This document shows positions 1 through 64,000 of a stretch of 64,000 nt of DNA, piece by piece. The DNA is from Marispirochaeta sp. (lineage in GTDB: Bacteria; Spirochaetota; Spirochaetia; JC444; Marispirochaetaceae). Below the pieces are notes generated by a model that was given only the letters and a program-made list of their open reading frames with translations, did not search any database and was not told where the DNA came from. How positions within the stretch are numbered: the first letter of the stretch is position 1; each line of letters begins with the position of its first letter. The stretch is from the NCBI GenBank assembly GCA_963676835.2, contig CAXXFF010000002.1, positions 1,216,001 to 1,280,000 on the forward strand, given 5' to 3'. The translations under genes were made by a program, and so were the position numbers.

Positions 1-237
1 TCGATTATTCTGTATAACAGTGAAGAGCAGCGTATCCAGGCAGAGGATGAGATTAACCTGGCAGGAGAACTGTATGAGGATCCGGTGGTAACGGAGCTCA
101 CGGAACTGGAATCTTTTTATCCCGCTGAAGCCTATCACCAGAACTATTACGAACTGAATACCTCCGCAGGCTACTGCAGGGCTGTAATCCGTCCCAAGCT
201 TGCAAAGCTGGGGCTGGAACTGGAATCGGTTTTATAA
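1..237 (+). CDS. msrA: Peptide methionine sulfoxide reductase A, 3' end (runs off the window start)
   Basis: Frame 1 translates to ...VVTELTELESFYPAEAYHQNYYELNTSAGYCRAVIRPKLAKL..., the MsrA C-terminal FYPAExYHQ motif plus GYC; stop TAA at 235-237. Not in the ORF track because the start lies outside the window. Confidence 0.9.
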   Translation, partial: SIILYNSEEQRIQAEDEINLAGELYEDPVVTELTELESFYPAEAYHQNYYELNTSAGYCRAVIRPKLAKLGLELESVL

Positions 238-305
238 AAACTTTCCTTGACCATTCCCCTCTGGCCCCGGTAGCATGTTAGAAAACAGTTAGCACCGGAG
301 GGTTT

Positions 306-839
306 ATGGATCCAGACAGCATACCCAAAGAGCTTCTGCCTCTTTTCGGCAGAAGAAGTATACGGCGTTTTACCGAAAAGCCGGTAAGAAAAGAGGATAT
401 TCAGCTTCTGCTTGAGGCTGCCATGGCGGCTCCGTCTGCGGTGGCCCGGGATCCGTGGCGTTTTGTAATAATTCGTGAAAAAGGAACCCTTACCCTGATG
501 AGTGAGGGCCTTCCCAACGGTAAGCTTCTTGCTTCTGCACAACTTGGAATTGTTGTATGCGGCGATATTGAATCTGCCCATAACAACCTTGAAGGCTATA
601 TGGTTCAGGATTGCACCGCTGCCCTGGAGAATATGCTCATTGCCGCCCATGTTCTGGGACTTGGGGCCTGCTGGCTCGGAGTATACCCCCGGCCGGAGCG
701 TCAGGAGTGGATTACCGGTATTCTTGAGCTGCCCGAACCGATCATTCCCCTCTCTATTGCAGCCATAGGATACCCCGATGAAACCAAGCCTCCCCGTACC
801 CGTTTCAATGAATCGTATGTGCATCATGAGTTGTGGTAA
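306..839 (+). CDS. Nitroreductase family protein
   Basis: RRSIRRF, AAMAAPSA...PWRF and GLGACWLG motifs; GAGGG ribosome-binding site upstream. Confidence 0.92.
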   Translation: MDPDSIPKELLPLFGRRSIRRFTEKPVRKEDIQLLLEAAMAAPSAVARDPWRFVIIREKGTLTLMSEGLPNGKLLASAQLGIVVCGDIESAHNNLEGYMVQDCTAALENMLIAAHVLGLGACWLGVYPRPERQEWITGILELPEPIIPLSIAAIGYPDETKPPRTRFNESYVHHELW

Positions 840-840
840 A

Positions 841-873
841 TCCCATATATGAGACAACATACCCTATATGGGA
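841..873. promoter_or_regulatory. Tandem near-palindromic operator candidate upstream of the KDG kinase gene
   Basis: TCCCATATATGAGA (841-854) and TACCCTATATGGGA (860-873); the outer 9 bp arms TCCCATATA/TATATGGGA form a perfect inverted repeat. Confidence 0.45.
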
Positions 874-934
874 CACTTGGCAAATGGTTAAATTTCTGTT
901 TATAGTTAAATATTGACTCATTACTAAGGAGGGT

Positions 935-2032
935 ATGATGATTAAAATACGACCTGCAAATGAATGTAAATATGCGTGTCTTTCCCTGGGAGAGATTATG
1001 CTGCGTCTCGATCCGGGCGACGGACGTGTAAGGACTGCCCGTTCTTTCCAGGCATGGGAAGGCGGCGGAGAGTATAACGTAACCAGAGGCTTGAGAAAAT
1101 GTTTCAATCTGCCTACAGCGGTAGTTACCGCCTTTGCGGACAACGAAGTGGGGCACCTGGTTGAGGATTTTATCCTTCAGGGCGGTGTGGCTACGGAATA
1201 TGTAAAGTGGGTTTCCTACGATGGTATCGGACGGTCCGTTCGTAACGGTATCAACTTTACCGAAAAAGGCTACGGTATCCGGGCTGCACTTGGTACTTCC
1301 GACCGGGGAAACACTGCTGCCAGCCAGCTGAAGGCCGGCGACATCGACTGGGAACAGATCTTTGGAAAAGACGGTGTTCAGTGGTTTCACACCGGAGGAA
1401 TCTACGCGGCTCTCTCCGAGACAACCCCGGATGTTGTTATCGAGGCTCTGAAGACTGCCAAGAAATACGGAACTATTACTTCGTACGACCTGAACTTCCG
1501 TCCTTCTCTCTGGAAGGGAATCGGCGGCAAGGAAAAAGCCCAGGAAGTAAACCGGGAAATTGCAAAGTATGTTGATGTAATGATCGGTAATGAAGAGGAT
1601 TTTACCGCCAGTCTCGGTTTTGAGGTTGAAGGCGCCGATGAAGATCTTACTGTACTGCCTATTGAAGGCTACAAGAAGATGATTGAGACTGCCATCAAGA
1701 CCTATCCCAACTTCCAGGCTGTGGCAACTACCCTGCGGACCGTACACTCCGCCAGTGTCAATGACTGGGGTGCCCTCTGCTGGCACGAAGGTACTGTTCA
1801 TGAAGCTACTCACCGGGAAAAACTCGAGATTTATGACCGTGTCGGCGGTGGCGACAGCTTTGCTTCCGGTCTAATCTACGGGTTCCTGAAGCACAATGAT
1901 GCTGCCCAGGCGGTAGAGTACGGTGCCGCCCATGGCGCACTTGCTATGACCACCCCCGGGGATACCTCCATGGCAACCCTCAGCGAGGTGGAACGTCTGG
2001 TAGGCGGAGGCGGAGCCCGGGTTATCCGGTAA
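935..2032 (+). CDS. kdgK: PfkB-family sugar kinase, 2-keto-3-deoxygluconate kinase type
   Basis: GEIMLRL, GGGEYNV, YDLNFRPSLW, DRVGGGDSF and TTPGD motifs; AAGGAGG RBS. Confidence 0.8.
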   Translation: MMIKIRPANECKYACLSLGEIMLRLDPGDGRVRTARSFQAWEGGGEYNVTRGLRKCFNLPTAVVTAFADNEVGHLVEDFILQGGVATEYVKWVSYDGIGRSVRNGINFTEKGYGIRAALGTSDRGNTAASQLKAGDIDWEQIFGKDGVQWFHTGGIYAALSETTPDVVIEALKTAKKYGTITSYDLNFRPSLWKGIGGKEKAQEVNREIAKYVDVMIGNEEDFTASLGFEVEGADEDLTVLPIEGYKKMIETAIKTYPNFQAVATTLRTVHSASVNDWGALCWHEGTVHEATHREKLEIYDRVGGGDSFASGLIYGFLKHNDAAQAVEYGAAHGALAMTTPGDTSMATLSEVERLVGGGGARVIR

Positions 2033-2052
2033 TCCGATTTTATGCCTGTATG

Positions 2053-2082
2053 AAAACGCCGCGGTCCGCCGCGGCGTTTTTT
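2053..2082 (+). terminator. Intrinsic terminator, probably bidirectional
   Basis: AAAACGCCGCGG-TCCG-CCGCGGCGTTTTTT: perfect 12 bp stem with a T tract, just after the kdgK stop. Confidence 0.85.
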
Positions 2083-2133
2083 ATTGATGTCAGGCCCGGC
2101 TTTTACTATTTTGGTCATCAGGAGGTTTGCTTT

Positions 2134-2355
2134 ATGGCAGACAAGAACGACAAAGTTACCGAAAATACCCAGGGTGCCTGGTATGTGGATAACAAATGTA
2201 TCAGCTGCGGACTGTGTCTTGGAGAGGCTCCGGAGGTCTTCAAGTTTAACGATGATGATAAGGCATATGTTTTCCAGCAGCCTGATGCGGATGATGCCGC
2301 TGCAGTCGCTGCAATGGAAAGCTGCCCTGCAGATGCTATAGGAAACGACGGATAA
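2134..2355 (+). CDS. Small monocluster ferredoxin
   Basis: CISCGLC...CPADAI; AGGAGG RBS favours the ATG at 2134 over 2050. Confidence 0.88.
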   Translation: MADKNDKVTENTQGAWYVDNKCISCGLCLGEAPEVFKFNDDDKAYVFQQPDADDAAAVAAMESCPADAIGNDG

Positions 2356-2370
2356 GGGCCGTGGCGGCGG

Positions 2371-2919
2371 CTATAGCCGCTGCTGTTCCTCGGCTCTGGC
2401 AAGAATAAACAGAAAATCACTCAGACGGTTCAGGTAATTCTGCACTCCGGATAGATGTATGGAACCGTCGCGGCGAATGCAGCGAACCACTGCCCGCTCA
2501 GCCCTGCGGCAGACACTTCTGCCTATGTCTATTTGAGATGAGAGTTCAGTTTTTCCTGGGAGAATAAACTCCGCTTCGATGCGGGTTTTCTTAAGCAGGC
2601 TGTATTCGATCTTCTCAATATGCTCAATATCTTCCGGGGTCAGTTTTGAAATAGTATGAAACTGTTCAGATGCCCGGGGTGTTGCAATCTCCCCTCCGGC
2701 GGTGATCAGGTTTTTCTGAATAACTTCAATATCGGCTATGGTATTTCCGGAAGCTCTCTTTCTGAGCCCGGTTTTGATCAGCCCCAGCCATGATGAGAGT
2801 TCGTCTATATCGCCCAGGGCATCGAAGATGTGTTCGTCTTTTCCCCGGCGTTCCCCGTTATACAGACAGCTGTCGCCTCTGTCGCCGGCCCGGGTGGTTA
2901 CCTGTTCAAATTCAAGCAT
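2371..2919 (-). CDS. Cob(I)alamin adenosyltransferase, PduO type
   Basis: TTRAGDRG, GDIDELSS, FILPG, RSVCRRAER and YLNRLSDFLFILAR motifs. Confidence 0.92.
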   Translation of the reverse strand: MLEFEQVTTRAGDRGDSCLYNGERRGKDEHIFDALGDIDELSSWLGLIKTGLRKRASGNTIADIEVIQKNLITAGGEIATPRASEQFHTISKLTPEDIEHIEKIEYSLLKKTRIEAEFILPGKTELSSQIDIGRSVCRRAERAVVRCIRRDGSIHLSGVQNYLNRLSDFLFILARAEEQQRL

Positions 2920-2977
2920 ATGCCATTACTATACCGTTTTTTTCCCTTTCCGGGCCAGTGTTCCGGCTGCCGGCGGG

Positions 2978-4951
2978 CTACTCCCGGGCAAGGAGAAATC
3001 CGTCCATCTCCTCATCTCTTTTAACCAGAAAATCCTCCAGTGCGGAATCGGGCATCTTGGCAAAATCGCCGAAGGTACTGGAGGTATTTATATCGATATC
3101 AAATCCGCCGGAAACATAGGTGGTTGGGTAGAAGGCCAGCCTCTTTTCCGCGTGAATGCCCTTTTTCATAAAGGTCTGTACCCCTTTACGGATGAGCCGC
3201 AGTTTGGTAAGAGCGTCCTCTCTGCTGCGGATGGACCATACCCCGAAGTGGATGGGCTTTTCTTCCACGTTCAGGTCTCCCAGGAACTCTCCTCTCAACA
3301 GCTTGTCCCGCTCTTTTTTCAGGTAGGGTACAAAATCCAGATGCTCTGCCAGTTTGCGGTCGGTGGCAAAGAAATTACCCGTTTCCGGGTCGGTTGTGAA
3401 TATTATAACGTTGCGGTAGGCCTGGCCGTAGCTGCGGAAGAGGGAGGCCCAGAAGTTATCCGGGTTGACCGCTTCTTCCAGAATCTGGCTGCGCCGGTAG
3501 ATCTCCCGGCTTATATCAATAAGCCAGTTTCTGTACTGAATAACATCGCACTTGAGAGATCCTATCTCCTGTTTCAGTTCGGCTTCGGTTTTAACTCCCT
3601 GGAGGTAGCCGAGGATTGTACGGTAGATATCGCGGATATTATGGTAGCGGCTGAACTGGGTAATAAGATCGAACATGAATATCTCAATCTTGCGGATCTG
3701 CCATATATAGGCCACAACCTCCCGGCGGGGGGTGTCCGGCAGGACTGTTGCCACTTCCCAGAGATCTTTGAACTCATTGTAGCGCCGGTTCATCTGGACA
3801 TACCAGGCGGTAACGGTTTCCCGGTTCATATGGAAACGGATACTCCAGGAAGTCCCCTGACCGAGGATGCTCGAAACCTCAATGTTTTCAGCACCGAAGG
3901 TTGCATATATCTGCTGTGTTCCGATGCCTTCACCCGTACGTTTGCCCTTGGTTGTTTTCCCTACAAAGCGGGGAAAACCCTGTTCGTCCTTCTCCAAAAG
4001 TTCCAGGGGGATTCCCATGCCGTTGTCGGCAATGGTCAGGTTGAGAAACTCACCGGTTTCCCGCAGGGAGATATCGATAATCCCTTTACGGTCAGCCTCT
4101 TCAATGGCATCCAGGGCATTGGATACAATGTTGACCAGGGCCCTGCCGATATCGATGTAATAGCCCTGTATGGTGGGGGCTCCGGTATCAAGATCCAGCC
4201 TCAGTTCGCAGCGGATATCAGAGCTCTGAACATAGGGCACAATCCGTTCAAATATCAGGGCCAGCAGATCAACATTATGTACGATCTTCATGTTGTCCCT
4301 GAAGGCATTGAGAATATTGATCAGGGTTGTCGATTCCCTGTTTATATTTTCAACTATTTTGCCGCTGTTCTCCGAGCCAAGGGCTTCCACCATGGAAGAG
4401 ATAAGCCGGGTCACCTTGCGGGCGTCATGACGTGTTTTACTTATCTCTTCCGGCGCCAGGTCCCGGTGCTGTCTGAGCCCTTCTATCTGTTCCAGAACAA
4501 CCGGCCCGGCTGCTATAAGCCGGTGGTAAACGAGTTTGCGGTAGGCGATGGATGTTTCCATCTGAAAACCGTACTTCTGGAAAAACTCAATGGTATCGAT
4601 CTGTTTTTCCCAGATATGAATATGGATGGCAGATGAATCGGGGATATCTTCAGCAAGCTGCTCGATAAAGCTTGACCCGATACCCCGTCCTCTTCCGAAG
4701 GGGCTGGTTACAATCTTGTATATAAGAAAATCCGTTTCGGCAGGATCGGAGTAGACCAGCATATAGCCGAGTATCTCGCCTTCTTCCACCCATACATAGC
4801 TGTGCTCATAGTCTTTCCGTACCGCAGGGTTATGCACAAAGGGGGAGGGGATTACAAAGGTATCGATGTTAAGGAGGGGATTGCGCATTACCCGTTCTTC
4901 AATGTCGGGGTTCATATTGAGAATAAACTGATACCTCTCAATCTGCTGCAT
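2978..4951 (-). CDS. GNAT acetyltransferase domain fused to a histidine kinase/HATPase domain and a long C-terminal domain
   Basis: GNAT motif A (TSPFGRGRGIGS) at the N-terminus; putative H-box RHDARK; N-box NIVSNALDA, G1 DNGMGI, G2 GEGIG; no TM segments. Confidence 0.8.
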   Translation of the reverse strand: MQQIERYQFILNMNPDIEERVMRNPLLNIDTFVIPSPFVHNPAVRKDYEHSYVWVEEGEILGYMLVYSDPAETDFLIYKIVTSPFGRGRGIGSSFIEQLAEDIPDSSAIHIHIWEKQIDTIEFFQKYGFQMETSIAYRKLVYHRLIAAGPVVLEQIEGLRQHRDLAPEEISKTRHDARKVTRLISSMVEALGSENSGKIVENINRESTTLINILNAFRDNMKIVHNVDLLALIFERIVPYVQSSDIRCELRLDLDTGAPTIQGYYIDIGRALVNIVSNALDAIEEADRKGIIDISLRETGEFLNLTIADNGMGIPLELLEKDEQGFPRFVGKTTKGKRTGEGIGTQQIYATFGAENIEVSSILGQGTSWSIRFHMNRETVTAWYVQMNRRYNEFKDLWEVATVLPDTPRREVVAYIWQIRKIEIFMFDLITQFSRYHNIRDIYRTILGYLQGVKTEAELKQEIGSLKCDVIQYRNWLIDISREIYRRSQILEEAVNPDNFWASLFRSYGQAYRNVIIFTTDPETGNFFATDRKLAEHLDFVPYLKKERDKLLRGEFLGDLNVEEKPIHFGVWSIRSREDALTKLRLIRKGVQTFMKKGIHAEKRLAFYPTTYVSGGFDIDINTSSTFGDFAKMPDSALEDFLVKRDEEMDGFLLARE

Positions 4952-4966
4952 ATACTATCCTTAAGG

Positions 4967-5713
4967 TTATGCCTGGTCACCAACGGGGATGTCTTTTTCC
5001 ACAACCTCGGATATGGTGCTTTTCCGCTTTTTTCTGAAGCGCCGGTGATACTCTTCTTCCACTTCATCCGCCCTGTTGGCGGTTCTGCGTACCCAGTCCA
5101 GACGGAGTTCGGTGAGTTCGCTTTCGGTCAGCTGCCATGGGAGATCGGATTCCCGCAGCCGTTGGGTCAGTTCGTAGAGAATTACCGCCACTGAAACGGA
5201 TATGTTGAAGCTTTCTGCGAATCCCGCCATGGGGATGGTCAGAAACTCATCGGCAGCCTCTTTTACCAGGGGGCTGACTCCGTCCCGTTCGTTTCCGAAA
5301 ATAAATGCGGCTTTGCCTTTGGCAAGATCAAATTCCGGCAGGCTCACCGCCTTCGGTCCCGGAGGCACTGTGGCAATAATGCGGTAGCCGCTGTTTTTCA
5401 GCTCCTGCAGCGCTTCGGCAGTGTTGTTTTCCTTTTCCTTGTGGCGGTGAATAGTCAGCCAGCGGGTTGTTCCCAGGGCAACATGCCTGTTTATGGTGGG
5501 GAGTTTATTGTTGTTTTCCAGAAAATGAACATCCTGAATGCCGAAACACTCACAGCTTCGAAGCAGGGCACTGGCATTCTGGCTGTAATAGAGGTTCTCT
5601 GCTGCCAGGGTAATATATTTCGTCCGCTGTGCGGATACTTCCAGGATTTTTTCCAGCCTGTCGTCGGTAACATGGCGGGACATTAATTCAAAAAGTTGTG
5701 AATCGTCTAACAT
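4967..5713 (-). CDS. TrmH/SpoU-family tRNA methyltransferase
   Basis: ENLYYSQNASALLRSCECFG, FGNERDGVS and IPMAGFAESFNISV; start chosen at ATG 5713. Confidence 0.88.
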   Translation of the reverse strand: MLDDSQLFELMSRHVTDDRLEKILEVSAQRTKYITLAAENLYYSQNASALLRSCECFGIQDVHFLENNNKLPTINRHVALGTTRWLTIHRHKEKENNTAEALQELKNSGYRIIATVPPGPKAVSLPEFDLAKGKAAFIFGNERDGVSPLVKEAADEFLTIPMAGFAESFNISVSVAVILYELTQRLRESDLPWQLTESELTELRLDWVRRTANRADEVEEEYHRRFRKKRKSTISEVVEKDIPVGDQA

Positions 5714-5758
5714 GAGGAGACTACTTTTACATAAATGCAGGGAAAAGTTAAGCAATTA

Positions 5759-5841
5759 CCCCGAAGCAGGAGAAATAATTACACCCGCTTCGGGGAATCA
5801 CTTTATGGCTCAGTGAAAACAATTGAGTTTTCAGTTGGGCC
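5759..5841 (-). terminator. Two stem-loops downstream of the RRM gene
   Basis: CCCCGAAGC...GCTTCGGGG (5759-5795) and TGAAAAC-AATTGA-GTTTTCA within about 5808-5841. Confidence 0.45.
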
Positions 5842-5845
5842 CTGA

Positions 5846-6112
5846 TTAGAAACGGGGAGCCCGTTCTTTTTCGATTGCTTCGCGTACTTTAAGCTGGCGT
5901 CCGTCCAGATCAGCACCATCCAGTGCTGTCAGTACTGCAGATGCTTCCTCGGCTGAACCCATTTCGACAAAGGCAAAGCCCTTGGAGCGGCGGGTTTCCC
6001 GGTCGGTGATGATACGAACCGAGGTAACGGTACCGTACTGGCTGAATAATTCACGAATGCTGTCTTCGTCGGAACGGTAATTGATATTTCCGACGTAAAG
6101 TTTACTGGACAT
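5846..6112 (-). CDS. RRM-domain RNA-binding protein
   Basis: RNP2 LYVGNI and RNP1 KGFAFVEM. Confidence 0.95.
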   Translation of the reverse strand: MSSKLYVGNINYRSDEDSIRELFSQYGTVTSVRIITDRETRRSKGFAFVEMGSAEEASAVLTALDGADLDGRQLKVREAIEKERAPRF

Positions 6113-6254
6113 CTATAGGCCCTCATGGAATGATGAAAATAGGCATCTACCCAAAGGATAGTCGTCATGAGACGTACGCCGAAAAAAAGATTAGAGTATT
6201 GGGTATAAACTGTCAATTTCTTTTTTTAAAATCAGGACATATCCGGGCGGGTTT

Positions 6255-7022
6255 ATGGTGAATATTGAGTATCTTGCAGGGCTGAAAGACAGAAATCTTA
6301 TGAATGAGGGAATCTGTGTCGGAGAGGGCCGATTTGTAGTGGAACGGATGCTTGCACAGGGGCTGGAACCGCTGGCAGTGCTGTCCGTTCCGGGGATGGC
6401 CGACGGACTTGAAGATACCGCAGGAAGCTCTCTCCCCTTAAAAATTGTATCACAGCCGGAGATCGGCGGTATTGCGGGTTTTCCCTTTCACCGGGGGCTC
6501 ATTGCAGCCTTTCGCCGTCCCGAATTCCTTCCGGTGGCAAGCTTTACATTTCCCGCAACGGGCCTGATCCTTGTTCTGGATGCTATTACGGACCCGGTGA
6601 ACCTTGGGGGTATTCTGAGAAGTGCAGCGGCCTTCGGTGCTGCGGCAGCAGTTTTGGGACCCCGCTGCGGTGATCCTTTTTCCCGGCGGGCCATACGGGC
6701 CTCCATGGCGGCCTGCTTTACCGTGCCTCTTATTGACGGGGCAGAGCCGGCAGCGGTTGCTGCTGCTCTCGGGTCGGCCGGGTCGCTTATAACCGGTGCT
6801 GATCTTTGCGAAGGAGCTGTTCCCCTGCCTGAAATGCAGGCAGCTCCCCTGCAGACCCTTATTCTGGGTAATGAGGGGCATGGTATACGGCCTGAGTGGC
6901 GGAGATGCTGTTCCGGATATGTCTCTATTCCCATTCTCGATACGGTGGACTCTCTCAATGTGGGCGTAGCGGCAGGGATTCTCCTCTGTCATCTTGCTGA
7001 TTTACACGGCCCTGTGGTATAA
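6255..7022 (+). CDS. TrmH/SpoU-family RNA methyltransferase
   Basis: DPVNLGGILRSAAAFG, LGNEGHGI and VDSLNVGVAAG. Confidence 0.9.
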   Translation: MVNIEYLAGLKDRNLMNEGICVGEGRFVVERMLAQGLEPLAVLSVPGMADGLEDTAGSSLPLKIVSQPEIGGIAGFPFHRGLIAAFRRPEFLPVASFTFPATGLILVLDAITDPVNLGGILRSAAAFGAAAAVLGPRCGDPFSRRAIRASMAACFTVPLIDGAEPAAVAAALGSAGSLITGADLCEGAVPLPEMQAAPLQTLILGNEGHGIRPEWRRCCSGYVSIPILDTVDSLNVGVAAGILLCHLADLHGPVV

Positions 7023-7033
7023 AATTTCACAGA

Positions 7034-7720
7034 ATGTCGTTTTTACCCTTTGTTATGGCGGTTTTACCCTCTCTTTTTCTGCTGGCCTACTTTGTTCATC
7101 TGGATAAAGCCCGGCCTGAGCCGCGGGGAGAGATCTTAAGGGCATTCTTTCTCGGGGTTTTCTCAACCCTGCCTGCGATTATTCTTGAGTTTACTGCGGA
7201 GATCTTTCTCCGTCCCTGGATAATCAGCCCCCTGGTTTATGCCATGGCGGAAGCCTTTCTTGTGGCAGCCCTCTGTGAGGAGGGTACCAAGCTTTTCATT
7301 GTCCGCTCTTTTATCTATAAGCGTGCCGATTTTGATGAAGTCATGGATGGTATTGTCTATACCGTAGCTGCGGGATTGGGATTCGCCTGTATGGAAAACC
7401 TGCTGTATGTAGCCTCCGGCGGTATGACGGTAGCCCTGGTCCGGGCCTTTACGGCAGTTCCGCTGCATACCATCTGCTCCGTTCTGCTGGGATACTCCAT
7501 CGGTATGGCCCGTTTTGTGCCAACCGCTTCAGAGGAGCAGAGCCTGATGTTCCGGGGCCTCGCTGCAGCAGTTCTTATGCATGGTGTGTACGATTTCTTC
7601 CTTTTTGCCGCACCGGTCCTTGGCGGGCTCTCAGCATTCATGGTGTTTCCACTTCTTTTTGCCGGAATCTTTATGGTGCGCAGACGGGTACGCAGAGCTC
7701 TGGCCTTCGACGTCAGATGA
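7034..7720 (+). CDS. PrsW-family intramembrane metalloprotease
   Basis: Multi-TM; EEGTK, GLGFACMEN, RAFTAVPLH and HGVYD motifs. Confidence 0.9.
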   Translation: MSFLPFVMAVLPSLFLLAYFVHLDKARPEPRGEILRAFFLGVFSTLPAIILEFTAEIFLRPWIISPLVYAMAEAFLVAALCEEGTKLFIVRSFIYKRADFDEVMDGIVYTVAAGLGFACMENLLYVASGGMTVALVRAFTAVPLHTICSVLLGYSIGMARFVPTASEEQSLMFRGLAAAVLMHGVYDFFLFAAPVLGGLSAFMVFPLLFAGIFMVRRRVRRALAFDVR

Positions 7721-7827
7721 TTTTTTTCTAAAAATGTAAGGGCTTTCCTTGACGGGGTAATGGTTTCTGCGGTTATTATTATCCATAAGAGTACAGACTG
7801 TATTCTTTCTGAAAAAAGGAGAAAACA

Positions 7828-8280
7828 ATGATTCAGGATCGTATTGCCAACGGAAAGCTCTATTCATGCATCGGAAAAAATTTCGCTGAGGCTTTTGCCT
7901 GGCTTGAGACGGTAAAACCGGAAGATCTGACAGTGGGCCGGGTTGATATCAAGGGGGATGAAATCTTCGCTCTTGTTCAGCAGTATACCACCAAAGAGCT
8001 TTCCCAGGGCTTCCTTGAAACTCATAACAACTATGCTGATATTCAGGTTGTTCTTAAGGGCAAAGAAAGAATGGGCTACTGCTATAAAGAGGGTATGACC
8101 GTTACCCAGCCCTATTCTGCGGAAAAAGATGTGGAGAAGTATGAAATGAAAGAGTGTACCCATCTTCTGGTACCTGCTGGAAACTTTGCTGTTTTCTTCC
8201 CCGAAGATGTACACGGACCTCAGCTTGCCTATGACAAGCCCGAAGAAGTGCTGAAGATTGTTCTGAAGGTCAAGCTGTAA
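7828..8280 (+). CDS. YhcH/YjgK/YiaL family protein
   Basis: ETHNNYADIQ and FAVFFPEDVHGP; AGGAG RBS. Confidence 0.9.
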   Translation: MIQDRIANGKLYSCIGKNFAEAFAWLETVKPEDLTVGRVDIKGDEIFALVQQYTTKELSQGFLETHNNYADIQVVLKGKERMGYCYKEGMTVTQPYSAEKDVEKYEMKECTHLLVPAGNFAVFFPEDVHGPQLAYDKPEEVLKIVLKVKL

Positions 8281-8373
8281 AGCAAACCGGGGACATTTCG
8301 GGATTTCCTTCAGTTCCTGTGATATCTTGCACTATCGAAAAATGCTGTTATAGTTAAGAAAAGGGAGTGCAGG

Positions 8374-8901
8374 ATGACACAAAGTACGGAAATTGCCGAA
8401 TATCTGGAAGAACTGCAGCAGCTGCTTTTTTTCCGCCCTCTCAGTGCAGACGAGATACAAGACTTTGTAGGCAAGGGTGAAATCCTTGCCTGCGAATTTG
8501 ATGACCGCATAGTCAAGGAGGGAGAGTTTGATCCCTCCTTTTATGTTGTTATCCGCGGTTCTGTTAATGTGATGGTGAAACAGAAAAGCGAAGAGGTTTT
8601 TATCTGTGCCATCGGTGCCGGTGATGTGTTCGGCGAAGCTTCAATATTTTCCAAAGTAAAAAGAACCGCAGCGGTAATTGCTGCGGAGGAAACGGTCCTT
8701 CTGCGGATTCAGCGCCCCAGTATGATGAGCTTTATCAAGGAAAATCCCCGCGGCGGGAACAAGGTTCTCATGCTTATTATTTTCAGCCTGCTCCGCAAGC
8801 TCCGTGGTACGAATCAGGAGCTTGCCTTTGAGCGCAGGCTGGATATCAACCAGGACGATGTTGATGCCCTGGTTGATCAGTTAACAGGAAACGGCGGCTG
8901 A
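8374..8901 (+). CDS. Cyclic-nucleotide-binding domain protein without an HTH
   Basis: GDVFGEASI...RTAAVIA cNMP pocket; short C-terminal helix only. Confidence 0.85.
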   Translation: MTQSTEIAEYLEELQQLLFFRPLSADEIQDFVGKGEILACEFDDRIVKEGEFDPSFYVVIRGSVNVMVKQKSEEVFICAIGAGDVFGEASIFSKVKRTAAVIAAEETVLLRIQRPSMMSFIKENPRGGNKVLMLIIFSLLRKLRGTNQELAFERRLDINQDDVDALVDQLTGNGG

Positions 8902-8904
8902 TTC

Positions 8905-10776
8905 TCAGCCTGCAGCCGCTGCCTCATTCACTATTCTTATAACTTCTTCTCCGCTTATCTGTTCTTCAGCCATGAGCCGTTCTGCCACCTGGTCCAGGGC
9001 TCCCTGGAATTTTTTCAGCAGATTGTTGGTTGCATCATAGGCTGACATAAGCAGATTGCGGATCTCTTTGTCCACTTCCCGCATGGTTGCTTCGCTGAAC
9101 TCCCTGCCCTGGGAAATCTGTTCTCCCAGAAAGACATTGGTGTGGTCCTGATTGGCAGTAAGCAGCTGCAGAGTCTCTCCCATACCCCATTCGGTAACCA
9201 TCCGGCGTGCCAGCTTTGATGCCTCTTTCAGATCGTTGGCGGCTCCCGATGTCTCTTTGCCGAAAATCAGCATTTCAGCTGAACGTCCGCCCAGAAGTAC
9301 CTTGATACGGTCCGACAGGTAGCCCTTGTCGTAGATGTACTTCTCATCCTTGGGCATCTGTACTGTTACCCCCATGGCGTAGTCCCTGGGGATTACTGTC
9401 ACCTTCAGTACCGGATCGGTATTGGGCAGTGCCGCTGCAGTTACCGCATGACCTGCTTCATGGTAGGCAATTACCTTCTTTTCTTCATCGGTAACGCTCA
9501 GATTCCGGCGTTCGAGACCCATCATAACCTTGTCCCGGGCTTCTTCGATCAGGGCCATGCTTACGGTCTTTTCCCTGCGCCGTGCGGCAAGAATTGCAGC
9601 TTCGTTCAGCAGGTTTTCAAGCTCGGCTCCGGAAAATCCGGGGGTTCCCTGGGCAATCTTGTCCAGATCGATATCCCCCTCAAGGGGTTTGCTTTTTGCG
9701 TGTATTTTCAGAATCTGGGTTCTGTCTTTGGTGGACGGCAGACCGATTGTAATACGCCGGTCGAACCGTCCCGGCCGGAGCAGGGCAGGATCAAGAATGT
9801 CCGGACGGTTGGTTGCGGCAAGAACAATGGTTGAATCGTTCTTTTCAAAGCCGTCCAGCTCGGAGAGCATCTGGTTCAGGGTCTGTTCCCGTTCATCGTG
9901 TCCGCCGCCAAGGCCTGCGCCTCTGTGTCGTCCCACGGAGTCAAGCTCGTCGATGAAGATAATGGAAGGTGAATTCTTCTTGGCATCTGCAAAGAGGCTG
10001 CGTACCCGTGATGCACCTACTCCCACAAACATCTCCATAAAGTCGGAACCGGAAATGTGATAGAAGGGTACATCCGCCTCGCCTGCAATGGCCCGGGCTA
10101 TAAGGGTTTTTCCTGTACCGGGAGGGCCGACAAGAAGAATTCCCCGGGGGATCTTGGCTCCCATGGCAGCATAACGCTCCGGTGATTTCAGGTAGTCTAC
10201 AACCTCCTGAATCTCCTCCTTGGCGCTTTCCAGCCCGGCGACATCGTCAAAACGGACAGACTGTTTTGATTTCTCATACAGCTTCGCCTTGTTTTGGCCT
10301 ACATTGAAGATGTTTCTTCCCTGACTGTTCATTCCTCTGAACATGCGCATGCCGATCCATACCAGCAGAACAATAGGAAGCAGGTTAATCAGGATTGAAA
10401 GAAATGAGAATTCCTGAGGGGGTTCGGTATTTACGTTTACATTGTTGCTTTCCAGCAGGGACATAAGCTCTTCATCGCCAAAGGAAGGGTAGTAGGTGGT
10501 GAAAGCACCGATATTGCCCATACCCTCAATGGTCTGCCCTTTTATGGTTACCTGGGTAACGGCGCCCTCCTGAACCATGGTGCGGAATCGGCTGTAGCTG
10601 ATCTGATTGTCAGCCCCGCCGCGCCCGAAGATGCTTATAACGCTGGGGATCAGCAGGAGAAGGAGTATTCCTGCAATAAAAGGATTAAATCTGAATTTAC
10701 CGTTGCCAAAAGGGAAGGGAAAATTGCCGTTATTCTCCTTATCCTTCCCGTTGCGGTCATTTTCTGGTGTTTGCAT
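8905..10776 (-). CDS. ftsH: ATP-dependent zinc metalloprotease FtsH
   Basis: Two TM segments, Walker A GPPGTGKT, Walker [21 protein letters not shown], zinc site HEAGH; start taken at ATG 10776. Confidence 0.95.
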
Positions 10777-10910
10777 ATTGGGTACAAAGGTAGCCTTAGA
10801 ATACGCCGTAGTCAACCATAGAATCCCCCTGCCCAACCTTGAGATTAGCTGGGAAAAAGGGGTAGTATGGATAAATCTTCCCTGTTTCTGGTTTAAGAGG
10901 TTGTAACATA

Positions 10911-11681
10911 ATGGGAATACTCGAATTTGACAGTGTAAGTCTGGAGCTTGACGGCAACCGGATTCTGAATAATCTAACCCTCGATTTCTGGGAGGGCCAT
11001 GTTCATGCTGTTGTAGGCCCCAACGGCGCAGGCAAATCGACCCTTGCCATGACGGTTATGGGGCTCTCCGGCTATGAACACTTTACCGGTGATATCCGCT
11101 TTAACGGCCGGTCCTTAAAGGGGATGACCGTGGATGAGCGGGCCCGCCAGGGGATTACCCTTGCATGGCAGGAGCCTGCGCGCTTTGAGGGAATAAGTGT
11201 GGGCGCATATATCGGTGCGGGAAAGCCCGGGGCGACTTCGGCCGAAATAGATGAAGCCCTGAATCTGGTCGGCTTATCGCCTCTCCGATACCGTCCCCGA
11301 AAAGTTGATAAGACCCTTTCCGGCGGAGAGCGTAAGCGTATTGAACTTGCCTCCATTGCACTTATGAAGCCGAAAATTGTGCTTATGGACGAGCCTGACT
11401 CCGGTGTCGATATTGAAGCGGTCAATTTCATATTCAAGGTAATTGAACAGCTTAAAGCCGGGGGAACCACAATCATTCTTATTACCCACAGTCCGGAAGT
11501 GCTGAAGCATGCGGACCACGGCTTTCTGCTGTGTCATGGACAGATGATGGATAAGGGTAATACCCAAGAGATGCTGGCCTATTTCAGCGGCAAGTGTATT
11601 CCCTGTAACCATAAAAATGCACCCGAACTGACAGAGCTTTTTCCCGCTGATATTTCTGCTGACACTAAAGGATCTTTATAA
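10911..11681 (+). CDS. SufC-like ABC ATPase (SmsC type)
   Basis: GPNGAGKST, LSGGERKRIE and DEPDSG; C-terminal CIPCNH; overlaps the next gene by 1 nt. Confidence 0.82.
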   Translation: MGILEFDSVSLELDGNRILNNLTLDFWEGHVHAVVGPNGAGKSTLAMTVMGLSGYEHFTGDIRFNGRSLKGMTVDERARQGITLAWQEPARFEGISVGAYIGAGKPGATSAEIDEALNLVGLSPLRYRPRKVDKTLSGGERKRIELASIALMKPKIVLMDEPDSGVDIEAVNFIFKVIEQLKAGGTTIILITHSPEVLKHADHGFLLCHGQMMDKGNTQEMLAYFSGKCIPCNHKNAPELTELFPADISADTKGSL

Positions 11682-12610
11682 TGAGTACCAATCCCGCTGT
11701 AGATAAACTGTTAGCATCTATAAATTCCCATAAAAAGGTTCTGGAAGGAGCTGCCCATCTGGAACTGGACGGTAATAAAATCGTTGGATCCGGAACGGTA
11801 AACGGTTTTCATATGGAAAGCGATACCGACGGCGATGGACTGATTCTGCGGATCCGGGTTGAACGGGGAATCAGGCTTGCCAAACCGGTGCATCTCTGCT
11901 TCGGCATGCTTCCGGAAGAGGGAGTTCAGAAGATTGACATGCAGGTGGATGTGGAGGATGAAGCGGCAGTCTCTTTTACCGCCCACTGTACCTTTCCCAA
12001 TGCGGTGGATGTGCAGCATCTGATGAATGCCCGGCTGAATGTTGGGGTTAACGCGAAATACTCATATTTCGAGCGCCATGTGCATGCCGAGTCGGGTGGG
12101 ATCCACACCGTGCCAAAAGCGCTGATCACCCTTGCGGAAGGGGCTCAGTTTAAAACCGAATTTGAGCTGTTAAAAGGCCGGGTGGGGATTATGGATATAG
12201 ACTACTCAGCCATAGCCCAGGCAAAGAGCATGCTGGATATGACCACCCGGGTCTACGGCCGCGGGGACGATAAAATCAAGATCCGGGAGGCCGCCACCCT
12301 GGAAGGAGAAGGCGCCACCGGGGTGCTGGTAAGCCATCTGGCGGTTCGGGGAGATTCCGAGGCAGAGATCTACAGCGATCTTACCGCTAATGCTGCTCAC
12401 TGCCGCGGCCATGTTGACTGCAAGGAGATCGTTCAGGACCGGGGTAAAGCCCGGGCTATCCCTATTGTTGCGGTGAATCATCCCCTGGCGCATATAACCC
12501 ATGAAGCGGCCATCGGTTCGGTGGACTCAAAACAGCTTCAGACCCTGATGGCCCGGGGACTTGATGAAGAGGCGGCGACTGATCTGATTATTCAGGGGCT
12601 GTTGAGCTGA
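11681..12610 (+). CDS. Short SufB/SufD-family Fe-S scaffold (SmsB type)
   Basis: PVHLCFG, RGHVDCKEIV and THEAAIGSVD...LMARGL. Confidence 0.85.
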   Translation: MSTNPAVDKLLASINSHKKVLEGAAHLELDGNKIVGSGTVNGFHMESDTDGDGLILRIRVERGIRLAKPVHLCFGMLPEEGVQKIDMQVDVEDEAAVSFTAHCTFPNAVDVQHLMNARLNVGVNAKYSYFERHVHAESGGIHTVPKALITLAEGAQFKTEFELLKGRVGIMDIDYSAIAQAKSMLDMTTRVYGRGDDKIKIREAATLEGEGATGVLVSHLAVRGDSEAEIYSDLTANAAHCRGHVDCKEIVQDRGKARAIPIVAVNHPLAHITHEAAIGSVDSKQLQTLMARGLDEEAATDLIIQGLLS

Positions 12611-12761
12611 TTTTGCAGGCATTGATCCCGAAAAAAGATTTGCTGTTCTATAGCGGTTATTTTTTATCCTATGTGTCTATGTGAGTCCAGTCGTATGGGC
12701 TATATTGCCAGTGGTCGTCCATAATTGCTTATAGGGCTTGAATATGGTATCATTAGCCGTG

Positions 12762-12941
12762 ATGACCAAGTCTGTGACTGTTAAAAAACTCCACGAAAAA
12801 TCAAAGCACAGGGATCGTGATTTCTGGTTGTCAAAAGATCCAGTAGAGCGGTTAAATGCCGTCGAATTCCTCAGGAAGCAGTTTTATGCTGAATATCCCG
12901 AAAGACTTCAGAGAGTTTATACAATTACTAAACTCAAATAA
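12762..12941 (+). CDS. Small protein, putative partner or antitoxin of the downstream nucleotidyltransferase
   Basis: DRDFWLSKDPVERLNAVEFLR...RLQRV pattern typical of small genes preceding this NTase family; overlaps the next ORF; TTGCTT-17-TATCAT promoter upstream. Confidence 0.6.
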   Translation: MTKSVTVKKLHEKSKHRDRDFWLSKDPVERLNAVEFLRKQFYAEYPERLQRVYTITKLK

Positions 12942-13329
12942 TGTCCGATATCTTGTTGTCGGCGGATATGCTGTCGCTTATTACGGCTATCCGCGATATA
13001 CCGGCGACATAGATTTCTTTCTTGAATGTACTGAAGATAACGCCTCAGCTGTAATCCGGTGTCTTGAAGAATTCGGTTTGCAATCACTTGGAATAAGCAG
13101 AAAAGATCTTTTATCGCCCAATCAGGTAATACAGATAGGATATCCGCCGTTAAGGATCGATCTGCTAACAGCCGTCGATGGGGTATTATTTGAAAATGCA
13201 TGGGATAATCGCGTAATTGTAGATCTCGAGGATCTTAAAGTAAATTTTATTGGCAAAGATGATTTGAATACGAATAAAAGAAGTACCGGAAGGCTTAAAG
13301 ATCAGGCGGATGCGGAAGAGTTGATGTAG
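12886..13329 (+). CDS. Minimal nucleotidyltransferase-family protein
   Basis: YLVVGGYAVAYYGYPRYTGDIDF (GG...DxD) and C-terminal KRSTGRLKDQAD. Confidence 0.8.
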   Translation: MLNIPKDFREFIQLLNSNNVRYLVVGGYAVAYYGYPRYTGDIDFFLECTEDNASAVIRCLEEFGLQSLGISRKDLLSPNQVIQIGYPPLRIDLLTAVDGVLFENAWDNRVIVDLEDLKVNFIGKDDLNTNKRSTGRLKDQADAEELM

Positions 13330-13401
13330 ACTGGCCTCGGATTCTGTTCCGGCTGTGATAGAAACATTGCCGGAGCTTTCACGGGAGTGTATATTTTTCC
13401 C

Positions 13402-14544
13402 ATGAAAGGTAAGCGGACGCGCATTACCATACTTCCGTTTGTCTTGGGGTTCTTGTTTTCCTCATGCGGCAGCGGTGCTGGTTCTCATGTGGATACAAGC
13501 TGGGCTGACACTAAAGCCGGAGCGGCAGTATCGCTGACTTTGACCGATGAGTGGGAAACGCCGGAATCTGTCTCCATTGCCACCTCAGGTTGGGAAGACG
13601 GCATAAATGTAAGCCGCGATGGTCTGAATCTTTACGCTACGTACATACCTGCGGATTTTCTCTCCTTTACGCTGTCCGGCGATTTTGTTGACCAGCTTCC
13701 CCTCTATCAGCGGGGGCCGACGTATGCCATGGACTTTGACGGCAGTAGTATCGGTGTGGACTATACTTGGCTTCACAGTGATATTATCTATGCCCACCGC
13801 TCATCCACGGCTGAAGACTTCGGCTCCTGGCAATTGTCCAGTATGGCCCGGGCCGTTTTCAGCGAAGGGGCTGTTACTCTTGTGCAGGATGGTTCCGGTG
13901 ATATCGATATTATGGCTTTTACCAGTAATGAGGATTCTGATACAGATGATTTGGTGGACGAATTGAATAATTTCAGGACTATTTCAGATACCTCTGCTGA
14001 CCCTGTTTCGTCCGGGGTTAATGATCCTTATTTAACACCAGTTGATACCAGTCTCACACCGCCATTAGTTAATTCCAGATATACCGAGGACAATCCCCAT
14101 CTGGAGCGGCTGGACGCAAGCACCCTTGTTCTTTTTTTTGACAGCCCCGATCGCCCCGGAGGAACGGGAGACATTGATATCTGGTATTCTACCAGCAGCG
14201 ACAATGGCGCAAACTGGACAACCCCGTTGCCGGTTACCTCAATCAATACCGTATCAAAAGAGCATCAGCCTCATCTGTTCCACGACGGCAGCAGCTGGTG
14301 GCTCTACTATTCCGCCTATCACAGCGACGGGAAGCTGGCTATATTCCGGGCACAGCAGCAGACGGCAAGCTGGGATGACTGGGGCTCTCCTGAACTGGTT
14401 ATCTCTGCCGGTAACACCGGCGGGGTGGGGGAACCAACATTAACAGATGATGGTGACCTCTTTTTTGTGGTGATTCTGGATAATTCTGAGGGATCATCCT
14501 ATGACCGCTATGATGGAGACCCCTGGATGGCAATCCACAAATAA
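13402..14544 (+). CDS. Acidic lipoprotein with PD40/BNR-like beta-propeller repeats
   Basis: Lipobox FLFSSC; repeats such as PHL...LFFDSPDRPGGTGDIDIWYSTSSDNGANW. Confidence 0.7.
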   Translation: MKGKRTRITILPFVLGFLFSSCGSGAGSHVDTSWADTKAGAAVSLTLTDEWETPESVSIATSGWEDGINVSRDGLNLYATYIPADFLSFTLSGDFVDQLPLYQRGPTYAMDFDGSSIGVDYTWLHSDIIYAHRSSTAEDFGSWQLSSMARAVFSEGAVTLVQDGSGDIDIMAFTSNEDSDTDDLVDELNNFRTISDTSADPVSSGVNDPYLTPVDTSLTPPLVNSRYTEDNPHLERLDASTLVLFFDSPDRPGGTGDIDIWYSTSSDNGANWTTPLPVTSINTVSKEHQPHLFHDGSSWWLYYSAYHSDGKLAIFRAQQQTASWDDWGSPELVISAGNTGGVGEPTLTDDGDLFFVVILDNSEGSSYDRYDGDPWMAIHK

Positions 14545-14770
14545 TATATTGGTATTTTTCCCGTATATCCTTTCTGGTCGCATACTTGTTCCCCGGGGGT
14601 ATGCGCAGAAATTTGCCGGATGAACAAGATTATTACGTAATTGTAAAGATTACATGCGCTGGTCAATTATCTTTTTTCCGGATAACGAATTAATAATACC
14701 TTCAATCTGTTCAATCCCGTTCGGGTGTGATAGCTTTATTGCTGTTACCCCAGGTACCCGGAGTCTGCAT

Positions 14771-17641
14771 ATGAACTCAAAAACCTTGTCTCTTTTCATT
14801 CTTATGGCGTGTACCGCCTTTTCTGCCTTTTCTGATACTTCCGATCCTCTTCTACGGCTGAATACGGAGATGCATACAGCGCCTATCAGGGCTATCGACA
14901 CAGATGCTGAATACCGCTTTGTTCTCACCGCAGGAGACGATAGAGTTGCACGCCTGTGGGATGCTGCTTCCGGCCGTCTTCTGAAGATTCTACGACCTTT
15001 TATTGGAGAAGGTAATGATGGACGGCTTTATTCCTGCGCCTTGTCTCCCGATGGGACTGAGGCTGTCGTGGGAGGATGGACCGGCCCTAGCGGGGATAAA
15101 TCCCTCTATTTTTTCAATACCGCTTCGGGTTCTCTAACCCATAGAATTGACGGCTTTAAAGATGTCATCAACTGTCTGAAATACTCTGATAACGGACGCT
15201 ATCTGGCTGCTGGTTTGGGTGGATCTAATGGCGTTTCTGTTATCTCTTTGCGGAACCACTCTGTTTACAAGCAGCTGGATGGATACAGCGCTCAGGTAAA
15301 GGGGTTATCGTTTTTCAGTGATGGGCGTCTGGCAGTTGTCTCCTATGATGGAGGAGTTCGTCTATACGACCGGCAGTTCGGGCTGGTGAAAAAGGTTCAG
15401 CTTGATAAAGAAAGCAGCCCCCGGGGTGTTGCGGTTTCTCCGGATGACAGCCGGATTGCCATTGCCTACTATAACAGCAGCAAGGTGGAAGTATACGACG
15501 GCATGAGTCTGAGACTTCTTTACACTGCAGACAGTGATGGAATAGATGAAAATGACGGCATGGTTAATGTTGCCTGGTCTTCTGACGGGCGCTATCTCTA
15601 TGCTGGCGGGCGCTACTCCAAATCCTTCGACGGAAAATGGTGGAGGGTTGTGCGCCGATGGGATAATCAGGGCCGTGGCATCTATGAAGATTTTCCCGGC
15701 AGCGGAAACACCATATGGGGACTGGTTTCCCTGAATAATGGGAACCTGCTGGTTGCAGGACACCGGCCCGACTGGGCACGTATAAATAACGCCGGCGAAC
15801 AGAGCCTTTACCGGGAGGGCATGATCCTCTCATTCCGACCGAAAAGCTTTGACAAGGATATGCTGTTAAACCCGGATGCCAGTAAAGTTACCTTTAAGCC
15901 AATGTCTGTCGATCCCATGACATTTTCCATTTCCGAACTCAGTCTGACGGAAGGCAGCTTTGAGGGGAATGCTTTCCGCTCCCAGGTGGGCGGAATAACG
16001 GTGACGGACTGGGATAACGGTGAAAATCCCCGCATAAACGGAACCCTTGTAGAAGGTTTCTCAAAATCTGAATTATGCCGAAGTGTCTCGGTTTCCCCCG
16101 ATGGAGATACGGTGATTCTCGGAACAGGCTGGTACTTGAGGGCCTATAATGCGGAAGCAGAATTGCTCTGGAAGATTCCTTCACCCGGTGAAAACTGGGC
16201 GGTAAACTGCTCTGCCGATGGAAAAACCGTGGTTGTTGGCCTTGGTGACGGGACTCTCCGCTGGTACAGACTTTCCGACGGCAAAGAGCTCTTAAATCTC
16301 TTTGTTCATTCTGACTGCAAACGCTGGGTCCTCTGGACACCCTCGGGTTACTATGCCTGTTCTCCTTCCGGAGAGGACCTGATCGGATGGCATATAAACC
16401 ATGGCCGGGACAGATCTGCTGATTTCTTCAGTGCATCCCGTTTTTCAGAGCGTTTCTACCGTCCGGATGTTGTTGCCCTTATGCTGGAAACTCTTGATGA
16501 GGACCAGGCCATAACCAGGGCTAACCGCCAGCGGAATATCCGGACAACCAACGCGAGCATTGCATCCATACTTCCTCCGGTTCTTGCTATACTTTCTCCC
16601 TCCGAAGGAGCAACTCACAGTTCTTCAACTATTCAGCTGCGCTATTCCGTACGAACTCCAAATAATGATCCTGTTCAGGAGGTGAGGGCAATGGTGAACG
16701 GCCGCCCGGTGGAAACTTCCCGGGGATTGAAGCTTGTCGCCTCCGGTTCCAGCGGAACTGAACAGTCTATAAATATTTCTCTTATGCCGGGAGAAAACTA
16801 CATCTCCCTCATGGCAAAGAATTCAACCTCATGGAGTGATCCTGCCACTGTTATGGTGAAGTACCAGGAACGGCAGCAATCATTTGTGGCAAAGCCGAAA
16901 CTCTATATTCTGGCAGTGGGGGTTTCGGATTACGCCAATCCTGATTACCGTCTTAATTATGCCGCCAAGGATGCCCGGGATTTTGCTGCAACCATGAAGG
17001 CCCAGGAGGGAGGGATTTATGAGGATGTTGAAATAAGGCTCCTCACCGACAAGGATGCAACCCAGGATAACGTTTTTGACGGTCTGGACTGGATACGGGG
17101 CCAGGCTACGGCTCGGGATGTTGCCATGATTTTTGTGGCGGGCCACGGGATTAATGATAACTCAGGCCGCCTCTATTACCTGACTCACGAGGCGGATGTG
17201 GACCGGCTGCGCCGGACCAGTGTTGCCGCCGATGAGTTTACCCAGACTATTCAATCCATTCCCGGCAAGGTTCTCTACTTTATGGACACCTGCCACTCCG
17301 GCGGGGTGAACATAGCCTCCCGCAGAGGGATCAATAGTGTAGATATGACGGGAATTATCAACGAGCTCTCTTCCGCCGAGAGCGGAGCGGTGGTTTTTGC
17401 CTCCTCTTCCGGAAAGCAGTACTCCCTGGAGGACGCAAGCTGGGGTAACGGTGCCTTTACCAAGGCCCTTATCGAGGGGCTCAAGGGTGGTGCGGACTAC
17501 ACCGGAAGCGGTAAAATAACTATCAATATGCTGGATCTGTATATTTCCGAACGGGTAAAGGAACTTACCCGGGGGCAGCAGACGCCGACCACTGCCAAAC
17601 CTGACACAGTGCCGGATTATCCGGTGGCGGTTAACGAATAG
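14771..17641 (+). CDS. Exported WD40 beta-propeller, Ig-like and caspase (peptidase C14) protein
   Basis: Signal peptide; WD40 repeats (TAGDDRVARLWD, SPDG); catalytic dyad FVAGHG and MDTCHSG. Confidence 0.88.
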   Translation: MNSKTLSLFILMACTAFSAFSDTSDPLLRLNTEMHTAPIRAIDTDAEYRFVLTAGDDRVARLWDAASGRLLKILRPFIGEGNDGRLYSCALSPDGTEAVVGGWTGPSGDKSLYFFNTASGSLTHRIDGFKDVINCLKYSDNGRYLAAGLGGSNGVSVISLRNHSVYKQLDGYSAQVKGLSFFSDGRLAVVSYDGGVRLYDRQFGLVKKVQLDKESSPRGVAVSPDDSRIAIAYYNSSKVEVYDGMSLRLLYTADSDGIDENDGMVNVAWSSDGRYLYAGGRYSKSFDGKWWRVVRRWDNQGRGIYEDFPGSGNTIWGLVSLNNGNLLVAGHRPDWARINNAGEQSLYREGMILSFRPKSFDKDMLLNPDASKVTFKPMSVDPMTFSISELSLTEGSFEGNAFRSQVGGITVTDWDNGENPRINGTLVEGFSKSELCRSVSVSPDGDTVILGTGWYLRAYNAEAELLWKIPSPGENWAVNCSADGKTVVVGLGDGTLRWYRLSDGKELLNLFVHSDCKRWVLWTPSGYYACSPSGEDLIGWHINHGRDRSADFFSASRFSERFYRPDVVALMLETLDEDQAITRANRQRNIRTTNASIASILPPVLAILSPSEGATHSSSTIQLRYSVRTPNNDPVQEVRAMVNGRPVETSRGLKLVASGSSGTEQSINISLMPGENYISLMAKNSTSWSDPATVMVKYQERQQSFVAKPKLYILAVGVSDYANPDYRLNYAAKDARDFAATMKAQEGGIYEDVEIRLLTDKDATQDNVFDGLDWIRGQATARDVAMIFVAGHGINDNSGRLYYLTHEADVDRLRRTSVAADEFTQTIQSIPGKVLYFMDTCHSGGVNIASRRGINSVDMTGIINELSSAESGAVVFASSSGKQYSLEDASWGNGAFTKALIEGLKGGADYTGSGKITINMLDLYISERVKELTRGQQTPTTAKPDTVPDYPVAVNE

Positions 17642-17675
17642 ATTTTAGAGGATTTTTTGTTTAGAAGGTGATGAC

Positions 17676-19211
17676 ATGCGAATTAAAAGTATTAGTGTAA
17701 GTATTCTTGTTCTGTTTGTTTCAGTACAGCTCTTTTCCCTGCCCCGCTGGGCGCGGGAATACGGGGCGGTAACCCCCTACAATACGGAGGAAAACGTTAC
17801 CGGATTCGGAACCTCCGAGTACGGTGATGACATCCCCATGGAGGCGGCAAAGCTCCGGGCCGCAGACGACCTGATCCGCAAGGTGAAGGTGGAGATAAAG
17901 AGTAATATAACCCTCACTGCCAATGATACTTCCGGCCGCGGATCTTCCGGGATGGATCTGGTGACCACCAGTACCAGTGTACTTCAGCTGGAAGGTATCG
18001 AATACGAGACGGAACGGGACGGCAGCACCTGGTATGCCCTTGCCCATATAAGCAGGGATTCCATTGCCCGCACATACAAGCAGAAGGCGAAGGAGACTGT
18101 AACGGATCTTGAGGCAGGTCTTTCCCAGTGTGATTCCGCTTTTAACGCCGGAAAAAACAGCGACGCCTATGACCTGGCAGTCAATCTTCTGCCCTTGTTT
18201 GACCGGCTTAAGGATGAAGCGGGCATCTACCGCTTTGCAGCGGCCGCATCCCTGCCTGCAGAAGTTTACGGACGCCGTATCAGCAACGACGGCAAGGCAG
18301 CCTATGAACTGGCACAGCTGAAAAGCCGCATCCGGGACCTTTCCGGTTCCGATGCCGCTGATCCGGCAGATGCCGTGCGGCGGATTGCCGCCATGTTCGC
18401 CGAACAGGGAATTTCGGCCTCGGACTTTACCGTCGCTCCTTTCCTCTTTCAGAATACCGACTTTTCCAGCCAGTTCGGCCAGTACATGGGCCAGCGCCTG
18501 CGGAGCGAACTGCTGAAGCGGCTGCCGCCGGTACGGGGCAAAGCTGCAGTTGCTGTACAGGGCCGCTACCTGGTGCGGGAGGGCAAGGTAGAGCTTTCTG
18601 TCTCCGCCCGCAGTGTGGACGGAAGCTCAAGCGGATCCGCCTGGGCGGAGTTTCCCGAAGTCAAACTGCCGGGAGATCTGTCGGTGGAACCCGGCAACTA
18701 CGCGGAAGCCATTCAGGACATGCTGCAGCTTGCCGACGGGGCCCTTGTTGACGGCGGCTTGAGTATCGAGGCCTGGACGAACCGCGGACGGGATGCGGAG
18801 AGCCTGGTTTTCGGCGACGGGGAGGAGCTTGAGCTCTATTTCCGGGTGAATCAGCCTGCCTTTATTCAGATTACCTATGCTCTTGCTACTGGAGAAAAGG
18901 TGCTGCTGGATGAGAGCTACTATATCGGCGATGACAAGGTAAACCGGGTGGTTAAATACCCTTATGCCTTTGAGGTATGTGCTCCCTATGGAGTTGAACG
19001 GATGATTATAAGTGCCTTCAGCAAGGAACCGCCGAAACCGAATGTAATAATCCGGCTTATTGACGGTGAGGAGTACGAGGTTTTTACCAGTGCAGCTGCT
19101 GCTGTCATGCAGACCCGGGGAGTTCACCGTGTCAGGGAAAAGGATGACGACGGCATGAAGACCGGAGAAATGATCCTGACCATGACCACCGTGCCGAAGC
19201 TGGCCGATTAA
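17676..19211 (+). CDS. Exported LPP20-like, FlgO-like and C-terminal DUF4384-like protein
   Basis: Signal peptide; LPRWA...TGFG; SQFGQYM; GEELELYFRVNQPAFI...APYGVE. Confidence 0.6.
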   Translation: MRIKSISVSILVLFVSVQLFSLPRWAREYGAVTPYNTEENVTGFGTSEYGDDIPMEAAKLRAADDLIRKVKVEIKSNITLTANDTSGRGSSGMDLVTTSTSVLQLEGIEYETERDGSTWYALAHISRDSIARTYKQKAKETVTDLEAGLSQCDSAFNAGKNSDAYDLAVNLLPLFDRLKDEAGIYRFAAAASLPAEVYGRRISNDGKAAYELAQLKSRIRDLSGSDAADPADAVRRIAAMFAEQGISASDFTVAPFLFQNTDFSSQFGQYMGQRLRSELLKRLPPVRGKAAVAVQGRYLVREGKVELSVSARSVDGSSSGSAWAEFPEVKLPGDLSVEPGNYAEAIQDMLQLADGALVDGGLSIEAWTNRGRDAESLVFGDGEELELYFRVNQPAFIQITYALATGEKVLLDESYYIGDDKVNRVVKYPYAFEVCAPYGVERMIISAFSKEPPKPNVIIRLIDGEEYEVFTSAAAAVMQTRGVHRVREKDDDGMKTGEMILTMTTVPKLAD

Positions 19212-19233
19212 TAAAGGTTCCGGATAGTTTCTC

Positions 19234-20505
19234 ATGTTCAAGCTGGATGGTCTTGGAAACATACGCAAGGTCCGTTGGACCGGTCTGCGTCCGGGGGTGG
19301 TGATCCTTTCGGGGGTCTCCATCAACGATCATCCCATCCCCGAGCTGACGGGCTTTCCGGTGCTTACCGAATCTTTAATTTCTGATCTCTCCTCCCGTTA
19401 CCAGTTTCTTGCCGGCCGGGAGGTTGTTGTTGCCGAGGCGGTCTATAACTATTCACCCTTTGAGTTTGCCGATCAGCTCCGGCATTCAGAAAAACAGAGA
19501 AACAGCTTCAACCGTCTGCGCCGGGATTTTGAAGAGACGAAAAAGATGGTCCTTCTCAATATGGGCCTGGACCTTCAGACGGATGTTCCCGTAATCGGGT
19601 CTGACCATGTTGACCGGGAGTACATGGTGAAGGATACCTACAACTCCTTTTCCTATCTTTATGGGCTTGGAGAGGACCTGGATGCGATTCCCTCCTTTTT
19701 TCACCGCATGGACTTGAGCCTTTCCCTGGCCGACCTGGTTACCAACCGGCTGCAGGAGAAATTCAATGTCCCCGATGACAGCGAGGTGGTGCTGCATCTG
19801 GTGGTTGATTTTTCAAGAAGCATGGACTCCATGGGCAAGCTCGATCTGGTGGTACAGACGGTTAATGCTTTTTACAGCTTTTACTCTGAGCTTCTTGCCA
19901 ATACCACCATAAAACTCTACACCTTTTCCGATGAGTGCCGGCCGGCCCGGTATCCGCTGCAGGAGGCAGGAGTCCGCCGGGGAAACACCGCCTACGGCTC
20001 TTTTATGAAAAAGGTTCTGCACCTTAAGGAAAAGGAAAAACGCAACAAGATAATCCTCTTTACCGACGGAGTGCCCACGGACCGCAGTGAAGCACTGAAG
20101 ATGGCGGAGCTGATAAAGAAGAACTGCCTGGACTATACCCAGATCATCTTCGACATTAAAGAGGAGAGGCGCACCGAGGTTGTCTATGCTGACGGTATGG
20201 TTGTGGACGCCGTTGACAATATGGTGGAAGAGCTGTCGGCGGGTATGTCGGAACGGGTCCTCTCCGACGAGGATCTGGACGCAAAAATGAAAGGGATCTT
20301 TGATGACTTTACCGAAGTAGCTGAAAGCTGCGGCGGTAATCAGATCATCCTTAAAATAAATGAACTGCTCAATCTGGTAACGGTGGAATGTTATGACCGC
20401 TATCTCGGTCTGTTAAGCCTCGCCACGAGAGCAGAAACTGTCCAGGTTGAAGAGACCCGGACTGATAAGCCGCAGGTAAAAAAATGGAGCCCCCCGCGGG
20501 TGTAA
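19234..20505 (+). CDS. vWA-domain protein, apparently cytoplasmic
   Basis: MIDAS VVDFSRSM and LFTDGVP; no signal peptide. Confidence 0.72.
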   Translation: MFKLDGLGNIRKVRWTGLRPGVVILSGVSINDHPIPELTGFPVLTESLISDLSSRYQFLAGREVVVAEAVYNYSPFEFADQLRHSEKQRNSFNRLRRDFEETKKMVLLNMGLDLQTDVPVIGSDHVDREYMVKDTYNSFSYLYGLGEDLDAIPSFFHRMDLSLSLADLVTNRLQEKFNVPDDSEVVLHLVVDFSRSMDSMGKLDLVVQTVNAFYSFYSELLANTTIKLYTFSDECRPARYPLQEAGVRRGNTAYGSFMKKVLHLKEKEKRNKIILFTDGVPTDRSEALKMAELIKKNCLDYTQIIFDIKEERRTEVVYADGMVVDAVDNMVEELSAGMSERVLSDEDLDAKMKGIFDDFTEVAESCGGNQIILKINELLNLVTVECYDRYLGLLSLATRAETVQVEETRTDKPQVKKWSPPRV

Positions 20506-20526
20506 AAAAACAGCAGGAGAAAAAAC

Positions 20527-21735
20527 ATGAATAAGCTGTTCACCATTGTGTTGTCCTTCGTAATATTCTTTTCTTTATCCTTAAGCATGTCCGCCCAGGA
20601 CTGTGTCAGCTTTGTGGAGGTTCAGGAGAAGACGCAGTTTGTGCTGGTTGTAGACCGCAGCGGCAGTATGGCCGGCGATCCCCTTCGGGATGCGAAGCAG
20701 GCGGTAATAAACTTTATTAACAGTATGCAGCCCGGAGATTCGGCGGCCCTGATTACCTTTGAAGATCAGGTGCATGTGAATCATAACTTTTCCTCCGACC
20801 GGGCAAGCCTGGTGCAGGCTGTACGGAATATTGAGACCGGCGGCAGGACCCGTTTTTACGATGCCGTGGCAGCTGCCGCCCGTATGCTGAAAGGGAAAAG
20901 CGGCCGTACGGCGATTCTTTTTCTTACCGATGGTAACGACAACGAAAGCAGTTTTTCCCTGAATAATATACGGCAGATGAATATCGGTGAACAGAATGTC
21001 GTTTACGGCATTGGGCTGGGGAATATCGACCATAATGGCATAAGCGCCCTGAGTACCGCCACCGGCGGACAGTACCGGGCAGCCCGGGGATCGGGTGAAC
21101 TCAGTTCTTTGTATGCTGACCTGCAGAAACTCTATTACACCGAATATCGGGATACCCGGAACAGCAGCGGAGGGTACACGGTTACCTCTCTTCCCGGCGG
21201 GAAAAGTGTCTACTTTGACGGAACCCTGGCCGGTACAACACCGCTGAATATGGACGGGATCAGTCCCGGCGAACATGTGGTGCAGGTGGAGTTTGAAAAC
21301 GGCCTGTGGGAATGCCGCAGTCAGTTAAAAGCGGGAACCAAGGGTTATATTACCGCCCGGTCTGCCGACCTTCCTGGTATTTTTTACATTGAATCATCTC
21401 CCCGGGGTGCGGCGGTTTTCATTGACGATACCTACGTGGGGCTCACTTCCATGATACCTTCACCTGTGGTGAATGGTTCCCGGGATCTTTCCGGACAGCT
21501 TCAGGTTAAGGATCTTCCCGAAGGTAAGCATACGGTAAAAATTATAGCCGCCCCGGATCTTGAACTCTCCGCAGCCCAGGAGATGGTGTTTGATTTCGAA
21601 ATGCGCAAGGCAAGCCGTTATGTGATTGTTAACGTGCTGGGAGGAAAGGCCCTGTTTGCCAACGGGGAACGGAAGCAGCGAAATATTGGCGATATGATTG
21701 AGAATGCCTTCAGCGACCCTATGTTTAATGACTAG
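20527..21735 (+). CDS. Exported vWA plus PEGA-domain protein
   Basis: Signal peptide; DRSGSM, T and LTDG MIDAS residues; PEGA-like SLPGGKSVYFDG...GTTP and SSPRGAAVFID. Confidence 0.85.
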   Translation: MNKLFTIVLSFVIFFSLSLSMSAQDCVSFVEVQEKTQFVLVVDRSGSMAGDPLRDAKQAVINFINSMQPGDSAALITFEDQVHVNHNFSSDRASLVQAVRNIETGGRTRFYDAVAAAARMLKGKSGRTAILFLTDGNDNESSFSLNNIRQMNIGEQNVVYGIGLGNIDHNGISALSTATGGQYRAARGSGELSSLYADLQKLYYTEYRDTRNSSGGYTVTSLPGGKSVYFDGTLAGTTPLNMDGISPGEHVVQVEFENGLWECRSQLKAGTKGYITARSADLPGIFYIESSPRGAAVFIDDTYVGLTSMIPSPVVNGSRDLSGQLQVKDLPEGKHTVKIIAAPDLELSAAQEMVFDFEMRKASRYVIVNVLGGKALFANGERKQRNIGDMIENAFSDPMFND

Positions 21736-21781
21736 TCCAAAAATTAGCTTAATGACTGATCGGATTGGAAGAGGTAATGTC

Positions 21782-23461
21782 ATGACACGAATAAAGATAG
21801 TCGTACTGCTGCTGATGCTTGTTCCGGCAGCACTTACCGCCCAGCAGGCCCAGGGGCTGGACCCGGTCCCCGGGGCACTGAATATCTCCCTGCCCCAGGC
21901 GAATCCCCGGGGCATTGTCTCCGCAGCCGGAGCTGCTCCCGGAGACGGTGAGACTGCACAGGCCCTGCCTGCAAAGGTTGACCTGCAGCAGTTTCTGCCG
22001 CCGGTGAAAAACCAGGGGCAGATCGGCAGTTGCGCCGCCTGGGCCAGCGTCTATTACGCCAAGACAATACAGGAGAACCAGGAGCGCCGCTGGGGTGCGG
22101 ATAATGCGGACCACCAGTACAGCCCTCTTTTTACCTACAACCAGATTACCAAAGGGGTAAATGAGGGCACCGCTATTCAGGATCATATGGTGCTGATGGA
22201 AAAGCTCGGGGCTGCCCCGTTCAGCAGTTTTCCCTACGCGGATAACCTCAATGTCCAGCCCGATGCTAAGGTACTGAAGGCGGCGGAAAAGTATCCGGCT
22301 TCGTCTCACAAGAACCTGGATACCTACGATTACACAACAAAAACCTGGTCGGTAAAGCTTGAGTCCGTTAAAGCTACCCTTGCCGAGGGGCTGCCTGTTG
22401 TGGGGGGATTTCAGGTCTATGAAAACCTGCACAGCTACCGGGGCGGTATTTACAACAAGGTAGCCGGGGCTGCTTCCGGCGGTCATGCGATGTGCATTAT
22501 CGGCTATGACGATTCTAAAAATGCTTTGCACCTGGTTAATTCCTGGGGAACATCCTGGGGAGACCAGGGCTTTCTCTGGATGGACTACGATCTGTTTGAA
22601 GAGCTCTGCACCTACGGCTGCGTGGTTATGTATGACACGGTTATTCCCGTACCTGATAGCATTCAGGCTCCGGTGAATCTTGAAGGCAGCAGGGGGGTAT
22701 ATAAAAACCGCATAGAGCTCTCCTGGACTGCCGTGGATGGGGCGGAACTCTATATCGTCTACCGGGTGGATAACGCCGAGGGAGTTCTGAAAGAGGTCGG
22801 CCGGACCGATGAACCCGCCTGGATCGAAGAGAATCTTCCCCCCGGGGTGACCTATGTCTATGCCGTAAAGGCTGCGAAGAAAAAGGGCTCCGGTCTGCTT
22901 GAGAGCGATTTCAGTGAGATAGCCGAAGGATGGACAGTGGAAGAGAAGTTTCCTCCGGGAATCCCCTCTAATCTTACCTTCGGATTTTTTATGGGAAACC
23001 CCGTTCTGGTTTGGCTGCCCGTGGAAGAGGCTGAAGGCTACAACGTCTACCGCTGGTCCGATGCTGAAGAGGCCTTTATGCTGTTAGGCAGTTCAAAGGA
23101 TTCGGCCTTTATGGATTCCGGGTATAAAAATCTTAATGAAGCAGGAATTATCTACTATATCGTGCAGGCCTATAACGCCAACGGCGAGGGCTACCCCACG
23201 GAGAGCCTTGCGGTGCTGAAGGAGATAGCCGAAGAGAAGCCCGAGGAAGAGATTATCGAAACCGATACCCTGAAGGATGATATTCCCGCAGAAAAGAAAG
23301 AGGCCTTCGACGGTGATTTCTACCGCACCGATTACTTTGATTACGAGTACACCGTGAAACAGTTCCGGGAATACTACGAGAAGGAGATGCAGGCCTTCCG
23401 GGATTTTCAGAAGAACGAAGCGGACAGCTTTGAGGCCTGGAAGCGGCAGCACAGCCGGTAG
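21782..23461 (+). CDS. Exported papain-like (C1) cysteine protease with fibronectin-III repeats
   Basis: Signal peptide; QGQIGSCAAWA (Cys), GGHAMCIIGYDD (His), NSWG (Asn); two Fn3-like repeats; acidic helical tail. Confidence 0.9.
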   Translation: MTRIKIVVLLLMLVPAALTAQQAQGLDPVPGALNISLPQANPRGIVSAAGAAPGDGETAQALPAKVDLQQFLPPVKNQGQIGSCAAWASVYYAKTIQENQERRWGADNADHQYSPLFTYNQITKGVNEGTAIQDHMVLMEKLGAAPFSSFPYADNLNVQPDAKVLKAAEKYPASSHKNLDTYDYTTKTWSVKLESVKATLAEGLPVVGGFQVYENLHSYRGGIYNKVAGAASGGHAMCIIGYDDSKNALHLVNSWGTSWGDQGFLWMDYDLFEELCTYGCVVMYDTVIPVPDSIQAPVNLEGSRGVYKNRIELSWTAVDGAELYIVYRVDNAEGVLKEVGRTDEPAWIEENLPPGVTYVYAVKAAKKKGSGLLESDFSEIAEGWTVEEKFPPGIPSNLTFGFFMGNPVLVWLPVEEAEGYNVYRWSDAEEAFMLLGSSKDSAFMDSGYKNLNEAGIIYYIVQAYNANGEGYPTESLAVLKEIAEEKPEEEIIETDTLKDDIPAEKKEAFDGDFYRTDYFDYEYTVKQFREYYEKEMQAFRDFQKNEADSFEAWKRQHSR

Positions 23462-23506
23462 TAAAAAACGTTTAATAGAATCAGCTGAAAACTAACGGAG
23501 TACATC

Positions 23507-24178
23507 ATGAAAAAACTGATTACAATTTTACTGACATTCACCACTCTCATATCCCTGTCTGCTCTCCCTGAGCAGGCAGATATACCTGACTGGTATCTTA
23601 ATCCCCCGGAACCCGAAAATAAAATCGTCGGACTTGGCGCGCATAAAGCGGATAACCCCGGCTCCTCGGTTATTCTCTCCCTGGTTCACAGCCTTGGGCA
23701 GATATCAACTATTGCTGCGGCAAAATATGAGAATGCAGAAACCACCTACGATAATGAAGAAGGGCTTCCGGATGTCAAGTTTGAAGAGGCTGTTCTCAAA
23801 GGTAAGGCTATGGTCAGTATAGGGACGTGCATTATACATGCGGTTTACACTGATTATCTCCAGACTACAAGCAATGAGGAAGGTGAACAGACTATCTCTT
23901 TTGCAGAGTTAATTGAGAAAGTCCTTCTGCCCTATAAAGGAGGATATGTCTGCCTGACCAGTACGGTGCAGGACAGTGCGGTGGATGATGATGCAGATCA
24001 TAAACAGCACAGTAATATTGAGCCCGATTTTTCTCCCCGGGATTTTTACTATCAGCTTATGGCCATTCTCGAAGAGGCCGGCTGTGAGATTGAGAAGTAT
24101 TTTGCCGAGGATGGTACGGTGTATACCAAGGCTGTAATAAGCTGGGATGCGGTGAAGGCTCTGGCAGAAGAGAGTTGA
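23507..24178 (+). CDS. Exported LPP20-like protein
   Basis: Signal peptide; PDWYLNPP...GLG; homologous to the C-terminal half of 31827-33185. Confidence 0.6.
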   Translation: MKKLITILLTFTTLISLSALPEQADIPDWYLNPPEPENKIVGLGAHKADNPGSSVILSLVHSLGQISTIAAAKYENAETTYDNEEGLPDVKFEEAVLKGKAMVSIGTCIIHAVYTDYLQTTSNEEGEQTISFAELIEKVLLPYKGGYVCLTSTVQDSAVDDDADHKQHSNIEPDFSPRDFYYQLMAILEEAGCEIEKYFAEDGTVYTKAVISWDAVKALAEES

Positions 24179-24287
24179 GGAATTATCGAATAGTCTATGC
24201 TCTGAGTGTAAAAAGTAAAAGTGTGAATACAGTTAATGGCTTAACAACTCGAACACTAAAAAAGTTGTAAAACTGGTGAGGATTTAA

Positions 24288-27200
24288 ATGAGAAAAATAA
24301 CACTATCTGTACTTATGTTCCTGGTCACAACTTTATTTTTTAGTTGCGCTTCTACAACCTCATTGTTGCGAATTGATTTAAACGGTCCCGATATGGAGTT
24401 TGTATCGGAGAAAGAGAATTCTCCTGAAATTTCAACAGAAGTAAACAGCTATTTTGAGGGAAAAAGCGTCTATAGTTTTAACAACCAGTACAGAGCTGTC
24501 TGGAAAAATGAATATTGCTTTATAGAGAACTTCGATACAGGTGAAAAATCCCGAATTTTTACTGTAGGTAGAGGCGTGACAGATATTGTCTTTGCCCCGG
24601 ATAACCATAGCTGTGCAGTCCTTTGTTATGGGGGAGATTTACTTGTCGTAGATATAGAAAGTCTTAAGATTATATCGGAATTAGAAGTTGATACTGAAAC
24701 ATTTAGCCCTGAAAAAGTTGTTTACTCAAACAATGGTAATGTTCTCTGTTTAAGGTACACTAATACGTTCTCTTTCTGGAATACAGAGACCGGGGAGTAT
24801 TTAAGTACCATACAGCTTAAGAGCGGACCTTATACTTGTGCTATAGATGATATTTCCATGGAAATTCTGGTAACAAAGCCGTATACCAAAGCTGGTTCTC
24901 ACCGTTTTGACGTATATAGTATTCTGACAGGTGCTTCTGTCAGAACATTTAATATAAATCTCGGTCGTATTTATCCATATGTGGAAAGCTCTATTGTTTT
25001 CTCCGGTGATGGCAAAAAAATAATCAGAACAGGTTCTACTACAGACGGATTTAAACAACGCACACGGGCACTGACGTGCTACGACGCCAATAACGGAGAA
25101 AAGATATGGGAACATGGAGGATCCGAAGAGGCTCCATTGAATATTGATGTTGTCCCGGACTCTTTTCCGAGTGAGTTTAAACTGCAATGTAGTGGCAAAG
25201 AAACTGTTTCTGTAGTTTCATCTTCTTCATATTTTTATAAGCTGTCCGGCAATGACAGTGCTGTTCCGGGAGAAGAGCAGACTCGTCTTTGGGAGATATC
25301 TATTGCAGATGGTTCTATAATTGACTCTTTTCCCGTCAACAGCCCGGGTTCAAAAAGTTCAAACAGAGAAATAGTGTCCGACCAGAACAAAATAATTGAT
25401 GCATCAAATGCGGGAAGAATGTTTTCGAGCGAACCGGGCACACTCAAGTTTTCTCAGAATGGGGTTTATTATACCTGGGATATTGAAAAAGGCAGTTTGA
25501 AGTCTGTTCTTGATTCGAAAGACCTTGCAGATGGAGTTACCTGTTATGGTGTAAACAGTATCCTGAGCCTGGGTGTTATCGGCGTAGCGAATCAGGCATA
25601 TCAGTATGAACTCTGGAATTTTGATCTTGCCAAGAGGATTGCCGCAATAAACCTTGAAGACTATGCCGATGCCGGGTTTTGTGATCCTGAACATATAACC
25701 AGTGTACACGTAAGCCCTACGGGAAAGTCTATTCTGTTCTTTATCAAAAACTATAAAGACCCTGACTATGTTTTAGTATGGGACATAAACAGACAGCAGA
25801 AAGCAGTTTTTCTCCAGGGAGAAAACTGGCATCACGTCGGATATCGAAGTGAAGAAATTATCGGATGTTATGACTCATATTCTGACAGTGCTCCTGAATA
25901 TTTTAATCTTGTATCAGGCCAAAAATCCGCAGCCTTTAATTTAAAGAAAAGTAATGAAACAATTCATGTGAAGAATGAAGGCGATCGTTTAGTATTTTAC
26001 TATTTCAATGATAAACATGATGAGGCAGAAATTGATTCTTTTTCTATACAGCCTTTGAGAAAATTAATGGGAGAAAGACCTTTCAGTATTCTTGATTACC
26101 ATCCTGAGAATCATGCTGTCAGTGTTATTCAGGATAAGACTCTTGCAATGTACAGTTTATCTGAGCAGGCACTTATCTGGAAAAAAGAGATTCCTGGTTT
26201 GCTGAAAGATGATCATCTGTCGGTGTATTACTTAAAAACCGAGTCCGGACTGGCAAGAGTCGATCTCAGTACAGGTCATATTTATGACTCTTCTGATCTC
26301 GGCACTATGCATGAATATATTATCAAGGGTACACCAATTGGTATTAAGCTATGGGAAAACAAGTATGCAAGTTGGGAAATACCTGAGAATGAACTGATAA
26401 AAATTGTTACCACCACCAACGGCGAGTGGTTTGTCATTACCCCCGACGGCCGCTTCGATTGCTCTGCCGGTGGAAAAGATTTTATCAAATTCTACAAAGG
26501 TGAAGAAGAATACGCATCGGATCAGCTCTGGGATTCTCTGTATACTCCCGGGATTCTGGCACTTGCTGTCTCAGGAGAATTAAAACCCCGGGAAGAAGAG
26601 TCAATCATCTCCACTCTGGAACAGGCTCCTGAAGTAACTATCATTTCCCCGGAATCAAAAACGACGGAGGCGAACCAGGCTGTTGTAAAGGTACAGGTTG
26701 AAGACAGCGGCAACGGTATCGGCGATGTCTATTTATATGTAAACGGAAAAACCTACAACCGCTCCACCCGGGGGCTGAAGATTGCACGCACCGGGAGCAC
26801 CTACGAGTTTTCCATACAGCTGATTCCCGGAGAAAACAGAATAAAGGCGGTTGCAGAAAACGGCAACGGAACCATTGAAGGCTGGAGTGATGAGGTTGTT
26901 ATTACCTGTACTCCTCCCGAGCAGATACTGCCTTCACTGCATATACTCTCCATCGGTGTAAGCGATTATCAGGACCAGGGAATCCGATTGAATGCTCCCG
27001 ATGATGACTCCCGAATGATAGCGAAAGTGTTTTCCGATCTTGGTGAAAATCTATATGGGGATGTTACACAGACGGTTCTGGTAGACCGGGATGCAAGGCT
27101 GAACGGGATACGGGCAGGCTTTAAATCAATGCTGGAAACTGCAAACCCCGAGGATACGGTAATAGTATTCTTCGCCGGTCACGGATTTACCGAAAATCAA

Positions 27201-27689
27201 CGCTTTTATTACCTGCCCCAGGATGCAGATATAACTGACCTCCCTGGTACGGCCTTATCAATTGATGAAATAAGCCGGCTGACCCAGGAGATCAGTGCTT
27301 CCAAAATAGTTCTTCTCTTCGACACCTGTCAGAGCGGGGATGCCGCCATTACTCTTAGTCAGATTGCCATGTCCCGCGGTTTTGATGAACGAAAAGCCAT
27401 TGCCGATCTGGCAAAGCAGAGCGGTATTATGGTATTTGCCGCTACGAGCCCCGGCATGAATGCCTATGAGATTTCCGAACTGGGGAACGGCGTTTTTACC
27501 TACAGCATTATCAAGGCTATTAAAGAAAAGAAGGATGCAATTTCCCGGGATTCCTATGTGACAATAAACAAGCTCATGTCCGAGGTTGATTTTCTTACCC
27601 GGGAAATCAGTTACGAGTACCTGGGATTCTCCCAGAATCCGATCCGGTATAACTTCGGCCAGGATTTCAGTATTGGTAGATTGAAGTAA
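24288..27689 (+). CDS. Lipoprotein with divergent beta-propeller, Ig-like and caspase (C14) domains
   Basis: Lipobox LFFSC; propeller-like repeats; WFVITPDGRFDCS linker resembling that of 14771; dyad FFAGHG and FDTCQSG. Confidence 0.85.
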   Translation: MRKITLSVLMFLVTTLFFSCASTTSLLRIDLNGPDMEFVSEKENSPEISTEVNSYFEGKSVYSFNNQYRAVWKNEYCFIENFDTGEKSRIFTVGRGVTDIVFAPDNHSCAVLCYGGDLLVVDIESLKIISELEVDTETFSPEKVVYSNNGNVLCLRYTNTFSFWNTETGEYLSTIQLKSGPYTCAIDDISMEILVTKPYTKAGSHRFDVYSILTGASVRTFNINLGRIYPYVESSIVFSGDGKKIIRTGSTTDGFKQRTRALTCYDANNGEKIWEHGGSEEAPLNIDVVPDSFPSEFKLQCSGKETVSVVSSSSYFYKLSGNDSAVPGEEQTRLWEISIADGSIIDSFPVNSPGSKSSNREIVSDQNKIIDASNAGRMFSSEPGTLKFSQNGVYYTWDIEKGSLKSVLDSKDLADGVTCYGVNSILSLGVIGVANQAYQYELWNFDLAKRIAAINLEDYADAGFCDPEHITSVHVSPTGKSILFFIKNYKDPDYVLVWDINRQQKAVFLQGENWHHVGYRSEEIIGCYDSYSDSAPEYFNLVSGQKSAAFNLKKSNETIHVKNEGDRLVFYYFNDKHDEAEIDSFSIQPLRKLMGERPFSILDYHPENHAVSVIQDKTLAMYSLSEQALIWKKEIPGLLKDDHLSVYYLKTESGLARVDLSTGHIYDSSDLGTMHEYIIKGTPIGIKLWENKYASWEIPENELIKIVTTTNGEWFVITPDGRFDCSAGGKDFIKFYKGEEEYASDQLWDSLYTPGILALAVSGELKPREEESIISTLEQAPEVTIISPESKTTEANQAVVKVQVEDSGNGIGDVYLYVNGKTYNRSTRGLKIARTGSTYEFSIQLIPGENRIKAVAENGNGTIEGWSDEVVITCTPPEQILPSLHILSIGVSDYQDQGIRLNAPDDDSRMIAKVFSDLGENLYGDVTQTVLVDRDARLNGIRAGFKSMLETANPEDTVIVFFAGHGFTENQRFYYLPQDADITDLPGTALSIDEISRLTQEISASKIVLLFDTCQSGDAAITLSQIAMSRGFDERKAIADLAKQSGIMVFAATSPGMNAYEISELGNGVFTYSIIKAIKEKKDAISRDSYVTINKLMSEVDFLTREISYEYLGFSQNPIRYNFGQDFSIGRLK

Positions 27690-27725
27690 TCTTATCTGGG
27701 TGAAGCGAAGAGAGAAGATAAAAAC

Positions 27726-30035
27726 ATGTCTGAAACTAATGAACAAAACCACTACGAACTGTTATGCCGGGAAGCGGAAAATCCCGGCTTTACCGACCGG
27801 CCCTTTGAAGATTTGATAAACTTTTATGTTTCCCTTTCGAACTACGTTAAAAGAAACGGCCTTCTTGCCATGGAGGAGATTGTAGAAAAGCTTCCGATGG
27901 ATTATGCCCAGGGCTTTCTCTGGGAGGTGGTTTCCGGAGTAGATCCGGGGATCATGTTCGGCCGGGGTATGGAAAAGGCAAGGGCAGGCTCCGATGGCGA
28001 GCTCTCTCTGAAAATTGCCTTTCATCTCTTTGCCGCCCTGCTGCTCCAGAACGGAGTGGGCGGCGGGAGCCTGAACGAAAGGCTGCAGGCTTTCTGCAGT
28101 CAAATTACCCCGCCGGTCTCTGAAGCGGATTTTAAGAAAATCGAAGACTACATACGGGCGCAGCACGGGACTCTTATGATCCCCGTGGAGCATACCGCTG
28201 CGGAGCTTCTTCGCGGACATACCAAGGAGTACGACCGGGCCCGGGAACTTCTCTCTTCCGTGGAAAAAGAGAAGCTTGGCAGCGACAGCCTCTACAACCT
28301 CGCCCTGATCAATTATCTTGATAACGATGACTGGAGCATTGCCATCGGGCTGGAATATGCCATTGCCGCAGCAGAGAAGGGGCACCGGCAGGCGGTCTAT
28401 ACCGCGGGACATCAGCTTCTGACCGGGGTTCCGGGGTTCTCGGAAAATATGAACGGCCTGGTAACTCCCGCCGATGAGAAGACCGCGATTATGGGCTACA
28501 CCCCCTATCCCCGTGATGTGGTAACAGAAAAGGATATTCCCCGGGGAATTGAACTGCTCGAAAAGGCCGCCGGGCAGGGCAGTGTTAATGCCTGCATGAC
28601 CCTGGCAGAACATTATGGGGCTGCTGGTAATGCTGCACAGACATTTGCCTGGCTCCAGAAGGGCGTGGACAACGGGTCCGAGAAGGCCGCGGAGATTATG
28701 GGCGACTCCTTCAGCGGCCGTCCGCTCCGGCATCCTTTTACCTGTCTTGTGATGGACCCGGGCAGCCTTACGGATGACAACTACAAAGGGGCAATCGGCT
28801 TTTATTACAAGGCCTACAGAAACCTTCCCGATCTTATCCCGAGAATACTGGAAACGATTTTTCTCCACCTTAACCCCGGTGCATATCCGAAGCTCCTTTC
28901 CGAACTCTACAAGTATCTCAATGATCCCTTCGACTTCGATACTGCCCTGGTGCGGTTTTTCAATGATGAGGAGCATGAGAAGATTGCGGCGGAGGATATC
29001 CTCGGGGTGGCATACTTTGGAGGTATCGTTCGGCCGGATCTGGAAAAGGCCTTTTTCTATCTGAACCGGGCCTACTCCGAAGGCCGGAAAACCGGGTACA
29101 CCGTCTACCTGCTTGCACTCTTGTACCTGAAAAAGGATGAAGGCTTTACAAGCTACGATCCCGTAAAAGCACATTCCCTCTTTATGGAGGCGGCGGACCT
29201 TGGCCATCTCCCTTCCGCGCAGCAGGCAGGATTCAGCTGTTTCTCCGGAATGCGGGCATATCTGCCGGCAAAGTTCGCGGAAGATCCGGGGGCGGCTGAA
29301 TCGGAAGCGATGTTTGCATCCCCGGTGACTGATGCGGAACTCAACCTGAAGGATCTGGAGAAGGCGGAAAAATATCTGAAACAGGCTGCAGATAAAGGGC
29401 ATCTCTTTTCCTGCCTGCGTCTGGCGGACCTTTATGCTTCGCAGAACAACCCGGCAGAGGACAATGTCTACCGCAGGAAGGCCTCCTGGTTCGGGGACAG
29501 CAATTCATCCCTTGCGGTTTCTCTGGATTACGCCCGTAGGGGCTTTGCGGAACATTATAACGACATTGTTCTCTACTGCACCATTGCCGCCCTGCAGCAG
29601 GATTCCGGCGCCTATTACAGCTTTGTTTCCATGCTGGAAGAGGAAGAGACGGTGACCCTAGCCGATGCTGATCTCAACAGGTTTCTCGAAATGAGTGCCG
29701 GGATAAAATGCAAGTACTGCGCTCTTATGCTGGGCCTGCGGCTCTATGCAGGCGTCGGGTGTGAGCCGGATGAGTCCGCTGCCATGGAGTATCTTGTCCG
29801 GGCTGAAGATTTCTCGGCATATGAAAATCGAAACGGATATTTCAACCAGCTGGAGATCGACAGCCTAAGGGCCCTGGCGGAGATATACGGAAATCCGCAA
29901 TCATCCTTTTATGATGCGGCAAAGCCGGAACCCCTCCGGCAGAAGGCTGATTCAATGGAAGCGGAAATGAAGCAGTCTCAGGCCTTTATTGATGATCTGC
30001 TTATGCCCCGGCCGAATACGGACAGTGAAGATTAA
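27726..30035 (+). CDS. Sel1-repeat protein with an N-terminal soluble MotA-like domain
   Basis: Sel1 repeats (KAEKYLKQAADKGH, KAFFYLNRA); N-terminus VKRNGLLAMEE...VVSGVDP...LQNG...ERLQAF. Confidence 0.72.
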   Translation: MSETNEQNHYELLCREAENPGFTDRPFEDLINFYVSLSNYVKRNGLLAMEEIVEKLPMDYAQGFLWEVVSGVDPGIMFGRGMEKARAGSDGELSLKIAFHLFAALLLQNGVGGGSLNERLQAFCSQITPPVSEADFKKIEDYIRAQHGTLMIPVEHTAAELLRGHTKEYDRARELLSSVEKEKLGSDSLYNLALINYLDNDDWSIAIGLEYAIAAAEKGHRQAVYTAGHQLLTGVPGFSENMNGLVTPADEKTAIMGYTPYPRDVVTEKDIPRGIELLEKAAGQGSVNACMTLAEHYGAAGNAAQTFAWLQKGVDNGSEKAAEIMGDSFSGRPLRHPFTCLVMDPGSLTDDNYKGAIGFYYKAYRNLPDLIPRILETIFLHLNPGAYPKLLSELYKYLNDPFDFDTALVRFFNDEEHEKIAAEDILGVAYFGGIVRPDLEKAFFYLNRAYSEGRKTGYTVYLLALLYLKKDEGFTSYDPVKAHSLFMEAADLGHLPSAQQAGFSCFSGMRAYLPAKFAEDPGAAESEAMFASPVTDAELNLKDLEKAEKYLKQAADKGHLFSCLRLADLYASQNNPAEDNVYRRKASWFGDSNSSLAVSLDYARRGFAEHYNDIVLYCTIAALQQDSGAYYSFVSMLEEEETVTLADADLNRFLEMSAGIKCKYCALMLGLRLYAGVGCEPDESAAMEYLVRAEDFSAYENRNGYFNQLEIDSLRALAEIYGNPQSSFYDAAKPEPLRQKADSMEAEMKQSQAFIDDLLMPRPNTDSED

Positions 30036-30045
30036 GGAATAAGAT

Positions 30046-31803
30046 ATGAAACGAACATTTTTTGCAGCACTGTTTTTAACTATTCTAATGGCCGTAACGG
30101 CTTTTGCACAGAACAAGACGGCCCTGCTGATCGCTAACGGGGACTATCAAAACTTCTCCTCCCTGGCAAACCCGGTGCCCGAGGCCCGGCAGCTCAGAAG
30201 CGCTCTGCAGCGTCTTGGATTTCAGGTAACCCTCCTGACGGATGCTGATAAAGAGGAGATGATTATCGGCCTGCGGAACTTTCAGCGTTCCGTTAAAAGC
30301 CGGGGCGGTGTCGCCTTTTTTCACTACGGCGGCCATGCGGTGCAGGTGGGGGGTAAGAACTACCTTATTCCTGCAAATGCAGATATTCCCGATGAGGATT
30401 ACGTAAGCCTCCGCGCCATGGATGCGGAGGAGATTATGGTCAGCCTTGAGCATTCCGGAAGCGACAGCAATATCGTTATTCTCGACTCCTGCCGCAACAA
30501 TCCGCTGCCAGCAGGTTCGGGCAGAAGCGCGTCCCGCGGTCTGGCGGTTGTCGGGAAAGAGCCGCCCAATACGGTGATCGTGTACTCTGCAAAATCGGGA
30601 CAGGTTGCCCGGGACGGTGTATTTACCCCGGCTCTTACCAGGGCTCTCACCTCTCCGGGATTAAGCATTCAGGAGATCCTGATGCAGACCCGCCAGAAGG
30701 TGTATGAACAGACCAAGGGTGCCCAGATTCCCGGTGAGTACAACCAGCTTTTTGAACCGGTATACCTCGCCGGCCGCGGTAGTTCAGGCGGCGGAAACAA
30801 TATAAGCTTCGGCGCGGTAACTGTGGAACCCGGTTCGCTCACCATAAATGTAGTTGAAGCGGGCACCCTGGAAATCAACGGACAGTCCGTGCAGATACCC
30901 TCCGGAGGCAGCATTCCGGTGAATGGACTTGATCCGGGGAGTTACATTCTTTCTATGCAGTATGGAAATGGACTTCGGGAAACTAAGACTGTTGAGGTTG
31001 AGAGCGGGATCAGTAAGAGTATTGCCTTCAGTTATGTGGTTAGAACGTCTACGGTTAGCCGCATGTCTTTAGACGATAGCTTTGTGCTGGTAAAAGCTGG
31101 AAGTTTCACCATGGGGTCACCATCCAATGAACCTGACAGGAAGGATAATGAAGCACAACATCAGGTAACCCTGACCCGGGATTTTTACATTAGTAAATAC
31201 GAAGTAACTCAGGGATTGTGGAAAGAGGTAATGGGAAATAATCCTTCCGAAGTAAGTACAGGTATCGATGTTAATTATCCAGTTAATGAAATCAGCTGGA
31301 TTGAAGCGGTGGATTTTTGCAATAAACTCAGTCGCCGACAAGGCCTCAATCCCGTTTATAGTGGTTCGGGAGATAGTATCCGCTGTGACTTCAATGCCAA
31401 CGGCTACCGGCTGCCCACGGAAGCAGAGTGGGAGTTCGCGGCGCGTGGTGCTCAGTCGTTAGAGAGCTATCAGATTTATGCGGGCTCGAATAGTTTGGGT
31501 AATGTTGGCTGGTTTTACAACAACAGTGGCGGTAAAAACCATGCGGTAGGGCAGAAGTCACTTAATCCCCTGGGGCTTTATGATATGAGTGGGAATGTAT
31601 TTGAATGGTGCTGGGACTGGTATGGCAATTACAGTGGAACGGTAATAAATCCAACGGGAGACGAATCAGGATCTTACCGAGTAACTCGTGGGGGCAGCTG
31701 GCTTCAACGCGATAGGTTCAACCGTTCGGCTTTTCGAGACTTTCGTAGTCCCTATGCGAGTGCTGATGATGTTGGCTTTCGCCTTGTTCGCACTGCAAAT
31801 TAG
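30046..31803 (+). CDS. Exported caspase (C14), PEGA-like and FGE-sulfatase (SUMF1/CLec) protein
   Basis: Signal peptide; FHYGGHA and LDSCR; FTMGS, RLPTEAEWEFAARG, GLYDMSGNVFEWC, RGGSW and GFRLVR. Confidence 0.9.
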   Translation: MKRTFFAALFLTILMAVTAFAQNKTALLIANGDYQNFSSLANPVPEARQLRSALQRLGFQVTLLTDADKEEMIIGLRNFQRSVKSRGGVAFFHYGGHAVQVGGKNYLIPANADIPDEDYVSLRAMDAEEIMVSLEHSGSDSNIVILDSCRNNPLPAGSGRSASRGLAVVGKEPPNTVIVYSAKSGQVARDGVFTPALTRALTSPGLSIQEILMQTRQKVYEQTKGAQIPGEYNQLFEPVYLAGRGSSGGGNNISFGAVTVEPGSLTINVVEAGTLEINGQSVQIPSGGSIPVNGLDPGSYILSMQYGNGLRETKTVEVESGISKSIAFSYVVRTSTVSRMSLDDSFVLVKAGSFTMGSPSNEPDRKDNEAQHQVTLTRDFYISKYEVTQGLWKEVMGNNPSEVSTGIDVNYPVNEISWIEAVDFCNKLSRRQGLNPVYSGSGDSIRCDFNANGYRLPTEAEWEFAARGAQSLESYQIYAGSNSLGNVGWFYNNSGGKNHAVGQKSLNPLGLYDMSGNVFEWCWDWYGNYSGTVINPTGDESGSYRVTRGGSWLQRDRFNRSAFRDFRSPYASADDVGFRLVRTAN

Positions 31804-31826
31804 TAACCGGATTAAAGGAATAAGCC

Positions 31827-33185
31827 ATGAAAAAATCAATAACCATTTTCCTAATGCTTCTAAGCCTCCTTTCCCTCACCGCCGAAAACCGCTACGCCCT
31901 GATTATCGGTAACAGCGAATACGCTGATTTCGGCAGTCTTCAGGAGCAGCCGGTAAACGATGCGGCTGACATCTCCGCCTCTTTAAAGCAGCTTGGCTTC
32001 GAGGTAACCACCCTGCAGAACGCGAGCCTGCGGGATATGAAGAACGCCACCCGGGTTTTCCGCAGCAGGCTCCATGATGACGCCGAAGCGGTGGGCCTCT
32101 TCTACTATGCCGGCCACGGCCTGCAGCATGACGGGGAAAACTACCTGATACCCTCCGATGCGGTAATCCCCGACGCGGTGGAGCTGGAGTACGAAGGCTA
32201 TAAAGTCAGCTATCTCATGGACCAGATAAGCGCCGCCGGCAATCAGCTGAATATGGTGATCCTCGATGCCTGCCGTGATTTTCCTGCGGCCTGGACCCGG
32301 TCTGTAAGCCGGGGACTGACGGTGGTGGGAAACCGGCCGGCAGGCAGCCTGATAATGTTCGCCACCAGCGAAGGTGATGTGGCGGATAACGGCTCCGGCA
32401 GAAACGGCCTGTTTACCTCCGTTCTGCTGGAACACCTGCAGACCACGGGTATTGATGTTGAAGAGGTTTTTGAACGGACCGCGGCAGGGGTACAGGAAAA
32501 GAGCAATGGAAAACAGATTCCTGAAGTGTACGACAAGTTCACCGGGGATGTGTATCTTGCGGGAATAGTGAATCAACAGGAAAAAGATGTTCCCGGTTGG
32601 TTTAACAATCCTCCCTGGTTTGATGATGCCATTAGCGGTGTAGGCAAGCACAACTCGGATGAGTTGGGGGCTGCCATTCTTTTATCCCTCGTCCATAGCC
32701 TGTGCGATATTTCCAACCTGATGAATGCGAAGGTTGACTCGAAGATCACGGACTATACCACTGAAGAAGATGGTGAAATACAATTTGTGGAAGCAATTAC
32801 AAAAATGACCTCTGAAACCAGCCTCGGGTCGATCAACATTCAGGCTCAGGAAACAGATTATTTTCAGGAAGCAAGTTCATTGAAGGGTACTCAGACTCTT
32901 TCAATTAAAGAAAAAACAGCACAGGTTGTATTCAGCAGCAGTGGCACGGTTTACCAGATACTCAGTGTATCTCAGGACTCGGAAGAGAAGGGTGAGCCCA
33001 AACATGTTGATGCCTTTGAGGTTAATCCCGAACTGTCTCCCCGGGACTGCTACAAGCTGCTGTTGGCTCTTGTTGAAGATGCCGGGGGAGAAGTGCAGAA
33101 ATATATAGCCGGAGACAAGACGGTGTATGCAATGGTAACTGTGGACAAGAACAGTCTGACAGTGCCGGAACCTGAAACCCCTTAA
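31827..33185 (+). CDS. Exported caspase (C14) plus LPP20-like protein
   Basis: Signal peptide; ALIIGN, YYAGHG and LDACR; C-terminal half is paralogous to 23507-24178. Confidence 0.87.
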   Translation: MKKSITIFLMLLSLLSLTAENRYALIIGNSEYADFGSLQEQPVNDAADISASLKQLGFEVTTLQNASLRDMKNATRVFRSRLHDDAEAVGLFYYAGHGLQHDGENYLIPSDAVIPDAVELEYEGYKVSYLMDQISAAGNQLNMVILDACRDFPAAWTRSVSRGLTVVGNRPAGSLIMFATSEGDVADNGSGRNGLFTSVLLEHLQTTGIDVEEVFERTAAGVQEKSNGKQIPEVYDKFTGDVYLAGIVNQQEKDVPGWFNNPPWFDDAISGVGKHNSDELGAAILLSLVHSLCDISNLMNAKVDSKITDYTTEEDGEIQFVEAITKMTSETSLGSINIQAQETDYFQEASSLKGTQTLSIKEKTAQVVFSSSGTVYQILSVSQDSEEKGEPKHVDAFEVNPELSPRDCYKLLLALVEDAGGEVQKYIAGDKTVYAMVTVDKNSLTVPEPETP

Positions 33186-34234
33186 TTAACCGAATAACTG
33201 AGCACCGGCCAGTAGGACCGGCGGCCTTTGTATTCGATATAAACTGAAATCTTCAAGGTTCCTCTTTGGGGTGTAATGGTACCGGAAAAAATATCCCCGT
33301 TTTTTTTCAAATAAGAGAATGACTTGTTGTTCCCTACAAAAGCTGCCTGGTCAACTCCGGGAACCCGCAGCTGAAACTCAATCTCTTCTCCGGACTGCAG
33401 GGTTTTCTGTATGGGCGCATTCACTATTTCAATTTCAGCATCGTACTGATCATAACTCTCGGGAATCCCCATCCCCTGACTTAAGCTTGCCTCCATTACT
33501 GCTTCTTCAACACCCAGAGCATAGAGGCTTTCAAAGAAAAAGGATTTATAATATTTCCGTACAACATAATCCGTCATGGAGATTGGCTCTGCAGTCAGCT
33601 GCCACTCTTCCTCTTTCGGCAGGTGGGTCCACAGAAAAAGTTCCGGAGAACAGTCAAACCAGAAGGCGCTGAAATCCCATACAAAAGACCTGTTCGAAAC
33701 ATGACCGGCTCCCCAGGTTGAATCCATCAGGCGCCAGCTGCCGTCCACAAGCACAGCATTCCAGGCATGGTTGGTGCGGCTGAATCTGCTGCGGTCCCTG
33801 TAACCGTAGCCTTTCGCGTAGCCCGATATCAGCCGGGAATCAAGACCAAGGCCCCGTGCCAGGCTGTTAAAGAGTTCCGCGTATCCCTGGCATACGGATT
33901 TACCGGTTCTGAAAACTCCGCCCGGATTTGTAACGGCACGTCTGCCGGAAAAGTATGCAGATGCATCGTAGGCGATGTTTGAAGTCATCCAGATGTAAAC
34001 CGCCCGGGCTTTTTCCATGTCGGTTTCAGCCAGGTTTGAAAGCTGAGTGATAGTCTCTTCAATACTCTCCGCTTCGTGAAGCTCCCGGACGGCGCTGTCG
34101 AGATCAATGAAGGAGAGGTCAGATCCTGAAGTATCAGCATCCGATACCGGAGAATCTGCAAGCAGGAAAGGAAACAGGGATATTGATAAAAAGACTGCAA
34201 TGCATATCAGTTTTGTATGGATTGTTTTATACAT
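33182..34234 (-). CDS. Exported transglutaminase-like (Cyk3/KY-type) protein
   Basis: Triad VCQGYA, HAWNAV and DSTWG; HLP...WQL motif; hydrophobic N-terminus. Confidence 0.88.
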   Translation of the reverse strand: MYKTIHTKLICIAVFLSISLFPFLLADSPVSDADTSGSDLSFIDLDSAVRELHEAESIEETITQLSNLAETDMEKARAVYIWMTSNIAYDASAYFSGRRAVTNPGGVFRTGKSVCQGYAELFNSLARGLGLDSRLISGYAKGYGYRDRSRFSRTNHAWNAVLVDGSWRLMDSTWGAGHVSNRSFVWDFSAFWFDCSPELFLWTHLPKEEEWQLTAEPISMTDYVVRKYYKSFFFESLYALGVEEAVMEASLSQGMGIPESYDQYDAEIEIVNAPIQKTLQSGEEIEFQLRVPGVDQAAFVGNNKSFSYLKKNGDIFSGTITPQRGTLKISVYIEYKGRRSYWPVLSYSVN

Positions 34235-34278
34235 TTCGGATCCTTAATATTCGAACATGGAGTAATTATATAATAGTG

Positions 34279-34701
34279 CTATAGAAAAAGTGTTTTCAGT
34301 CCCGGAAATCGGGAAAAATCCCGGTCGGTAGTGACCCACTCGCAGCCGTGTTCAATAGCCAGAGCAGCAAAGTACGCATCCGGAATCAGGTTCCCCTTTG
34401 CCTGAGCTTCCGTACACAGCTTGCTGAAAATATTCCAGTGCCGTTGTTCCGGACGGACTGTAACGGCATTCGGCCGTGAACGTATTGCTTCAATAAAGTT
34501 GAGGGCGTTCTCTATGGAATCAGGGTTTTTGAATATCTTCGGATGGGTAACAATCCGCAGGAATCCGCTCAGTGCCAGTTCGCAGATTCCGAAATCCGAC
34601 GGTGAGTTTATGGTTTCCTGAAGCCATTCGTAAACCGGCTTATGGCGTTCGGTGTCGGTTCTGAATGCGTAAACATAGATGTTTACATCACACAGGACCA
34701 T
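34279..34701 (-). CDS. vapC: VapC PIN-domain toxin
   Basis: LCDVNIYVYA, FLRIVTHP, DAYFAALAIEHG and TTDRDFSRFPGL. Confidence 0.9.
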   Translation of the reverse strand: MVLCDVNIYVYAFRTDTERHKPVYEWLQETINSPSDFGICELALSGFLRIVTHPKIFKNPDSIENALNFIEAIRSRPNAVTVRPEQRHWNIFSKLCTEAQAKGNLIPDAYFAALAIEHGCEWVTTDRDFSRFPGLKTLFL

Positions 34702-34942
34702 TGTTCTTTTCCATTATGTCATAGAGGTCGGCTGAGTTATCCAGATCGATTCCCCCTGCAACTCCTCCGGTCTTCTCCGAGACTGTCAGGGTAATCGGTT
34801 CAAGTTCTTCCGGAGCAGGATAGCGCAGGAATTTTTCCCGCAATGCCTGCTCAATAATCTCTCTTAAGGGTTTATGTTCCTTCAGCGCCAGGTCTTTTGC
34901 TTTCTGAAGAAGAGCATCATCCAGATCCATTGTGGTTCTCAT
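34688..34942 (-). CDS. vapB: VapB-type antitoxin
   Basis: MRTTMDLDDALLQKAK RHH-like N-terminus and GIDLDNS tail; overlaps vapC. Confidence 0.82.
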   Translation of the reverse strand: MRTTMDLDDALLQKAKDLALKEHKPLREIIEQALREKFLRYPAPEELEPITLTVSEKTGGVAGGIDLDNSADLYDIMEKNNGPV

Positions 34943-34949
34943 GCATATA

Positions 34950-34978
34950 AGCATACTGCCGGGGCATAAATATGTCAA
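34950..34978 (-). promoter_or_regulatory. Sigma70-type promoter of vapBC, probably giving a leaderless transcript
   Basis: Minus strand TTGACA-17 nt-TATGCT, then 7 nt to the ATG at 34942; near-palindrome ATGCATATAAGCAT over the start. Confidence 0.65.
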
Positions 34979-35025
34979 TTTTGGGGAATCGAGCCGGTAA
35001 AAGCTATTCTGTTCACTGAATTGCC

Positions 35026-35529
35026 TTAAGCAACCTTGAGAAACAGTGCGGTAACAACCCCGATCTGCCCTATCCAGAAGAGAAACATCCATTTGATGTT
35101 GTTGGCAGCAGACTGGTGCATCTCAACTCTTAAGGTACCTATGCTTGTGTTCATTTCTCCCCGCAGACTTGAGACCTCTTCAGTAAGTTTCTTATCAAAC
35201 CGCTGTTCCAATGATGCAAGATCAACCCTGATGGCTGAGACCTCTTCCACCAGCTTCTTCTCAAACCGGCCTTCAGATTCGGTAAGCTCAACCCGGATGG
35301 CAGAAGTTTCTTTCTCTAGCTTCTTCTCAAACCGGCCTTCAGATCCTGCAAGATCAACCCTGATGGGAGATATCTCTTCCGCCAACTTTCTTTCAAACCT
35401 GAGTCCTGCAGTTTGGATAACAGAATTTTCCGTCTCTTTCTCCTGCTCGTTGAGCACGGCAATCAGCGCGTCGGAGCCTTCGTCTCCGAGCTTCTCCCGT
35501 AATGGTTTCGGTATGGATATTAATGGCAT
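35026..35529 (-). CDS. LA_3696/DUF1640-like coiled-coil protein with a C-terminal membrane anchor
   Basis: MPLISIPKPLREKLGDEG...; 22-aa repeats; IKWMFLFWIGQIG tail. Confidence 0.8.
   Translation of the reverse strand: MPLISIPKPLREKLGDEGSDALIAVLNEQEKETENSVIQTAGLRFERKLAEEISPIRVDLAGSEGRFEKKLEKETSAIRVELTESEGRFEKKLVEEVSAIRVDLASLEQRFDKKLTEEVSSLRGEMNTSIGTLRVEMHQSAANNIKWMFLFWIGQIGVVTALFLKVA
35170..35400 (-). repeat. 66 bp (22 aa) tandem repeat, about 3.5 copies
   Basis: AGCTTCTTCTCAAACCGGCCTTCAGAT recurs at 35252 and 35318; protein units EISPIRVDLAGSEGRFEKKLEK, ETSAIRVELTESEGRFEKKLVE and EVSAIRVDLASLEQRFDKKLTE. Confidence 0.8.
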
Positions 35530-35725
35530 TCTCTGCTTCCTTACCATACTGATACCGTGTAAAGTATATTCTGATTTCATTCAGCGGTCAAATCGGGCTC
35601 TTTTGATCTGGGTTCTATCAGTAGTTTCCTTGTTTCAAAAGCCCCGATGGCCTAAAATAGGAGAGAAATATATACCTGCATCTTTATAGCTGTGACTGAA
35701 AAAGTGTACTTGCAAGGGGGATCCC

Positions 35726-37273
35726 ATGCGCCTGAAGATTTTTCTACTGCCCATACTGATTTTCATAGCCGGTCTGCCGGTTTTTTCCCAGAACAAAACT
35801 GCCCTCCTGATAGCCAACGGTAACTACAAAAACTTCTCCTCCCTGGCCAACCCGGTAACCGAGGCCTCACAGCTTAAGGCCGCTCTGCAGAATTTGGGGT
35901 TTCAGGTAACCCTGATCACCAATGCCGGCAGGGAGCAGATGCTGGACGGTCTTATGGACTTTGAGCGTTCCGTGAAGCAGCGCGGTGGCATCGCCTTCTT
36001 TCATTACGGCGGACATGCCGTACAGGTGGCGGGCAGCAATTACCTTATTCCGGCAAATGCCGATATCCCCGATGAACGGCGGGTCAGTACCCGGGCGGTG
36101 GACGCCGAAGAGATCATGGCCACCCTGGAGGCCTCCGGGAGCGATACCAATATTGTAATCCTGGACTCCTGCCGCAATAATCCTCTGCCGTCAGGCAGCG
36201 GACGCAGCGCCAGCCGCGGGCTGGCGGTTGCCGGCAAGAAACCGCCCAACTCCATTATCGTCTACTCCGCCGAGTCGGGTACCGTCGCCCGGGACGGCGT
36301 GTTTACTCCAGCCCTTATCCAGGCACTCTCCATGACGGAAAAGAGCTTTCAGGAGATTCTGATGCAGACCCGCCAGCGGGTTTATAACCTGACCAATGGA
36401 GCCCAGATTCCCGGAGCCTATGACCAGCTGTTTGCACCGGTCTATCTTGCGGGGATACCTTCCGGAGAAAACACAGGCAGGATAATTCCGGATGGAAACA
36501 GCAGTCCCCCTGCTGCTACGGCAAGCCGGCCGCAGGTATCCGAGGACTTTGTGCTGGTAAAAGCGGGAAGCTTTACTATGGGCTCACCGTCTTCTGAAGT
36601 TAACAGGGGTGCTGATGAAACTCAGCACCGGGTTACCCTGACCCGAGATTTTTACATGGGTAAATACGAAGTGACCCAGGGGGTGTGGCAGGAGGTGATG
36701 GGGAGTAATCCCTCTGATACGTCAAGGGGGATCGGGTCCGGTAATCCTGTTAACAAGGTAAGCTGGTACGACGCGGTGGAATTCTGCAACAAGCTGAGCC
36801 TGCGTGAAGGATTTACCCCTGCCTACAGCGGTTCAGGAGACAATATCCTCTGTAACTTTAATGCAAGCGGCTACCGTCTTCCCCTGGAGGCGGAGTGGGA
36901 ATACGCCGCCCGGGGCGGAGTGCGGGCGGGAGGATATAATATTTATGGGGGAAGCGACAGTATCGGAAGTGTCGCGTGGTCTGGAGTCAATAGCGGGAGA
37001 ATCACCCATCCTGTGGGGCAGAAACAGGCCAATGAGCTGGGGCTGTACGACATGAGCGGTAATGTGTGGGAGTGGTGCTGGGACAGGTATGGTAGTTACA
37101 GCGGAAATGCAACTGATCCAGGCGGTAGTGCCTCGGACTCCTTACGCGTGTTGCGCGGGGGTAGCTGGAGCGACAACCGCGTCGATTACTGCCGTTCGGC
37201 AAATCGGGCCAGCATCCTTCCAGGTGCCCATTACAGCAATAATGGCTTCCGCCTTGTCCGAACGGCGCAGTAG
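35726..37273 (+). CDS. Exported caspase (C14) plus FGE-sulfatase (SUMF1/CLec) protein
   Basis: Signal peptide; FHYGGHA and LDSCR; FGE motifs; caspase domain closely paralogous to 30046-31803. Confidence 0.9.
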   Translation: MRLKIFLLPILIFIAGLPVFSQNKTALLIANGNYKNFSSLANPVTEASQLKAALQNLGFQVTLITNAGREQMLDGLMDFERSVKQRGGIAFFHYGGHAVQVAGSNYLIPANADIPDERRVSTRAVDAEEIMATLEASGSDTNIVILDSCRNNPLPSGSGRSASRGLAVAGKKPPNSIIVYSAESGTVARDGVFTPALIQALSMTEKSFQEILMQTRQRVYNLTNGAQIPGAYDQLFAPVYLAGIPSGENTGRIIPDGNSSPPAATASRPQVSEDFVLVKAGSFTMGSPSSEVNRGADETQHRVTLTRDFYMGKYEVTQGVWQEVMGSNPSDTSRGIGSGNPVNKVSWYDAVEFCNKLSLREGFTPAYSGSGDNILCNFNASGYRLPLEAEWEYAARGGVRAGGYNIYGGSDSIGSVAWSGVNSGRITHPVGQKQANELGLYDMSGNVWEWCWDRYGSYSGNATDPGGSASDSLRVLRGGSWSDNRVDYCRSANRASILPGAHYSNNGFRLVRTAQ

Positions 37274-37313
37274 AGGCGTTTATTTATATGTGGATCGAAA
37301 ATAGAGCCTCTGG

Positions 37314-37700
37314 CTAAAGAATAATGTTCCTGATTTTCTGAAGGATAATCCGGGAATATTTAATGACATGTTTAATCTCAGCTTCTTCAGGCAGCTGATA
37401 GTTAGCATGGGGATATCTGTTTTCAAGATAATATGCAGTCGCAATATCCAGGATATCCAGTTCTTCATCAGTTAATTTCAGGGTTTGCTGAGTTTCTGAA
37501 AAGATTTCCATCAGGTCATGGCTTTTACGGATTTTCCTGTTTTGATATGCCAGAAGGGATTTCAGACTTTTCTCCAGTGACTGCTGCAGCAGAAAGCTGA
37601 TGGTATCCGAGAAATGCCCGGCATTATGAAGCATTTCCGCCGCGGTTAAGTCATGTTCCGCAAATAACAGCCACTCTTCAGCAGCTGGTTTATTTGGCAT
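37314..37700 (-). CDS. HEPN-domain protein
   Basis: WLLFAEHDL, FLLQQSLEKSLK, KSHDL and RYP motifs; directly downstream of the MNT gene. Confidence 0.85.
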   Translation of the reverse strand: MPNKPAAEEWLLFAEHDLTAAEMLHNAGHFSDTISFLLQQSLEKSLKSLLAYQNRKIRKSHDLMEIFSETQQTLKLTDEELDILDIATAYYLENRYPHANYQLPEEAEIKHVIKYSRIILQKIRNIIL

Positions 37701-38004
37701 ACAAAACCTTTCCGTTCTGCAGAAGGTCAACCTTGTAGAAATAGTCCTCCCGGTTGTAGAGGTCATCTTCCGATATGGCAAGAATATCGATTCCGATATG
37801 GTTTTCGAGAATAAATGTCCGTAAAGCTTTTCTTGCCTGCAGTCTAACTGAGTTTTGTTCGGTGGTCAGGTTCTTCTTGACAATGCATAAATCTATATCG
37901 CTTTCTTCTGTTGCGCTTTTATTTGAATAGCTTCCAAAAAGGATGATCTTTTCCGGATCCAGAGGCTTTAATCTTTCCACAATGTCAGAAAATGAGATAT
38001 CCAT
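37690..38004 (-). CDS. Minimal nucleotidyltransferase (MNT) of an MNT-HEPN pair
   Basis: IILFGSY...ESDIDL and GKVLYA; overlaps the HEPN gene. Confidence 0.87.
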   Translation of the reverse strand: MDISFSDIVERLKPLDPEKIILFGSYSNKSATEESDIDLCIVKKNLTTEQNSVRLQARKALRTFILENHIGIDILAISEDDLYNREDYFYKVDLLQNGKVLYAK

Positions 38005-38184
38005 CGAGTTAACTATAGCGGCATTGCAGTGATGGAGCAAGTCTTCTGTTTTTCCCGTCAAATCCCTGATGCGGTCGTCCTGCGGCATGATGTGTGAAAA
38101 TTAAAAATTCAATTTCTAATTCTTATGAGCATTCTGTAATTAACCAGTACTATTAATGATGCTGTCATCAGAACTACTGGTAAT

Positions 38185-38985
38185 TCACATCTCCCGCAGA
38201 TCAATGCCCCGCATATTCCCGATAATCCCGTCTGCCTTGCAGAGGTAGGGAAGGGTGCGGGGATCTTCTCCCAGCATGGCACTCCCCACTGTATCCACCG
38301 CCACCGGATCAAATCCGGCAAGGATTGTATTGAATTCTTTCGGTCTTCCCGAAAGATGGGATCCGGTGAGCCCTGTTACGGCATCAACGATTGAAAGATC
38401 AGGCTTCTTATAGTGGCAGATATCGACGACCGAGAAGTCGGCTGACGGCAGATGCAGCTGGGATTTATTCCAGGAGCCATTGTAGTATCTTCCCGGTGCA
38501 ATGCCGAAGAGGTTCTTCATGGCGATGGTGGTGCGGGTAAAGCTGTGGCACTTCAATATGGGGATTGATACCAGGTATGCATCGATCAGGATTTTCGGCA
38601 TGTGAAAGGTTTTTAAGCTGAACGCTTCCGGGTTTTTCAGGGTTACGGTTTCTGTGTCATTGAAGTCAAAGAGTTCCAGACCGTAGCTGTCCGCCAGTTT
38701 TTTATAACCCAGTTTTTTATAGACATTGGGGGTGGATCCGTAGCCGCAGCCTTCTCCGATGGCGATTTTTGCACCGGTTTTCTCCTTAAGATACAGATAA
38801 ACCGCTTCCACCATCTCCACCGGGGTGGTAACCGGCGGCGGCGAGGAGGTTGTCAGGTTGGGTTTCAGTATAATCAGGCCGTTTTGAGGAAGTGTGTACT
38901 GCGGTTCTGCAGCGAAAAGTGAGTCCAGGGCCTTTGAAACGGTTTCGCTATAGCGGGAAAACTGTGCTTTAATTACTGTCGACAT
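38185..38985 (-). CDS. DUF362 family protein
   Basis: ILKPN, IGEG, PILKCH, AMKNLFG and DPVAVD. Confidence 0.85.
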   Translation of the reverse strand: MSTVIKAQFSRYSETVSKALDSLFAAEPQYTLPQNGLIILKPNLTTSSPPPVTTPVEMVEAVYLYLKEKTGAKIAIGEGCGYGSTPNVYKKLGYKKLADSYGLELFDFNDTETVTLKNPEAFSLKTFHMPKILIDAYLVSIPILKCHSFTRTTIAMKNLFGIAPGRYYNGSWNKSQLHLPSADFSVVDICHYKKPDLSIVDAVTGLTGSHLSGRPKEFNTILAGFDPVAVDTVGSAMLGEDPRTLPYLCKADGIIGNMRGIDLREM

Positions 38986-39022
38986 GGGAATACTCTTGCA
39001 AACCTGATAGGAATAGTCGATT

Positions 39023-39104
39023 GGTGGTTTTATCCCTTCGACTCCGTTCAGTGCGAAAACCATTTACCTTATATAAGCGGTGGTTGAGCGTAGTCGAAAC
39101 TACC
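39023..39104. repeat. Inverted pair of REP-like hairpins
   Basis: TTCGACTCCGTTCA (39037-39050) versus TGAGCGTAGTCGAA (39085-39098, reverse complement TTCGACTACGCTCA), each enclosed in its own short stem. Confidence 0.6.
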
Positions 39105-39127
39105 TTTGAGTAGTGAGATCTGAAGTC

Positions 39128-39334
39128 TTATGAAGCGAAAGTCATTACTTCACTGGAGAAATTCAGTGCCGCAGATATATCGTCCAGAGAAATTTGCGGA
39201 TAATCTTTTATAATCTGTTCCGCGGTTCTGCCTGCCGCAAGGTCTGCAAGAATATTGGCAACTAAAACCCGGGTATTTTTGATAACAGGGTTACCATGGC
39301 AAATAAGAGGATTTATTTCAATTCTTTCATTCAT
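39128..39334 (-). CDS. DUF433 family protein (antitoxin-like)
   Basis: RIEINPLICHGNPVIKNTRV...DYPQISLDDISAAL. Confidence 0.9.
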   Translation of the reverse strand: MNERIEINPLICHGNPVIKNTRVLVANILADLAAGRTAEQIIKDYPQISLDDISAALNFSSEVMTFAS

Positions 39335-39514
39335 TACAGCTCTCCTTTTGAGCAATTAAGGTAAATATACCCCATTATTTCCATTGGAAAAAGTATCCTA
39401 GGGGTTCGCAAAAAAATCCCTTGCAGAAAATCATACCTTTAGGGTATTTTAATAGGCAAACGAAGGAAGAACGTAATTATCCACTCTTTTTAAATGCTAC
39501 AGGAGGCCACGAAA

Positions 39515-40462
39515 ATGATTGAGGTTGCAAATGTAACCCGTTATTTCGGTGACTTCTGCGCTGTTGACGATCTCTCATTTTCTATTTCCAAGGGAGAAAT
39601 TATCGGACTGCTTGGTCCCAACGGCGCCGGAAAAACCACTACAATGCGAATGATAACCGGCTTTTTAAGCCCCTCTGCGGGGTCGGTAAAGGTTGCCGGA
39701 ACAGATGTACGGCTTGAGCCGGAAAAGGTGAAAAACCGTATCGGCTATCTGCCGGAGATGGCGCCTTTTTACGGTGAAATGATGGTCTACGATTTTCTCA
39801 AATATGCCGCCCGTATGCACGGTGTTGAAGATGAAGGGCGTATTGCGGAAGTTGCCCGTATGTGCGCTCTGGAAGATGTAATGCACAAAAATATCGAGAA
39901 TCTTTCCCGGGGATACAAACAGCGGGTTGGCCTTGCCTTTACCCTCGTACACGACCCGGACATTCTCATTCTCGATGAACCTACCTCCGGTCTCGACCCC
40001 AACCAGATTATCGAGGTCCGCAGGCTTATCAAGGAGATCGGCAAGACCAAGACGGTTATCATCTCTACCCATATCCTTCCCGAAGTGGAAGGTCTCTGTG
40101 ACCGGGTAATGATTATAAACCGTGGACGCCTGGCTGCGGATGCTCCCACGGAGGAGCTGACTGCCCGTTTCGGATCCAGTGTTTCCGTAAAGGTTCAGGT
40201 TAAAGGCTGCACTCTCAAGGAGCTGCAGGACACGGTTTCTTCTCTCCCCGGAGTGGTAGAAGTTCTGCCGGTACACGAAGGCGAAGAGGGGCTTACCTCG
40301 GTGCTTATTTCCAGCGAAGGCAAGGAAGATCTCCGGCCCCTGGTGTTCAAAGCAGTGGCCGACAAGGGCTGGGCTCTCTACGAACTGACCCAGCAGAAGA
40401 ACTCCCTTGAGGATGTTTTCCGCGGCCTTACCCAGGCGGACAGTGAGGGGGGTGCAGCATGA
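39515..40462 (+). CDS. ABC transporter ATPase, GldA-like
   Basis: GPNGAGKTT, LSRGYKQR and DEPTSGLDP; AGGAGG RBS before ATG 39515. Confidence 0.9.
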   Translation: MIEVANVTRYFGDFCAVDDLSFSISKGEIIGLLGPNGAGKTTTMRMITGFLSPSAGSVKVAGTDVRLEPEKVKNRIGYLPEMAPFYGEMMVYDFLKYAARMHGVEDEGRIAEVARMCALEDVMHKNIENLSRGYKQRVGLAFTLVHDPDILILDEPTSGLDPNQIIEVRRLIKEIGKTKTVIISTHILPEVEGLCDRVMIINRGRLAADAPTEELTARFGSSVSVKVQVKGCTLKELQDTVSSLPGVVEVLPVHEGEEGLTSVLISSEGKEDLRPLVFKAVADKGWALYELTQQKNSLEDVFRGLTQADSEGGAA

Positions 40463-41163
40463 GAAGTGTCTTCACCATAACCTTAAGAGAGGCGAAGTCC
40501 TTTTTTCAGAGCCCCATGGCCTATATCGTAATCGGACTTTTTCTTTTTATTACGGCTATCCTCTTTTTTCCGACCTTTTTTATCTATGACCGGGCGGAGA
40601 TGCGGGGATTCTTTCAGATGCTGCCTATTCTCTTCTCCTTTTTTCTCCCTGCGGTAACCATGCGTATGCTGGCGGAAGAGGTTAAGAGCGGTACCCTGGA
40701 AACACTTATAACCCTGCCTGCAGAACCTTCCCGGATTATCGCAGGCAAGTACCTGGCATCCCTTCTGTTTCTAACAGCCATGCTTGCTCCTACGTTAATC
40801 TACCTGATACTGATTGCCCCTGCGGGTAACCTCGATATGGGGCCTGTGGTGGGGGGCTATATCGGCGCGCTCTTTCTCGGAGCAGCCTATGCCGCCGCCG
40901 GGGTATTCACCTCGTCTCTGACCAATAATCAGATTATTGCCTTTGTCCTTTCTCTGGGGCTCTGCCTGATTCTTACCTATGTGGATAAGTTTATGATTTT
41001 TCTGCCCCCGGTGCTGGTAACCTTTCTCCAGTATTTCAGCGCGGGTTATCACTTTGACACTATCTCGAAGGGAATCCTCGACAGCCGCAGCCTTATCTAC
41101 TTTGCATCCCTCAGTCTGGTTTTTCTTATCGGAGCTGTCCGGGGCGTAGAGGCACGGAGGTAG
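40459..41163 (+). CDS. ABC-2 permease, GldF-like
   Basis: PAVTMRMLAEE..SGTLETL; multi-TM; ATGA overlap with the upstream gene. Confidence 0.88.
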   Translation: MRSVFTITLREAKSFFQSPMAYIVIGLFLFITAILFFPTFFIYDRAEMRGFFQMLPILFSFFLPAVTMRMLAEEVKSGTLETLITLPAEPSRIIAGKYLASLLFLTAMLAPTLIYLILIAPAGNLDMGPVVGGYIGALFLGAAYAAAGVFTSSLTNNQIIAFVLSLGLCLILTYVDKFMIFLPPVLVTFLQYFSAGYHFDTISKGILDSRSLIYFASLSLVFLIGAVRGVEARR

Positions 41164-41167
41164 GAGC

Positions 41168-43222
41168 ATGAAATTTTTAAACTATCTCGCTTCCGACCGC
41201 AGCAACCGGCTGCTTCTGCTTATTGTTATTATTCTGATCAACCTGGTTTCCCTGAATATGTTCTTCCGGGTGGATCTTACCGAAGGAGACAACTTCTCTC
41301 TTTCCGAGGTGAGCAAACAGACCATCCGTACCCTTGGCGAACCCCTGACGGTTTCAGTCTTTTTCTCCCGGGATCTTCCTGCTCCCTATAACAGTGTCTC
41401 CCGGTATGTGAAAGACCTTCTCTCGGAATATGACTCCGTAGGCAACAGTAACTTCAAGTACCAGATTGTGGACGTTGAGAGCGAAGAAGGAATGGACACA
41501 GCCGGCTCCTACGGTATGCGCTCCATTCAGGTTCAGTCCATCGGTTCCGATGAGTTTCAGTCCCGCAATGTCTATATGGGCCTGGCCATAAGCTATGCCA
41601 GTTCTGTAGAGCAGATTCCGGAAATTACCGGAACAGAAGGTCTTGAGTACCAGATTACCACCACCATTTCACGCCTGATAGGTACCGTTGGAGCAGCGGC
41701 TGCTCTTAGTGACAAGGTGGAAACCCTGCTCTATTACAGTCCCTCCCTGGCTGAGTTCAACATCAAGGGATTTGATCAGCTTGAAGGGCTTGCGGGAGAA
41801 GCCGTTGGTGTGGTTAACGGCGAAAACAACGGTATCCTCGAGCTTGAGGTCCGCAAGGTTGACAGCGATGCTCAGGCGGCTTCTCTGATGGAGCAGTATG
41901 GCTTCCCCAGGCTCTCCTACAAAGATAAGGTGAATCCCGAACGGATACATGAAGCAACCATAGGTCTGGTTCTCCAGCTTGGAGACCGCTTTACCACGGT
42001 CCCCATGGATATTGCTCCCCAGCTCTTCGGCGGCTACGCCCTTACCGGGGTTTCCAATCTCGATGCAAAAATCGGTGAAGCCCTGGAAGGCCTTTTAAGT
42101 GAGAACACTCCTGTGGGCTATGTTATCGGTCACGGCGAGCGGGATCTCAACGATCAGCAGAGTGGCGATGCTGTTTTCAGAACAGTAAACGAGAGCCTCT
42201 ATGAGATTAGGGAAATCAACCTTGCTGAAGATGAAATTCCCCTGGAGATGTCCACCCTGGTAATAAACGGACCCAAGGCCGCCTACGATGAGAAAGAGCT
42301 CTATGCCCTTGATCAGTTTGTAATGGGCGGTGGAAGCCTGGTGGTTTTTCTTGATCCTTATCAGGTTATCGATCCCCGCCAGATGGGCCAGCAGGGCGCA
42401 CCCATGTACCTGCCGGTGAATACCGGGCTTAACGATCTGCTGAAAAAATACGGTATTGAGGTTAAGCGTAACTATGTTCTGGATAAGAACTCCTATAAGG
42501 CTCAGCCCGAATACGGCGGAATGCAGCTCTATCATGTACCAATCCTTGCGAAAGAGAGTCTGAATCAGGATCATCCGATATCAAAGAATCTCGGCCAGGT
42601 GCTCTTCCTTTCTGCTGCAGAGGTTCTGCCGGTGGAAACACCTCCTGCGGAAGCTGATATTACTGTTCTGGTAAACAGTTCGGATGAGGCATGGCTGATG
42701 GAAGGTGACCGGGTGGATCTGAATCCCAACACCATGTATCCCCCGGGGGACTCCGATCTCAAGCAATTTCCTCTTATGGTCCTTTCTGAAGGACGCTTTA
42801 CCAGCTTTTTCGATGAAGAGCCGAAAACCGAAGACGCTGAAACTGCGGCTGCCGCAGCTACCGACATGAGTGCCAGCAGGCATATTCAACGGAGCATCAG
42901 GCGGGGAAAAGTCATTGTTGCGGGAACCTCCGAAATAGCCGGACCTCAGCTGCTTGATCCCCAGGGCCGCGGACCCAATGCCGTCCTGATTCAGAACATC
43001 CTGGATTACGCCAACGGCAACGAAGAGCTGCCCCTTATCCGCAGCAAGGGATTCAATCTCAATTCCCTTGGACAGACAGATCCGAAGTACCGGATGTTTG
43101 CAAAGGGATTCGCCATGGCGGGACTCCCGGTTCTCACCATTCTTGCGGGTATCCTTGTCTGGCGTCTGCGGGAACGGCGCAGGAAGGTTGTACAGAAAAT
43201 GTTCAGCCGGAATGAGCAGTAG
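41168..43222 (+). CDS. GldG-like ABC auxiliary component
   Basis: RVDLT..FSLS, LEYQIT, GHGE and LDQFVMGGG; C-terminal TM. Confidence 0.88.
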   Translation: MKFLNYLASDRSNRLLLLIVIILINLVSLNMFFRVDLTEGDNFSLSEVSKQTIRTLGEPLTVSVFFSRDLPAPYNSVSRYVKDLLSEYDSVGNSNFKYQIVDVESEEGMDTAGSYGMRSIQVQSIGSDEFQSRNVYMGLAISYASSVEQIPEITGTEGLEYQITTTISRLIGTVGAAAALSDKVETLLYYSPSLAEFNIKGFDQLEGLAGEAVGVVNGENNGILELEVRKVDSDAQAASLMEQYGFPRLSYKDKVNPERIHEATIGLVLQLGDRFTTVPMDIAPQLFGGYALTGVSNLDAKIGEALEGLLSENTPVGYVIGHGERDLNDQQSGDAVFRTVNESLYEIREINLAEDEIPLEMSTLVINGPKAAYDEKELYALDQFVMGGGSLVVFLDPYQVIDPRQMGQQGAPMYLPVNTGLNDLLKKYGIEVKRNYVLDKNSYKAQPEYGGMQLYHVPILAKESLNQDHPISKNLGQVLFLSAAEVLPVETPPAEADITVLVNSSDEAWLMEGDRVDLNPNTMYPPGDSDLKQFPLMVLSEGRFTSFFDEEPKTEDAETAAAAATDMSASRHIQRSIRRGKVIVAGTSEIAGPQLLDPQGRGPNAVLIQNILDYANGNEELPLIRSKGFNLNSLGQTDPKYRMFAKGFAMAGLPVLTILAGILVWRLRERRRKVVQKMFSRNEQ

Positions 43223-43234
43223 GGGAGGAGAGAT

Positions 43235-44128
43235 ATGAAAACTACACTGAGTAAAAGCAAAATCATCTATCTTGCTGTTATTGCGGTTCTGGCGGTAATC
43301 CTTCTGATTCAGCAGATTGCCGGCCGGGACATTACCCCGAATATTCCCACGGTTAATGCCGCGGTAGATGAAATGACCATCTCCAACGGCGGGGAAACTA
43401 TAAAGCTGTCAAAATCCGGTGATACCTGGCTTGCCGGTGATGAGCAGTATCCCGGTGATTCAGAAAAAATCGCCGGACTGGTGGAAAAGATTACCGGTAT
43501 CAAGGCGCTGGAAAAGGTCAGCTCCTCCGGTTTCTTCCGACCCTATCAGCTGGAAGATCAGGAGGCGGTTACCGTTTCCATTCTCGAAAAAGGAAAAGCT
43601 GTACGGACCGTTCTTATCGGCAAGGCCAGTCCCACCGGACGTCAGAGCTATCTGCGCTTTCCCGAAAGCGATGAGGTCCTGCTGATTTCGGGGAACCTCC
43701 GCCGGGATTTTGAACTGAGTCTCGATGATCTGCGGAACAAGCTGATTTTTGCACTTGATCCCGCTTCTATCCGCAGGGTGGTTCTCAGCGGCCCCGAAGG
43801 AGACGCTGAAGGATTTATCCGCTCTGAAGAGGGCTGGACCACCGACGGCGGTGATATGCTTGACCAGGAGAAGGTGAGCACCTTTGTGCGCAACTTTGAA
43901 AGGTTTACTGCTGTGTCGTATCCCGATGCGTCAGCTGATACCGGCGAGCTTCTGAAGCTTATTCAGCTGGAAACAGACAGCGGTGCAATCTCTGTGGAGA
44001 TTATTGCGGAAAATGAGCAGGGCTATACAGCCCGCAGTTCTGCCTCGCCGTTTATTTTCCAGCTGCCCAAATACCGCGGTCAGCAGATTATGAAAACAAC
44101 AGCGGAACTGATGCCCGGCGATCAGTAA
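43235..44128 (+). CDS. DUF4340-like membrane-anchored protein
   Basis: N-terminal TM; position after GldAFG; VLIGKASPTGRQSYLR and LRNKLIF. Confidence 0.75.
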   Translation: MKTTLSKSKIIYLAVIAVLAVILLIQQIAGRDITPNIPTVNAAVDEMTISNGGETIKLSKSGDTWLAGDEQYPGDSEKIAGLVEKITGIKALEKVSSSGFFRPYQLEDQEAVTVSILEKGKAVRTVLIGKASPTGRQSYLRFPESDEVLLISGNLRRDFELSLDDLRNKLIFALDPASIRRVVLSGPEGDAEGFIRSEEGWTTDGGDMLDQEKVSTFVRNFERFTAVSYPDASADTGELLKLIQLETDSGAISVEIIAENEQGYTARSSASPFIFQLPKYRGQQIMKTTAELMPGDQ

Positions 44129-44949
44129 TAGTCGTCGTAGTCGTCATCGTCCAGAACCAGGTATTCCCGGACAAGCTCCCAGATGAGGTTGTCGCAGGGG
44201 GTACCTGCCTCACCGGAGGCCGGAAGGCCTCCGTGGGGATCATATCCGCAGGAGAGAAACCGGCTTTCAAGGTCGGTATCTTCCGTCTCTTCAATCTCTG
44301 AGCGCAGGGCTCCTTCAAACACACCGTACAGAAGATCATCCTCCAGAGCATCATTCAGGGCGTATTCATCCCGGAAGGACTGGAAGTCTTCACCTCCCTC
44401 ATGGCCGTGGCTGCTGAACATTCTCGATGCAAGCAGTTCCAGGGTCTCTTCAGTCCATCCATAGCTCGTAAGGGCAACGGAAATTCCGTCGGTCTCCTCG
44501 GTGTCCTCAAACATGTCGAAACGGATCAGGTTGTCCAGATATTCCCGGTAGAGATGAATCCACTCCCGGTTGGCCCGGATAAGAGCGCAGAAGGCGTAGG
44601 TTCCTAAAGGTGCAGTCCCGGACTCCATATACATGGAATGGCCCATTTTCTCTAGAGTCTCTTCGATGAGCCCTGGAATGTCGAATGCCGCGGCGGCATG
44701 GAAGAAGCTGTGTGCGCTGGTAAGGGTTACGGGCCTGCCCGAAGGGGCTTCAATGTGCCATGCCGGAGGCGGAAGTTCGGTAAACTCACCGTTTTCGACG
44801 GTGCCGAACTGCAGCTGAAGGTAGTCCTCCTCATCGCTTCCTCTTCCAGGGCCTTCCCCCAGAGAGTCCAGAAGATCCTGAATCTCCTTGAGAACCGCGG
44901 AGACACTTTCCATGCTGTGGATATCTACGGAAAACTGTTTTTCTGCCAT
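44122..44949 (-). CDS. Acidic hypothetical protein, weakly DUF6138-like at the C-terminus
   Basis: Open ORF in a minus-strand gene run; PLGTYAFCAL...YGWTEETL pattern; family call tentative. Confidence 0.55.
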   Translation of the reverse strand: MAEKQFSVDIHSMESVSAVLKEIQDLLDSLGEGPGRGSDEEDYLQLQFGTVENGEFTELPPPAWHIEAPSGRPVTLTSAHSFFHAAAAFDIPGLIEETLEKMGHSMYMESGTAPLGTYAFCALIRANREWIHLYREYLDNLIRFDMFEDTEETDGISVALTSYGWTEETLELLASRMFSSHGHEGGEDFQSFRDEYALNDALEDDLLYGVFEGALRSEIEETEDTDLESRFLSCGYDPHGGLPASGEAGTPCDNLIWELVREYLVLDDDDYDDYY

Positions 44950-45008
44950 GACCTGCCCCCTGATTCTAGTATACACAGCGAATCCCCGGGAGGAAAGAAA
45001 AGTTTGCT

Positions 45009-46481
45009 TTACTTTTTACCTATATGTATCCGCATATCCAGAAAATCACGCTCCTCATCGATCATCCGGTACCAGGTGTATTTCTGGTTTTCCTTCATCA
45101 TCTCCTGAAGACCAAGCTCTTTCAGCTGGGCATAGACTGCCTTGCTTTTGGCGGCTTTAAGAAAGAGATCCCGCTGTTCAAGGTTGAGAAATTTATTGAT
45201 CATCTGAGGAAAGTTGGCTTCCAGGTGGTTATTGAACTGATGCTCAATGACCTTGTATTTATTCAGGATCTCCTCTGCATATATGGGCAGAATCGGGTCG
45301 ACGGTTCTCAGCAGGGGAAGATAGGCACACAGAAGATCGAGAATGGCAATGGGACGCTTATAGTTGTTTCCCGAGTTGTAGAGACTTACCGCTTCCCTGC
45401 ACTGCGACAGAATCTCATCCCGGGATGTTCCGTCTATTTTTATTGAGCCCGCCAGCTCAACCACCTTTGCAATCGCCTCAATGAGGGCAACGAAGATATT
45501 ATCCCGCCACTGGCCTTTATCCAGGGCATCATAGAGTTTAATAAAGCTTCTCTGGTAGGCAAGCCGTTCCTTCTGGGTATCCTTGAAAAGCAGTTCGTAC
45601 ACATTCAGGTCCATACCTTTAAAGCGGAAGCGCCCGAGGTTGAAATAATGTACTGCGTTGAGAATATCATCCTTGTTTACGATACGGATTTTCTTCAGCT
45701 GGTGGGTGACGTGGTTGGTAAGAAGAATCTTTGTTTTTTCCGGGTCCAGAGTATTGGCGAAGCTCTGCAGTCTGGCCGCGGTGTTGATGACGTCGCCGGA
45801 AATATCTCCGTCCCGGGTTATAACCAGAGGGGTAAAGCTTTTCCCGCCGGCAATGCCTCCGGAGACAGTCATGTCCGGAAGGATGATTTTGTTTACCACC
45901 CGGCTTTCCACCAGTTTCCGGCTTTTGATAATTCTGCGCCGGGAAAAGTAGTCGGTAATGTTTACTGCCGTGGAGGTAATGCTTCTGGCGCTTGCGGCAA
46001 CAAGAATAATGGTATCCCCTTCGGAGCGCCAGCTTAAAACACCATAGTTTTTTGCTATCCGGCGGATATCATCCTGTATGCAGTCGTCCAGAAGCTGCAG
46101 CATGGAGAGATTGCGCCGGTATTTCTGGCAGAACTCGGAGTAGCCGTGAATATCCAGAATCCCGACATATACTGACGAAATAGTAGTGTTGCGTTTAAGG
46201 TCGCCGGTGCCTTCAATTCCCTGAAAGGGGATAACCAGCTCTTTCCACAGGTCCGGGTAATCCTTGAGGCTCACCGGGGCAAACACCCCCCAGTTAAGCT
46301 CTTTGATAAGATGAAAAATTTTCTTGTATACACTCAGGTTTGACGGATTCATGGGCAGGTAGTGCACCATGTCCATCAGCTGGGTAAAGGAGCTTAGACT
46401 CCGGGTTATAACTTTATTGTAAAGGAATTCAAACAGCTCGTAGGGCGATGTTGAAATCCTGTAGTCCTCAATTCTTTTCAT
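45009..46481 (-). CDS. Class III adenylate/guanylate cyclase-like protein
   Basis: ILDIHGYS, EGDTII and GDVINTAARLQ motifs; soluble. Confidence 0.78.
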   Translation of the reverse strand: MKRIEDYRISTSPYELFEFLYNKVITRSLSSFTQLMDMVHYLPMNPSNLSVYKKIFHLIKELNWGVFAPVSLKDYPDLWKELVIPFQGIEGTGDLKRNTTISSVYVGILDIHGYSEFCQKYRRNLSMLQLLDDCIQDDIRRIAKNYGVLSWRSEGDTIILVAASARSITSTAVNITDYFSRRRIIKSRKLVESRVVNKIILPDMTVSGGIAGGKSFTPLVITRDGDISGDVINTAARLQSFANTLDPEKTKILLTNHVTHQLKKIRIVNKDDILNAVHYFNLGRFRFKGMDLNVYELLFKDTQKERLAYQRSFIKLYDALDKGQWRDNIFVALIEAIAKVVELAGSIKIDGTSRDEILSQCREAVSLYNSGNNYKRPIAILDLLCAYLPLLRTVDPILPIYAEEILNKYKVIEHQFNNHLEANFPQMINKFLNLEQRDLFLKAAKSKAVYAQLKELGLQEMMKENQKYTWYRMIDEERDFLDMRIHIGKK

Positions 46482-46538
46482 GTCTGTTTTATTGTACGTC
46501 CTGGAAAGAAAAAAATCCTTTCCGCAGGATCAGTTTTT

Positions 46539-47744
46539 TCAGGAATTACCTTTCTGCCGGTTAAAAATCCCTGTCCTCTCTACAATTTTAAACCATACGG
46601 CCCCGGAAAGTCCAATAACACCGATAATTACCGGCGCTGCTGTAAAACCTGCCGCAGCTGTAATAAAGCCTGCCGCCAGGGGGCCTGCGAAAACGCCGGC
46701 GTCGGTAAAGAGCCGCCATACTCCCATAAACTCTCCCACCTCGTTCTCCGGGGCAAGCACCGCGCTGTAGACCATATTGATTCCCGATCCGAATCCGTTT
46801 CCAACACCGATAAGTACGGCTACGATTAGAAGCGACATAAAGCCGCTGCTCAAGGGGACCAGAATCAGGCCGAGTGAGAATACCGTTATGCAGAGTATGG
46901 CGCCCCGGTGAATCCCGAAGCGGTCGTAGATATGACCGGCGGGATAGAAAAAGAGGGTGTCCGCCAGGCCTCCCACGCCCATGATAATGCCAATCTGTTC
47001 AAGGCTGAGACCCAGATGCTCGCCGTACAGGGGAAGCAGCACAGGCCGGGCGGAGCGGAGTATTCCAAGAACAAGAATCCCGAGGCCGGCGGTGAGAAGT
47101 ATATGCTTGTAGCGCAGCATGGCGGCTATTACATTCCGCCGTTCTCCTTTGGTTTCTTCACCGGGGATTCCCGGCACCTGCAGGAAAAGAATCAGGGATG
47201 AGAGCAGAACAACCGCTCCTGCCAGCAGGAAAAGGGAGCTGATCCCGAATCTTGCTGCTATAAAGCCTGCAGCAAGGGGACCGAGGAAGGAGCCGATCCT
47301 GATCAGGCCGCCTACGTTTGAGAGGGCCCGTCCCCGGGAATCTTCCTGAACCAGTGTTCGTATTATCGAAACCTGAGAAATCTGCCAGGAGGCTCTGGTT
47401 GCTCCGTAAATCATCAGAACGGGAATCAACAGGATAATGCTGTGGGCAAGTCCTGTAAGAATGAAGGTGATTCCCATAGCGCAGGAGCTGACTATAAAAA
47501 GTGCTTTTCGGTCAAACCTGCTGATTAAGCGCCCGGCGGGAAGATCGAAAAAGATTGTTCCCAGAGTGGGCAGCGCCGCAATTACACCGGCCAGGGCATG
47601 GCCTGCGCCGATCTCAAGGGCGTAGAGAACAATAAAGGACTTTGTCAGTCCTTCAGCGAGAAAACAGAGAAATCCCGGGAAGTAGATGGGAACAATAAGG
47701 CTCGGGAGACTCTGCTCTCCCGGAATCATCTCCTTCAAAGCCAT
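46539..47744 (-). CDS. MFS transporter
   Basis: About 12 TM segments; GRLISRFDRK and DRFGIH motif-A-like loops. Confidence 0.9.
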   Translation of the reverse strand: MALKEMIPGEQSLPSLIVPIYFPGFLCFLAEGLTKSFIVLYALEIGAGHALAGVIAALPTLGTIFFDLPAGRLISRFDRKALFIVSSCAMGITFILTGLAHSIILLIPVLMIYGATRASWQISQVSIIRTLVQEDSRGRALSNVGGLIRIGSFLGPLAAGFIAARFGISSLFLLAGAVVLLSSLILFLQVPGIPGEETKGERRNVIAAMLRYKHILLTAGLGILVLGILRSARPVLLPLYGEHLGLSLEQIGIIMGVGGLADTLFFYPAGHIYDRFGIHRGAILCITVFSLGLILVPLSSGFMSLLIVAVLIGVGNGFGSGINMVYSAVLAPENEVGEFMGVWRLFTDAGVFAGPLAAGFITAAAGFTAAPVIIGVIGLSGAVWFKIVERTGIFNRQKGNS

Positions 47745-48799
47745 TTCTTCCTTTTAAAGTAGAGGAGCATACCACCTGCAACAGCGCCCATCGCCAGAAG
47801 TGCCAGGGGGTAGCCGAAGGGCCAGGCCAGTTCCGGCATGTTGCTGAAGTTCATACCGTAGATTCCGGCTATAAAGGTCAGTGGAATAAAAATGGTGGCC
47901 ACAATGGTAAGCACCCGCATAACCGCATTGGTTGAGTTGCTCACCTTGGCCTGATAGGAGTCGAGCAGCCCCTTAAGGCTCTCTTTCATCAGCTCCACCC
48001 AGTCCATTATCTGGACAATGTGGTCGTGAATATCCCGGTAGAAGATCTGCACTTCCTCGGATACGCTCTGAATCTGCCCCCGTACTATTGCTGAGACCGC
48101 TTCACGCAGGGGCCATACAGCCCTGCGCAGGGTCAGCAGTTCCCGGGTCAGTTGGTGAACCTGGTTTGAAGGGTCGGGGCCGTCATGATAGAGCACCTCT
48201 TCCTCAAGCTCTTCAAATTGATTCTGCAGTGATTCCAGTACCACAAAATAGTTATCCACCACGGCATCAACCAGGGTGTAGGCCAGATAGTCGGAGTTCA
48301 TGTCCCGAATGCGGCCAAGCTTTTTCTCGAGCCTGCGGCGCACAGAATCAAAGACGTCTCCGGGTCTCTCCTGAAAGGAAAGCACATAATCTTCTCCCTG
48401 AATCAGACCCACCTGCTCGGTTTTTACCAGGTTATCCGCTTCATCCCAGGTGAGCATATGCAGAATTATCAGAAGCTGACGGGTGTATTCCTCTGCTTTT
48501 GCTCTCTGGGGGGTGTTCTGCAGGTCTTCCGCTGCAATAGGGTGAATAGCGAAACTTTTCGCCACCTTTTTCAGCAGGGGACCATCATGAACTCCGGTGA
48601 TATTCAGCCAGAGGACATGTCCCTCCTTGCGGAGCTCTTTAAGTTCCTTCCGGCTTACGTGCTTTTCCTCTTCTTCGATTTCGGCCGAGTAGCGGTACAT
48701 GGAAATTTCTGACGGCGGCAGGTCTGGTCCGTTGTCTTCCAGTATGACGCCGGGATGCATGCCGATGCGCCGGCTGAAATTAAAGCGTTTTCTTCTCAT
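47735..48799 (-). CDS. corA: Magnesium/cobalt transporter CorA
   Basis: GIYGMNF and MPEL signature. Confidence 0.95.
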   Translation of the reverse strand: MRRKRFNFSRRIGMHPGVILEDNGPDLPPSEISMYRYSAEIEEEEKHVSRKELKELRKEGHVLWLNITGVHDGPLLKKVAKSFAIHPIAAEDLQNTPQRAKAEEYTRQLLIILHMLTWDEADNLVKTEQVGLIQGEDYVLSFQERPGDVFDSVRRRLEKKLGRIRDMNSDYLAYTLVDAVVDNYFVVLESLQNQFEELEEEVLYHDGPDPSNQVHQLTRELLTLRRAVWPLREAVSAIVRGQIQSVSEEVQIFYRDIHDHIVQIMDWVELMKESLKGLLDSYQAKVSNSTNAVMRVLTIVATIFIPLTFIAGIYGMNFSNMPELAWPFGYPLALLAMGAVAGGMLLYFKRKKWL

Positions 48800-49614
48800 C
48801 TGTTCTGCTCCTCTTTTTTTGCGGGGCCGGTTTGCCGGTTTTTTCTGCGGGAGAAGAAGCGTGAAAGTTCTTTACTGAAATGGGAAGCGGACTTTTTTGT
48901 TTCCCGGCTGCCTGCATTATAGAAAAGAGGGCGCTTTTCGGTATTGAAAACCATATAGACAACCAGGTTACTCTCACCCAGCACGGGGTAAACGGTAATC
49001 GGGTAGTCCTTGCCTTCAATTTCTGCAGGCTGAAAGTCTGTCTCAAATCTCCGTTTCAGACTCTGTACCTCAATATTATCCCAGATGTCACTTACGTTAC
49101 GCCCTGTTAACTGATGCTTTTCCTTCTCCAGAATTGATAAAAGCGTTTTACTGGCATAACAGACCGTTCCTGCACTTGTGGTAACCAGAAGAGGAAAGGT
49201 AGCGCTTGAAATAATCAGATCCAGCAGTTCTGCCTGCCCGGCAATTTTGGTTCCGAGCTTCTCGTTGGTCTCAGTCAGTCCGGCATAGAGGCTTTCAAGC
49301 CGTGGACCAAGCTGTCCCAGCTTACGGAAATCTTTGTCCTTACGCAGTTTTCGGTAGCGGCTCTGTTCTATGAGCCGGTCCAGCCGCTTTTCGATCCGCA
49401 CTCCCCGGTAAACCACCATGCTCCAGACCGCTAACAGAAGTGCCAGTTCGCAGAGGGCAAAAAAGAGAATCCGTTCTGCCATGAAGCGGAGTGTCTCCCC
49501 GTCGACGGAGGTCTGACGGGTAAGCATGCTGTACGAGAAGGTCCCCAGTATTACAATCGCAGCGGCTGCAATAAGCAGGGGGAGGGTGAACCATCGGTTT
49601 GTCGGTACTCTCAT
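48796..49614 (-). CDS. Two-TM membrane protein with a PAS-like domain
   Basis: Two N-terminal TMs, coiled coil, then PLLVTTSAGTVCYAS...LTGRNVSDI; no output domain. Confidence 0.6.
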   Translation of the reverse strand: MRVPTNRWFTLPLLIAAAAIVILGTFSYSMLTRQTSVDGETLRFMAERILFFALCELALLLAVWSMVVYRGVRIEKRLDRLIEQSRYRKLRKDKDFRKLGQLGPRLESLYAGLTETNEKLGTKIAGQAELLDLIISSATFPLLVTTSAGTVCYASKTLLSILEKEKHQLTGRNVSDIWDNIEVQSLKRRFETDFQPAEIEGKDYPITVYPVLGESNLVVYMVFNTEKRPLFYNAGSRETKKSASHFSKELSRFFSRRKNRQTGPAKKEEQNR

Positions 49615-49631
49615 CTTTATTTCACCCGGCC

Positions 49632-50330
49632 CTATAGCTCGTTAAAGGCGCTGATTTTATCGTTTTTACCGAGAATCAGCAGAATGTCCTGTTCTGTGAG
49701 AACCTCGGTACCATCGGGAAACAGAAGCCGTTCCTCTTTCGTTGGATTGCCTATTTCGTCAATCTGGTAGTCCGGCCTGCGGACGGCGATTATGTTTATC
49801 TGCAGCCTCTTGCGCAGTTCCAGTTCTTCCAGGGGCTTTCCGATAAACTCCTTCGGTACCCGGACTTCCGCAATACTGATTTCGTCAGAGAGGGGTACAT
49901 TATCCAGAATGTCCGGGGCAATCAGGCGGTTGGCGAGCCTGGTGCCCTCATCAATCTCAATATTGATTACTTCATCGGCTCCCACCTGGATAAGTACCTG
50001 GTGGTGAAGCTCGTTCAGTGCTCTGGCAATAATATAGGGAATCCCGAGTCTTTTCATAATGGCGGTGCTGAGGATGCTTGCCTCAAGATTATTTCCAATG
50101 GCAACAATAGCGATATCAACATCCTCAAGATCCAGTTCGTGCATTCTGGTTTCGTCGGTGGAATCCATATGGACCGCCTGGGTTACTGTATTCTTTACCC
50201 GCTCAATTAACGCCGGATCGGTATCCACGGCGATTACTGTTGCACCCTTGTCCTCAAGAACTTCACATAAGCGGCTTCCGAATGCGCCAAGTCCGATTAC
50301 CAGGTAATTTTTGGTCGTGTTTTTCGCCAT
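49632..50330 (-). CDS. ktrA: Ktr/Trk potassium uptake regulatory subunit (RCK)
   Basis: VIGLGAFG; TrkA-N and TrkA-C domains. Confidence 0.88.
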   Translation of the reverse strand: MAKNTTKNYLVIGLGAFGSRLCEVLEDKGATVIAVDTDPALIERVKNTVTQAVHMDSTDETRMHELDLEDVDIAIVAIGNNLEASILSTAIMKRLGIPYIIARALNELHHQVLIQVGADEVINIEIDEGTRLANRLIAPDILDNVPLSDEISIAEVRVPKEFIGKPLEELELRKRLQINIIAVRRPDYQIDEIGNPTKEERLLFPDGTEVLTEQDILLILGKNDKISAFNEL

Positions 50331-50380
50331 TGTATGTTTCCTTATCCTTTGGTTGTAAATATCACTCTGTAGGTATCCAC

Positions 50381-52096
50381 CTATCCGATGGAAATTTCTG
50401 CCGACGGATATTCAATCTCCACTGTCTGTTTGCGCTGTCCCGCTGCGGCAAGTACGGTCAGGGGGCCTATTCTGCCCAGAAACATCATGCATATGATAAC
50501 CAGCTTTCCCGGAACTGACAGGGAGGAGGTTATTCCCGCTGAAAGTCCTACGGTGCCGAATGCAGAAACAGCTTCAAACAGAATATGCATGGGCGGAGCA
50601 TCTTCAAAAATCATTAAAAGAAGTGTTCCCCCGGAGACGGTGATGAGGCCGAAGGCTGCAATGGTAAAGGCCCTCATAATATTTGCCTGGGATACGGTGG
50701 TGCGGAACAGGGTTGCACTCCGTGATTCCGTCAGCTGAGCCTTAAAATGGGCGGCAATTGCTGCCAGGCTGTTAACCTTTATGCCGCCGGCGGTACTGCC
50801 TGAAGCACCTCCGATAAACATCAGAAAGCACATAAACAGATAGGTGCCGGCTCCGAGAGATCCCAGGGGCAGGGTGTTGAATCCTGCGGTTCTGAGGGTT
50901 ACGGACTGGAAGAAAGCTGTGAGGTACTGTTTTCCGGTTGAAAGGGGACGAAGCACCCCGTTGTGTTCCAGCCCGTAGAAAAAGAAGGTGCCCACCGCAA
51001 TTAAAAGAGCTGATAGTAAGAGTACCGTACGGGAGTTTATGGTCAGCCGTTCCCTGTCCGGTTTCCGCCTCAGGGAATCAATAAATATCCGGCCGATATT
51101 GGAGTGAACGCTGAAGCTCAGACCGCCGGCGATAATCAGCCCGACGATTATAAGGTTTAGTGCAAAGGAACCGCTGAAGCTTTCCAGGCTGTCGCTGAAG
51201 AGGGCGAATCCGGCATTACAGAAGGCCGATACCCCATGGAAAAGTGCTCCGAAAACCCGTCCGCCGAAGGGGCCTGCTATACCGGGTACAAAAAGGAACA
51301 GAAGCAGGGCTCCGGCAAACTCCATGCCGAAGGTTGTCAGGATAATCATCTTTACCTGTTTCTGGATTGAATGCATATCATCCTGACTCAGCATATAGGC
51401 GGCAATGAGTTTTTCTTCCCGCGATATTCCCCGGTGGATAAGAAAAAAGGAGAAGTAGGAGAGGATCATTATTCCCAGTCCGCCGATCTGGATCAGGACA
51501 ACAATTATCACTTGGCCCCAGAACGAGAAGGCCGTGGCTGTGTCGACTACAATCAGTCCGGTAACGCAGACTGCTGAAGTTGAGGTAAAGAGTGCATCCA
51601 GAAAACTCAGGCCGGACTCTCCCGCAGCAGTAAAGGGCATCATGAGAAGCAGCGACCCCGCGAGAATAACCAGCAGAAAACTTAAGAGGATTGTCTGGGC
51701 AGGTTTAAGGCTTATTGATTCAAGCAGGCCGTGGAGCCTGCGGAAACGGGTGAGTACCTTCAACACCAGGAAGGTATTTTTCAGAATAACCGCAGAGAGT
51801 GAAGGTTCAAGCTCTGCCGGGCTGAAGCTGTACAGTATAAAATTAATTTTTGCATAGAGAAACAGCAGAATAAACCCGGCGGTAAACCCGAGAGCAAAGG
51901 CATTGTTTCTGGCATAGATTATTTTATAGGGGGCAGCCTGAAACCCCCGAACAGTTTCAAGAATGAGCAGGAGTACAACACTGATATCCAGCAGGTTGAT
52001 TATTACTAGCAGGGGTACTGTCTGTTGTGCCTGCTGCTCAAGAAAGAGTGAAATTATACTCAGAATAACCGGCAGCAGTGACCAGGTGTTTTTCAT
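50381..52096 (-). CDS. ktrB: Ktr/Trk potassium uptake membrane subunit with an N-terminal TM extension
   Basis: SAVCVTGL, SAFCNAGF, RTAGF, SAFGTVGLS and GRIGPL. Confidence 0.9.
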   Translation of the reverse strand: MKNTWSLLPVILSIISLFLEQQAQQTVPLLVIINLLDISVVLLLILETVRGFQAAPYKIIYARNNAFALGFTAGFILLFLYAKINFILYSFSPAELEPSLSAVILKNTFLVLKVLTRFRRLHGLLESISLKPAQTILLSFLLVILAGSLLLMMPFTAAGESGLSFLDALFTSTSAVCVTGLIVVDTATAFSFWGQVIIVVLIQIGGLGIMILSYFSFFLIHRGISREEKLIAAYMLSQDDMHSIQKQVKMIILTTFGMEFAGALLLFLFVPGIAGPFGGRVFGALFHGVSAFCNAGFALFSDSLESFSGSFALNLIIVGLIIAGGLSFSVHSNIGRIFIDSLRRKPDRERLTINSRTVLLLSALLIAVGTFFFYGLEHNGVLRPLSTGKQYLTAFFQSVTLRTAGFNTLPLGSLGAGTYLFMCFLMFIGGASGSTAGGIKVNSLAAIAAHFKAQLTESRSATLFRTTVSQANIMRAFTIAAFGLITVSGGTLLLMIFEDAPPMHILFEAVSAFGTVGLSAGITSSLSVPGKLVIICMMFLGRIGPLTVLAAAGQRKQTVEIEYPSAEISIG

Positions 52097-52218
52097 ATGA
52101 TATAGCGTAAGTATATCCTTCCCGGTGATCTGAGAAAAGGTACAAAAAGAAATTTCCCAATACCCGGACTAAGCGTTTATACTGAACCAGAAAACAGAAT
52201 TAACCCAAAGGAGCCCCC

Positions 52219-53142
52219 ATGAAACCCCGGTTCTGTTCCATCGGCAGCATTAATATGGATCTTGTCGTTCAGGTTGACAGGTTTCCATCTCCCGGCGAAA
52301 CCCTTACGGGCAAAACCTTTAACACCTTTCCCGGCGGTAAAGGTGCCAACCAGGCGGTTGCTCTCGCCCGGCTCGGGGCGGATGTCCGTATGGCCGGAAA
52401 AGTGGGAGATGACAGCTTCGGCGAAGAGTACATTGAACATTTTACTGCGGCAGGGGTTGATATCGCCGCGGTGCAGATGGTTTCCGGCTGTTCCACCGGG
52501 GTTGCGGTCATTGAAGTTGACGGTCAGGGAGAGAATCACATTGTTATTGTTCCCGGAGCCAACGGAGAGGTGGACCGGGAGTATGTCCGGCAGATTCTTG
52601 ATTCCCGGGGGGATATTGATATTTTTCTGCTTCAGCTGGAAATACCCCTTGATACGGTTGCCTTTATACTGCAGGAACTGAAGCAGCGGGGAAAGCGGGT
52701 TGTTCTTGATCCGGCCCCCATGCCGGCAAAAGAGGAGTTCGATAAACTGATTCCCTTCCTCGATATAGTGACCCCCAATGAAACTGAAATAGGACTGCTT
52801 ACCGGGGTGGATGTCCAGGATGTAGAATCAGCAAAGCAGGCGGGGGACATGCTGCTGGACCGGGGTGTGCATACGGTGATTATTAAAGCCGGCGGCCGTG
52901 GGTCCTATATTGTCACCCGGGAAGGTGCCCGGCATGTTCCCTCTTTCAAGGTTGAGGTTGCTGACACCACCGGAGCGGGTGATTCATTCAATGCCGGTTT
53001 AGCCTACGCCCTCGGTGAGGGCATGGCAATTAATGATGCGGTACGCTTTGCATCCGCCGTGGGAGGCCTGGCCTGTACCGCCTTCGGTGCCCAGAGCTCA
53101 ATGCCGGATCTTGCCTCTGTTAAAAAACTGCTGGATAGCTGA
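52219..53142 (+). CDS. rbsK: Ribokinase
   Basis: GSINMDL, GGKGANQA, PNETE and DTTGAGDSF. Confidence 0.92.
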   Translation: MKPRFCSIGSINMDLVVQVDRFPSPGETLTGKTFNTFPGGKGANQAVALARLGADVRMAGKVGDDSFGEEYIEHFTAAGVDIAAVQMVSGCSTGVAVIEVDGQGENHIVIVPGANGEVDREYVRQILDSRGDIDIFLLQLEIPLDTVAFILQELKQRGKRVVLDPAPMPAKEEFDKLIPFLDIVTPNETEIGLLTGVDVQDVESAKQAGDMLLDRGVHTVIIKAGGRGSYIVTREGARHVPSFKVEVADTTGAGDSFNAGLAYALGEGMAINDAVRFASAVGGLACTAFGAQSSMPDLASVKKLLDS

Positions 53143-53151
53143 AAGGCCTGC

Positions 53152-54381
53152 CTAAAGGCTGTCCCGGCACAGGGGCATGCTCATGCAGCGGGGGCCGCCG
53201 CGGCCCCGTACCAGCTCGCTGCCGGCAATCTCTATAACTTCTATGCCGTTTTTACGCAGCAGATTATTGGAAACAATATTTCTCCGGTAGGTGACCACCG
53301 TTCCCGGAGCAAGAGCCAGGGTGTTGGTGCTGTCGTTCCACTGCTCCCTTTCCGCGGTAAGCCTGTCGCCGCCTCCGGTTTCAATCAGCCGTATGGCCGG
53401 CAGTTTCAGACTCTTTTTTAAGGCATCCTCAAGATCATCCTCGGGGTAAATCTCAATGCTGTTATTTGCTCCGGGAGTGAGCCGGAAGATCTTTAAATGG
53501 CTGTTTATACCGGGAAAGATAGTAAACGCATCCCGGTCCACCATGGTAAAGACCGTATCCAGATGCATATAGGCCCGGATAAAGGGAATCTGGATTACCA
53601 GAACTTCCCGGACCGATGAATCACCTTCAAAAAGCCTGCCTGCAAGAAGCTCTATGGCTTCCGGGCTGGTACGGGCGCTGCAGCCGACGGCAACAACTTC
53701 GTTGTTCAGGATGAGAATATCTCCTCCCTCGAGGCTGTCCGGTTCATTGTGGGCATACCACTGTTGTATGCCGAAAAAGCGGGGGGTATGTGCAACTATA
53801 TGGTTAAGCAGCATGCTCTCCCGCTTTCTCGCCCGGGCCTTCATGCTGTTTATGGAAATTCCATTTCCAATGACGGTTGCATAGTCTCTGGCAAAATAGA
53901 GATTGGGCAGAGGGTCCAGGTAAAAAGGGTAGTCATCTTTTATATACCAGGAGAGGCGCTTTTCGCTTCTGGAGTGGGTAATTGTCGATTTGGGCAGTCC
54001 CGCCAGAAGTACGGACGTCAGCTGCCGGGGATTAAGCTCAAGAAGATATGCTTCAATATCCCGTTTCAGTTCTGTCGATGTTGTCCGCAGCTCTGCAAGT
54101 ACCATGGAAATAAGTTTACGGTTTTGATCCGGGGACGATAATGACTCTGTCAGAAGCCGATCGAAATAGAGGACTTCAACATCCCGGGAAGTAAGTTCCG
54201 CTGCAAAGGCATCATGCTCCTCCTGCATACGCCCGAGATAGGGGATATCCTCAAAGAGCATTTCGTCCAGATATTTGGGGATCAGCTGTTCGAGCTCTGA
54301 CCCCGGGCGGTGAAGGAGGATTCTCTTTAGACGGCCTGTTTCAGATCGAACATTCAGAAATGGAGTATCCGGTGATTCCAT
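53152..54381 (-). CDS. arcA: Arginine deiminase
   Basis: [31 protein letters not shown] and [20 protein letters not shown] before ATG 54381. Confidence 0.95.
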
Positions 54382-54487
54382 AGCTTCTCCTTGTTGCAGC
54401 GTCTTTAATATTAGCAGAAAACAGCTATCCTTGTGCTTCTTTTCCCCTTGCTCCGGCACCGGCTATCTGTGATAATCTGAACTTAGT

Positions 54488-55615
54488 ATGAGTAGTTTGC
54501 CCCTGACACAGGTTCACCTGAATCTTTCAAATCTTGATTATAACATCGACCTTTTATCCGGCCTCGCTGGAGGTACGGTTTTGTGGCCCGCCGTAAAGGC
54601 CAATGCCTACGGGCACGGGGCTGTCCCTGTTGCAAGGCGCCTGATTGCAAGCGGGCTTGATACTCTTTGTGTTGCCCATGCTGCCGAAGCCCTGGAACTT
54701 AAAGATGCGGGAATTGAGGCGACCTTTGTTATCCTTTCTCCCGATCTGGGGGGAGCTGCGGAAGAGGTTGTAAAAAACGGTTTTGAGCCGGTTGCGGCGA
54801 CTCCTGTTCAGCTTGCTGCCCTCTCAACGGAAGCTGTAAAGCAGAATCGGACAGTCTCTGTTCACCTTAAAGTTGATACCGGAATGGGGAGAGTTGGCTT
54901 CTCTGCGGAATCTGCCCTTGATGAAGTTAAGAATACTCTGTCCCTGCCGGCCATTTTTGTAGCAAGCGTTATGAGCCACTTCCCCCGGGCGGATGAAGTG
55001 GACAAGGAATATTCCCGAAGTCAGCTGACTCTTTTTAAAAAGCTGGCGGAAGAATTACAACGAATTGGAGTTCCCCGGTTTCATATTTCCAACAGTGCGG
55101 CGATATTTGATCTTCCCGAAGCCCGGTTTGATATCTGCCGGCCCGGCATTTCCATCTACGGCCTGCGGCCTTCCGGTGGCATTCTGAACTCCCGGGTAAG
55201 GGATCTGAAGCCGGTGCTGGAGTGGAAAACCGCCCTTACCCAGATAAAAACCGTTCCTGCAGGAACTGGTTTAAGCTATGGCCATACCTTTATCACCACA
55301 AAAGAATCCAGGATTGCCAGTGTCCCCGTGGGCTATGGCGACGGACTGATGCGGTCTTTAAGCAACCGCATGGACTTTATTGTCCGCGGGGTACGCTGTC
55401 CCCAGGTGGGCACCATCTGTATGGACCAGTGTCTTATTGATGTCAGCGCCCTGGGCAATGCAGTGGAACCCGGCGATGAGGCGGTGATCATCGGAGGGCA
55501 GGGCGGCGAGGTTATCACCGCCGACGACCTGGCTGAATCCCTGGGTACTATAAATTATGAGATCACCACCGCCATCAGTGCCAGGGTTCCGAGGATTCCT
55601 GTCGGGAATAGCTAA
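54488..55615 (+). CDS. alr: Alanine racemase
   Basis: AVKANAYGHG, KVDTGMGR, RPGISIYG, GYGDG and CMDQ. Confidence 0.95.
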   Translation: MSSLPLTQVHLNLSNLDYNIDLLSGLAGGTVLWPAVKANAYGHGAVPVARRLIASGLDTLCVAHAAEALELKDAGIEATFVILSPDLGGAAEEVVKNGFEPVAATPVQLAALSTEAVKQNRTVSVHLKVDTGMGRVGFSAESALDEVKNTLSLPAIFVASVMSHFPRADEVDKEYSRSQLTLFKKLAEELQRIGVPRFHISNSAAIFDLPEARFDICRPGISIYGLRPSGGILNSRVRDLKPVLEWKTALTQIKTVPAGTGLSYGHTFITTKESRIASVPVGYGDGLMRSLSNRMDFIVRGVRCPQVGTICMDQCLIDVSALGNAVEPGDEAVIIGGQGGEVITADDLAESLGTINYEITTAISARVPRIPVGNS

Positions 55616-55908
55616 TCTCCCTGGTTGCGCTTTATCTTCTTTCTGCTTAAGGAGAGACCGCCGAATCCGGAGATGATCGCAATATAGAAGCCGAAATCGT
55701 ACCACCAGCCGGTATTGTTCTGTTCGTAGATACGCACGCCGCCTTTAAAAATGCCGACCATAAGCGACAGCGGTGCCACCCATCCATGCCAGATACCCAT
55801 TAAAAACCCTGCAGGTTTTTCAATTTCGGCGATACCCTCATCGGGAAGGCAGCTTGAAAGGGTAAATAGTACTGCAAGCAGTAAAAGTGCGACAGCAAAT
55901 CGTTTCAT
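55612..55908 (-). CDS. Small membrane lipoprotein, hypothetical
   Basis: Lipobox LSSC; PAGFLMGIWHG...IYE..NTGWWYDFGF. Confidence 0.78.
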   Translation of the reverse strand: MKRFAVALLLLAVLFTLSSCLPDEGIAEIEKPAGFLMGIWHGWVAPLSLMVGIFKGGVRIYEQNNTGWWYDFGFYIAIISGFGGLSLSRKKIKRNQGD

Positions 55909-56639
55909 TTCTTTTTCTCCTTGTCCTCTCTGTTTAAAATGCTCTTATTCACATTGATAGCCTTTAAAATATCGGCGTATTCCTTCAAGGCCGTTTTTCC
56001 CGCCGGATGAAGGCGGTATACGCCCCGGTCTATCCGTTCAAACCAGCCGTAGTGGTTGTCACGCAGGATTGCGCCGGCTTTGCTGCTTCCGCCCAGTTCT
56101 TTGCACCCCGCCGGGGAGAGATCTCCGTTTCTGAAGAGCAGGTCTGCCAGTACCAGGGCCTCTTCCCTGTAGGCTGTTACAACCTTTCCCCTGGTGCCGC
56201 CGGGAGTATGGTCGCCGCTGCGTCCCTTCAGTTCCCGCAAAATCGACTGCCGCCTGCGGTTATTCCGACGGCGCTCATGTTTTCCAGGGTGGCATATAAT
56301 CTCCACCCTGGTGCGGTGTTTCATAAAGCGTACCAGAATCAGCCCCAGTTCGAGGCGTTTTATCAGCTTAAGGTTGTTGCGGATTCCCGCTGGGGGAGAA
56401 CTTCCATCGGTTGGCAGGGCTATATAGACCCCGTCTGCCGCCTCCTGCCGTTCAACTGCCTGGGTAATGAGCTTGAGGGAAAGGGCCTTCTTCAGCTCCA
56501 CTGCTATGAGCTCATCGCCGTTGACCGCAGCAACATCGCAACCTGCAGCTTCTCCCATTACGGTATAACCGAGATTTTCCAGGTATTTTTTTACCGGGGG
56601 GTAGAGATCTGTTTCGCTGAAAGCGGGAGGGTTTTTCAT
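55905..56639 (-). CDS. DUF2161 putative PD-(D/E)xK protein
   Basis: ETDLYPPVK, AVELK, TAYREEAL and NHYGWFER. Confidence 0.88.
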   Translation of the reverse strand: MKNPPAFSETDLYPPVKKYLENLGYTVMGEAAGCDVAAVNGDELIAVELKKALSLKLITQAVERQEAADGVYIALPTDGSSPPAGIRNNLKLIKRLELGLILVRFMKHRTRVEIICHPGKHERRRNNRRRQSILRELKGRSGDHTPGGTRGKVVTAYREEALVLADLLFRNGDLSPAGCKELGGSSKAGAILRDNHYGWFERIDRGVYRLHPAGKTALKEYADILKAINVNKSILNREDKEKKK

Positions 56640-56728
56640 GCCTGCTTGTATTCTACCCGCTTATTCCGGGGAATAAAAGCGGATATGCGGTATACTCAAC
56701 AGGTGAAAGACTCTGAGGAGGGCTTCCG

Positions 56729-57847
56729 ATGAAGCTTCGGATTGCTGTACTGATTTTGAGCTTATTCTCTATATGTATAATACCCCTTGCCGCAGAGAAT
56801 TCCGGATCACCGGTCCCCCTGGGAATTTCATTCCCGCCCCTTGCCAGCCGGGAGCAGCTGGAGCTTACCGGGGAGTACCTGACTGACCTGGGAGTACACT
56901 ATGTCCGCATGTCTCTTGACTGGGATCTCCGGGAGCCGGAAGAAGGGAGATACAGCTGGGGCCCCTTTGATGCTCGTATGGATTTCTTTGCAGACCTTGG
57001 GGTTATTCCCTTTATCACGCTCAACAGCAATGCTCCCGGCTGGATGAGAGATGCTCTGCAGGCTGATAAGAAAAACGATCGCTCCGCTGCTCTGGGAACG
57101 GAGGACAATGAGAAGCTTGCGGAATTTGTCAGAGTGTTTATCCGCCGTTATCAGCAGCGAAATCCCGGCCTTGTCCGCTATCTGCAGTTCGGCAATGAGT
57201 GGCAGGGTGAATGGTGGTATGCCGGCAGCGGACTTGAATACCGGGCAAGCCTGGAGGCGGTATACACTGCCGCAAAAGAGACTGATCCGGACATTACTGT
57301 AGTTCTCGGGGGCTTTGCCTGGGGCTCCGCCGCGGCTCTTGCAGCCTACGACGGCAGGATAGACTCCTACTGGGGCGATAACAACAAGATTGTTACCGGG
57401 GACGAACTCCGCTGTATGGTCTCAATGGAAAACCCGGCGCAGCCCGGAGAATCTCCCCTGGAAAGAGTCGATATTGTTCTTGCAAGTGCCGCCTACGACT
57501 GGGTGGATGTGCATATGTACGATCAGCCGGAGCTGTGGAAGGCTGGATACGATGCTGTAATCTCCCGGCTGCGTGAGGGCTTTAAGGGCAGAATTGTCTC
57601 AACCGAATTCGGCGGGCCTCACCCCTTCCGGGAAAAGCGCCTCAGTGACGAAGAGCATGCACAGCGAACGTCCGCCTATATAGAAGGGGTCCGCAGTCTG
57701 GATCTCGCCATGGCTCTCCATTTCCGCCTTGTTCGCACCGGCCAGCCCCTGCATGCGGATTCAGGGCTGGTTAAAAAGGGTCTCCTTGGATACCGGAAGC
57801 TTCCGGCTTATGACATCTTTAAAGAGGCGGTTCGGGATAATCAGTAA
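56729..57847 (+). CDS. Exported clan GH-A glycoside hydrolase
   Basis: Signal peptide; acid/base FGNEW; DVHMY; nucleophile STEFG. Confidence 0.72.
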   Translation: MKLRIAVLILSLFSICIIPLAAENSGSPVPLGISFPPLASREQLELTGEYLTDLGVHYVRMSLDWDLREPEEGRYSWGPFDARMDFFADLGVIPFITLNSNAPGWMRDALQADKKNDRSAALGTEDNEKLAEFVRVFIRRYQQRNPGLVRYLQFGNEWQGEWWYAGSGLEYRASLEAVYTAAKETDPDITVVLGGFAWGSAAALAAYDGRIDSYWGDNNKIVTGDELRCMVSMENPAQPGESPLERVDIVLASAAYDWVDVHMYDQPELWKAGYDAVISRLREGFKGRIVSTEFGGPHPFREKRLSDEEHAQRTSAYIEGVRSLDLAMALHFRLVRTGQPLHADSGLVKKGLLGYRKLPAYDIFKEAVRDNQ

Positions 57848-57946
57848 CACATTTCCACTCTTCGGGGCTTGTGAAAAACTCTCTTCATCTTCATTTTTTT
57901 CTCAATTTAAGGTATTATAGCTGACTTCTTTTTCAGGCAGGTTTTT

Positions 57947-58735
57947 GTGAAGGATTATTATGCTATTCTCCGCCTCCCCCGTGATGCCTCGACGGATATG
58001 GTCCGCAAAACCTACCGGCGCCTTGCCAAGGAGCTTCATCCGGACTTGAACGACGGTGATAATCCGGAAGAACATTTTATTATTCTCCGGGAAGCCTACG
58101 AGGTCCTCTTCAATGAGGAGACCCGGGCTGAGTACGACCGTGCCTACGATGTCTACTTCGGGGTTGAGGAGTTCAATTACCGTATTTTTCTTAAAAGCCG
58201 CATGTGGGACAAGGAGAGCCAGGCAAAGCTGATCTGTTACGACCTGCTTCACGATCTGGAGTCCGAGGCTCTTGAGGTGTACGAAGAGGCCTTCTCCGGA
58301 GAGATCGAAGAGATCCGGGGATATCTGGAGCGGGAAGACTTTATGGATTACACCTTCATCATAGCAGAAGAGTATATGCAGAAGGATATGCCCGTTAAGG
58401 CTTTTCAGATTCTCCGTACCATTGCAATTGAAGAAGAGAAGAAGCCCTATTTCAAACATTTCTACCCTGAAGTACTGGCCCATCTTAACCGCATTGCCCG
58501 GGGCAAACTTTCTGAGGATGCCGATGATGCTCTGCGTCTGAGCATGATGAAAGAGATGACCGAACTGGAATACCCGGCCAAAGAGCTTGCCAAAATAAAC
58601 AAGACAATTGCCGAAATTTATGTGAAGCGGGGCGACCTCTACATGGCCGCCCGTTATTATCAGGATGCAGCAGATTCGTATGAAAAGCTTCCCGGCATGG
58701 GCCGTCTTAAAAAGAAAGTGGAAGCCTTTTTATAA
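57947..58735 (+). CDS. DnaJ (J-domain) protein with a helical/TPR-like C-terminus
   Basis: DYYAIL...HPD...EAYEVL...RAEYD; GTG start. Confidence 0.88.
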   Translation: MKDYYAILRLPRDASTDMVRKTYRRLAKELHPDLNDGDNPEEHFIILREAYEVLFNEETRAEYDRAYDVYFGVEEFNYRIFLKSRMWDKESQAKLICYDLLHDLESEALEVYEEAFSGEIEEIRGYLEREDFMDYTFIIAEEYMQKDMPVKAFQILRTIAIEEEKKPYFKHFYPEVLAHLNRIARGKLSEDADDALRLSMMKEMTELEYPAKELAKINKTIAEIYVKRGDLYMAARYYQDAADSYEKLPGMGRLKKKVEAFL

Positions 58736-58742
58736 AACCGGA

Positions 58743-59858
58743 TCAGTACTGACTGTAGTAGATATTGCTCCACCCGACGGTATAAGGAAAGGTTGTATAT
58801 TGGGTGCTGCTGCAGATCCCATACCAGTCACTCGAAGCGGGGCTGCTTGCAGACCCATCGCCGTTGGTATCTCCTTTTCTGCTGTCATCCCTGTATGAAG
58901 TAAAAGCGACACCGGTTCCACTGTGATTAATCAGCTGTGAAGTTCCGTCTGCAAAATCAAGCATACTTCCGCTCTCGAATTTGAGTACAACGTTGTCTCC
59001 CAGGGTAAGGCTCGCTCCGGATGTAATCCACCAGTCTACATCATCTATTACATAGGCCACTTCGTCCTCTTCCCAGATAATATCCGATGTTACATGGTCA
59101 ATTGTGTTTACAAATATGCCGTTGTATTCATTGGTCTGACTGGTAATATCAGGCCGATGGAAAGAGTTTGTTCCTGCGAGACTGAACTGGTCGCTGATGG
59201 AGAGGGGAACGGAATTGTTATAAAACAGACAGTTGGTAATACTCGTGCCGGAACCGGCATTACTTGCATCCAGAGCTCCGATTTCATAATACTCGCTGCC
59301 TGTGTTATTGATAAACGAGCAGTGATCAAGGCTGGTGTTGTCGCCGTAAATGTAGAGAGCTGAATAGTAGCTTGAGTCACCGCTGTACAGAAAGTCGGAG
59401 TACTCGAAGCTGCAGTCATCCACACCATCCAGGTAGACAATTCCCCAGTCCTCAACATCCGGACTTGTGGCGGAAGCATCACCATTGGTATCTCCTCCAT
59501 GGATGTCGTCGTAATAGGAGGTAAATACCACGTGGGCTGCGGCTTCCCCCTGCGACACTATTCTGCCGCCGGAGCTGACGGTCAACCAGGGGCCGTTTGC
59601 GGGATGAAATTTGACGATGACATCCGGTTCTATGGTTAAGGTGCATCCTTCTACATCAAAGTTCCAGGTGTTGATGAGGTAGACATTACCGCTCTCCCAG
59701 GTGGTGTCCGTGGAAATATCGTTTTCAACAAGAATTACAGGCCATGGATCTGAGGATGTTCCCGAACCGGAACCGGAATCTCCCGGGGCACAGGATGCCA
59801 TAATCAGTATGACCCCGCTCAGACAGGTAAATACTTTGATACTCTCTATCCACTTCAT
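58743..59858 (-). CDS. Lipoprotein with a parallel beta-helix-like region
   Basis: Lipobox MASC and Gly/Ser linker; duplicated FTSY.DD..GDTNGD.SA.SP...DW motif. Confidence 0.75.
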   Translation of the reverse strand: MKWIESIKVFTCLSGVILIMASCAPGDSGSGSGTSSDPWPVILVENDISTDTTWESGNVYLINTWNFDVEGCTLTIEPDVIVKFHPANGPWLTVSSGGRIVSQGEAAAHVVFTSYYDDIHGGDTNGDASATSPDVEDWGIVYLDGVDDCSFEYSDFLYSGDSSYYSALYIYGDNTSLDHCSFINNTGSEYYEIGALDASNAGSGTSITNCLFYNNSVPLSISDQFSLAGTNSFHRPDITSQTNEYNGIFVNTIDHVTSDIIWEEDEVAYVIDDVDWWITSGASLTLGDNVVLKFESGSMLDFADGTSQLINHSGTGVAFTSYRDDSRKGDTNGDGSASSPASSDWYGICSSTQYTTFPYTVGWSNIYYSQY

Positions 59859-59941
59859 GTATTATTCCTCCGTATTTGATATGCGCAGGAATTTACCACA
59901 TACGAGGTGGTTTCTCAGATTTCGCCATTTTTGCTGCCCCT

Positions 59942-59960
59942 ATTAGCCATCTGGCCAATA
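59942..59960. promoter_or_regulatory. Palindromic operator candidate ATTAGCC-N4-GGCCAAT, copy 1
   Basis: Lies in the divergent intergenic region; extends to CCCTATTAGCCA-TC-TGGCCAATAGGG; recurs at 61527-61545. Confidence 0.55.
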
Positions 59961-60023
59961 GGGAAAACAGAAAAGCGGACTTATAGTGGTCGGGACTATC
60001 TATTCCCAGCAGGAGGTTTTAGT

Positions 60024-60599
60024 ATGACCAAAGTTCAGGAAATTCAAAAAAAATTGTGTATGGAGGAGCAGGGTATGGCATTTACCGATGCCGTCTGGCA
60101 TGAAATTGTCGAGCATCTGGCGGTTTCGTTTAATCTGGATGCAGAGATGCGGGAAAAACTCGAGGCCAAAAACACGGCAAGGTTAATCGGCGCAATTCCT
60201 TTTATCGGCGAGTGTGATCACCCCTTTAAAACGGCGGTTCAGCATGTGGCTATCTACATTCTGTCCATTCAGGAGGGAACCAAGCAGTATTTTCATCATA
60301 CCCAGGCAGATGATGTCAGCCTCGGCAGCCGTCTTCAGCCTATTATGCAGTTCTCCGGGGGAAATCCCGTACTGCTTACCCGGGGAATGAATCTCTTGAT
60401 GTTGCAGATGGTTGCAGGGTATCTTCGTGATGTGGAAAAGGATATGAAGAATACCAAGTACAATCCGGTTGCTGCAGGCGTCTGGAATGCGGAAGAACTC
60501 ATTGAGCGTCTTTCTCAGGAGATAGAGAGTGTACCCCATGTTGAAATGGATTCAATCATGACTGTCGGGGAATCGATTCGAGGTTATTGGTCTTTATGA
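60024..60599 (+). CDS. Hypothetical protein coupled to the LuxR gene
   Basis: AGGAGG RBS; ATGA overlap with the next gene; no family recognised. Confidence 0.72.
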   Translation: MTKVQEIQKKLCMEEQGMAFTDAVWHEIVEHLAVSFNLDAEMREKLEAKNTARLIGAIPFIGECDHPFKTAVQHVAIYILSIQEGTKQYFHHTQADDVSLGSRLQPIMQFSGGNPVLLTRGMNLLMLQMVAGYLRDVEKDMKNTKYNPVAAGVWNAEELIERLSQEIESVPHVEMDSIMTVGESIRGYWSL

Positions 60600-61468
60600 A
60601 ATTACTACAGAGGCGAATAGGTATTCTATTCGCCTCTATTGGTCTTTTTGTATCCATCACAAACTTAATTTCATTAACAATTGTTCATAATTTCATATAT
60701 GCGATAACTGACTACAGAGTTTTTACCCTATTTGGGTGGACGGCTATCTTTACTCTGTCTATTTTTCTTCACCAGACTTTATCAAAGTGGATTCACACAC
60801 TACTTCCCCTCTTCATAGGATCTATAGCTGTATTCGATGATTATGAATCGATTTATGGACTCGGTTTGTTTTTATTAGGGTTGATAATAGCTGTAAAATA
60901 CAAAATGCTGAGTTCTCATACTATATTGAAGTTTACAATCTTTTTAATCTATGTGTTTTCAATGATCATTTTCGCAGCGCAGATAAATGATTCAGAACAT
61001 GCTGTGGTTAAAGGGATTGATGCTATTCTGTACTTACTTCTTATGGGGATTTCTCTCTACTCCATCTACGCGGATGAAATCCGTAAGCATGTTGCCAACT
61101 CCCGGCGCCAGACGGAATATATAAAGCGCCTTAAAAAAGATCAGGAAATTGAAGCCCGGGAAATGGCGGAAAAGATGAACGAGCTGAAGCAGGAAGTTGA
61201 CGGTCTACGCAAGGCTGTTGAGCCTTTTGATCTTTCATCAAGGGATATTACTCCTGCGGAAGAGAGGGTGCTTGAGGCCCTTGTGAAGTACGGAGGAAGT
61301 AACGTGGAATTGTCCGAACGGCTGGGAATTTCCCGTTCCACCGTAAAGGCCCACCTTGCCTCCATTTTTGACAAACTCGGCGTAGACACCCGCTGGGCGG
61401 TTATTGATCTCTGCAGATACAATACCTGGGGCAGAATAAGTGCCGAATCCCATTCCTCTGCAGGTTAA
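60596..61468 (+). CDS. Membrane-anchored LuxR-family regulator
   Basis: About 6 TM helices, coiled coil, C-terminal HTH ITPAEERVL...SNVELSERLGISRSTVKAHLASIFDKLGV. Confidence 0.88.
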   Translation: MKLLQRRIGILFASIGLFVSITNLISLTIVHNFIYAITDYRVFTLFGWTAIFTLSIFLHQTLSKWIHTLLPLFIGSIAVFDDYESIYGLGLFLLGLIIAVKYKMLSSHTILKFTIFLIYVFSMIIFAAQINDSEHAVVKGIDAILYLLLMGISLYSIYADEIRKHVANSRRQTEYIKRLKKDQEIEAREMAEKMNELKQEVDGLRKAVEPFDLSSRDITPAEERVLEALVKYGGSNVELSERLGISRSTVKAHLASIFDKLGVDTRWAVIDLCRYNTWGRISAESHSSAG

Positions 61469-61526
61469 CCTGCGTATTATTTAATAAATTCATAATTGTC
61501 CCACCGGCCAGTTGCGGTATTTTCTG

Positions 61527-61545
61527 TATTGGCCAACAGGCTAAT
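61527..61545. promoter_or_regulatory. Palindromic operator candidate, copy 2 (inverted)
   Basis: Reverse complement ATTAGCCTGTTGGCCAATA versus copy 1 ATTAGCCATCTGGCCAATA: 16 of 19 identical. Confidence 0.55.
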
Positions 61546-61601
61546 TGACGGTTCATGTTTTTGAAAACAGACTGGACAGAAACCAGCCGTGGAGCAAGGA
61601 T

Positions 61602-62141
61602 GTGACACACCTGAACAGACTTTATGTCATTTATGATCATGAGCATGATGATAAATACTGCAGAAAACTTCAATCAGAGCTTACTTCTGTCTGCGTTTCT
61701 GCAGACGCACTTCTTTCTGACACTATCAACAAAGATACCGCCGGGCATCTCAAAGAAATCTTTATGAAGGATATTTCTGTCTCCCTTGTTCTTATAGGCA
61801 GGAATACCTTCGAGTCACCCAGGGTCGATCTCGAACTGTATGCTTCCCTGCTTGATGTGGATGAGATTCCTCCGGCAGGGCTGCTCGGGATTGTTCTGCC
61901 GGATTGTCCCGGATTCAAACACAGTTCAAACTGGTCTGAACAGTTTCTTCCTACCCGTTTTAAAGAAAACTATTTTTCCGGATATGCAGGACTGATCAAC
62001 TGGCCCGAAAATCTTCAGACAATTCTGGACGAGGCGGAACGTGCCCGCGTACGGAAAAGTATCATTTCGCCCCGGAATCAACAGGAACTTTTATGCTCAG
62101 GTTCCGGTATTTCATATAACTCATTTCCGCATTATCTGTAA
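61602..62141 (+). CDS. TIR-like domain protein (MTH538/DUF1863, ThsB-like)
   Basis: SVSLVLIGRNTFESPRVDLELYASL...GLLGIVLP...LPTRFKEN..SGYA..WP; GTG at 61602 follows GGAG; start uncertain. Confidence 0.72.
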   Translation: MTHLNRLYVIYDHEHDDKYCRKLQSELTSVCVSADALLSDTINKDTAGHLKEIFMKDISVSLVLIGRNTFESPRVDLELYASLLDVDEIPPAGLLGIVLPDCPGFKHSSNWSEQFLPTRFKENYFSGYAGLINWPENLQTILDEAERARVRKSIISPRNQQELLCSGSGISYNSFPHYL

Positions 62142-62179
62142 CACAGCAGGAGAGTGGTTTGGCTATTGGAGATATGTAT

Positions 62180-62362
62180 ATGAGTGGTGAGGTTTCCCCT
62201 GTCAAGGCAATTTATATGTGGCACCAGAATGCGGATGGAAGTACTGATCCAGAACCGCAGGAAGAAGAACGATACGTCACCCTGGGAACGGGTGATCTTC
62301 TGCCTGAAGTGTCCAGCAGCAGGCGCCGGGCATTCTGGGTCATGGTGAGGTACTGTCTTTAA
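62180..62362 (+). CDS. Small YjzC-like protein
   Basis: SGEVSPVKAIY...DGST...EEERYVTLGTGDLLP...AFW pattern; GGAG 8 nt upstream of the ATG. Confidence 0.55.
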   Translation: MSGEVSPVKAIYMWHQNADGSTDPEPQEEERYVTLGTGDLLPEVSSSRRRAFWVMVRYCL

Positions 62363-62458
62363 CAGGTGCTCTTCAGATAACCATTCCTTTTGCATGGTAA
62401 AAAGCTGCTTCTATGTGTACATTTGACTGGTGAGATTTCATTCTGTGGAGCAGTGTTT

Positions 62459-63313
62459 ATGATTTCCCTTAACGAGGCATTAGCCTCTTTTACAAATACC
62501 CAATTCCCTTCCGGTCCGGAGTCTGTTCCCCTGGAAGACGCAGCGGGGCGTTTTCTCTATGAAGCTGTAGCGTCCCCTCAGAATGTTTCCGGATTCAACG
62601 GCGGCAAGCCCCAGCTTGAAGCTGGTACCGAGTTCCTGTCCGGGGCGCTCCTCGGGCCTGCCGAGTTAAGTCTGCTGGCGGCAGCGGGGTTTTCCCGGGT
62701 AATGGTCCGCAGTGTCTGTACTGTTGGTATTTATGCTGAAAAGCCCCGGCTCAAAGCAGCCGCCTCTGCGGGTATTCGCAGGGCCGGAGGCTGGACGGAG
62801 AATCTCGATATACAGAAACAAGTGGAGGAAAGCCCTTTTCCTTTTTCACTTTGTACAACAGAATGTTCTTCGGGTTCTGCCTTGGGCGGTGCTTCCATTC
62901 GTGCAGATCTGCCGGCACCCTGGGAGCCTCTGTTTAAGGGCCTCGATCTGAGCCCTGTGGACAATGCCGCCTGTTACCGGCACTCCGACGGCAGGGTAAT
63001 TTTTACCCTGCCCGACAGTGTTCTCGCCTGGCAGGTTTTTGTCGAGCTTATTATCCGTCCGCTGATTTATGCAATGAACGGCGCAGACTACCAGCCTGCT
63101 TTCTTCACAGGAACTGCCGGGGAAGATTTCCCCGAACTGTCCGGCCCGGGCTGTATTCCGGTGGTCAGCACAGACGGGAAGTCTTACCGGGCTGCAGGGC
63201 TTCCGGAAGAGTTTTACAACTGTCTTCCTCCGGATTCTTCTGGCTTTCTGTTTGTTTCTGCCCCGGGCGAAACGGCAAAGGCCGGGGATTTGGTTAAGGT
63301 TATTCCCTGGTAG
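62459..63313 (+). CDS. Degenerate, shortened MoeA-like protein
   Basis: MISLNEAL...ESVPLEDAAGRFL.EAV.SP..V..F N-terminus, LGPAELSLLAAAG and AGDLVKV C-terminus; internal catalytic motifs not recognisable. Confidence 0.6.
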   Translation: MISLNEALASFTNTQFPSGPESVPLEDAAGRFLYEAVASPQNVSGFNGGKPQLEAGTEFLSGALLGPAELSLLAAAGFSRVMVRSVCTVGIYAEKPRLKAAASAGIRRAGGWTENLDIQKQVEESPFPFSLCTTECSSGSALGGASIRADLPAPWEPLFKGLDLSPVDNAACYRHSDGRVIFTLPDSVLAWQVFVELIIRPLIYAMNGADYQPAFFTGTAGEDFPELSGPGCIPVVSTDGKSYRAAGLPEEFYNCLPPDSSGFLFVSAPGETAKAGDLVKVIPW

Positions 63314-64000
63314 CAGATGAGAGCATGCAGGTTCGGTTCCGCCCGGCGGTCTTTGCCTGCATCAGGCTTCGGGTAAGGTTTTCCATAATGGATTCTATAG
63401 ATTCCGGCTGGTCCATCCCGTCCAGCATGGCTATGCCTATGCTCACGGTGGCGGGTATGGCTTTGCCGTTGCTGCCTATTTTCTGAAATTCCACTGCACT
63501 GCGTATTTTTTCTGCTGCAACCTGTACCTTTTCCGGGGCAGTATCCGGCAGAATAATCAGAAAAGACTCCCCTCCATAGCGGCCGGCACTGTCATATTTA
63601 CGGATGCATCCGCGTATTGTTTCCGCCGTCTGCTTGATAACGAGATCCCCGGTTTTTTCACCGTAGGTGGAGTTGAGAATGGAAAACTGATCCATGTCCG
63701 CCATAAGAACACCGGTCTGCTGTTTTTTGCGGCAGGCCCGGGCTATCTCTATATCGAGAATCCGCATTACTGCTTTCCGGTTTAAGAGCCCTGTAAGGTT
63801 GTCCCAGATTGACTGCAGTTTAAGGGTTTCCTGGCTGGCTTCGGTAAAACGGGCAAAGAAAAATGCTGAATAGGCAATTGCTGCGAGGTTTACCACCATG
63901 TTGGCGAGATTCAGCAGGGTGGAAACAGAGTTGCTCAGACTGGTAACAGGAGCCTGACGAGTTGAGATGGTATAGAGAACTATATAGGCGGCGGCGATAA
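63300..64000 (-). CDS. Membrane-associated GGDEF-domain protein, 5' end outside the window
   Basis: DNLTGLLNR, RYGGESF and TVSIG; the frame stays open through TM-like residues to the window end. Confidence 0.85.
   Translation of the reverse strand, partial: IAAAYIVLYTISTRQAPVTSLSNSVSTLLNLANMVVNLAAIAYSAFFFARFTEASQETLKLQSIWDNLTGLLNRKAVMRILDIEIARACRKKQQTGVLMADMDQFSILNSTYGEKTGDLVIKQTAETIRGCIRKYDSAGRYGGESFLIILPDTAPEKVQVAAEKIRSAVEFQKIGSNGKAIPATVSIGIAMLDGMDQPESIESIMENLTRSLMQAKTAGRNRTCMLSSATRE

Follow-up and report, generated by a model that had tools for sequence, protein, structure and literature searches.

Among bacterial caspase homologues, many have likely signal peptides and no substrate is known for them (PMC3501461), and the bacterial caspases characterised in the literature examined here act in defence or cell death. 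The cluster of five caspase genes within the window analysed here, a stretch of 64,000 nucleotides from Marispirochaeta sp., raises the question if an Arg-Gly motif that recurs in the caspases and in neighbouring proteins marks the sites at which such proteases cut. A sequence-only reading of the window had proposed a caspase cleavage code and a zymogen cascade ending in a papain-family protease. The sequence comparisons described below suggest that the tag, kept by evolution in protease loops and in a partner protein, probably marks cutting sites.

The cluster encodes five predicted arginine-specific caspases

14771..17641, + strand, caspase 1: signal peptide, two WD40 propellers, Ig domain, C14 domain (DTCH type)
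24288..27689, + strand, caspase 2: lipobox-like N-terminus, propeller region, Ig domain, C14 domain
30046..31803, + strand, caspase 3: signal peptide, C14 domain (DSCR), FGE-like domain
31827..33185, + strand, caspase 4: signal peptide, C14 domain (DACR), C-terminal domain outside any Pfam family
35726..37273, + strand, caspase 5: signal peptide, C14 domain, FGE-like domain

The open reading frame of caspase 1 opens at 14654, with a likely start at 14771. A Pfam scan of the cluster proteins bore out the domain labels of the sequence-only reading, with five PF00656 matches (57.5-120.3 bits, cut-off 21.4) and one PF00112 match above the cut-off. The His-Cys dyad is intact in all five caspases (AGHG or GGHA, and D[TSA]C). 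Acidic residues occupy all three S1 pocket positions, as scored by alignment to MALT1 for caspase 4 and judged by motif for caspases 2, 3 and 5; the aligned acidic positions form the S1 pocket of MALT1. The corresponding residues of caspase 1 (D714, D819 and E867, model numbering) are invariant in 55 relatives. Caspases 3-5 share the DxCR motif, and the C14 domains of caspases 5 and 3 are 72% identical. For caspase 4, the only member compared, the closest solved structure is the Arg-specific MALT1 (E 2.5e-13). These features point to exported C14 proteases with a predicted specificity for arginine.

Two known layouts were considered and rejected. A p20-only orthocaspase of the MaOC1 type was ruled out, as the Pfam matches extend to position 221-233 of 233; the AlphaFold2 model of caspase 1 contains strands and helices downstream of the linker. 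The MALT1 layout (death domain, flanking Ig, cytoplasmic) differs from the signal peptides and the FGE-like or unknown C-terminal domains found here.

Nine Arg-Gly motifs and their chance level

All nine motifs listed by the sequence-only reading were recovered by ORF translation, each Arg at most 6 nt from where it had been placed: 16721 (TSRGL), 17324 (SRRGI), 19116 (QTRGV), 21908 (NPRGI), 26769 (STRGL), 27375 (MSRGF), 30535 (ASRGL), 32310 (VSRGL) and 36215 (ASRGL). Given that the copies in the caspases are paralogues of one another, the number of independent contexts is about five. Eight of the nine sites fall into three conserved settings, namely the catalytic linkers, the Ig loop and the DUF4384 tail.

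With expected counts estimated from the crude ORFs of this genome, the pattern [STPR]RG[ILVF], which was picked after the sites had been seen, was found 14 times in the 7,436 aa of the cluster versus 1.9 expected (P 1e-8). The looser RG[ILVF] gave 17 versus 8.4 (P 0.006). With the caspases left out, 5 matches remained versus 0.8 expected (P 0.0016). RG[ILVF] is present in 1,163 of the 3,778 crude ORFs of the genome. Five cluster matches lie beyond the nine: in the WD40 part of caspase 1, at the FN3 start of the papain (Lys in the family consensus), two in the Sel1 protein and one in the FGE domain of caspase 5.

The same tag is found throughout the family and in caspases at unlinked places in this genome, and to speak of a code of this locus was therefore an overstatement; it looks like a family-wide feature instead. 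A literature search found no published description of the tag itself.

The catalytic-linker tag

17318..17332, + strand, SRRGI, catalytic linker of caspase 1 (R891; Cys880): R[GA] in 50/53, pLDDT <50
27369..27383, + strand, MSRGF, catalytic linker of caspase 2 (R1030; Cys1014), from ORF translation
30529..30543, + strand, ASRGL, linker of caspase 3 (R164; Cys149): RGL invariant in close domains
32304..32318, + strand, VSRGL, linker of caspase 4 (R162; Cys149): RGL invariant in close domains
36209..36223, + strand, ASRGL, linker of caspase 5 (R164; Cys149): RGL invariant in close domains

As had been proposed, every caspase has one copy shortly after the catalytic Cys, the spacing from Cys to Arg being 11, 16, 15, 13 and 15 residues in caspases 1-5. 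All 17 close DxCR-type (paracaspase-like) domains have RGL at this position. A further set comprised 48 homologues of WD40-(Ig-C14)x2 architecture. Their terminal unit retains His and Cys in 48/48 and R[GA] in 46/48, and in the internal unit the His is replaced in 35/48 and R[GA] is found in 1/48. Judged from these alignments, the linker tag tracks the catalytic competence expected of each unit. The tandem proteins reflect few duplication events and their source genomes are related.

Tags in the Ig loop and in the DUF4384 partner

16715..16729, + strand, TSRGL, Ig-domain loop of caspase 1 (R690): RG in 43/53, pLDDT <50
26763..26777, + strand, STRGL, Ig domain of caspase 2 (R828), from ORF translation and Pfam scan
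17676..19211, + strand, exported LPP20-like / DUF4384 protein, candidate substrate or regulator
19110..19124, + strand, QTRGV, DUF4384 tail (R481), about 17 residues ahead of the conserved last segment

Among 53 non-redundant homologues of caspase 1 (WD40-Ig-caspase), the Ig-loop RG is present in 43 with variable neighbouring residues and absent from 10. At least one Ig RG per chain is found in 47 of the 48 tandem proteins. Since 26 of their 48 terminal Ig copies have no tag, the Ig fold can do without it.

The DUF4384 protein scores 17.7 bits with PF14326, below the cut-off of 27; its label rests on an Atlas feature match of 0.93 to a DUF4384 cluster and on profile-detected relatives that score above the cut-off. 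The tail RG is kept in 147 of 149 representatives at a median identity of 26%, and three other RG positions of the same protein are kept in 3, 20 and 38 of the 149. In the Ig and the DUF4384 proteins alike, the tags sit in variable, gap-rich loops and stay conserved. The sequence-only reading would have fallen with a motif kept nowhere but in the caspase linker, and here the Ig-loop and DUF4384 copies are retained between variable neighbours. Burial in predicted structures had been named as a further objection. Both caspase 1 tags lie in segments of pLDDT <50 in a model with a mean of 89 (AlphaFold2); this places them in low-confidence loops of an otherwise confident model, though low pLDDT denotes an unresolved loop and not necessarily an exposed one.

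A C14 domain occurs in 12/12 sampled genomes whose match reaches the DUF4384 region, versus 13/33 genomes with an N-terminal match only and 214/400 genomes overall. Of 19 caspase loci fetched, several of them picked since the adjacency was already visible, 8 have DUF4384 genes next to RG-linker caspases; the other 11 have no stand-alone DUF4384 gene within the stretch fetched. C1-DUF4384 fusions are mostly without the tail RG. Because duplications were few, genomes are related and loci were partly chosen by adjacency, the tandem, genome and locus counts overstate independence.

Proposed mechanism and alternatives

Intact dyads, export signals, conserved tags and co-location with DUF4384 genes together suggest that exported Arg-specific proteases recognise, and probably cut, loops of their own as well as a DUF4384 partner in the envelope. 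That the tag is a P1-P1'-P2' site recognised, and most likely cut, by an exported Arg-specific C14 subfamily in the spirochaete envelope we consider somewhat more probable than all other readings combined. The protease would be made as a single chain and activated when it, or a sister caspase, cuts at the tag 11-16 residues past the catalytic Cys. The WD40-Ig-caspases would be the sensing members, with a second tag in the Ig loop, and the LPP20-DUF4384 protein a dedicated partner, cut in the loop ahead of its last conserved segment. Cuts in the Ig and DUF4384 domains fall within a folded domain and free no propeptide; the consequence is therefore more likely to be a switch in conformation, loss of stability as for Csx30, or a new N-terminus of the Gly-hydrophobic-basic kind. 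Promiscuity is published for one bacterial Arg-caspase, for which P1 Arg is sufficient (10.1101/2024.10.24.620036), so cutting may not depend on a strict tag.

Conservation is no guide to whether a loop is cut or serves as bait or for docking. Both the Ig and the DUF4384 loop might mimic the caspase linker and occupy the active site as pseudo-substrates, the Ig loop keeping the enzyme inactive, in cis or within a dimer, and the DUF4384 protein acting as an envelope-anchored inhibitor or holder; cutting would then be slow or incidental. Their tags (RG-L/I/F/V, then often a basic residue) resemble the DxCR-type linker, one Ig tag per chain is kept whichever unit bears it, and a cut at either tag would release no domain; published work on PCaspase and PCi describes a protease whose neighbouring inhibitor is also cut (10.1101/2023.06.23.546230). 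However, numerous DUF4384-RG genes are not accompanied by a caspase gene, and the caspase 1 model, read by its confidence values, leaves the Ig loop unresolved. We regard such tethering as unlikely.

It is distinctly improbable that these caspases do not use the tag as a site at all, and that it is a structural or ligand-binding element inherited within each domain family or the target of an unrelated Arg-specific protease, the likeness between families being convergence on a common tetrapeptide. The frequency of RG[ILVF] in the genome, the reduction of nine sites to about five contexts with one failing, and flanking residues without evident locus-specific co-variation (by eye) would fit this explanation. 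Against it, the linker R[GA] disappears together with the catalytic His, many terminal Ig domains dispense with the tag, the tags persist inside gap-rich loops, and DUF4384 and C14 co-occur.

The papain-family protease

21782..23461, + strand, exported papain-family (C1) protease with FN3 domains, PF00112
21902..21916, + strand, NPRGI, papain pro-region, Arg not conserved

The papain ORF opens at 21698, with a likely start at 21782, and scores 69.1 bits with PF00112 (cut-off 20.7); C84, H235 and N253 of the Cys, His and Asn motifs are invariant in 23 orthologues. The predicted model, consulted for exposure of the NPRGI site in the zymogen, is too poor for this (pLDDT <50 over residues 15-48 and most of 76-177). 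The sequence-only reading had the caspases cut the propeptide at NPR/G, just before LPAKVDL, and release the papain as downstream effector. The motif actually lies 19 residues upstream, and a cut there would leave 18 propeptide residues. In the conservation test set beforehand, this site failed: the position is Arg in 8 of 23 orthologues, otherwise Lys (7), His (3), Ala (3), Asn (1) or Trp (1), and the flanking Pro and Gly are invariant (23/23), the reverse of the other sites. Only 1 of 8 papain orthologue loci lies within such a caspase cluster (among the other seven, L004-L007 are short contigs); L007 has the Trp with a DUF4384 gene alongside. Arg in 8/23 and one locus in eight make the effector role weak for this gene.

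Some observations favour the cascade. A basic residue is found in 18/23 orthologues, and Arg in both genomes whose papain gene lies in a caspase cluster. A sister C1-DUF4384 subfamily has Arg-[DGEA] a few residues ahead of the mature start in 10/12 sequences, and its gene adjoins a DxCR caspase in 2 loci. The sister Arg, however, aligns about 5 residues downstream of NPRG, where the papain has Ala (one-sequence profile, weak region), and papain-family enzymes commonly self-process. The papain does not keep the tag, which makes the full cascade very doubtful; the enzyme is probably a co-located exported protease that is not switched on via NPRG, and the papain step is the part of the first reading to drop for this gene.

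Other genes of the cluster and significance

19234..20505, + strand, vWA-like protein, no clear signal peptide, no listed motif
20527..21735, + strand, exported vWA-PEGA protein
23507..24178, + strand, exported homologue of the C-terminal portion of caspase 4 (35% identity), lacking RG
27726..30035, + strand, Sel1-repeat protein, no signal peptide, two looser RG matches
33182..34234, - strand, transglutaminase-like protein, convergent; an orthologous locus also has one

A protease-effector antiviral module (hydrolase, EACC1, PCaspase, Craspase) was rejected, with NF047832 at 42-84 versus a cut-off of 140. PADLOC returned the generic caspase model only, and no known effector family was detected among 13 proteins scanned.

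The tag is near-invariant in the DUF4384 subfamily, tracks catalysis in the linker and recurs in the Ig loop; these features pinpoint residues and N-termini, and turn the substrates of exported caspases and the purpose of DUF4384 into a bench-testable question. A wider reading, speculative as a whole, is that exported C14 proteases of many bacteria run an undescribed envelope signalling network with a transplantable Arg-Gly loop. Sensor WD40-Ig-caspases would activate paracaspase-like relays, and Ig-fold domains including DUF4384 would be protease-operated switches, the cut exposing a Gly-hydrophobic-basic N-terminus or loosening the last strand so that a partner could take part in strand exchange. 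The same Arg site, placed in a propeptide, would link the network to C1-DUF4384 papains at sister loci. If true, this would provide a function for DUF4384 and a first substrate rule for many exported bacterial caspases.

Comparison with known systems

The orthocaspase MaOC1 from Microcystis autoactivates after Arg219 (PMC7475262). It resembles the caspases here as a self-activating prokaryotic homologue with an Arg-Arg preference, as in the RRG linker of caspase 1 (PMC7475262, PMC5756287), but is described as p20-only with no extra domains. In SAVED-CHAT/PCaspase/PCi from Haliangium, a C14 zymogen is likewise activated by cleavage and an adjacent inhibitory protein is cut (10.1101/2023.06.23.546230); that system responds to type III CRISPR cA3 and results in abortive infection, in contrast to the cluster here with no SAVED/CRISPR context.

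Csx29 cuts a loop inside the folded C-terminal domain of Csx30 (PMC10028731), and one group of such domains is DUF4384 (10.1101/2022.08.17.504292). Common to both systems are a caspase-fold protease (TPR-CHAT in Csx29) and a flexible loop in a folded domain, which must be intact for binding in Csx30. The type III-E pair differs in that CHAT is not C14, the cut is at Met427/Lys428 and the system is RNA-triggered and sigma-factor-coupled, whereas the scan of 27 window proteins turned up neither a CRISPR nor a sigma gene.

The human paracaspase MALT1 is cytoplasmic and is activated by dimerisation in the CBM complex. As the nearest solved relative of caspase 4, it shares Arg at P1, with DxCR in caspases 3-5, and it cuts after Ser-Arg (PMC3304489). 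Its sites Leu-Val-Ser-Arg and Phe-Met-Ser-Arg resemble SVSR/G and AMSR/G here (PMC3304489, PMC9463181, PMC6207715), although the linker position aligned to caspase 4 has no Arg-Gly.

LcCaspase from Lysobacter capsici cuts LcHydrolase at putative R/G sites (10.1101/2025.11.14.688446). Its module yields a toxic hydrolase and is tied to defence sensors, whereas the proteins here have signal peptides, no such effector was found among those scanned, and the tag also lies within the proteases. The two systems have in common that a caspase-like protease cuts, or here would cut, a neighbour-encoded protein at a conserved Arg followed by Gly, with two putative sites in the Lysobacter case.

Gene content and setting of the cluster

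The five caspases, defined by a C14 domain (PF00656), and their partner genes occupy positions 14654-37273 on the plus strand of the window (contig C2, 1216001-1280000).

Genes of the caspase cluster, in order along the plus strand, with the convergent gene last
14771-17641, plus: caspase 1, WD40-Ig-C14
Next after caspase 1, plus: LPP20-like/DUF4384 protein
After the DUF4384 gene, plus: two vWA proteins
After the vWA pair, plus: papain-FN3 protease
23507-24178, plus: small exported protein, sharing 35% identity with the caspase 4 C-terminal domain (32511-33185)
Plus: caspase 2, propeller-Ig-C14
Between caspases 2 and 3, plus: Sel1 protein
Plus: caspase 3, C14-FGE
Between caspases 3 and 5, plus: caspase 4
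Plus: caspase 5, C14-FGE
Among the cluster genes, convergent: transglutaminase-like gene

Neither the small exported protein nor the C-terminal domain of caspase 4 matched a Pfam family. A hydropathy scan, which is an untrained predictor, revealed an N-terminal hydrophobic stretch in all five caspases, the DUF4384 protein, the vWA-PEGA protein, the papain and the small protein; by the same scan the Sel1 protein had none and the first vWA protein no clear one. Promoter and terminator searches of 12500-32000 gave hits at chance level only. Genes of toxin-antitoxin type lie around and within the cluster, a pattern like that of an insertion hotspot: a nucleotidyltransferase-like gene (12856-13329), a PIN/antitoxin pair (34279-35092) and a HEPN/nucleotidyltransferase pair (37314-38088).

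The nearest related locus, L001 from Marispirochaeta sp., encodes most orthologues at 74-91% identity. At the matching place L001 lacks the small exported protein, caspase 2 and the Sel1 gene, so that the stretch 23507-30035 looks like a later insertion. The GC content is about 0.40 at 24-26 kb (caspase 2) compared with 0.50 around it. Caspases 1, 3 and 5 have orthologues in L001 (2857-5872, 11722-13525 and 16812-18278) that are broken by stops or frameshifts, due to decay or assembly error. The papain was found in two of the seven genomes of the family and no C14 match in three complete genomes among these seven; the cluster is therefore accessory.

Occurrence of the Arg-Gly tag

Translation of the ORFs located all nine copies of an Arg-Gly-hydrophobic motif (the tag) where the sequence-only reading had placed them, and this observation is real. 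The linker Arg of the caspases, expected about 10-15 residues past the catalytic Cys, was found at 11-16. The papain copy NPRGI is present as described, but it lies 19 residues upstream of LPAKVDL and not just before it. With [STPR]RG[ILVF] as the pattern, the cluster has 14 matches (1.9 expected), five of them outside the caspases (0.8 expected). These figures come from a pattern picked after the sites had been seen, from a rough ORF set and from paralogues that do not count separately, which makes conservation the better test. A locus-specific code was rejected: the related locus L084 has SRGLS in both partners, other loci differ, and comparison by eye, without a statistic, indicated no general co-variation.

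The catalytic linkers

The His-Cys dyad is intact in all five caspases. The top solved relative of caspase 4 is MALT1 (E 2.5e-13), and its acidic residues line up with three MALT1 positions which we take to be the Arg pocket; in the alignment of caspase 1 the corresponding acidic residues do not vary. From these alignments we infer Arg specificity of the cluster caspases.

Using tblastn over the fetched loci, Arg-Gly was detected in the linker, the segment after the catalytic Cys, in 21 of 33 C14 regions. As the 12 regions without it are among the most distant, the tag marks a C14 subfamily. Within 17 close domains of the DxCR type, the paracaspase-like type of caspases 3-5, the upstream Arg and the Arg-Gly-Leu are invariant. 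The source genome encodes three further exported caspases unlinked to the cluster (contig C2, 1126362-1129097; C3, 399247-402459; C1, 883032-885350); the tag is present in two of these, in one of them in both Ig loop and linker, and missing in the third. This third gene sits downstream of two genes which resemble, by sequence, a sigma/anti-sigma pair.

For caspase 1 the best 120 of 2,439 matches minus the query gave 119 homologues, 53 of them at less than 80% mutual identity. In this non-redundant set the linker position (R891) is R[GA] in 50 and RG in 41. The best internal control is provided by 48 homologues with two Ig-C14 units in tandem, which are kin and so represent few independent events: the terminal unit has His and Cys in 48/48 and the linker R[GA] in 46/48; in the internal unit the His is gone from 35/48 and R[GA] survives in 1/48. 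Thirteen internal units retain the His, yet are without the tag. Across these 48 proteins the linker tag goes with the intact enzyme. In most of the homologues P0107-P0156, a WD40-(Ig-C14)x2 family, the internal unit has its catalytic His replaced by Gln and its RG linker by a second Cys. The terminal unit is intact, the two forming a predicted pseudo-enzyme/enzyme tandem.

The Ig loop

The Ig-loop copy of caspase 1 (R690) was supposed to be conserved in an otherwise variable loop, and the comparison agreed: RG is kept in 43 of the 53 homologues and Arg in 48, between variable neighbours, the commonest residue at the three positions ahead reaching at most 19 of 53. In the tandem proteins RG occurs in 42/48 first units (in three of the others the alignment stops short of the Ig domain) and 22/48 second units. 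With 47/48 chains having at least one Ig copy, the chain as a whole seems to need the tag, which the Ig fold by itself does not.

In the AlphaFold2 model for caspase 1, built from 55 sequences and with a mean pLDDT of 89, only three segments fall below 50: the Ig loop with R690 (model 630-640), the catalytic linker with R891 (model 828-834) and the stretch joining the domains. The Foldseek matches listed for this model were propeller-containing structures, uninformative on the protease part.

The DUF4384 tail and its pairing with caspases

The tail copy of the DUF4384 protein (R481) proved to be conserved as well. Of 19 close homologues, 18 have RG here. Among the best 150 of 3,678 matches (median identity 26%), 149 representatives reach the C-terminus and 147 of these have it too; for the protein's other three RG dipeptides the counts are 3, 20 and 38 of the 149. 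The tails share the consensus [KR]-T-R-G-[LFMI]-K-[KR]; a loop rich in gaps comes after it, and then the last conserved segment. Near residue 100 the DUF4384 partners in loci L085, L087, L089 and L095 have a further [TS]RG-hydrophobic motif besides the tail one. A PDB sequence search with the DUF4384 domain gave a best E of 0.59, and complex prediction with two caspase-4 protease domains and the DUF4384 domain scored 0.00 in two runs with the controls not folded, and carries no weight in either direction.

In 400 genomes drawn from the phylum a C14 domain was present in 12/12 with a match reaching the DUF4384 region, in 13/33 with an N-terminal match only and in 214/400 overall (Fisher P 3e-4), for classes sorted by hand from the listed rows, with non-independent kin and at least two of the 33 carrying DUF4384 genes. 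A stand-alone DUF4384 gene adjoins an RG-linker caspase in 8 of 19 fetched caspase loci, several of which were chosen for known adjacency or are close kin; the tail has RG in seven and RA in one.

With moderate confidence we propose that the tag is the site which an exported, Arg-specific C14 subfamily recognises and cuts, on its own linkers, on the Ig loop and on the DUF4384 partner. The tag might instead serve as a bait or tether, which we consider unlikely. A tag without any link to these caspases is improbable. Other DUF4384 genes lie far from any caspase, and the C14 proteins of those genomes have mostly Arg or Lys and then a small residue in the linker.

The papain

The papain copy did not behave as a conserved cut site. 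In 22 orthologues and the query the residue is Arg in 8, Lys in 7, His in 3, Ala in 3, Asn in 1 and Trp in 1, between an invariant Pro and an invariant Gly. This pattern, opposite to that of the other sites, is the signature of a structural Pro-x-Gly element. Of eight papain orthologue loci only one belongs to a caspase cluster. Four of the remaining seven are short contigs, and one has a tagless C14 gene about 5 kb off. The AlphaFold2 model of the papain is poor in pro-region and catalytic domain, and hence uninformative on exposure. In locus L091 a C14 protein (5772-7541, minus strand) contains an FN3 segment matching the FN3 region of this papain family.

In a sister subfamily, where C1 is fused to DUF4384, 10 of 12 sequences carry Arg-[DGEA] shortly ahead of the mature start; this Arg aligns, weakly, with Ala in the window papain. 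In two loci such a papain directly follows a DxCR caspase (L090, 7486-8991, and L094, 7154-8578, both minus strand) and carries [ST]-R-[DE] just ahead of the mature start. As targets of caspase activation these two are better candidates than the window papain. A step from caspase to papain is thus plausible elsewhere and poorly supported in this cluster. The papain as downstream effector, part of the original proposal, is doubtful for this gene, and a full cascade onto it is improbable.

Comparison with known systems

The cluster is below the cut-offs of known defence modules. A linked CHASE2 or CHAT receptor was also rejected: the genes of these kinds in the genome, two for CHASE2 and one for CHAT, are distant from the cluster and show no clear tag.

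Related cleavage has been reported. Cleavage of LcHydrolase by LcCaspase is described for two putative sites that hold a conserved Arg-Gly (10.1101/2025.11.14.688446), and MaOC1 is described to activate itself after Arg219 (PMC7475262, review). MALT1 reportedly favours Leu-Val-Ser-Arg and cuts CYLD after Phe-Met-Ser-Arg (PMC3304489); a motif scan alone is stated to be a poor predictor of its substrates (PMC9463181), a caution that applies to the present motif sites. PCaspase is reported to be activated by an upstream protease and to be inhibited by a neighbour, itself cut by PCaspase (10.1101/2023.06.23.546230), and for the type IV Thoeris caspase a P1 Arg is described as sufficient (10.1101/2024.10.24.620036). 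Csx29 is reported to cleave a loop inside the folded C-terminal domain of Csx30 (PMC10028731), and DUF4384 is listed as one group of Csx30 C-terminal domains (10.1101/2022.08.17.504292). Further sources served as background only (PMC7935541, PMC5756287, PMC8283722, PMC8195603, PMC6207715, PMC3501461, 10.1101/2025.01.12.632604). A full-text search, covering few subscription papers, retrieved no paper on an Arg-Gly tag common to exported C14 linkers, Ig loops and DUF4384. All the single elements have precedents; what is new is to find them joined in an exported system whose DUF4384 site is nearly invariant.

Follow-up and report, generated by a model that had tools for sequence, protein, structure and literature searches.

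Our analysis suggests that a fast-changing island in a Marispirochaeta genome encodes five predicted exported, Arg-specific C14 proteases. Outside the inner membrane, these would cut both themselves and their partner g2 at an x-Arg↓Gly-hydrophobic site common to all of them. We hold this reading tentatively, giving it slightly less than an even chance of being right. Coordinates in the window (the whole stretch of 64,000 nucleotides that was analysed) are listed in Table 1.

The five caspase-family proteases with intact His and Cys of the preliminary description are all confirmed: g1, g7, g9, g10 and g15 match Peptidase_C14 (PF00656) with 57-120 bits (Pfam cut-off 21.4), and each carries the His-Cys dyad (with His-Ala, not His-Gly, in g9 and g15). 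The genome has eight C14 matches in total, five of which are inside the island, and g15 is a paralogue of g9 (72% identity in C14). The g10 domain has many relatives (6536 of 7996 candidates scored), and those with a name among the best 120 are spirochaetes. The other components reported earlier were also recovered: a papain-family C1 protease (g5; Peptidase_C1 and fn3, with the catalytic Gln/Cys, His and Asn motifs), a transglutaminase-like Cys-His-Asp enzyme (g11; Transglut_core, with the Cys, His and Asp motifs), a Sel1 protein (g8, by Pfam) and two vWA proteins (g4, over the Pfam cut-off, and g3, under it but recognised by its fold, Z 19.6, rmsd 2.1 Å over 164 residues). The announced LPP20- and DUF4384-like matches are present too, but both are below cut-off and both fall in a single protein, g2. 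The genes from 14771 to 33185 are co-oriented with short gaps, as g1 to g10 lie on the same strand, 10-109 nt apart (taking 21782 as the start of g5). One contig matches 12000-31999 as a single stretch with no difference, although it may itself be the source of this DNA.

Table 1. Island features and Arg-Gly motif occurrences, by position in the window.
Feature	Coordinates	Strand	Description
Variable island	12611..38184	.	sufB (ends 12610) on one side, DUF362/ABC operon on the other
g0	13387..14544	+	BNR-like propeller, predicted lipoprotein; co-oriented, upstream; not in G002
g1	14771..17641	+	Signal peptide, WD40 propellers, Ig-like linker, C-terminal C14, His/Cys intact
g1 SRGL	16718..16729	+	In Ig-like linker; also in Ig linkers of several relatives
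g1 RRGI	17321..17332	+	L4 loop, Arg at Cys+11
g2	17676..19211	+	Signal peptide, LPP20-like and three-helix bundle (HP1454-like), LpoB-like fold, DUF4384 Ig domain
g2 TRGV	19113..19124	+	Low-confidence loop of DUF4384 domain, Arg481; predicted cleavage or bait site
g3	19234..20505	+	vWA (MIDAS DxSxS, TDG), no signal peptide; loosely linked passenger
g4	20527..21735	+	Signal peptide, vWA, PEGA
g5	21782..23461	+	Signal peptide, papain-family C1 protease, fn3; PRGI in N-terminal extension, Arg not conserved
g6	23507..24178	+	Predicted exported protein, weakly LPP20-like, 35% identical to g10 tail; not in G002
g7	24288..27689	+	Predicted lipoprotein (lipobox), propeller-like region, Ig linker, C14
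g7 TRGL	26766..26777	+	Ig linker
g7 SRGF	27372..27383	+	C14
g8	27726..30035	+	Sel1-repeat protein, no signal peptide; not in G002
g9	30046..31803	+	Signal peptide, C14, FGE-type domain
g9 SRGL	30532..30543	+	C14
g10	31827..33185	+	Signal peptide, MALT1-like C14, g6-like tail (weakly LPP20-like)
g10 SRGL	32307..32318	+	C14
g11	33182..34234	-	Signal peptide, transglutaminase-like Cys-His-Asp enzyme; kept in G002
Passengers	34279..35580	-	PIN toxin, VapB antitoxin, LA_3696-family coiled-coil protein
g15	35726..37273	+	Signal peptide, C14, FGE-type domain
g15 SRGL	36212..36223	+	C14

Ten proteins had been credited with a signal peptide or a lipobox, and our rule-based N-terminal prediction, which is not SignalP, flags exactly ten between 14771 and 37273 (g1, g2, g4, g5, g6, g7 by its lipobox, g9, g10, g11 and g15). 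The same rule flags 728 (25%) of the 2929 ORFs of the genome. Among control proteins, 24 from elsewhere in the window, it flags two; these begin with a hydrophobic stretch and are likely membrane sensors. It detects no signal on g3 and g8, nor on any of the 56 g3 relatives starting with Met, and it detects one on 101 of the 113 g10 relatives starting with Met. By this prediction, export is the rule for Spirochaetia C14 proteins. The earlier premise that characterised bacterial caspase-like proteases act in the cytoplasm was too strong, given this predicted export, the C14 proteins with likely signal peptides in PMC3501461 and the periplasmic CHAT domain of DdvA (PMC11506125).

The proposal that different ligand-binding domains are wired to one protease type in an extracytoplasmic module survives in part. 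Export signals, intact dyads and varied domains on C14 agree with it. The 22 kb as a whole, however, is an island at an insertion site rather than a single conserved module: only one congener has it, and only in part, and distant genomes keep only g2 and C14 together. A C14 gene is found in 12 of the 29 loci with a long g2, from nine families and within 1 kb in nine cases, when about 0.2 are expected by chance (about 0.9 at the highest genome density). It is also found in six of 12 short-g2 loci and in 10 of 17 metagenome g2 loci, some of which are near-duplicates. The association is one-sided, as 17 of the 29 long-g2 loci have no C14 gene in the fetched DNA and one of 40 C14-anchored loci (many on short contigs) has a g2-like neighbour. 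Judging from these neighbourhoods, the conserved core is the pair formed by an exported C14 gene and g2. The C1 protease, vWA, Sel1 and transglutaminase-like genes accompany this pair loosely and form no fixed core; for example, C14 genes occur in two of 17 loci of g3 relatives and two of 21 loci of g5 relatives. Atlas searches with g3 and g6 gave no usable family, and the g2 family spans 523 clusters at E <= 1e-30, with no member found in the viral contigs searched.

The island itself turns over rapidly. The interval between sufB and the ABC operon measures about 2-3.4 kb in three congeners and holds about 8 kb of other genes in a fourth, the island being missing from this site in four of the five congeners compared. 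In the remaining one (G002), the site holds a shorter version of about 16 kb, which lacks three genes (g7 is not at this site there) and in which three of four caspases are broken (including the g1 counterpart), compared to none of the 23 flanking genes. Identity between the two versions is 40-58% in binding domains and 81-90% in C14 (47-58% in propellers vs 86% in C14; in the g9 slot, 40% in FGE vs 81% in C14), which indicates that binding domains change faster than the protease between these two congeners. Promoter and terminator scans remained near shuffle level. That the protease genes are gained, exchange domains and decay so fast suggests conflict or surveillance at the envelope. PADLOC offers no sign of an anti-phage role, matching the five proteases to a generic caspase model and to nothing else. 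As stated previously, no gasdermin, STAND or CHAT partner is seen in the locus: NACHT has no match in the whole genome (97% complete), a CHAT gene is about 300 kb away and no island protein matches a gasdermin model in Pfam, NCBIfam or PADLOC. Similarly, none of the 20 ORFs scanned between 12856 and 39063 encodes an ECF sigma factor or a membrane anti-sigma factor, and an ECF sigma/anti-sigma/caspase-type operon is present on another contig of the genome.

All five caspases and g2 share an x-Arg-Gly-hydrophobic motif, a feature missed by the preliminary description. In the caspases it lies in the loop following the catalytic Cys (Arg at Cys+11 to +16), and 114 of the 119 g10-domain relatives also have this Arg, 113 of them at Cys+13. 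In g2, Arg-Gly is present in 43 of 43 aligned relatives and the motif in 141 of 147 diverse representatives; conservation is 97% for Arg and Gly, against 16-63% for neighbouring columns of the loop, and the segment (mature residues 458-471) is modelled with pLDDT < 50. The ten exported proteins (5753 residues) contain nine [ST]RG[LIVF] motifs vs 0.93 expected at the genome rate, the paralogues among them not being independent. The motif likely marks where the proteases cut themselves and g2, in a putative cell-envelope switch. It is far from universal: of 70 distinct C14 domains from Spirochaetia, no more than 34 have RG-hydrophobic after Cys. Another exported C14 clade has RLKG at this place, with R[LI]KG in the upstream gene in three of three loci (one in the source genome), and a third clade, adjoining a uvrB-like gene, has neither motif. 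We also considered g5 as a strict Arg-Gly substrate, which is unsupported since the Arg of its PRGI varies among relatives.

The five proteases are predicted to be Arg-specific. The g10-type profile has MALT1 as its best PDB match (E 1e-28), and the MALT1 S1 residues (Asp365, Asp462 and Glu500; PMC4357240) align, by hand count, with D26, D128 and D169, each at least 90% conserved in a 102-row alignment. By the same hand count, the positions of Asp365 and Asp462 are acidic in all five caspases, and the third is acidic in g1, g7 and g10 and alignment-ambiguous in g9 and g15; this hand-counted alignment displays the acidic S1 pocket of C14B, the Arg/Lys-specific para/metacaspase type. The analogy with MALT1 holds directly for the g9/g10/g15 type alone, since the sequence of the propeller-type C14 (g1) finds nothing clear in the PDB (best E 0.36).

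From direct observations (domains, dyads, island, g2-C14 linkage and motif conservation), we infer a mechanism in four steps. The proteins would be exported through Sec to the periplasm or surface, where the variable domain of a protease (propeller, FGE/C-lectin-type or LPP20-like) would bind a ligand, leading to activation, plausibly by dimerisation as in MALT1. Cutting at the Arg-Gly of the L4 loop, the position of the conserved caspase cleavage site, might then mature the enzyme or relay the signal between proteases. Finally, the DUF4384 loop of g2 would be a dedicated downstream target, whose nicking could alter the shape or binding of g2. A predicted complex between the C14 domain of g10 and the DUF4384 domain of g2 scored 0.00, which is uninformative either way. 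With a named partner and a named peptide bond, asking what exported bacterial caspases cut becomes a two-protein question, and confirmed cleavage of g2 would give DUF4384 a function. A more ambitious version, which we find doubtful, is a spirochaete extracytoplasmic caspase cascade: interchangeable, receptor-fused MALT1-like proteases would read envelope threats, cross-activate at the Arg-Gly tag and converge on the DUF4384 protein. DUF4384 loops would then serve clan CD proteases in general as a cleavage module, each with a tag like that in the L4 loop of its cognate protease. If true, bacteria would have in their envelope a counterpart to initiator/effector caspase or complement-like signalling.

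Alternatively, exported proteins may simply have piled up at an insertion site, with Arg-Gly a structural turn or helix cap kept separately in each family. Among the genomes and loci compared, the full array is seen in none except G002, and there only in part; g7 has a low GC content (42%), and toxin-antitoxin passengers (a PIN/VapB pair not in G002) are interleaved with the other genes. In the predicted structure, the g2 motif comes after a short helix, so that Gly-hydrophobic could be a helix cap. The remaining exported proteins encoded near caspases are not generally enriched in the motif (0.33 vs 0.26 per 1000 aa). Such a pile-up nevertheless seems rather unlikely to us: g2 and C14 are linked far more often than chance predicts, whatever the orientation or architecture, a near-invariant Arg sits within an otherwise variable g2 loop, and in another clade both members have switched to Lys-Gly.

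Another reading makes g2 a bait-loop inhibitor or chaperone, restraining secreted Arg-specific proteases that degrade outside proteins (for feeding or attack) through a loop mimicking their L4. g2 appears soluble: our scan of its sequence revealed neither a membrane span nor a cytoplasmic domain, and hence no output that can be seen. By structure, its DUF4384 domain resembles the Ig domain of macroglobulin type in complement C3/C5 and alpha-2-macroglobulin (rmsd ~2 Å over ~95 residues, at a middling Z of 8-9), although such a fold match shows no function. Moreover, g2 is intact in G002 while three caspases decay there, and papain and transglutaminase-like enzymes are encoded alongside. Against this, most C14 genes have no g2 nearby, and the motif-bearing partner in sigma-type operons looks (by eye) like a membrane anti-sigma factor, i.e. 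a substrate; we judge inhibition unlikely. A constant protease with variable partner domains further recalls polymorphic toxins or DGR-diversified immune receptors, with C14 as a putative releasing peptidase or death effector. Sec-exported polymorphic toxins do include caspase-like peptidases (PMC3482391), and the profile of the g10 family picks up Treponema variable protein TvpA as well, via its FGE part. For this genome, however, that reading is largely excluded and we consider it very unlikely: Pfam finds no toxin domain in the five proteases, which end in C14, FGE-type or LPP20-like domains, the two reverse transcriptases of the genome score over the group II intron cut-off, no template-like copy of FGE 3' ends exists in the genome, and NACHT is lacking.

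Returning to the proteolytic reading, parts of it resemble known systems. Residues 17-204 of g2 match Helicobacter pylori HP1454 (PDB 4kzs; Foldseek E 6e-6, Z 9.3, rmsd 3.4 Å, 150 residues) and residues 209-309 match LpoB (Z 8.4, rmsd 3.0 Å, 93 residues), at 11-16% identity and with the DUF4384 domain outside both; this likeness in fold says nothing on function. The MALT1 substrate consensus, S/P-R↓G/A (PMC6237847), resembles the island motif and the acidic S1 triad aligns, but MALT1, an animal enzyme of the cytosol, carries death and Ig domains, and its L4 is uncleaved and without an Arg-Gly site (PMC4357240; alignment). Myxococcus xanthus DdvA-DdvS (PMC11506125) likewise has a caspase-fold protease domain in the periplasm (a structurally characterised caspase-like CHAT domain), a proposed signal-induced proteolysis and a defence context; DdvA, however, is a TPR-CHAT protein fused to a membrane anti-sigma factor, whereas the island proteases are C14, separate, and without sigma or anti-sigma factors. 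According to the report on type III-E Craspase (bioRxiv 10.1101/2022.08.17.504292), some of its Csx30 substrates carry DUF4384, which is often fused to proteases, but the CHAT protease, CRISPR-RNA trigger and sigma output described there were not found in the island. We found no publication on the g2-C14 pair or the shared motif in a search mostly of open-access papers, and the operon supplement of PMC3501461 (Dataset S1, Table S2) could list such neighbours. Among the closest known relatives are the prokaryotic C14 homologues (metacaspase-like proteins/orthocaspases, MEROPS C14B; PMC3501461, PMC5756287). C14 proteins with predicted signal peptides, and operons with several metacaspases, have been on record since 2012 (PMC3501461), while by the count of a 2017 review a single prokaryotic member had been characterised biochemically (PMC5756287). 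These homologues share the His-Cys dyad and the WD40, FGE and Sel1 associations, their N-terminal helices were read as likely signal peptides, and characterised non-animal C14 members prefer Arg/Lys. Linkage to a protein with LPP20-, LpoB- and DUF4384-type parts and the shared Arg-Gly site are island features that do not appear in the accessible text of either paper and, compared with operons of at most three metacaspases, this island groups five C14 genes, all predicted to be exported.

The gene array lying between sufB and an ABC transporter operon is an island. Its flanks (sufC-sufB and the ABC operon) are syntenic in all five congeneric genomes compared, and none of g1-g11 and g15 is found within the sufB-ABC interval of four of them. 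The fifth, G002, carries g1-g5, one C14-FGE gene, g10, g11, and a second C14-FGE gene, and lacks g0, g6-g8, PIN/VapB, and HEPN/MNT. Three of its four island caspases exhibit frameshifts or stops; its g2-g5, g10, and g11 are intact, and 23 of the 24 flanking genes queried align over their full length, unbroken (the 24th, at the edge of the fetched DNA, has no match). Binding domains diverge faster than catalytic domains: relative to G002, identity in g1 is 47-58% for the propellers versus 86% for the C14 domain, and in the g9 slot 40% for FGE versus 81% for C14. Split C14 or C14-FGE genes in other spirochaetes (see table) suggest frequent decay of such proteases. The 22-kb system proposed in the preliminary description is thus an overstatement, as the island is absent from four of the five congeners and its conserved part is the g2-C14 pair.

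The inventory of C14, C1, transglutaminase-like, vWA, and Sel1 proteins itself stands (ORF listing and Pfam), and the five C14 proteases do retain His and Cys, with intact catalytic residues. As described, g1-g10 are co-oriented with short gaps (10-109 nt). The LPP20- and DUF4384-like matches are present but weak, and both lie within a single protein, g2. Ten proteins, as many as had been credited with signal peptides or lipoboxes, are flagged by a home-made N-terminal rule, which also picks up two of 24 proteins taken as controls and, across the genome, 728 of 2929 ORFs, and is therefore a rough stand-in for SignalP. The GC content of g7 is 0.42, versus about 0.5 in its surroundings. Neither of the two toxin-antitoxin pairs inside the island occurs in G002. 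A relative of the LA_3696-family protein occupies the same site in the island-less G003, and in L101 and L102 relatives adjoin C14 genes. The ABC operon on the right flank is kept in the five congeners.

Features of the island and of related loci (window positions unless a locus is named)
Feature	Description	Position	Strand	Source
g1	C14 protease	14771-17641		Pfam
g3	vWA protein	19234-20505		
g4	vWA protein			
g5	C1 protease + fn3			Pfam
g7	C14 protease	24288-27689		Pfam
g8	Sel1 protein			Pfam
g8 N-terminus	weak MotA/MotP-type model match (E 0.01) before Sel1 repeats	27726-28000		
g9	C14 protease	30046-31803		Pfam
g10	C14 protease	31827-33185		Pfam
g11	transglutaminase-like protein		minus	Pfam
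VapBC	toxin-antitoxin pair	34279-35092		
LA_3696 family	coiled-coil protein, internal DNA repeats	35026-35580		
g15	C14 protease	35726-37273		Pfam
HEPN/MNT	toxin-antitoxin pair	37314-38088		
ABC operon	ABC_transp_aux, DUF7088, DUF4340	39494-44128		
Split genes	C14-FGE or C14, other spirochaetes	L035:14293-16124; L099:2522-4066; L004:7555-8412		
Ninth C14-like gene	1360 aa, WD40 + C14-like + FGE	L009:7817-11899 (G000:C3:491817-495899)		
RLKG locus	sigma-like, anti-sigma-like, C14	L010:7693-11350 (G000:C1, ~881.7-885.4 kb)		
~315-aa C14 / uvrB-like	loci	L124, L129, L132, L134; similar: L110, L113, L117, L125, L127, L130		

The conserved unit is the pair formed by g2 and a C14 protease. Matches to g2 occur in 61 of 401 class genomes (81% identity in L095, from a Marispirochaeta sp.), and the loci sampled were 40 of the stronger match places plus three further ones. 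A C14 gene is found at 12 of the 29 long-form loci (426 kb), within 1 kb at nine, versus 0.2 expected by chance at mean C14 density and 0.9 at the highest density; as kin among the loci are not independent, the Poisson values overstate the linkage. These 12 loci represent nine families and tandem, divergent, and convergent layouts. Twelve of the 14 short-form loci match our own DUF4384 profile, six of them containing C14, as do the two dropped for lack of a match; the proportion is 10/17 at metagenome g2 loci, near-duplicates among them. The reverse linkage is weak, with a g2-like gene at one of 40 C14-anchored loci (40 of 93 places). Matches to g3 occur in 23 of the 401 genomes, with C14 at two of 17 loci (leaving out three loci with short matches only), and matches to g5 in 39, its 21 loci including two with C14 and two with g2. 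The g3 family is a spirochaete vWA family without signal peptide, at 33-60% identity in about 20 of the 401 genomes and in varied gene contexts; its named relatives are Spirochaetota, and the N-terminal ~180 residues of g3 have no match among the fold hits listed.

The predicted structure of g2 (pLDDT 81) comprises an HP1454-like LPP20 domain with a helical bundle, then a middle domain similar to LpoB and, at the C-terminus, an Ig domain resembling macroglobulin domains of C3, C5, and alpha-2-macroglobulin (Z 8-9, middling). Ahead of the last strand, a loop modelled at pLDDT < 50 begins T-R-G-V, its Arg being residue 481. All 43 aligned relatives keep this Arg-Gly. Among the 147 g2 representatives (50% clustering), 141 have RG-hydrophobic within their last 75 residues, and Arg and Gly are 97% conserved versus 16-63% for nearby loop columns; of the six exceptions, one is a truncated sequence and several hold close variants of the motif. 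The same tag, x-R-G-hydrophobic, is present in all five island caspases, with Arg 11-16 residues past the catalytic Cys, and in 114 of 119 g10 relatives (113 at Cys+13). This position is in loop L4, which in caspases contains the conserved cleavage site (PMC4357240). A second copy lies in an Ig-like linker of g1 and g7, and also in some relatives. Among PDB entries, MALT1 matches the g10-type profile best, and its acidic S1 residues line up with conserved acidic residues of the g10-type domain (numbering by hand). MALT1 has the substrate consensus S/P-R|G/A (PMC6237847), characterised non-caspase C14 members prefer Arg or Lys, and the orthocaspase MaOC1 requires autoprocessing (both PMC5756287).

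We propose, at somewhat less than an even chance, that the C14 proteases and g2 are exported, and that the proteases would be Arg-specific, activated by ligands through their variable domains, and would cut at R|G within their own L4 and within g2. Because turnover is fast, the proteins may act in envelope conflict or surveillance. Several observations count against this reading: the L4 loop of MALT1 itself is uncut (PMC4357240), the tag is carried by just 34 of the 70 C14 domains of the class, no tag enrichment was found in other exported proteins near caspases, and the Arg-Gly site of g5 is not strictly conserved among relatives. In addition, a helix cap could account for part of the g2 motif. 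An island that is a pile-up, with Arg-Gly as a structural motif, appears improbable. It is likewise unlikely that g2 is a bait-loop inhibitor of degradative proteases, and toxin or DGR readings are very unlikely.

Predicted export of the proteases extends beyond the island. C14 is present in 40 of 61 related genomes (93 matches), and the signal rule is passed by 51 of the 70 distinct domains in fetched loci (truncated and broken genes counted) and by 101 of the 113 g10 relatives that begin with Met; the remaining three C14 genes of the genome have signal-like N-termini too, by eye. Judged from N-termini, predicted export is the rule for C14 in the class Spirochaetia. The ninth C14-like gene of the genome, found via BLAST and our own profile and missed by the Pfam genome search, encodes a lipoprotein-like protein with RG-hydrophobic motifs downstream of its Cys.

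Two other clades differ in their tags. One, also exported, has RLKG in L4 and R[LI]KG in the upstream gene at 3/3 loci, including one in this genome (L010), where the upstream gene, membrane anti-sigma-like, follows an ECF-sigma-like gene (labels assigned by eye) and the exported C14 has a C-terminus rich in repeats. The anti-sigma-like protein of this locus shares RLKG with the L4 loop of the caspase, and the same pairing is seen in L128 and L135. The other, found in many Spirochaetia families, is a conserved ~315-aa C14, in most cases with an N-terminus of lipoprotein type. An exported protein of ~190 aa is encoded ahead of it, and a ~663-aa gene, which we take from its N-terminus to be uvrB-like, runs convergently to it. 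Neither the Arg-Gly nor the RLKG tag was seen in this clade, which may be a housekeeping envelope protease.

The testable outcome is the g2-C14 pair and its tag, rather than a 22-kb system. Literature searches, supplements aside, returned no account of the pair or the shared tag, and the parts covered of PMC7935541, PMC4933709, and PMC3482391 contain nothing on the pair. The component families are already known. Exported C14 proteins were foreseen in PMC3501461, where N-terminal helices were judged 'likely to be signal peptides' and where 20 operons, containing up to three metacaspases, were described; DdvA has a characterised periplasmic caspase-like CHAT domain (PMC11506125), and DUF4384 is associated with proteases (bioRxiv 10.1101/2022.08.17.504292) and is an accessory domain in cyanobacterial orthocaspases (PMC7475262).
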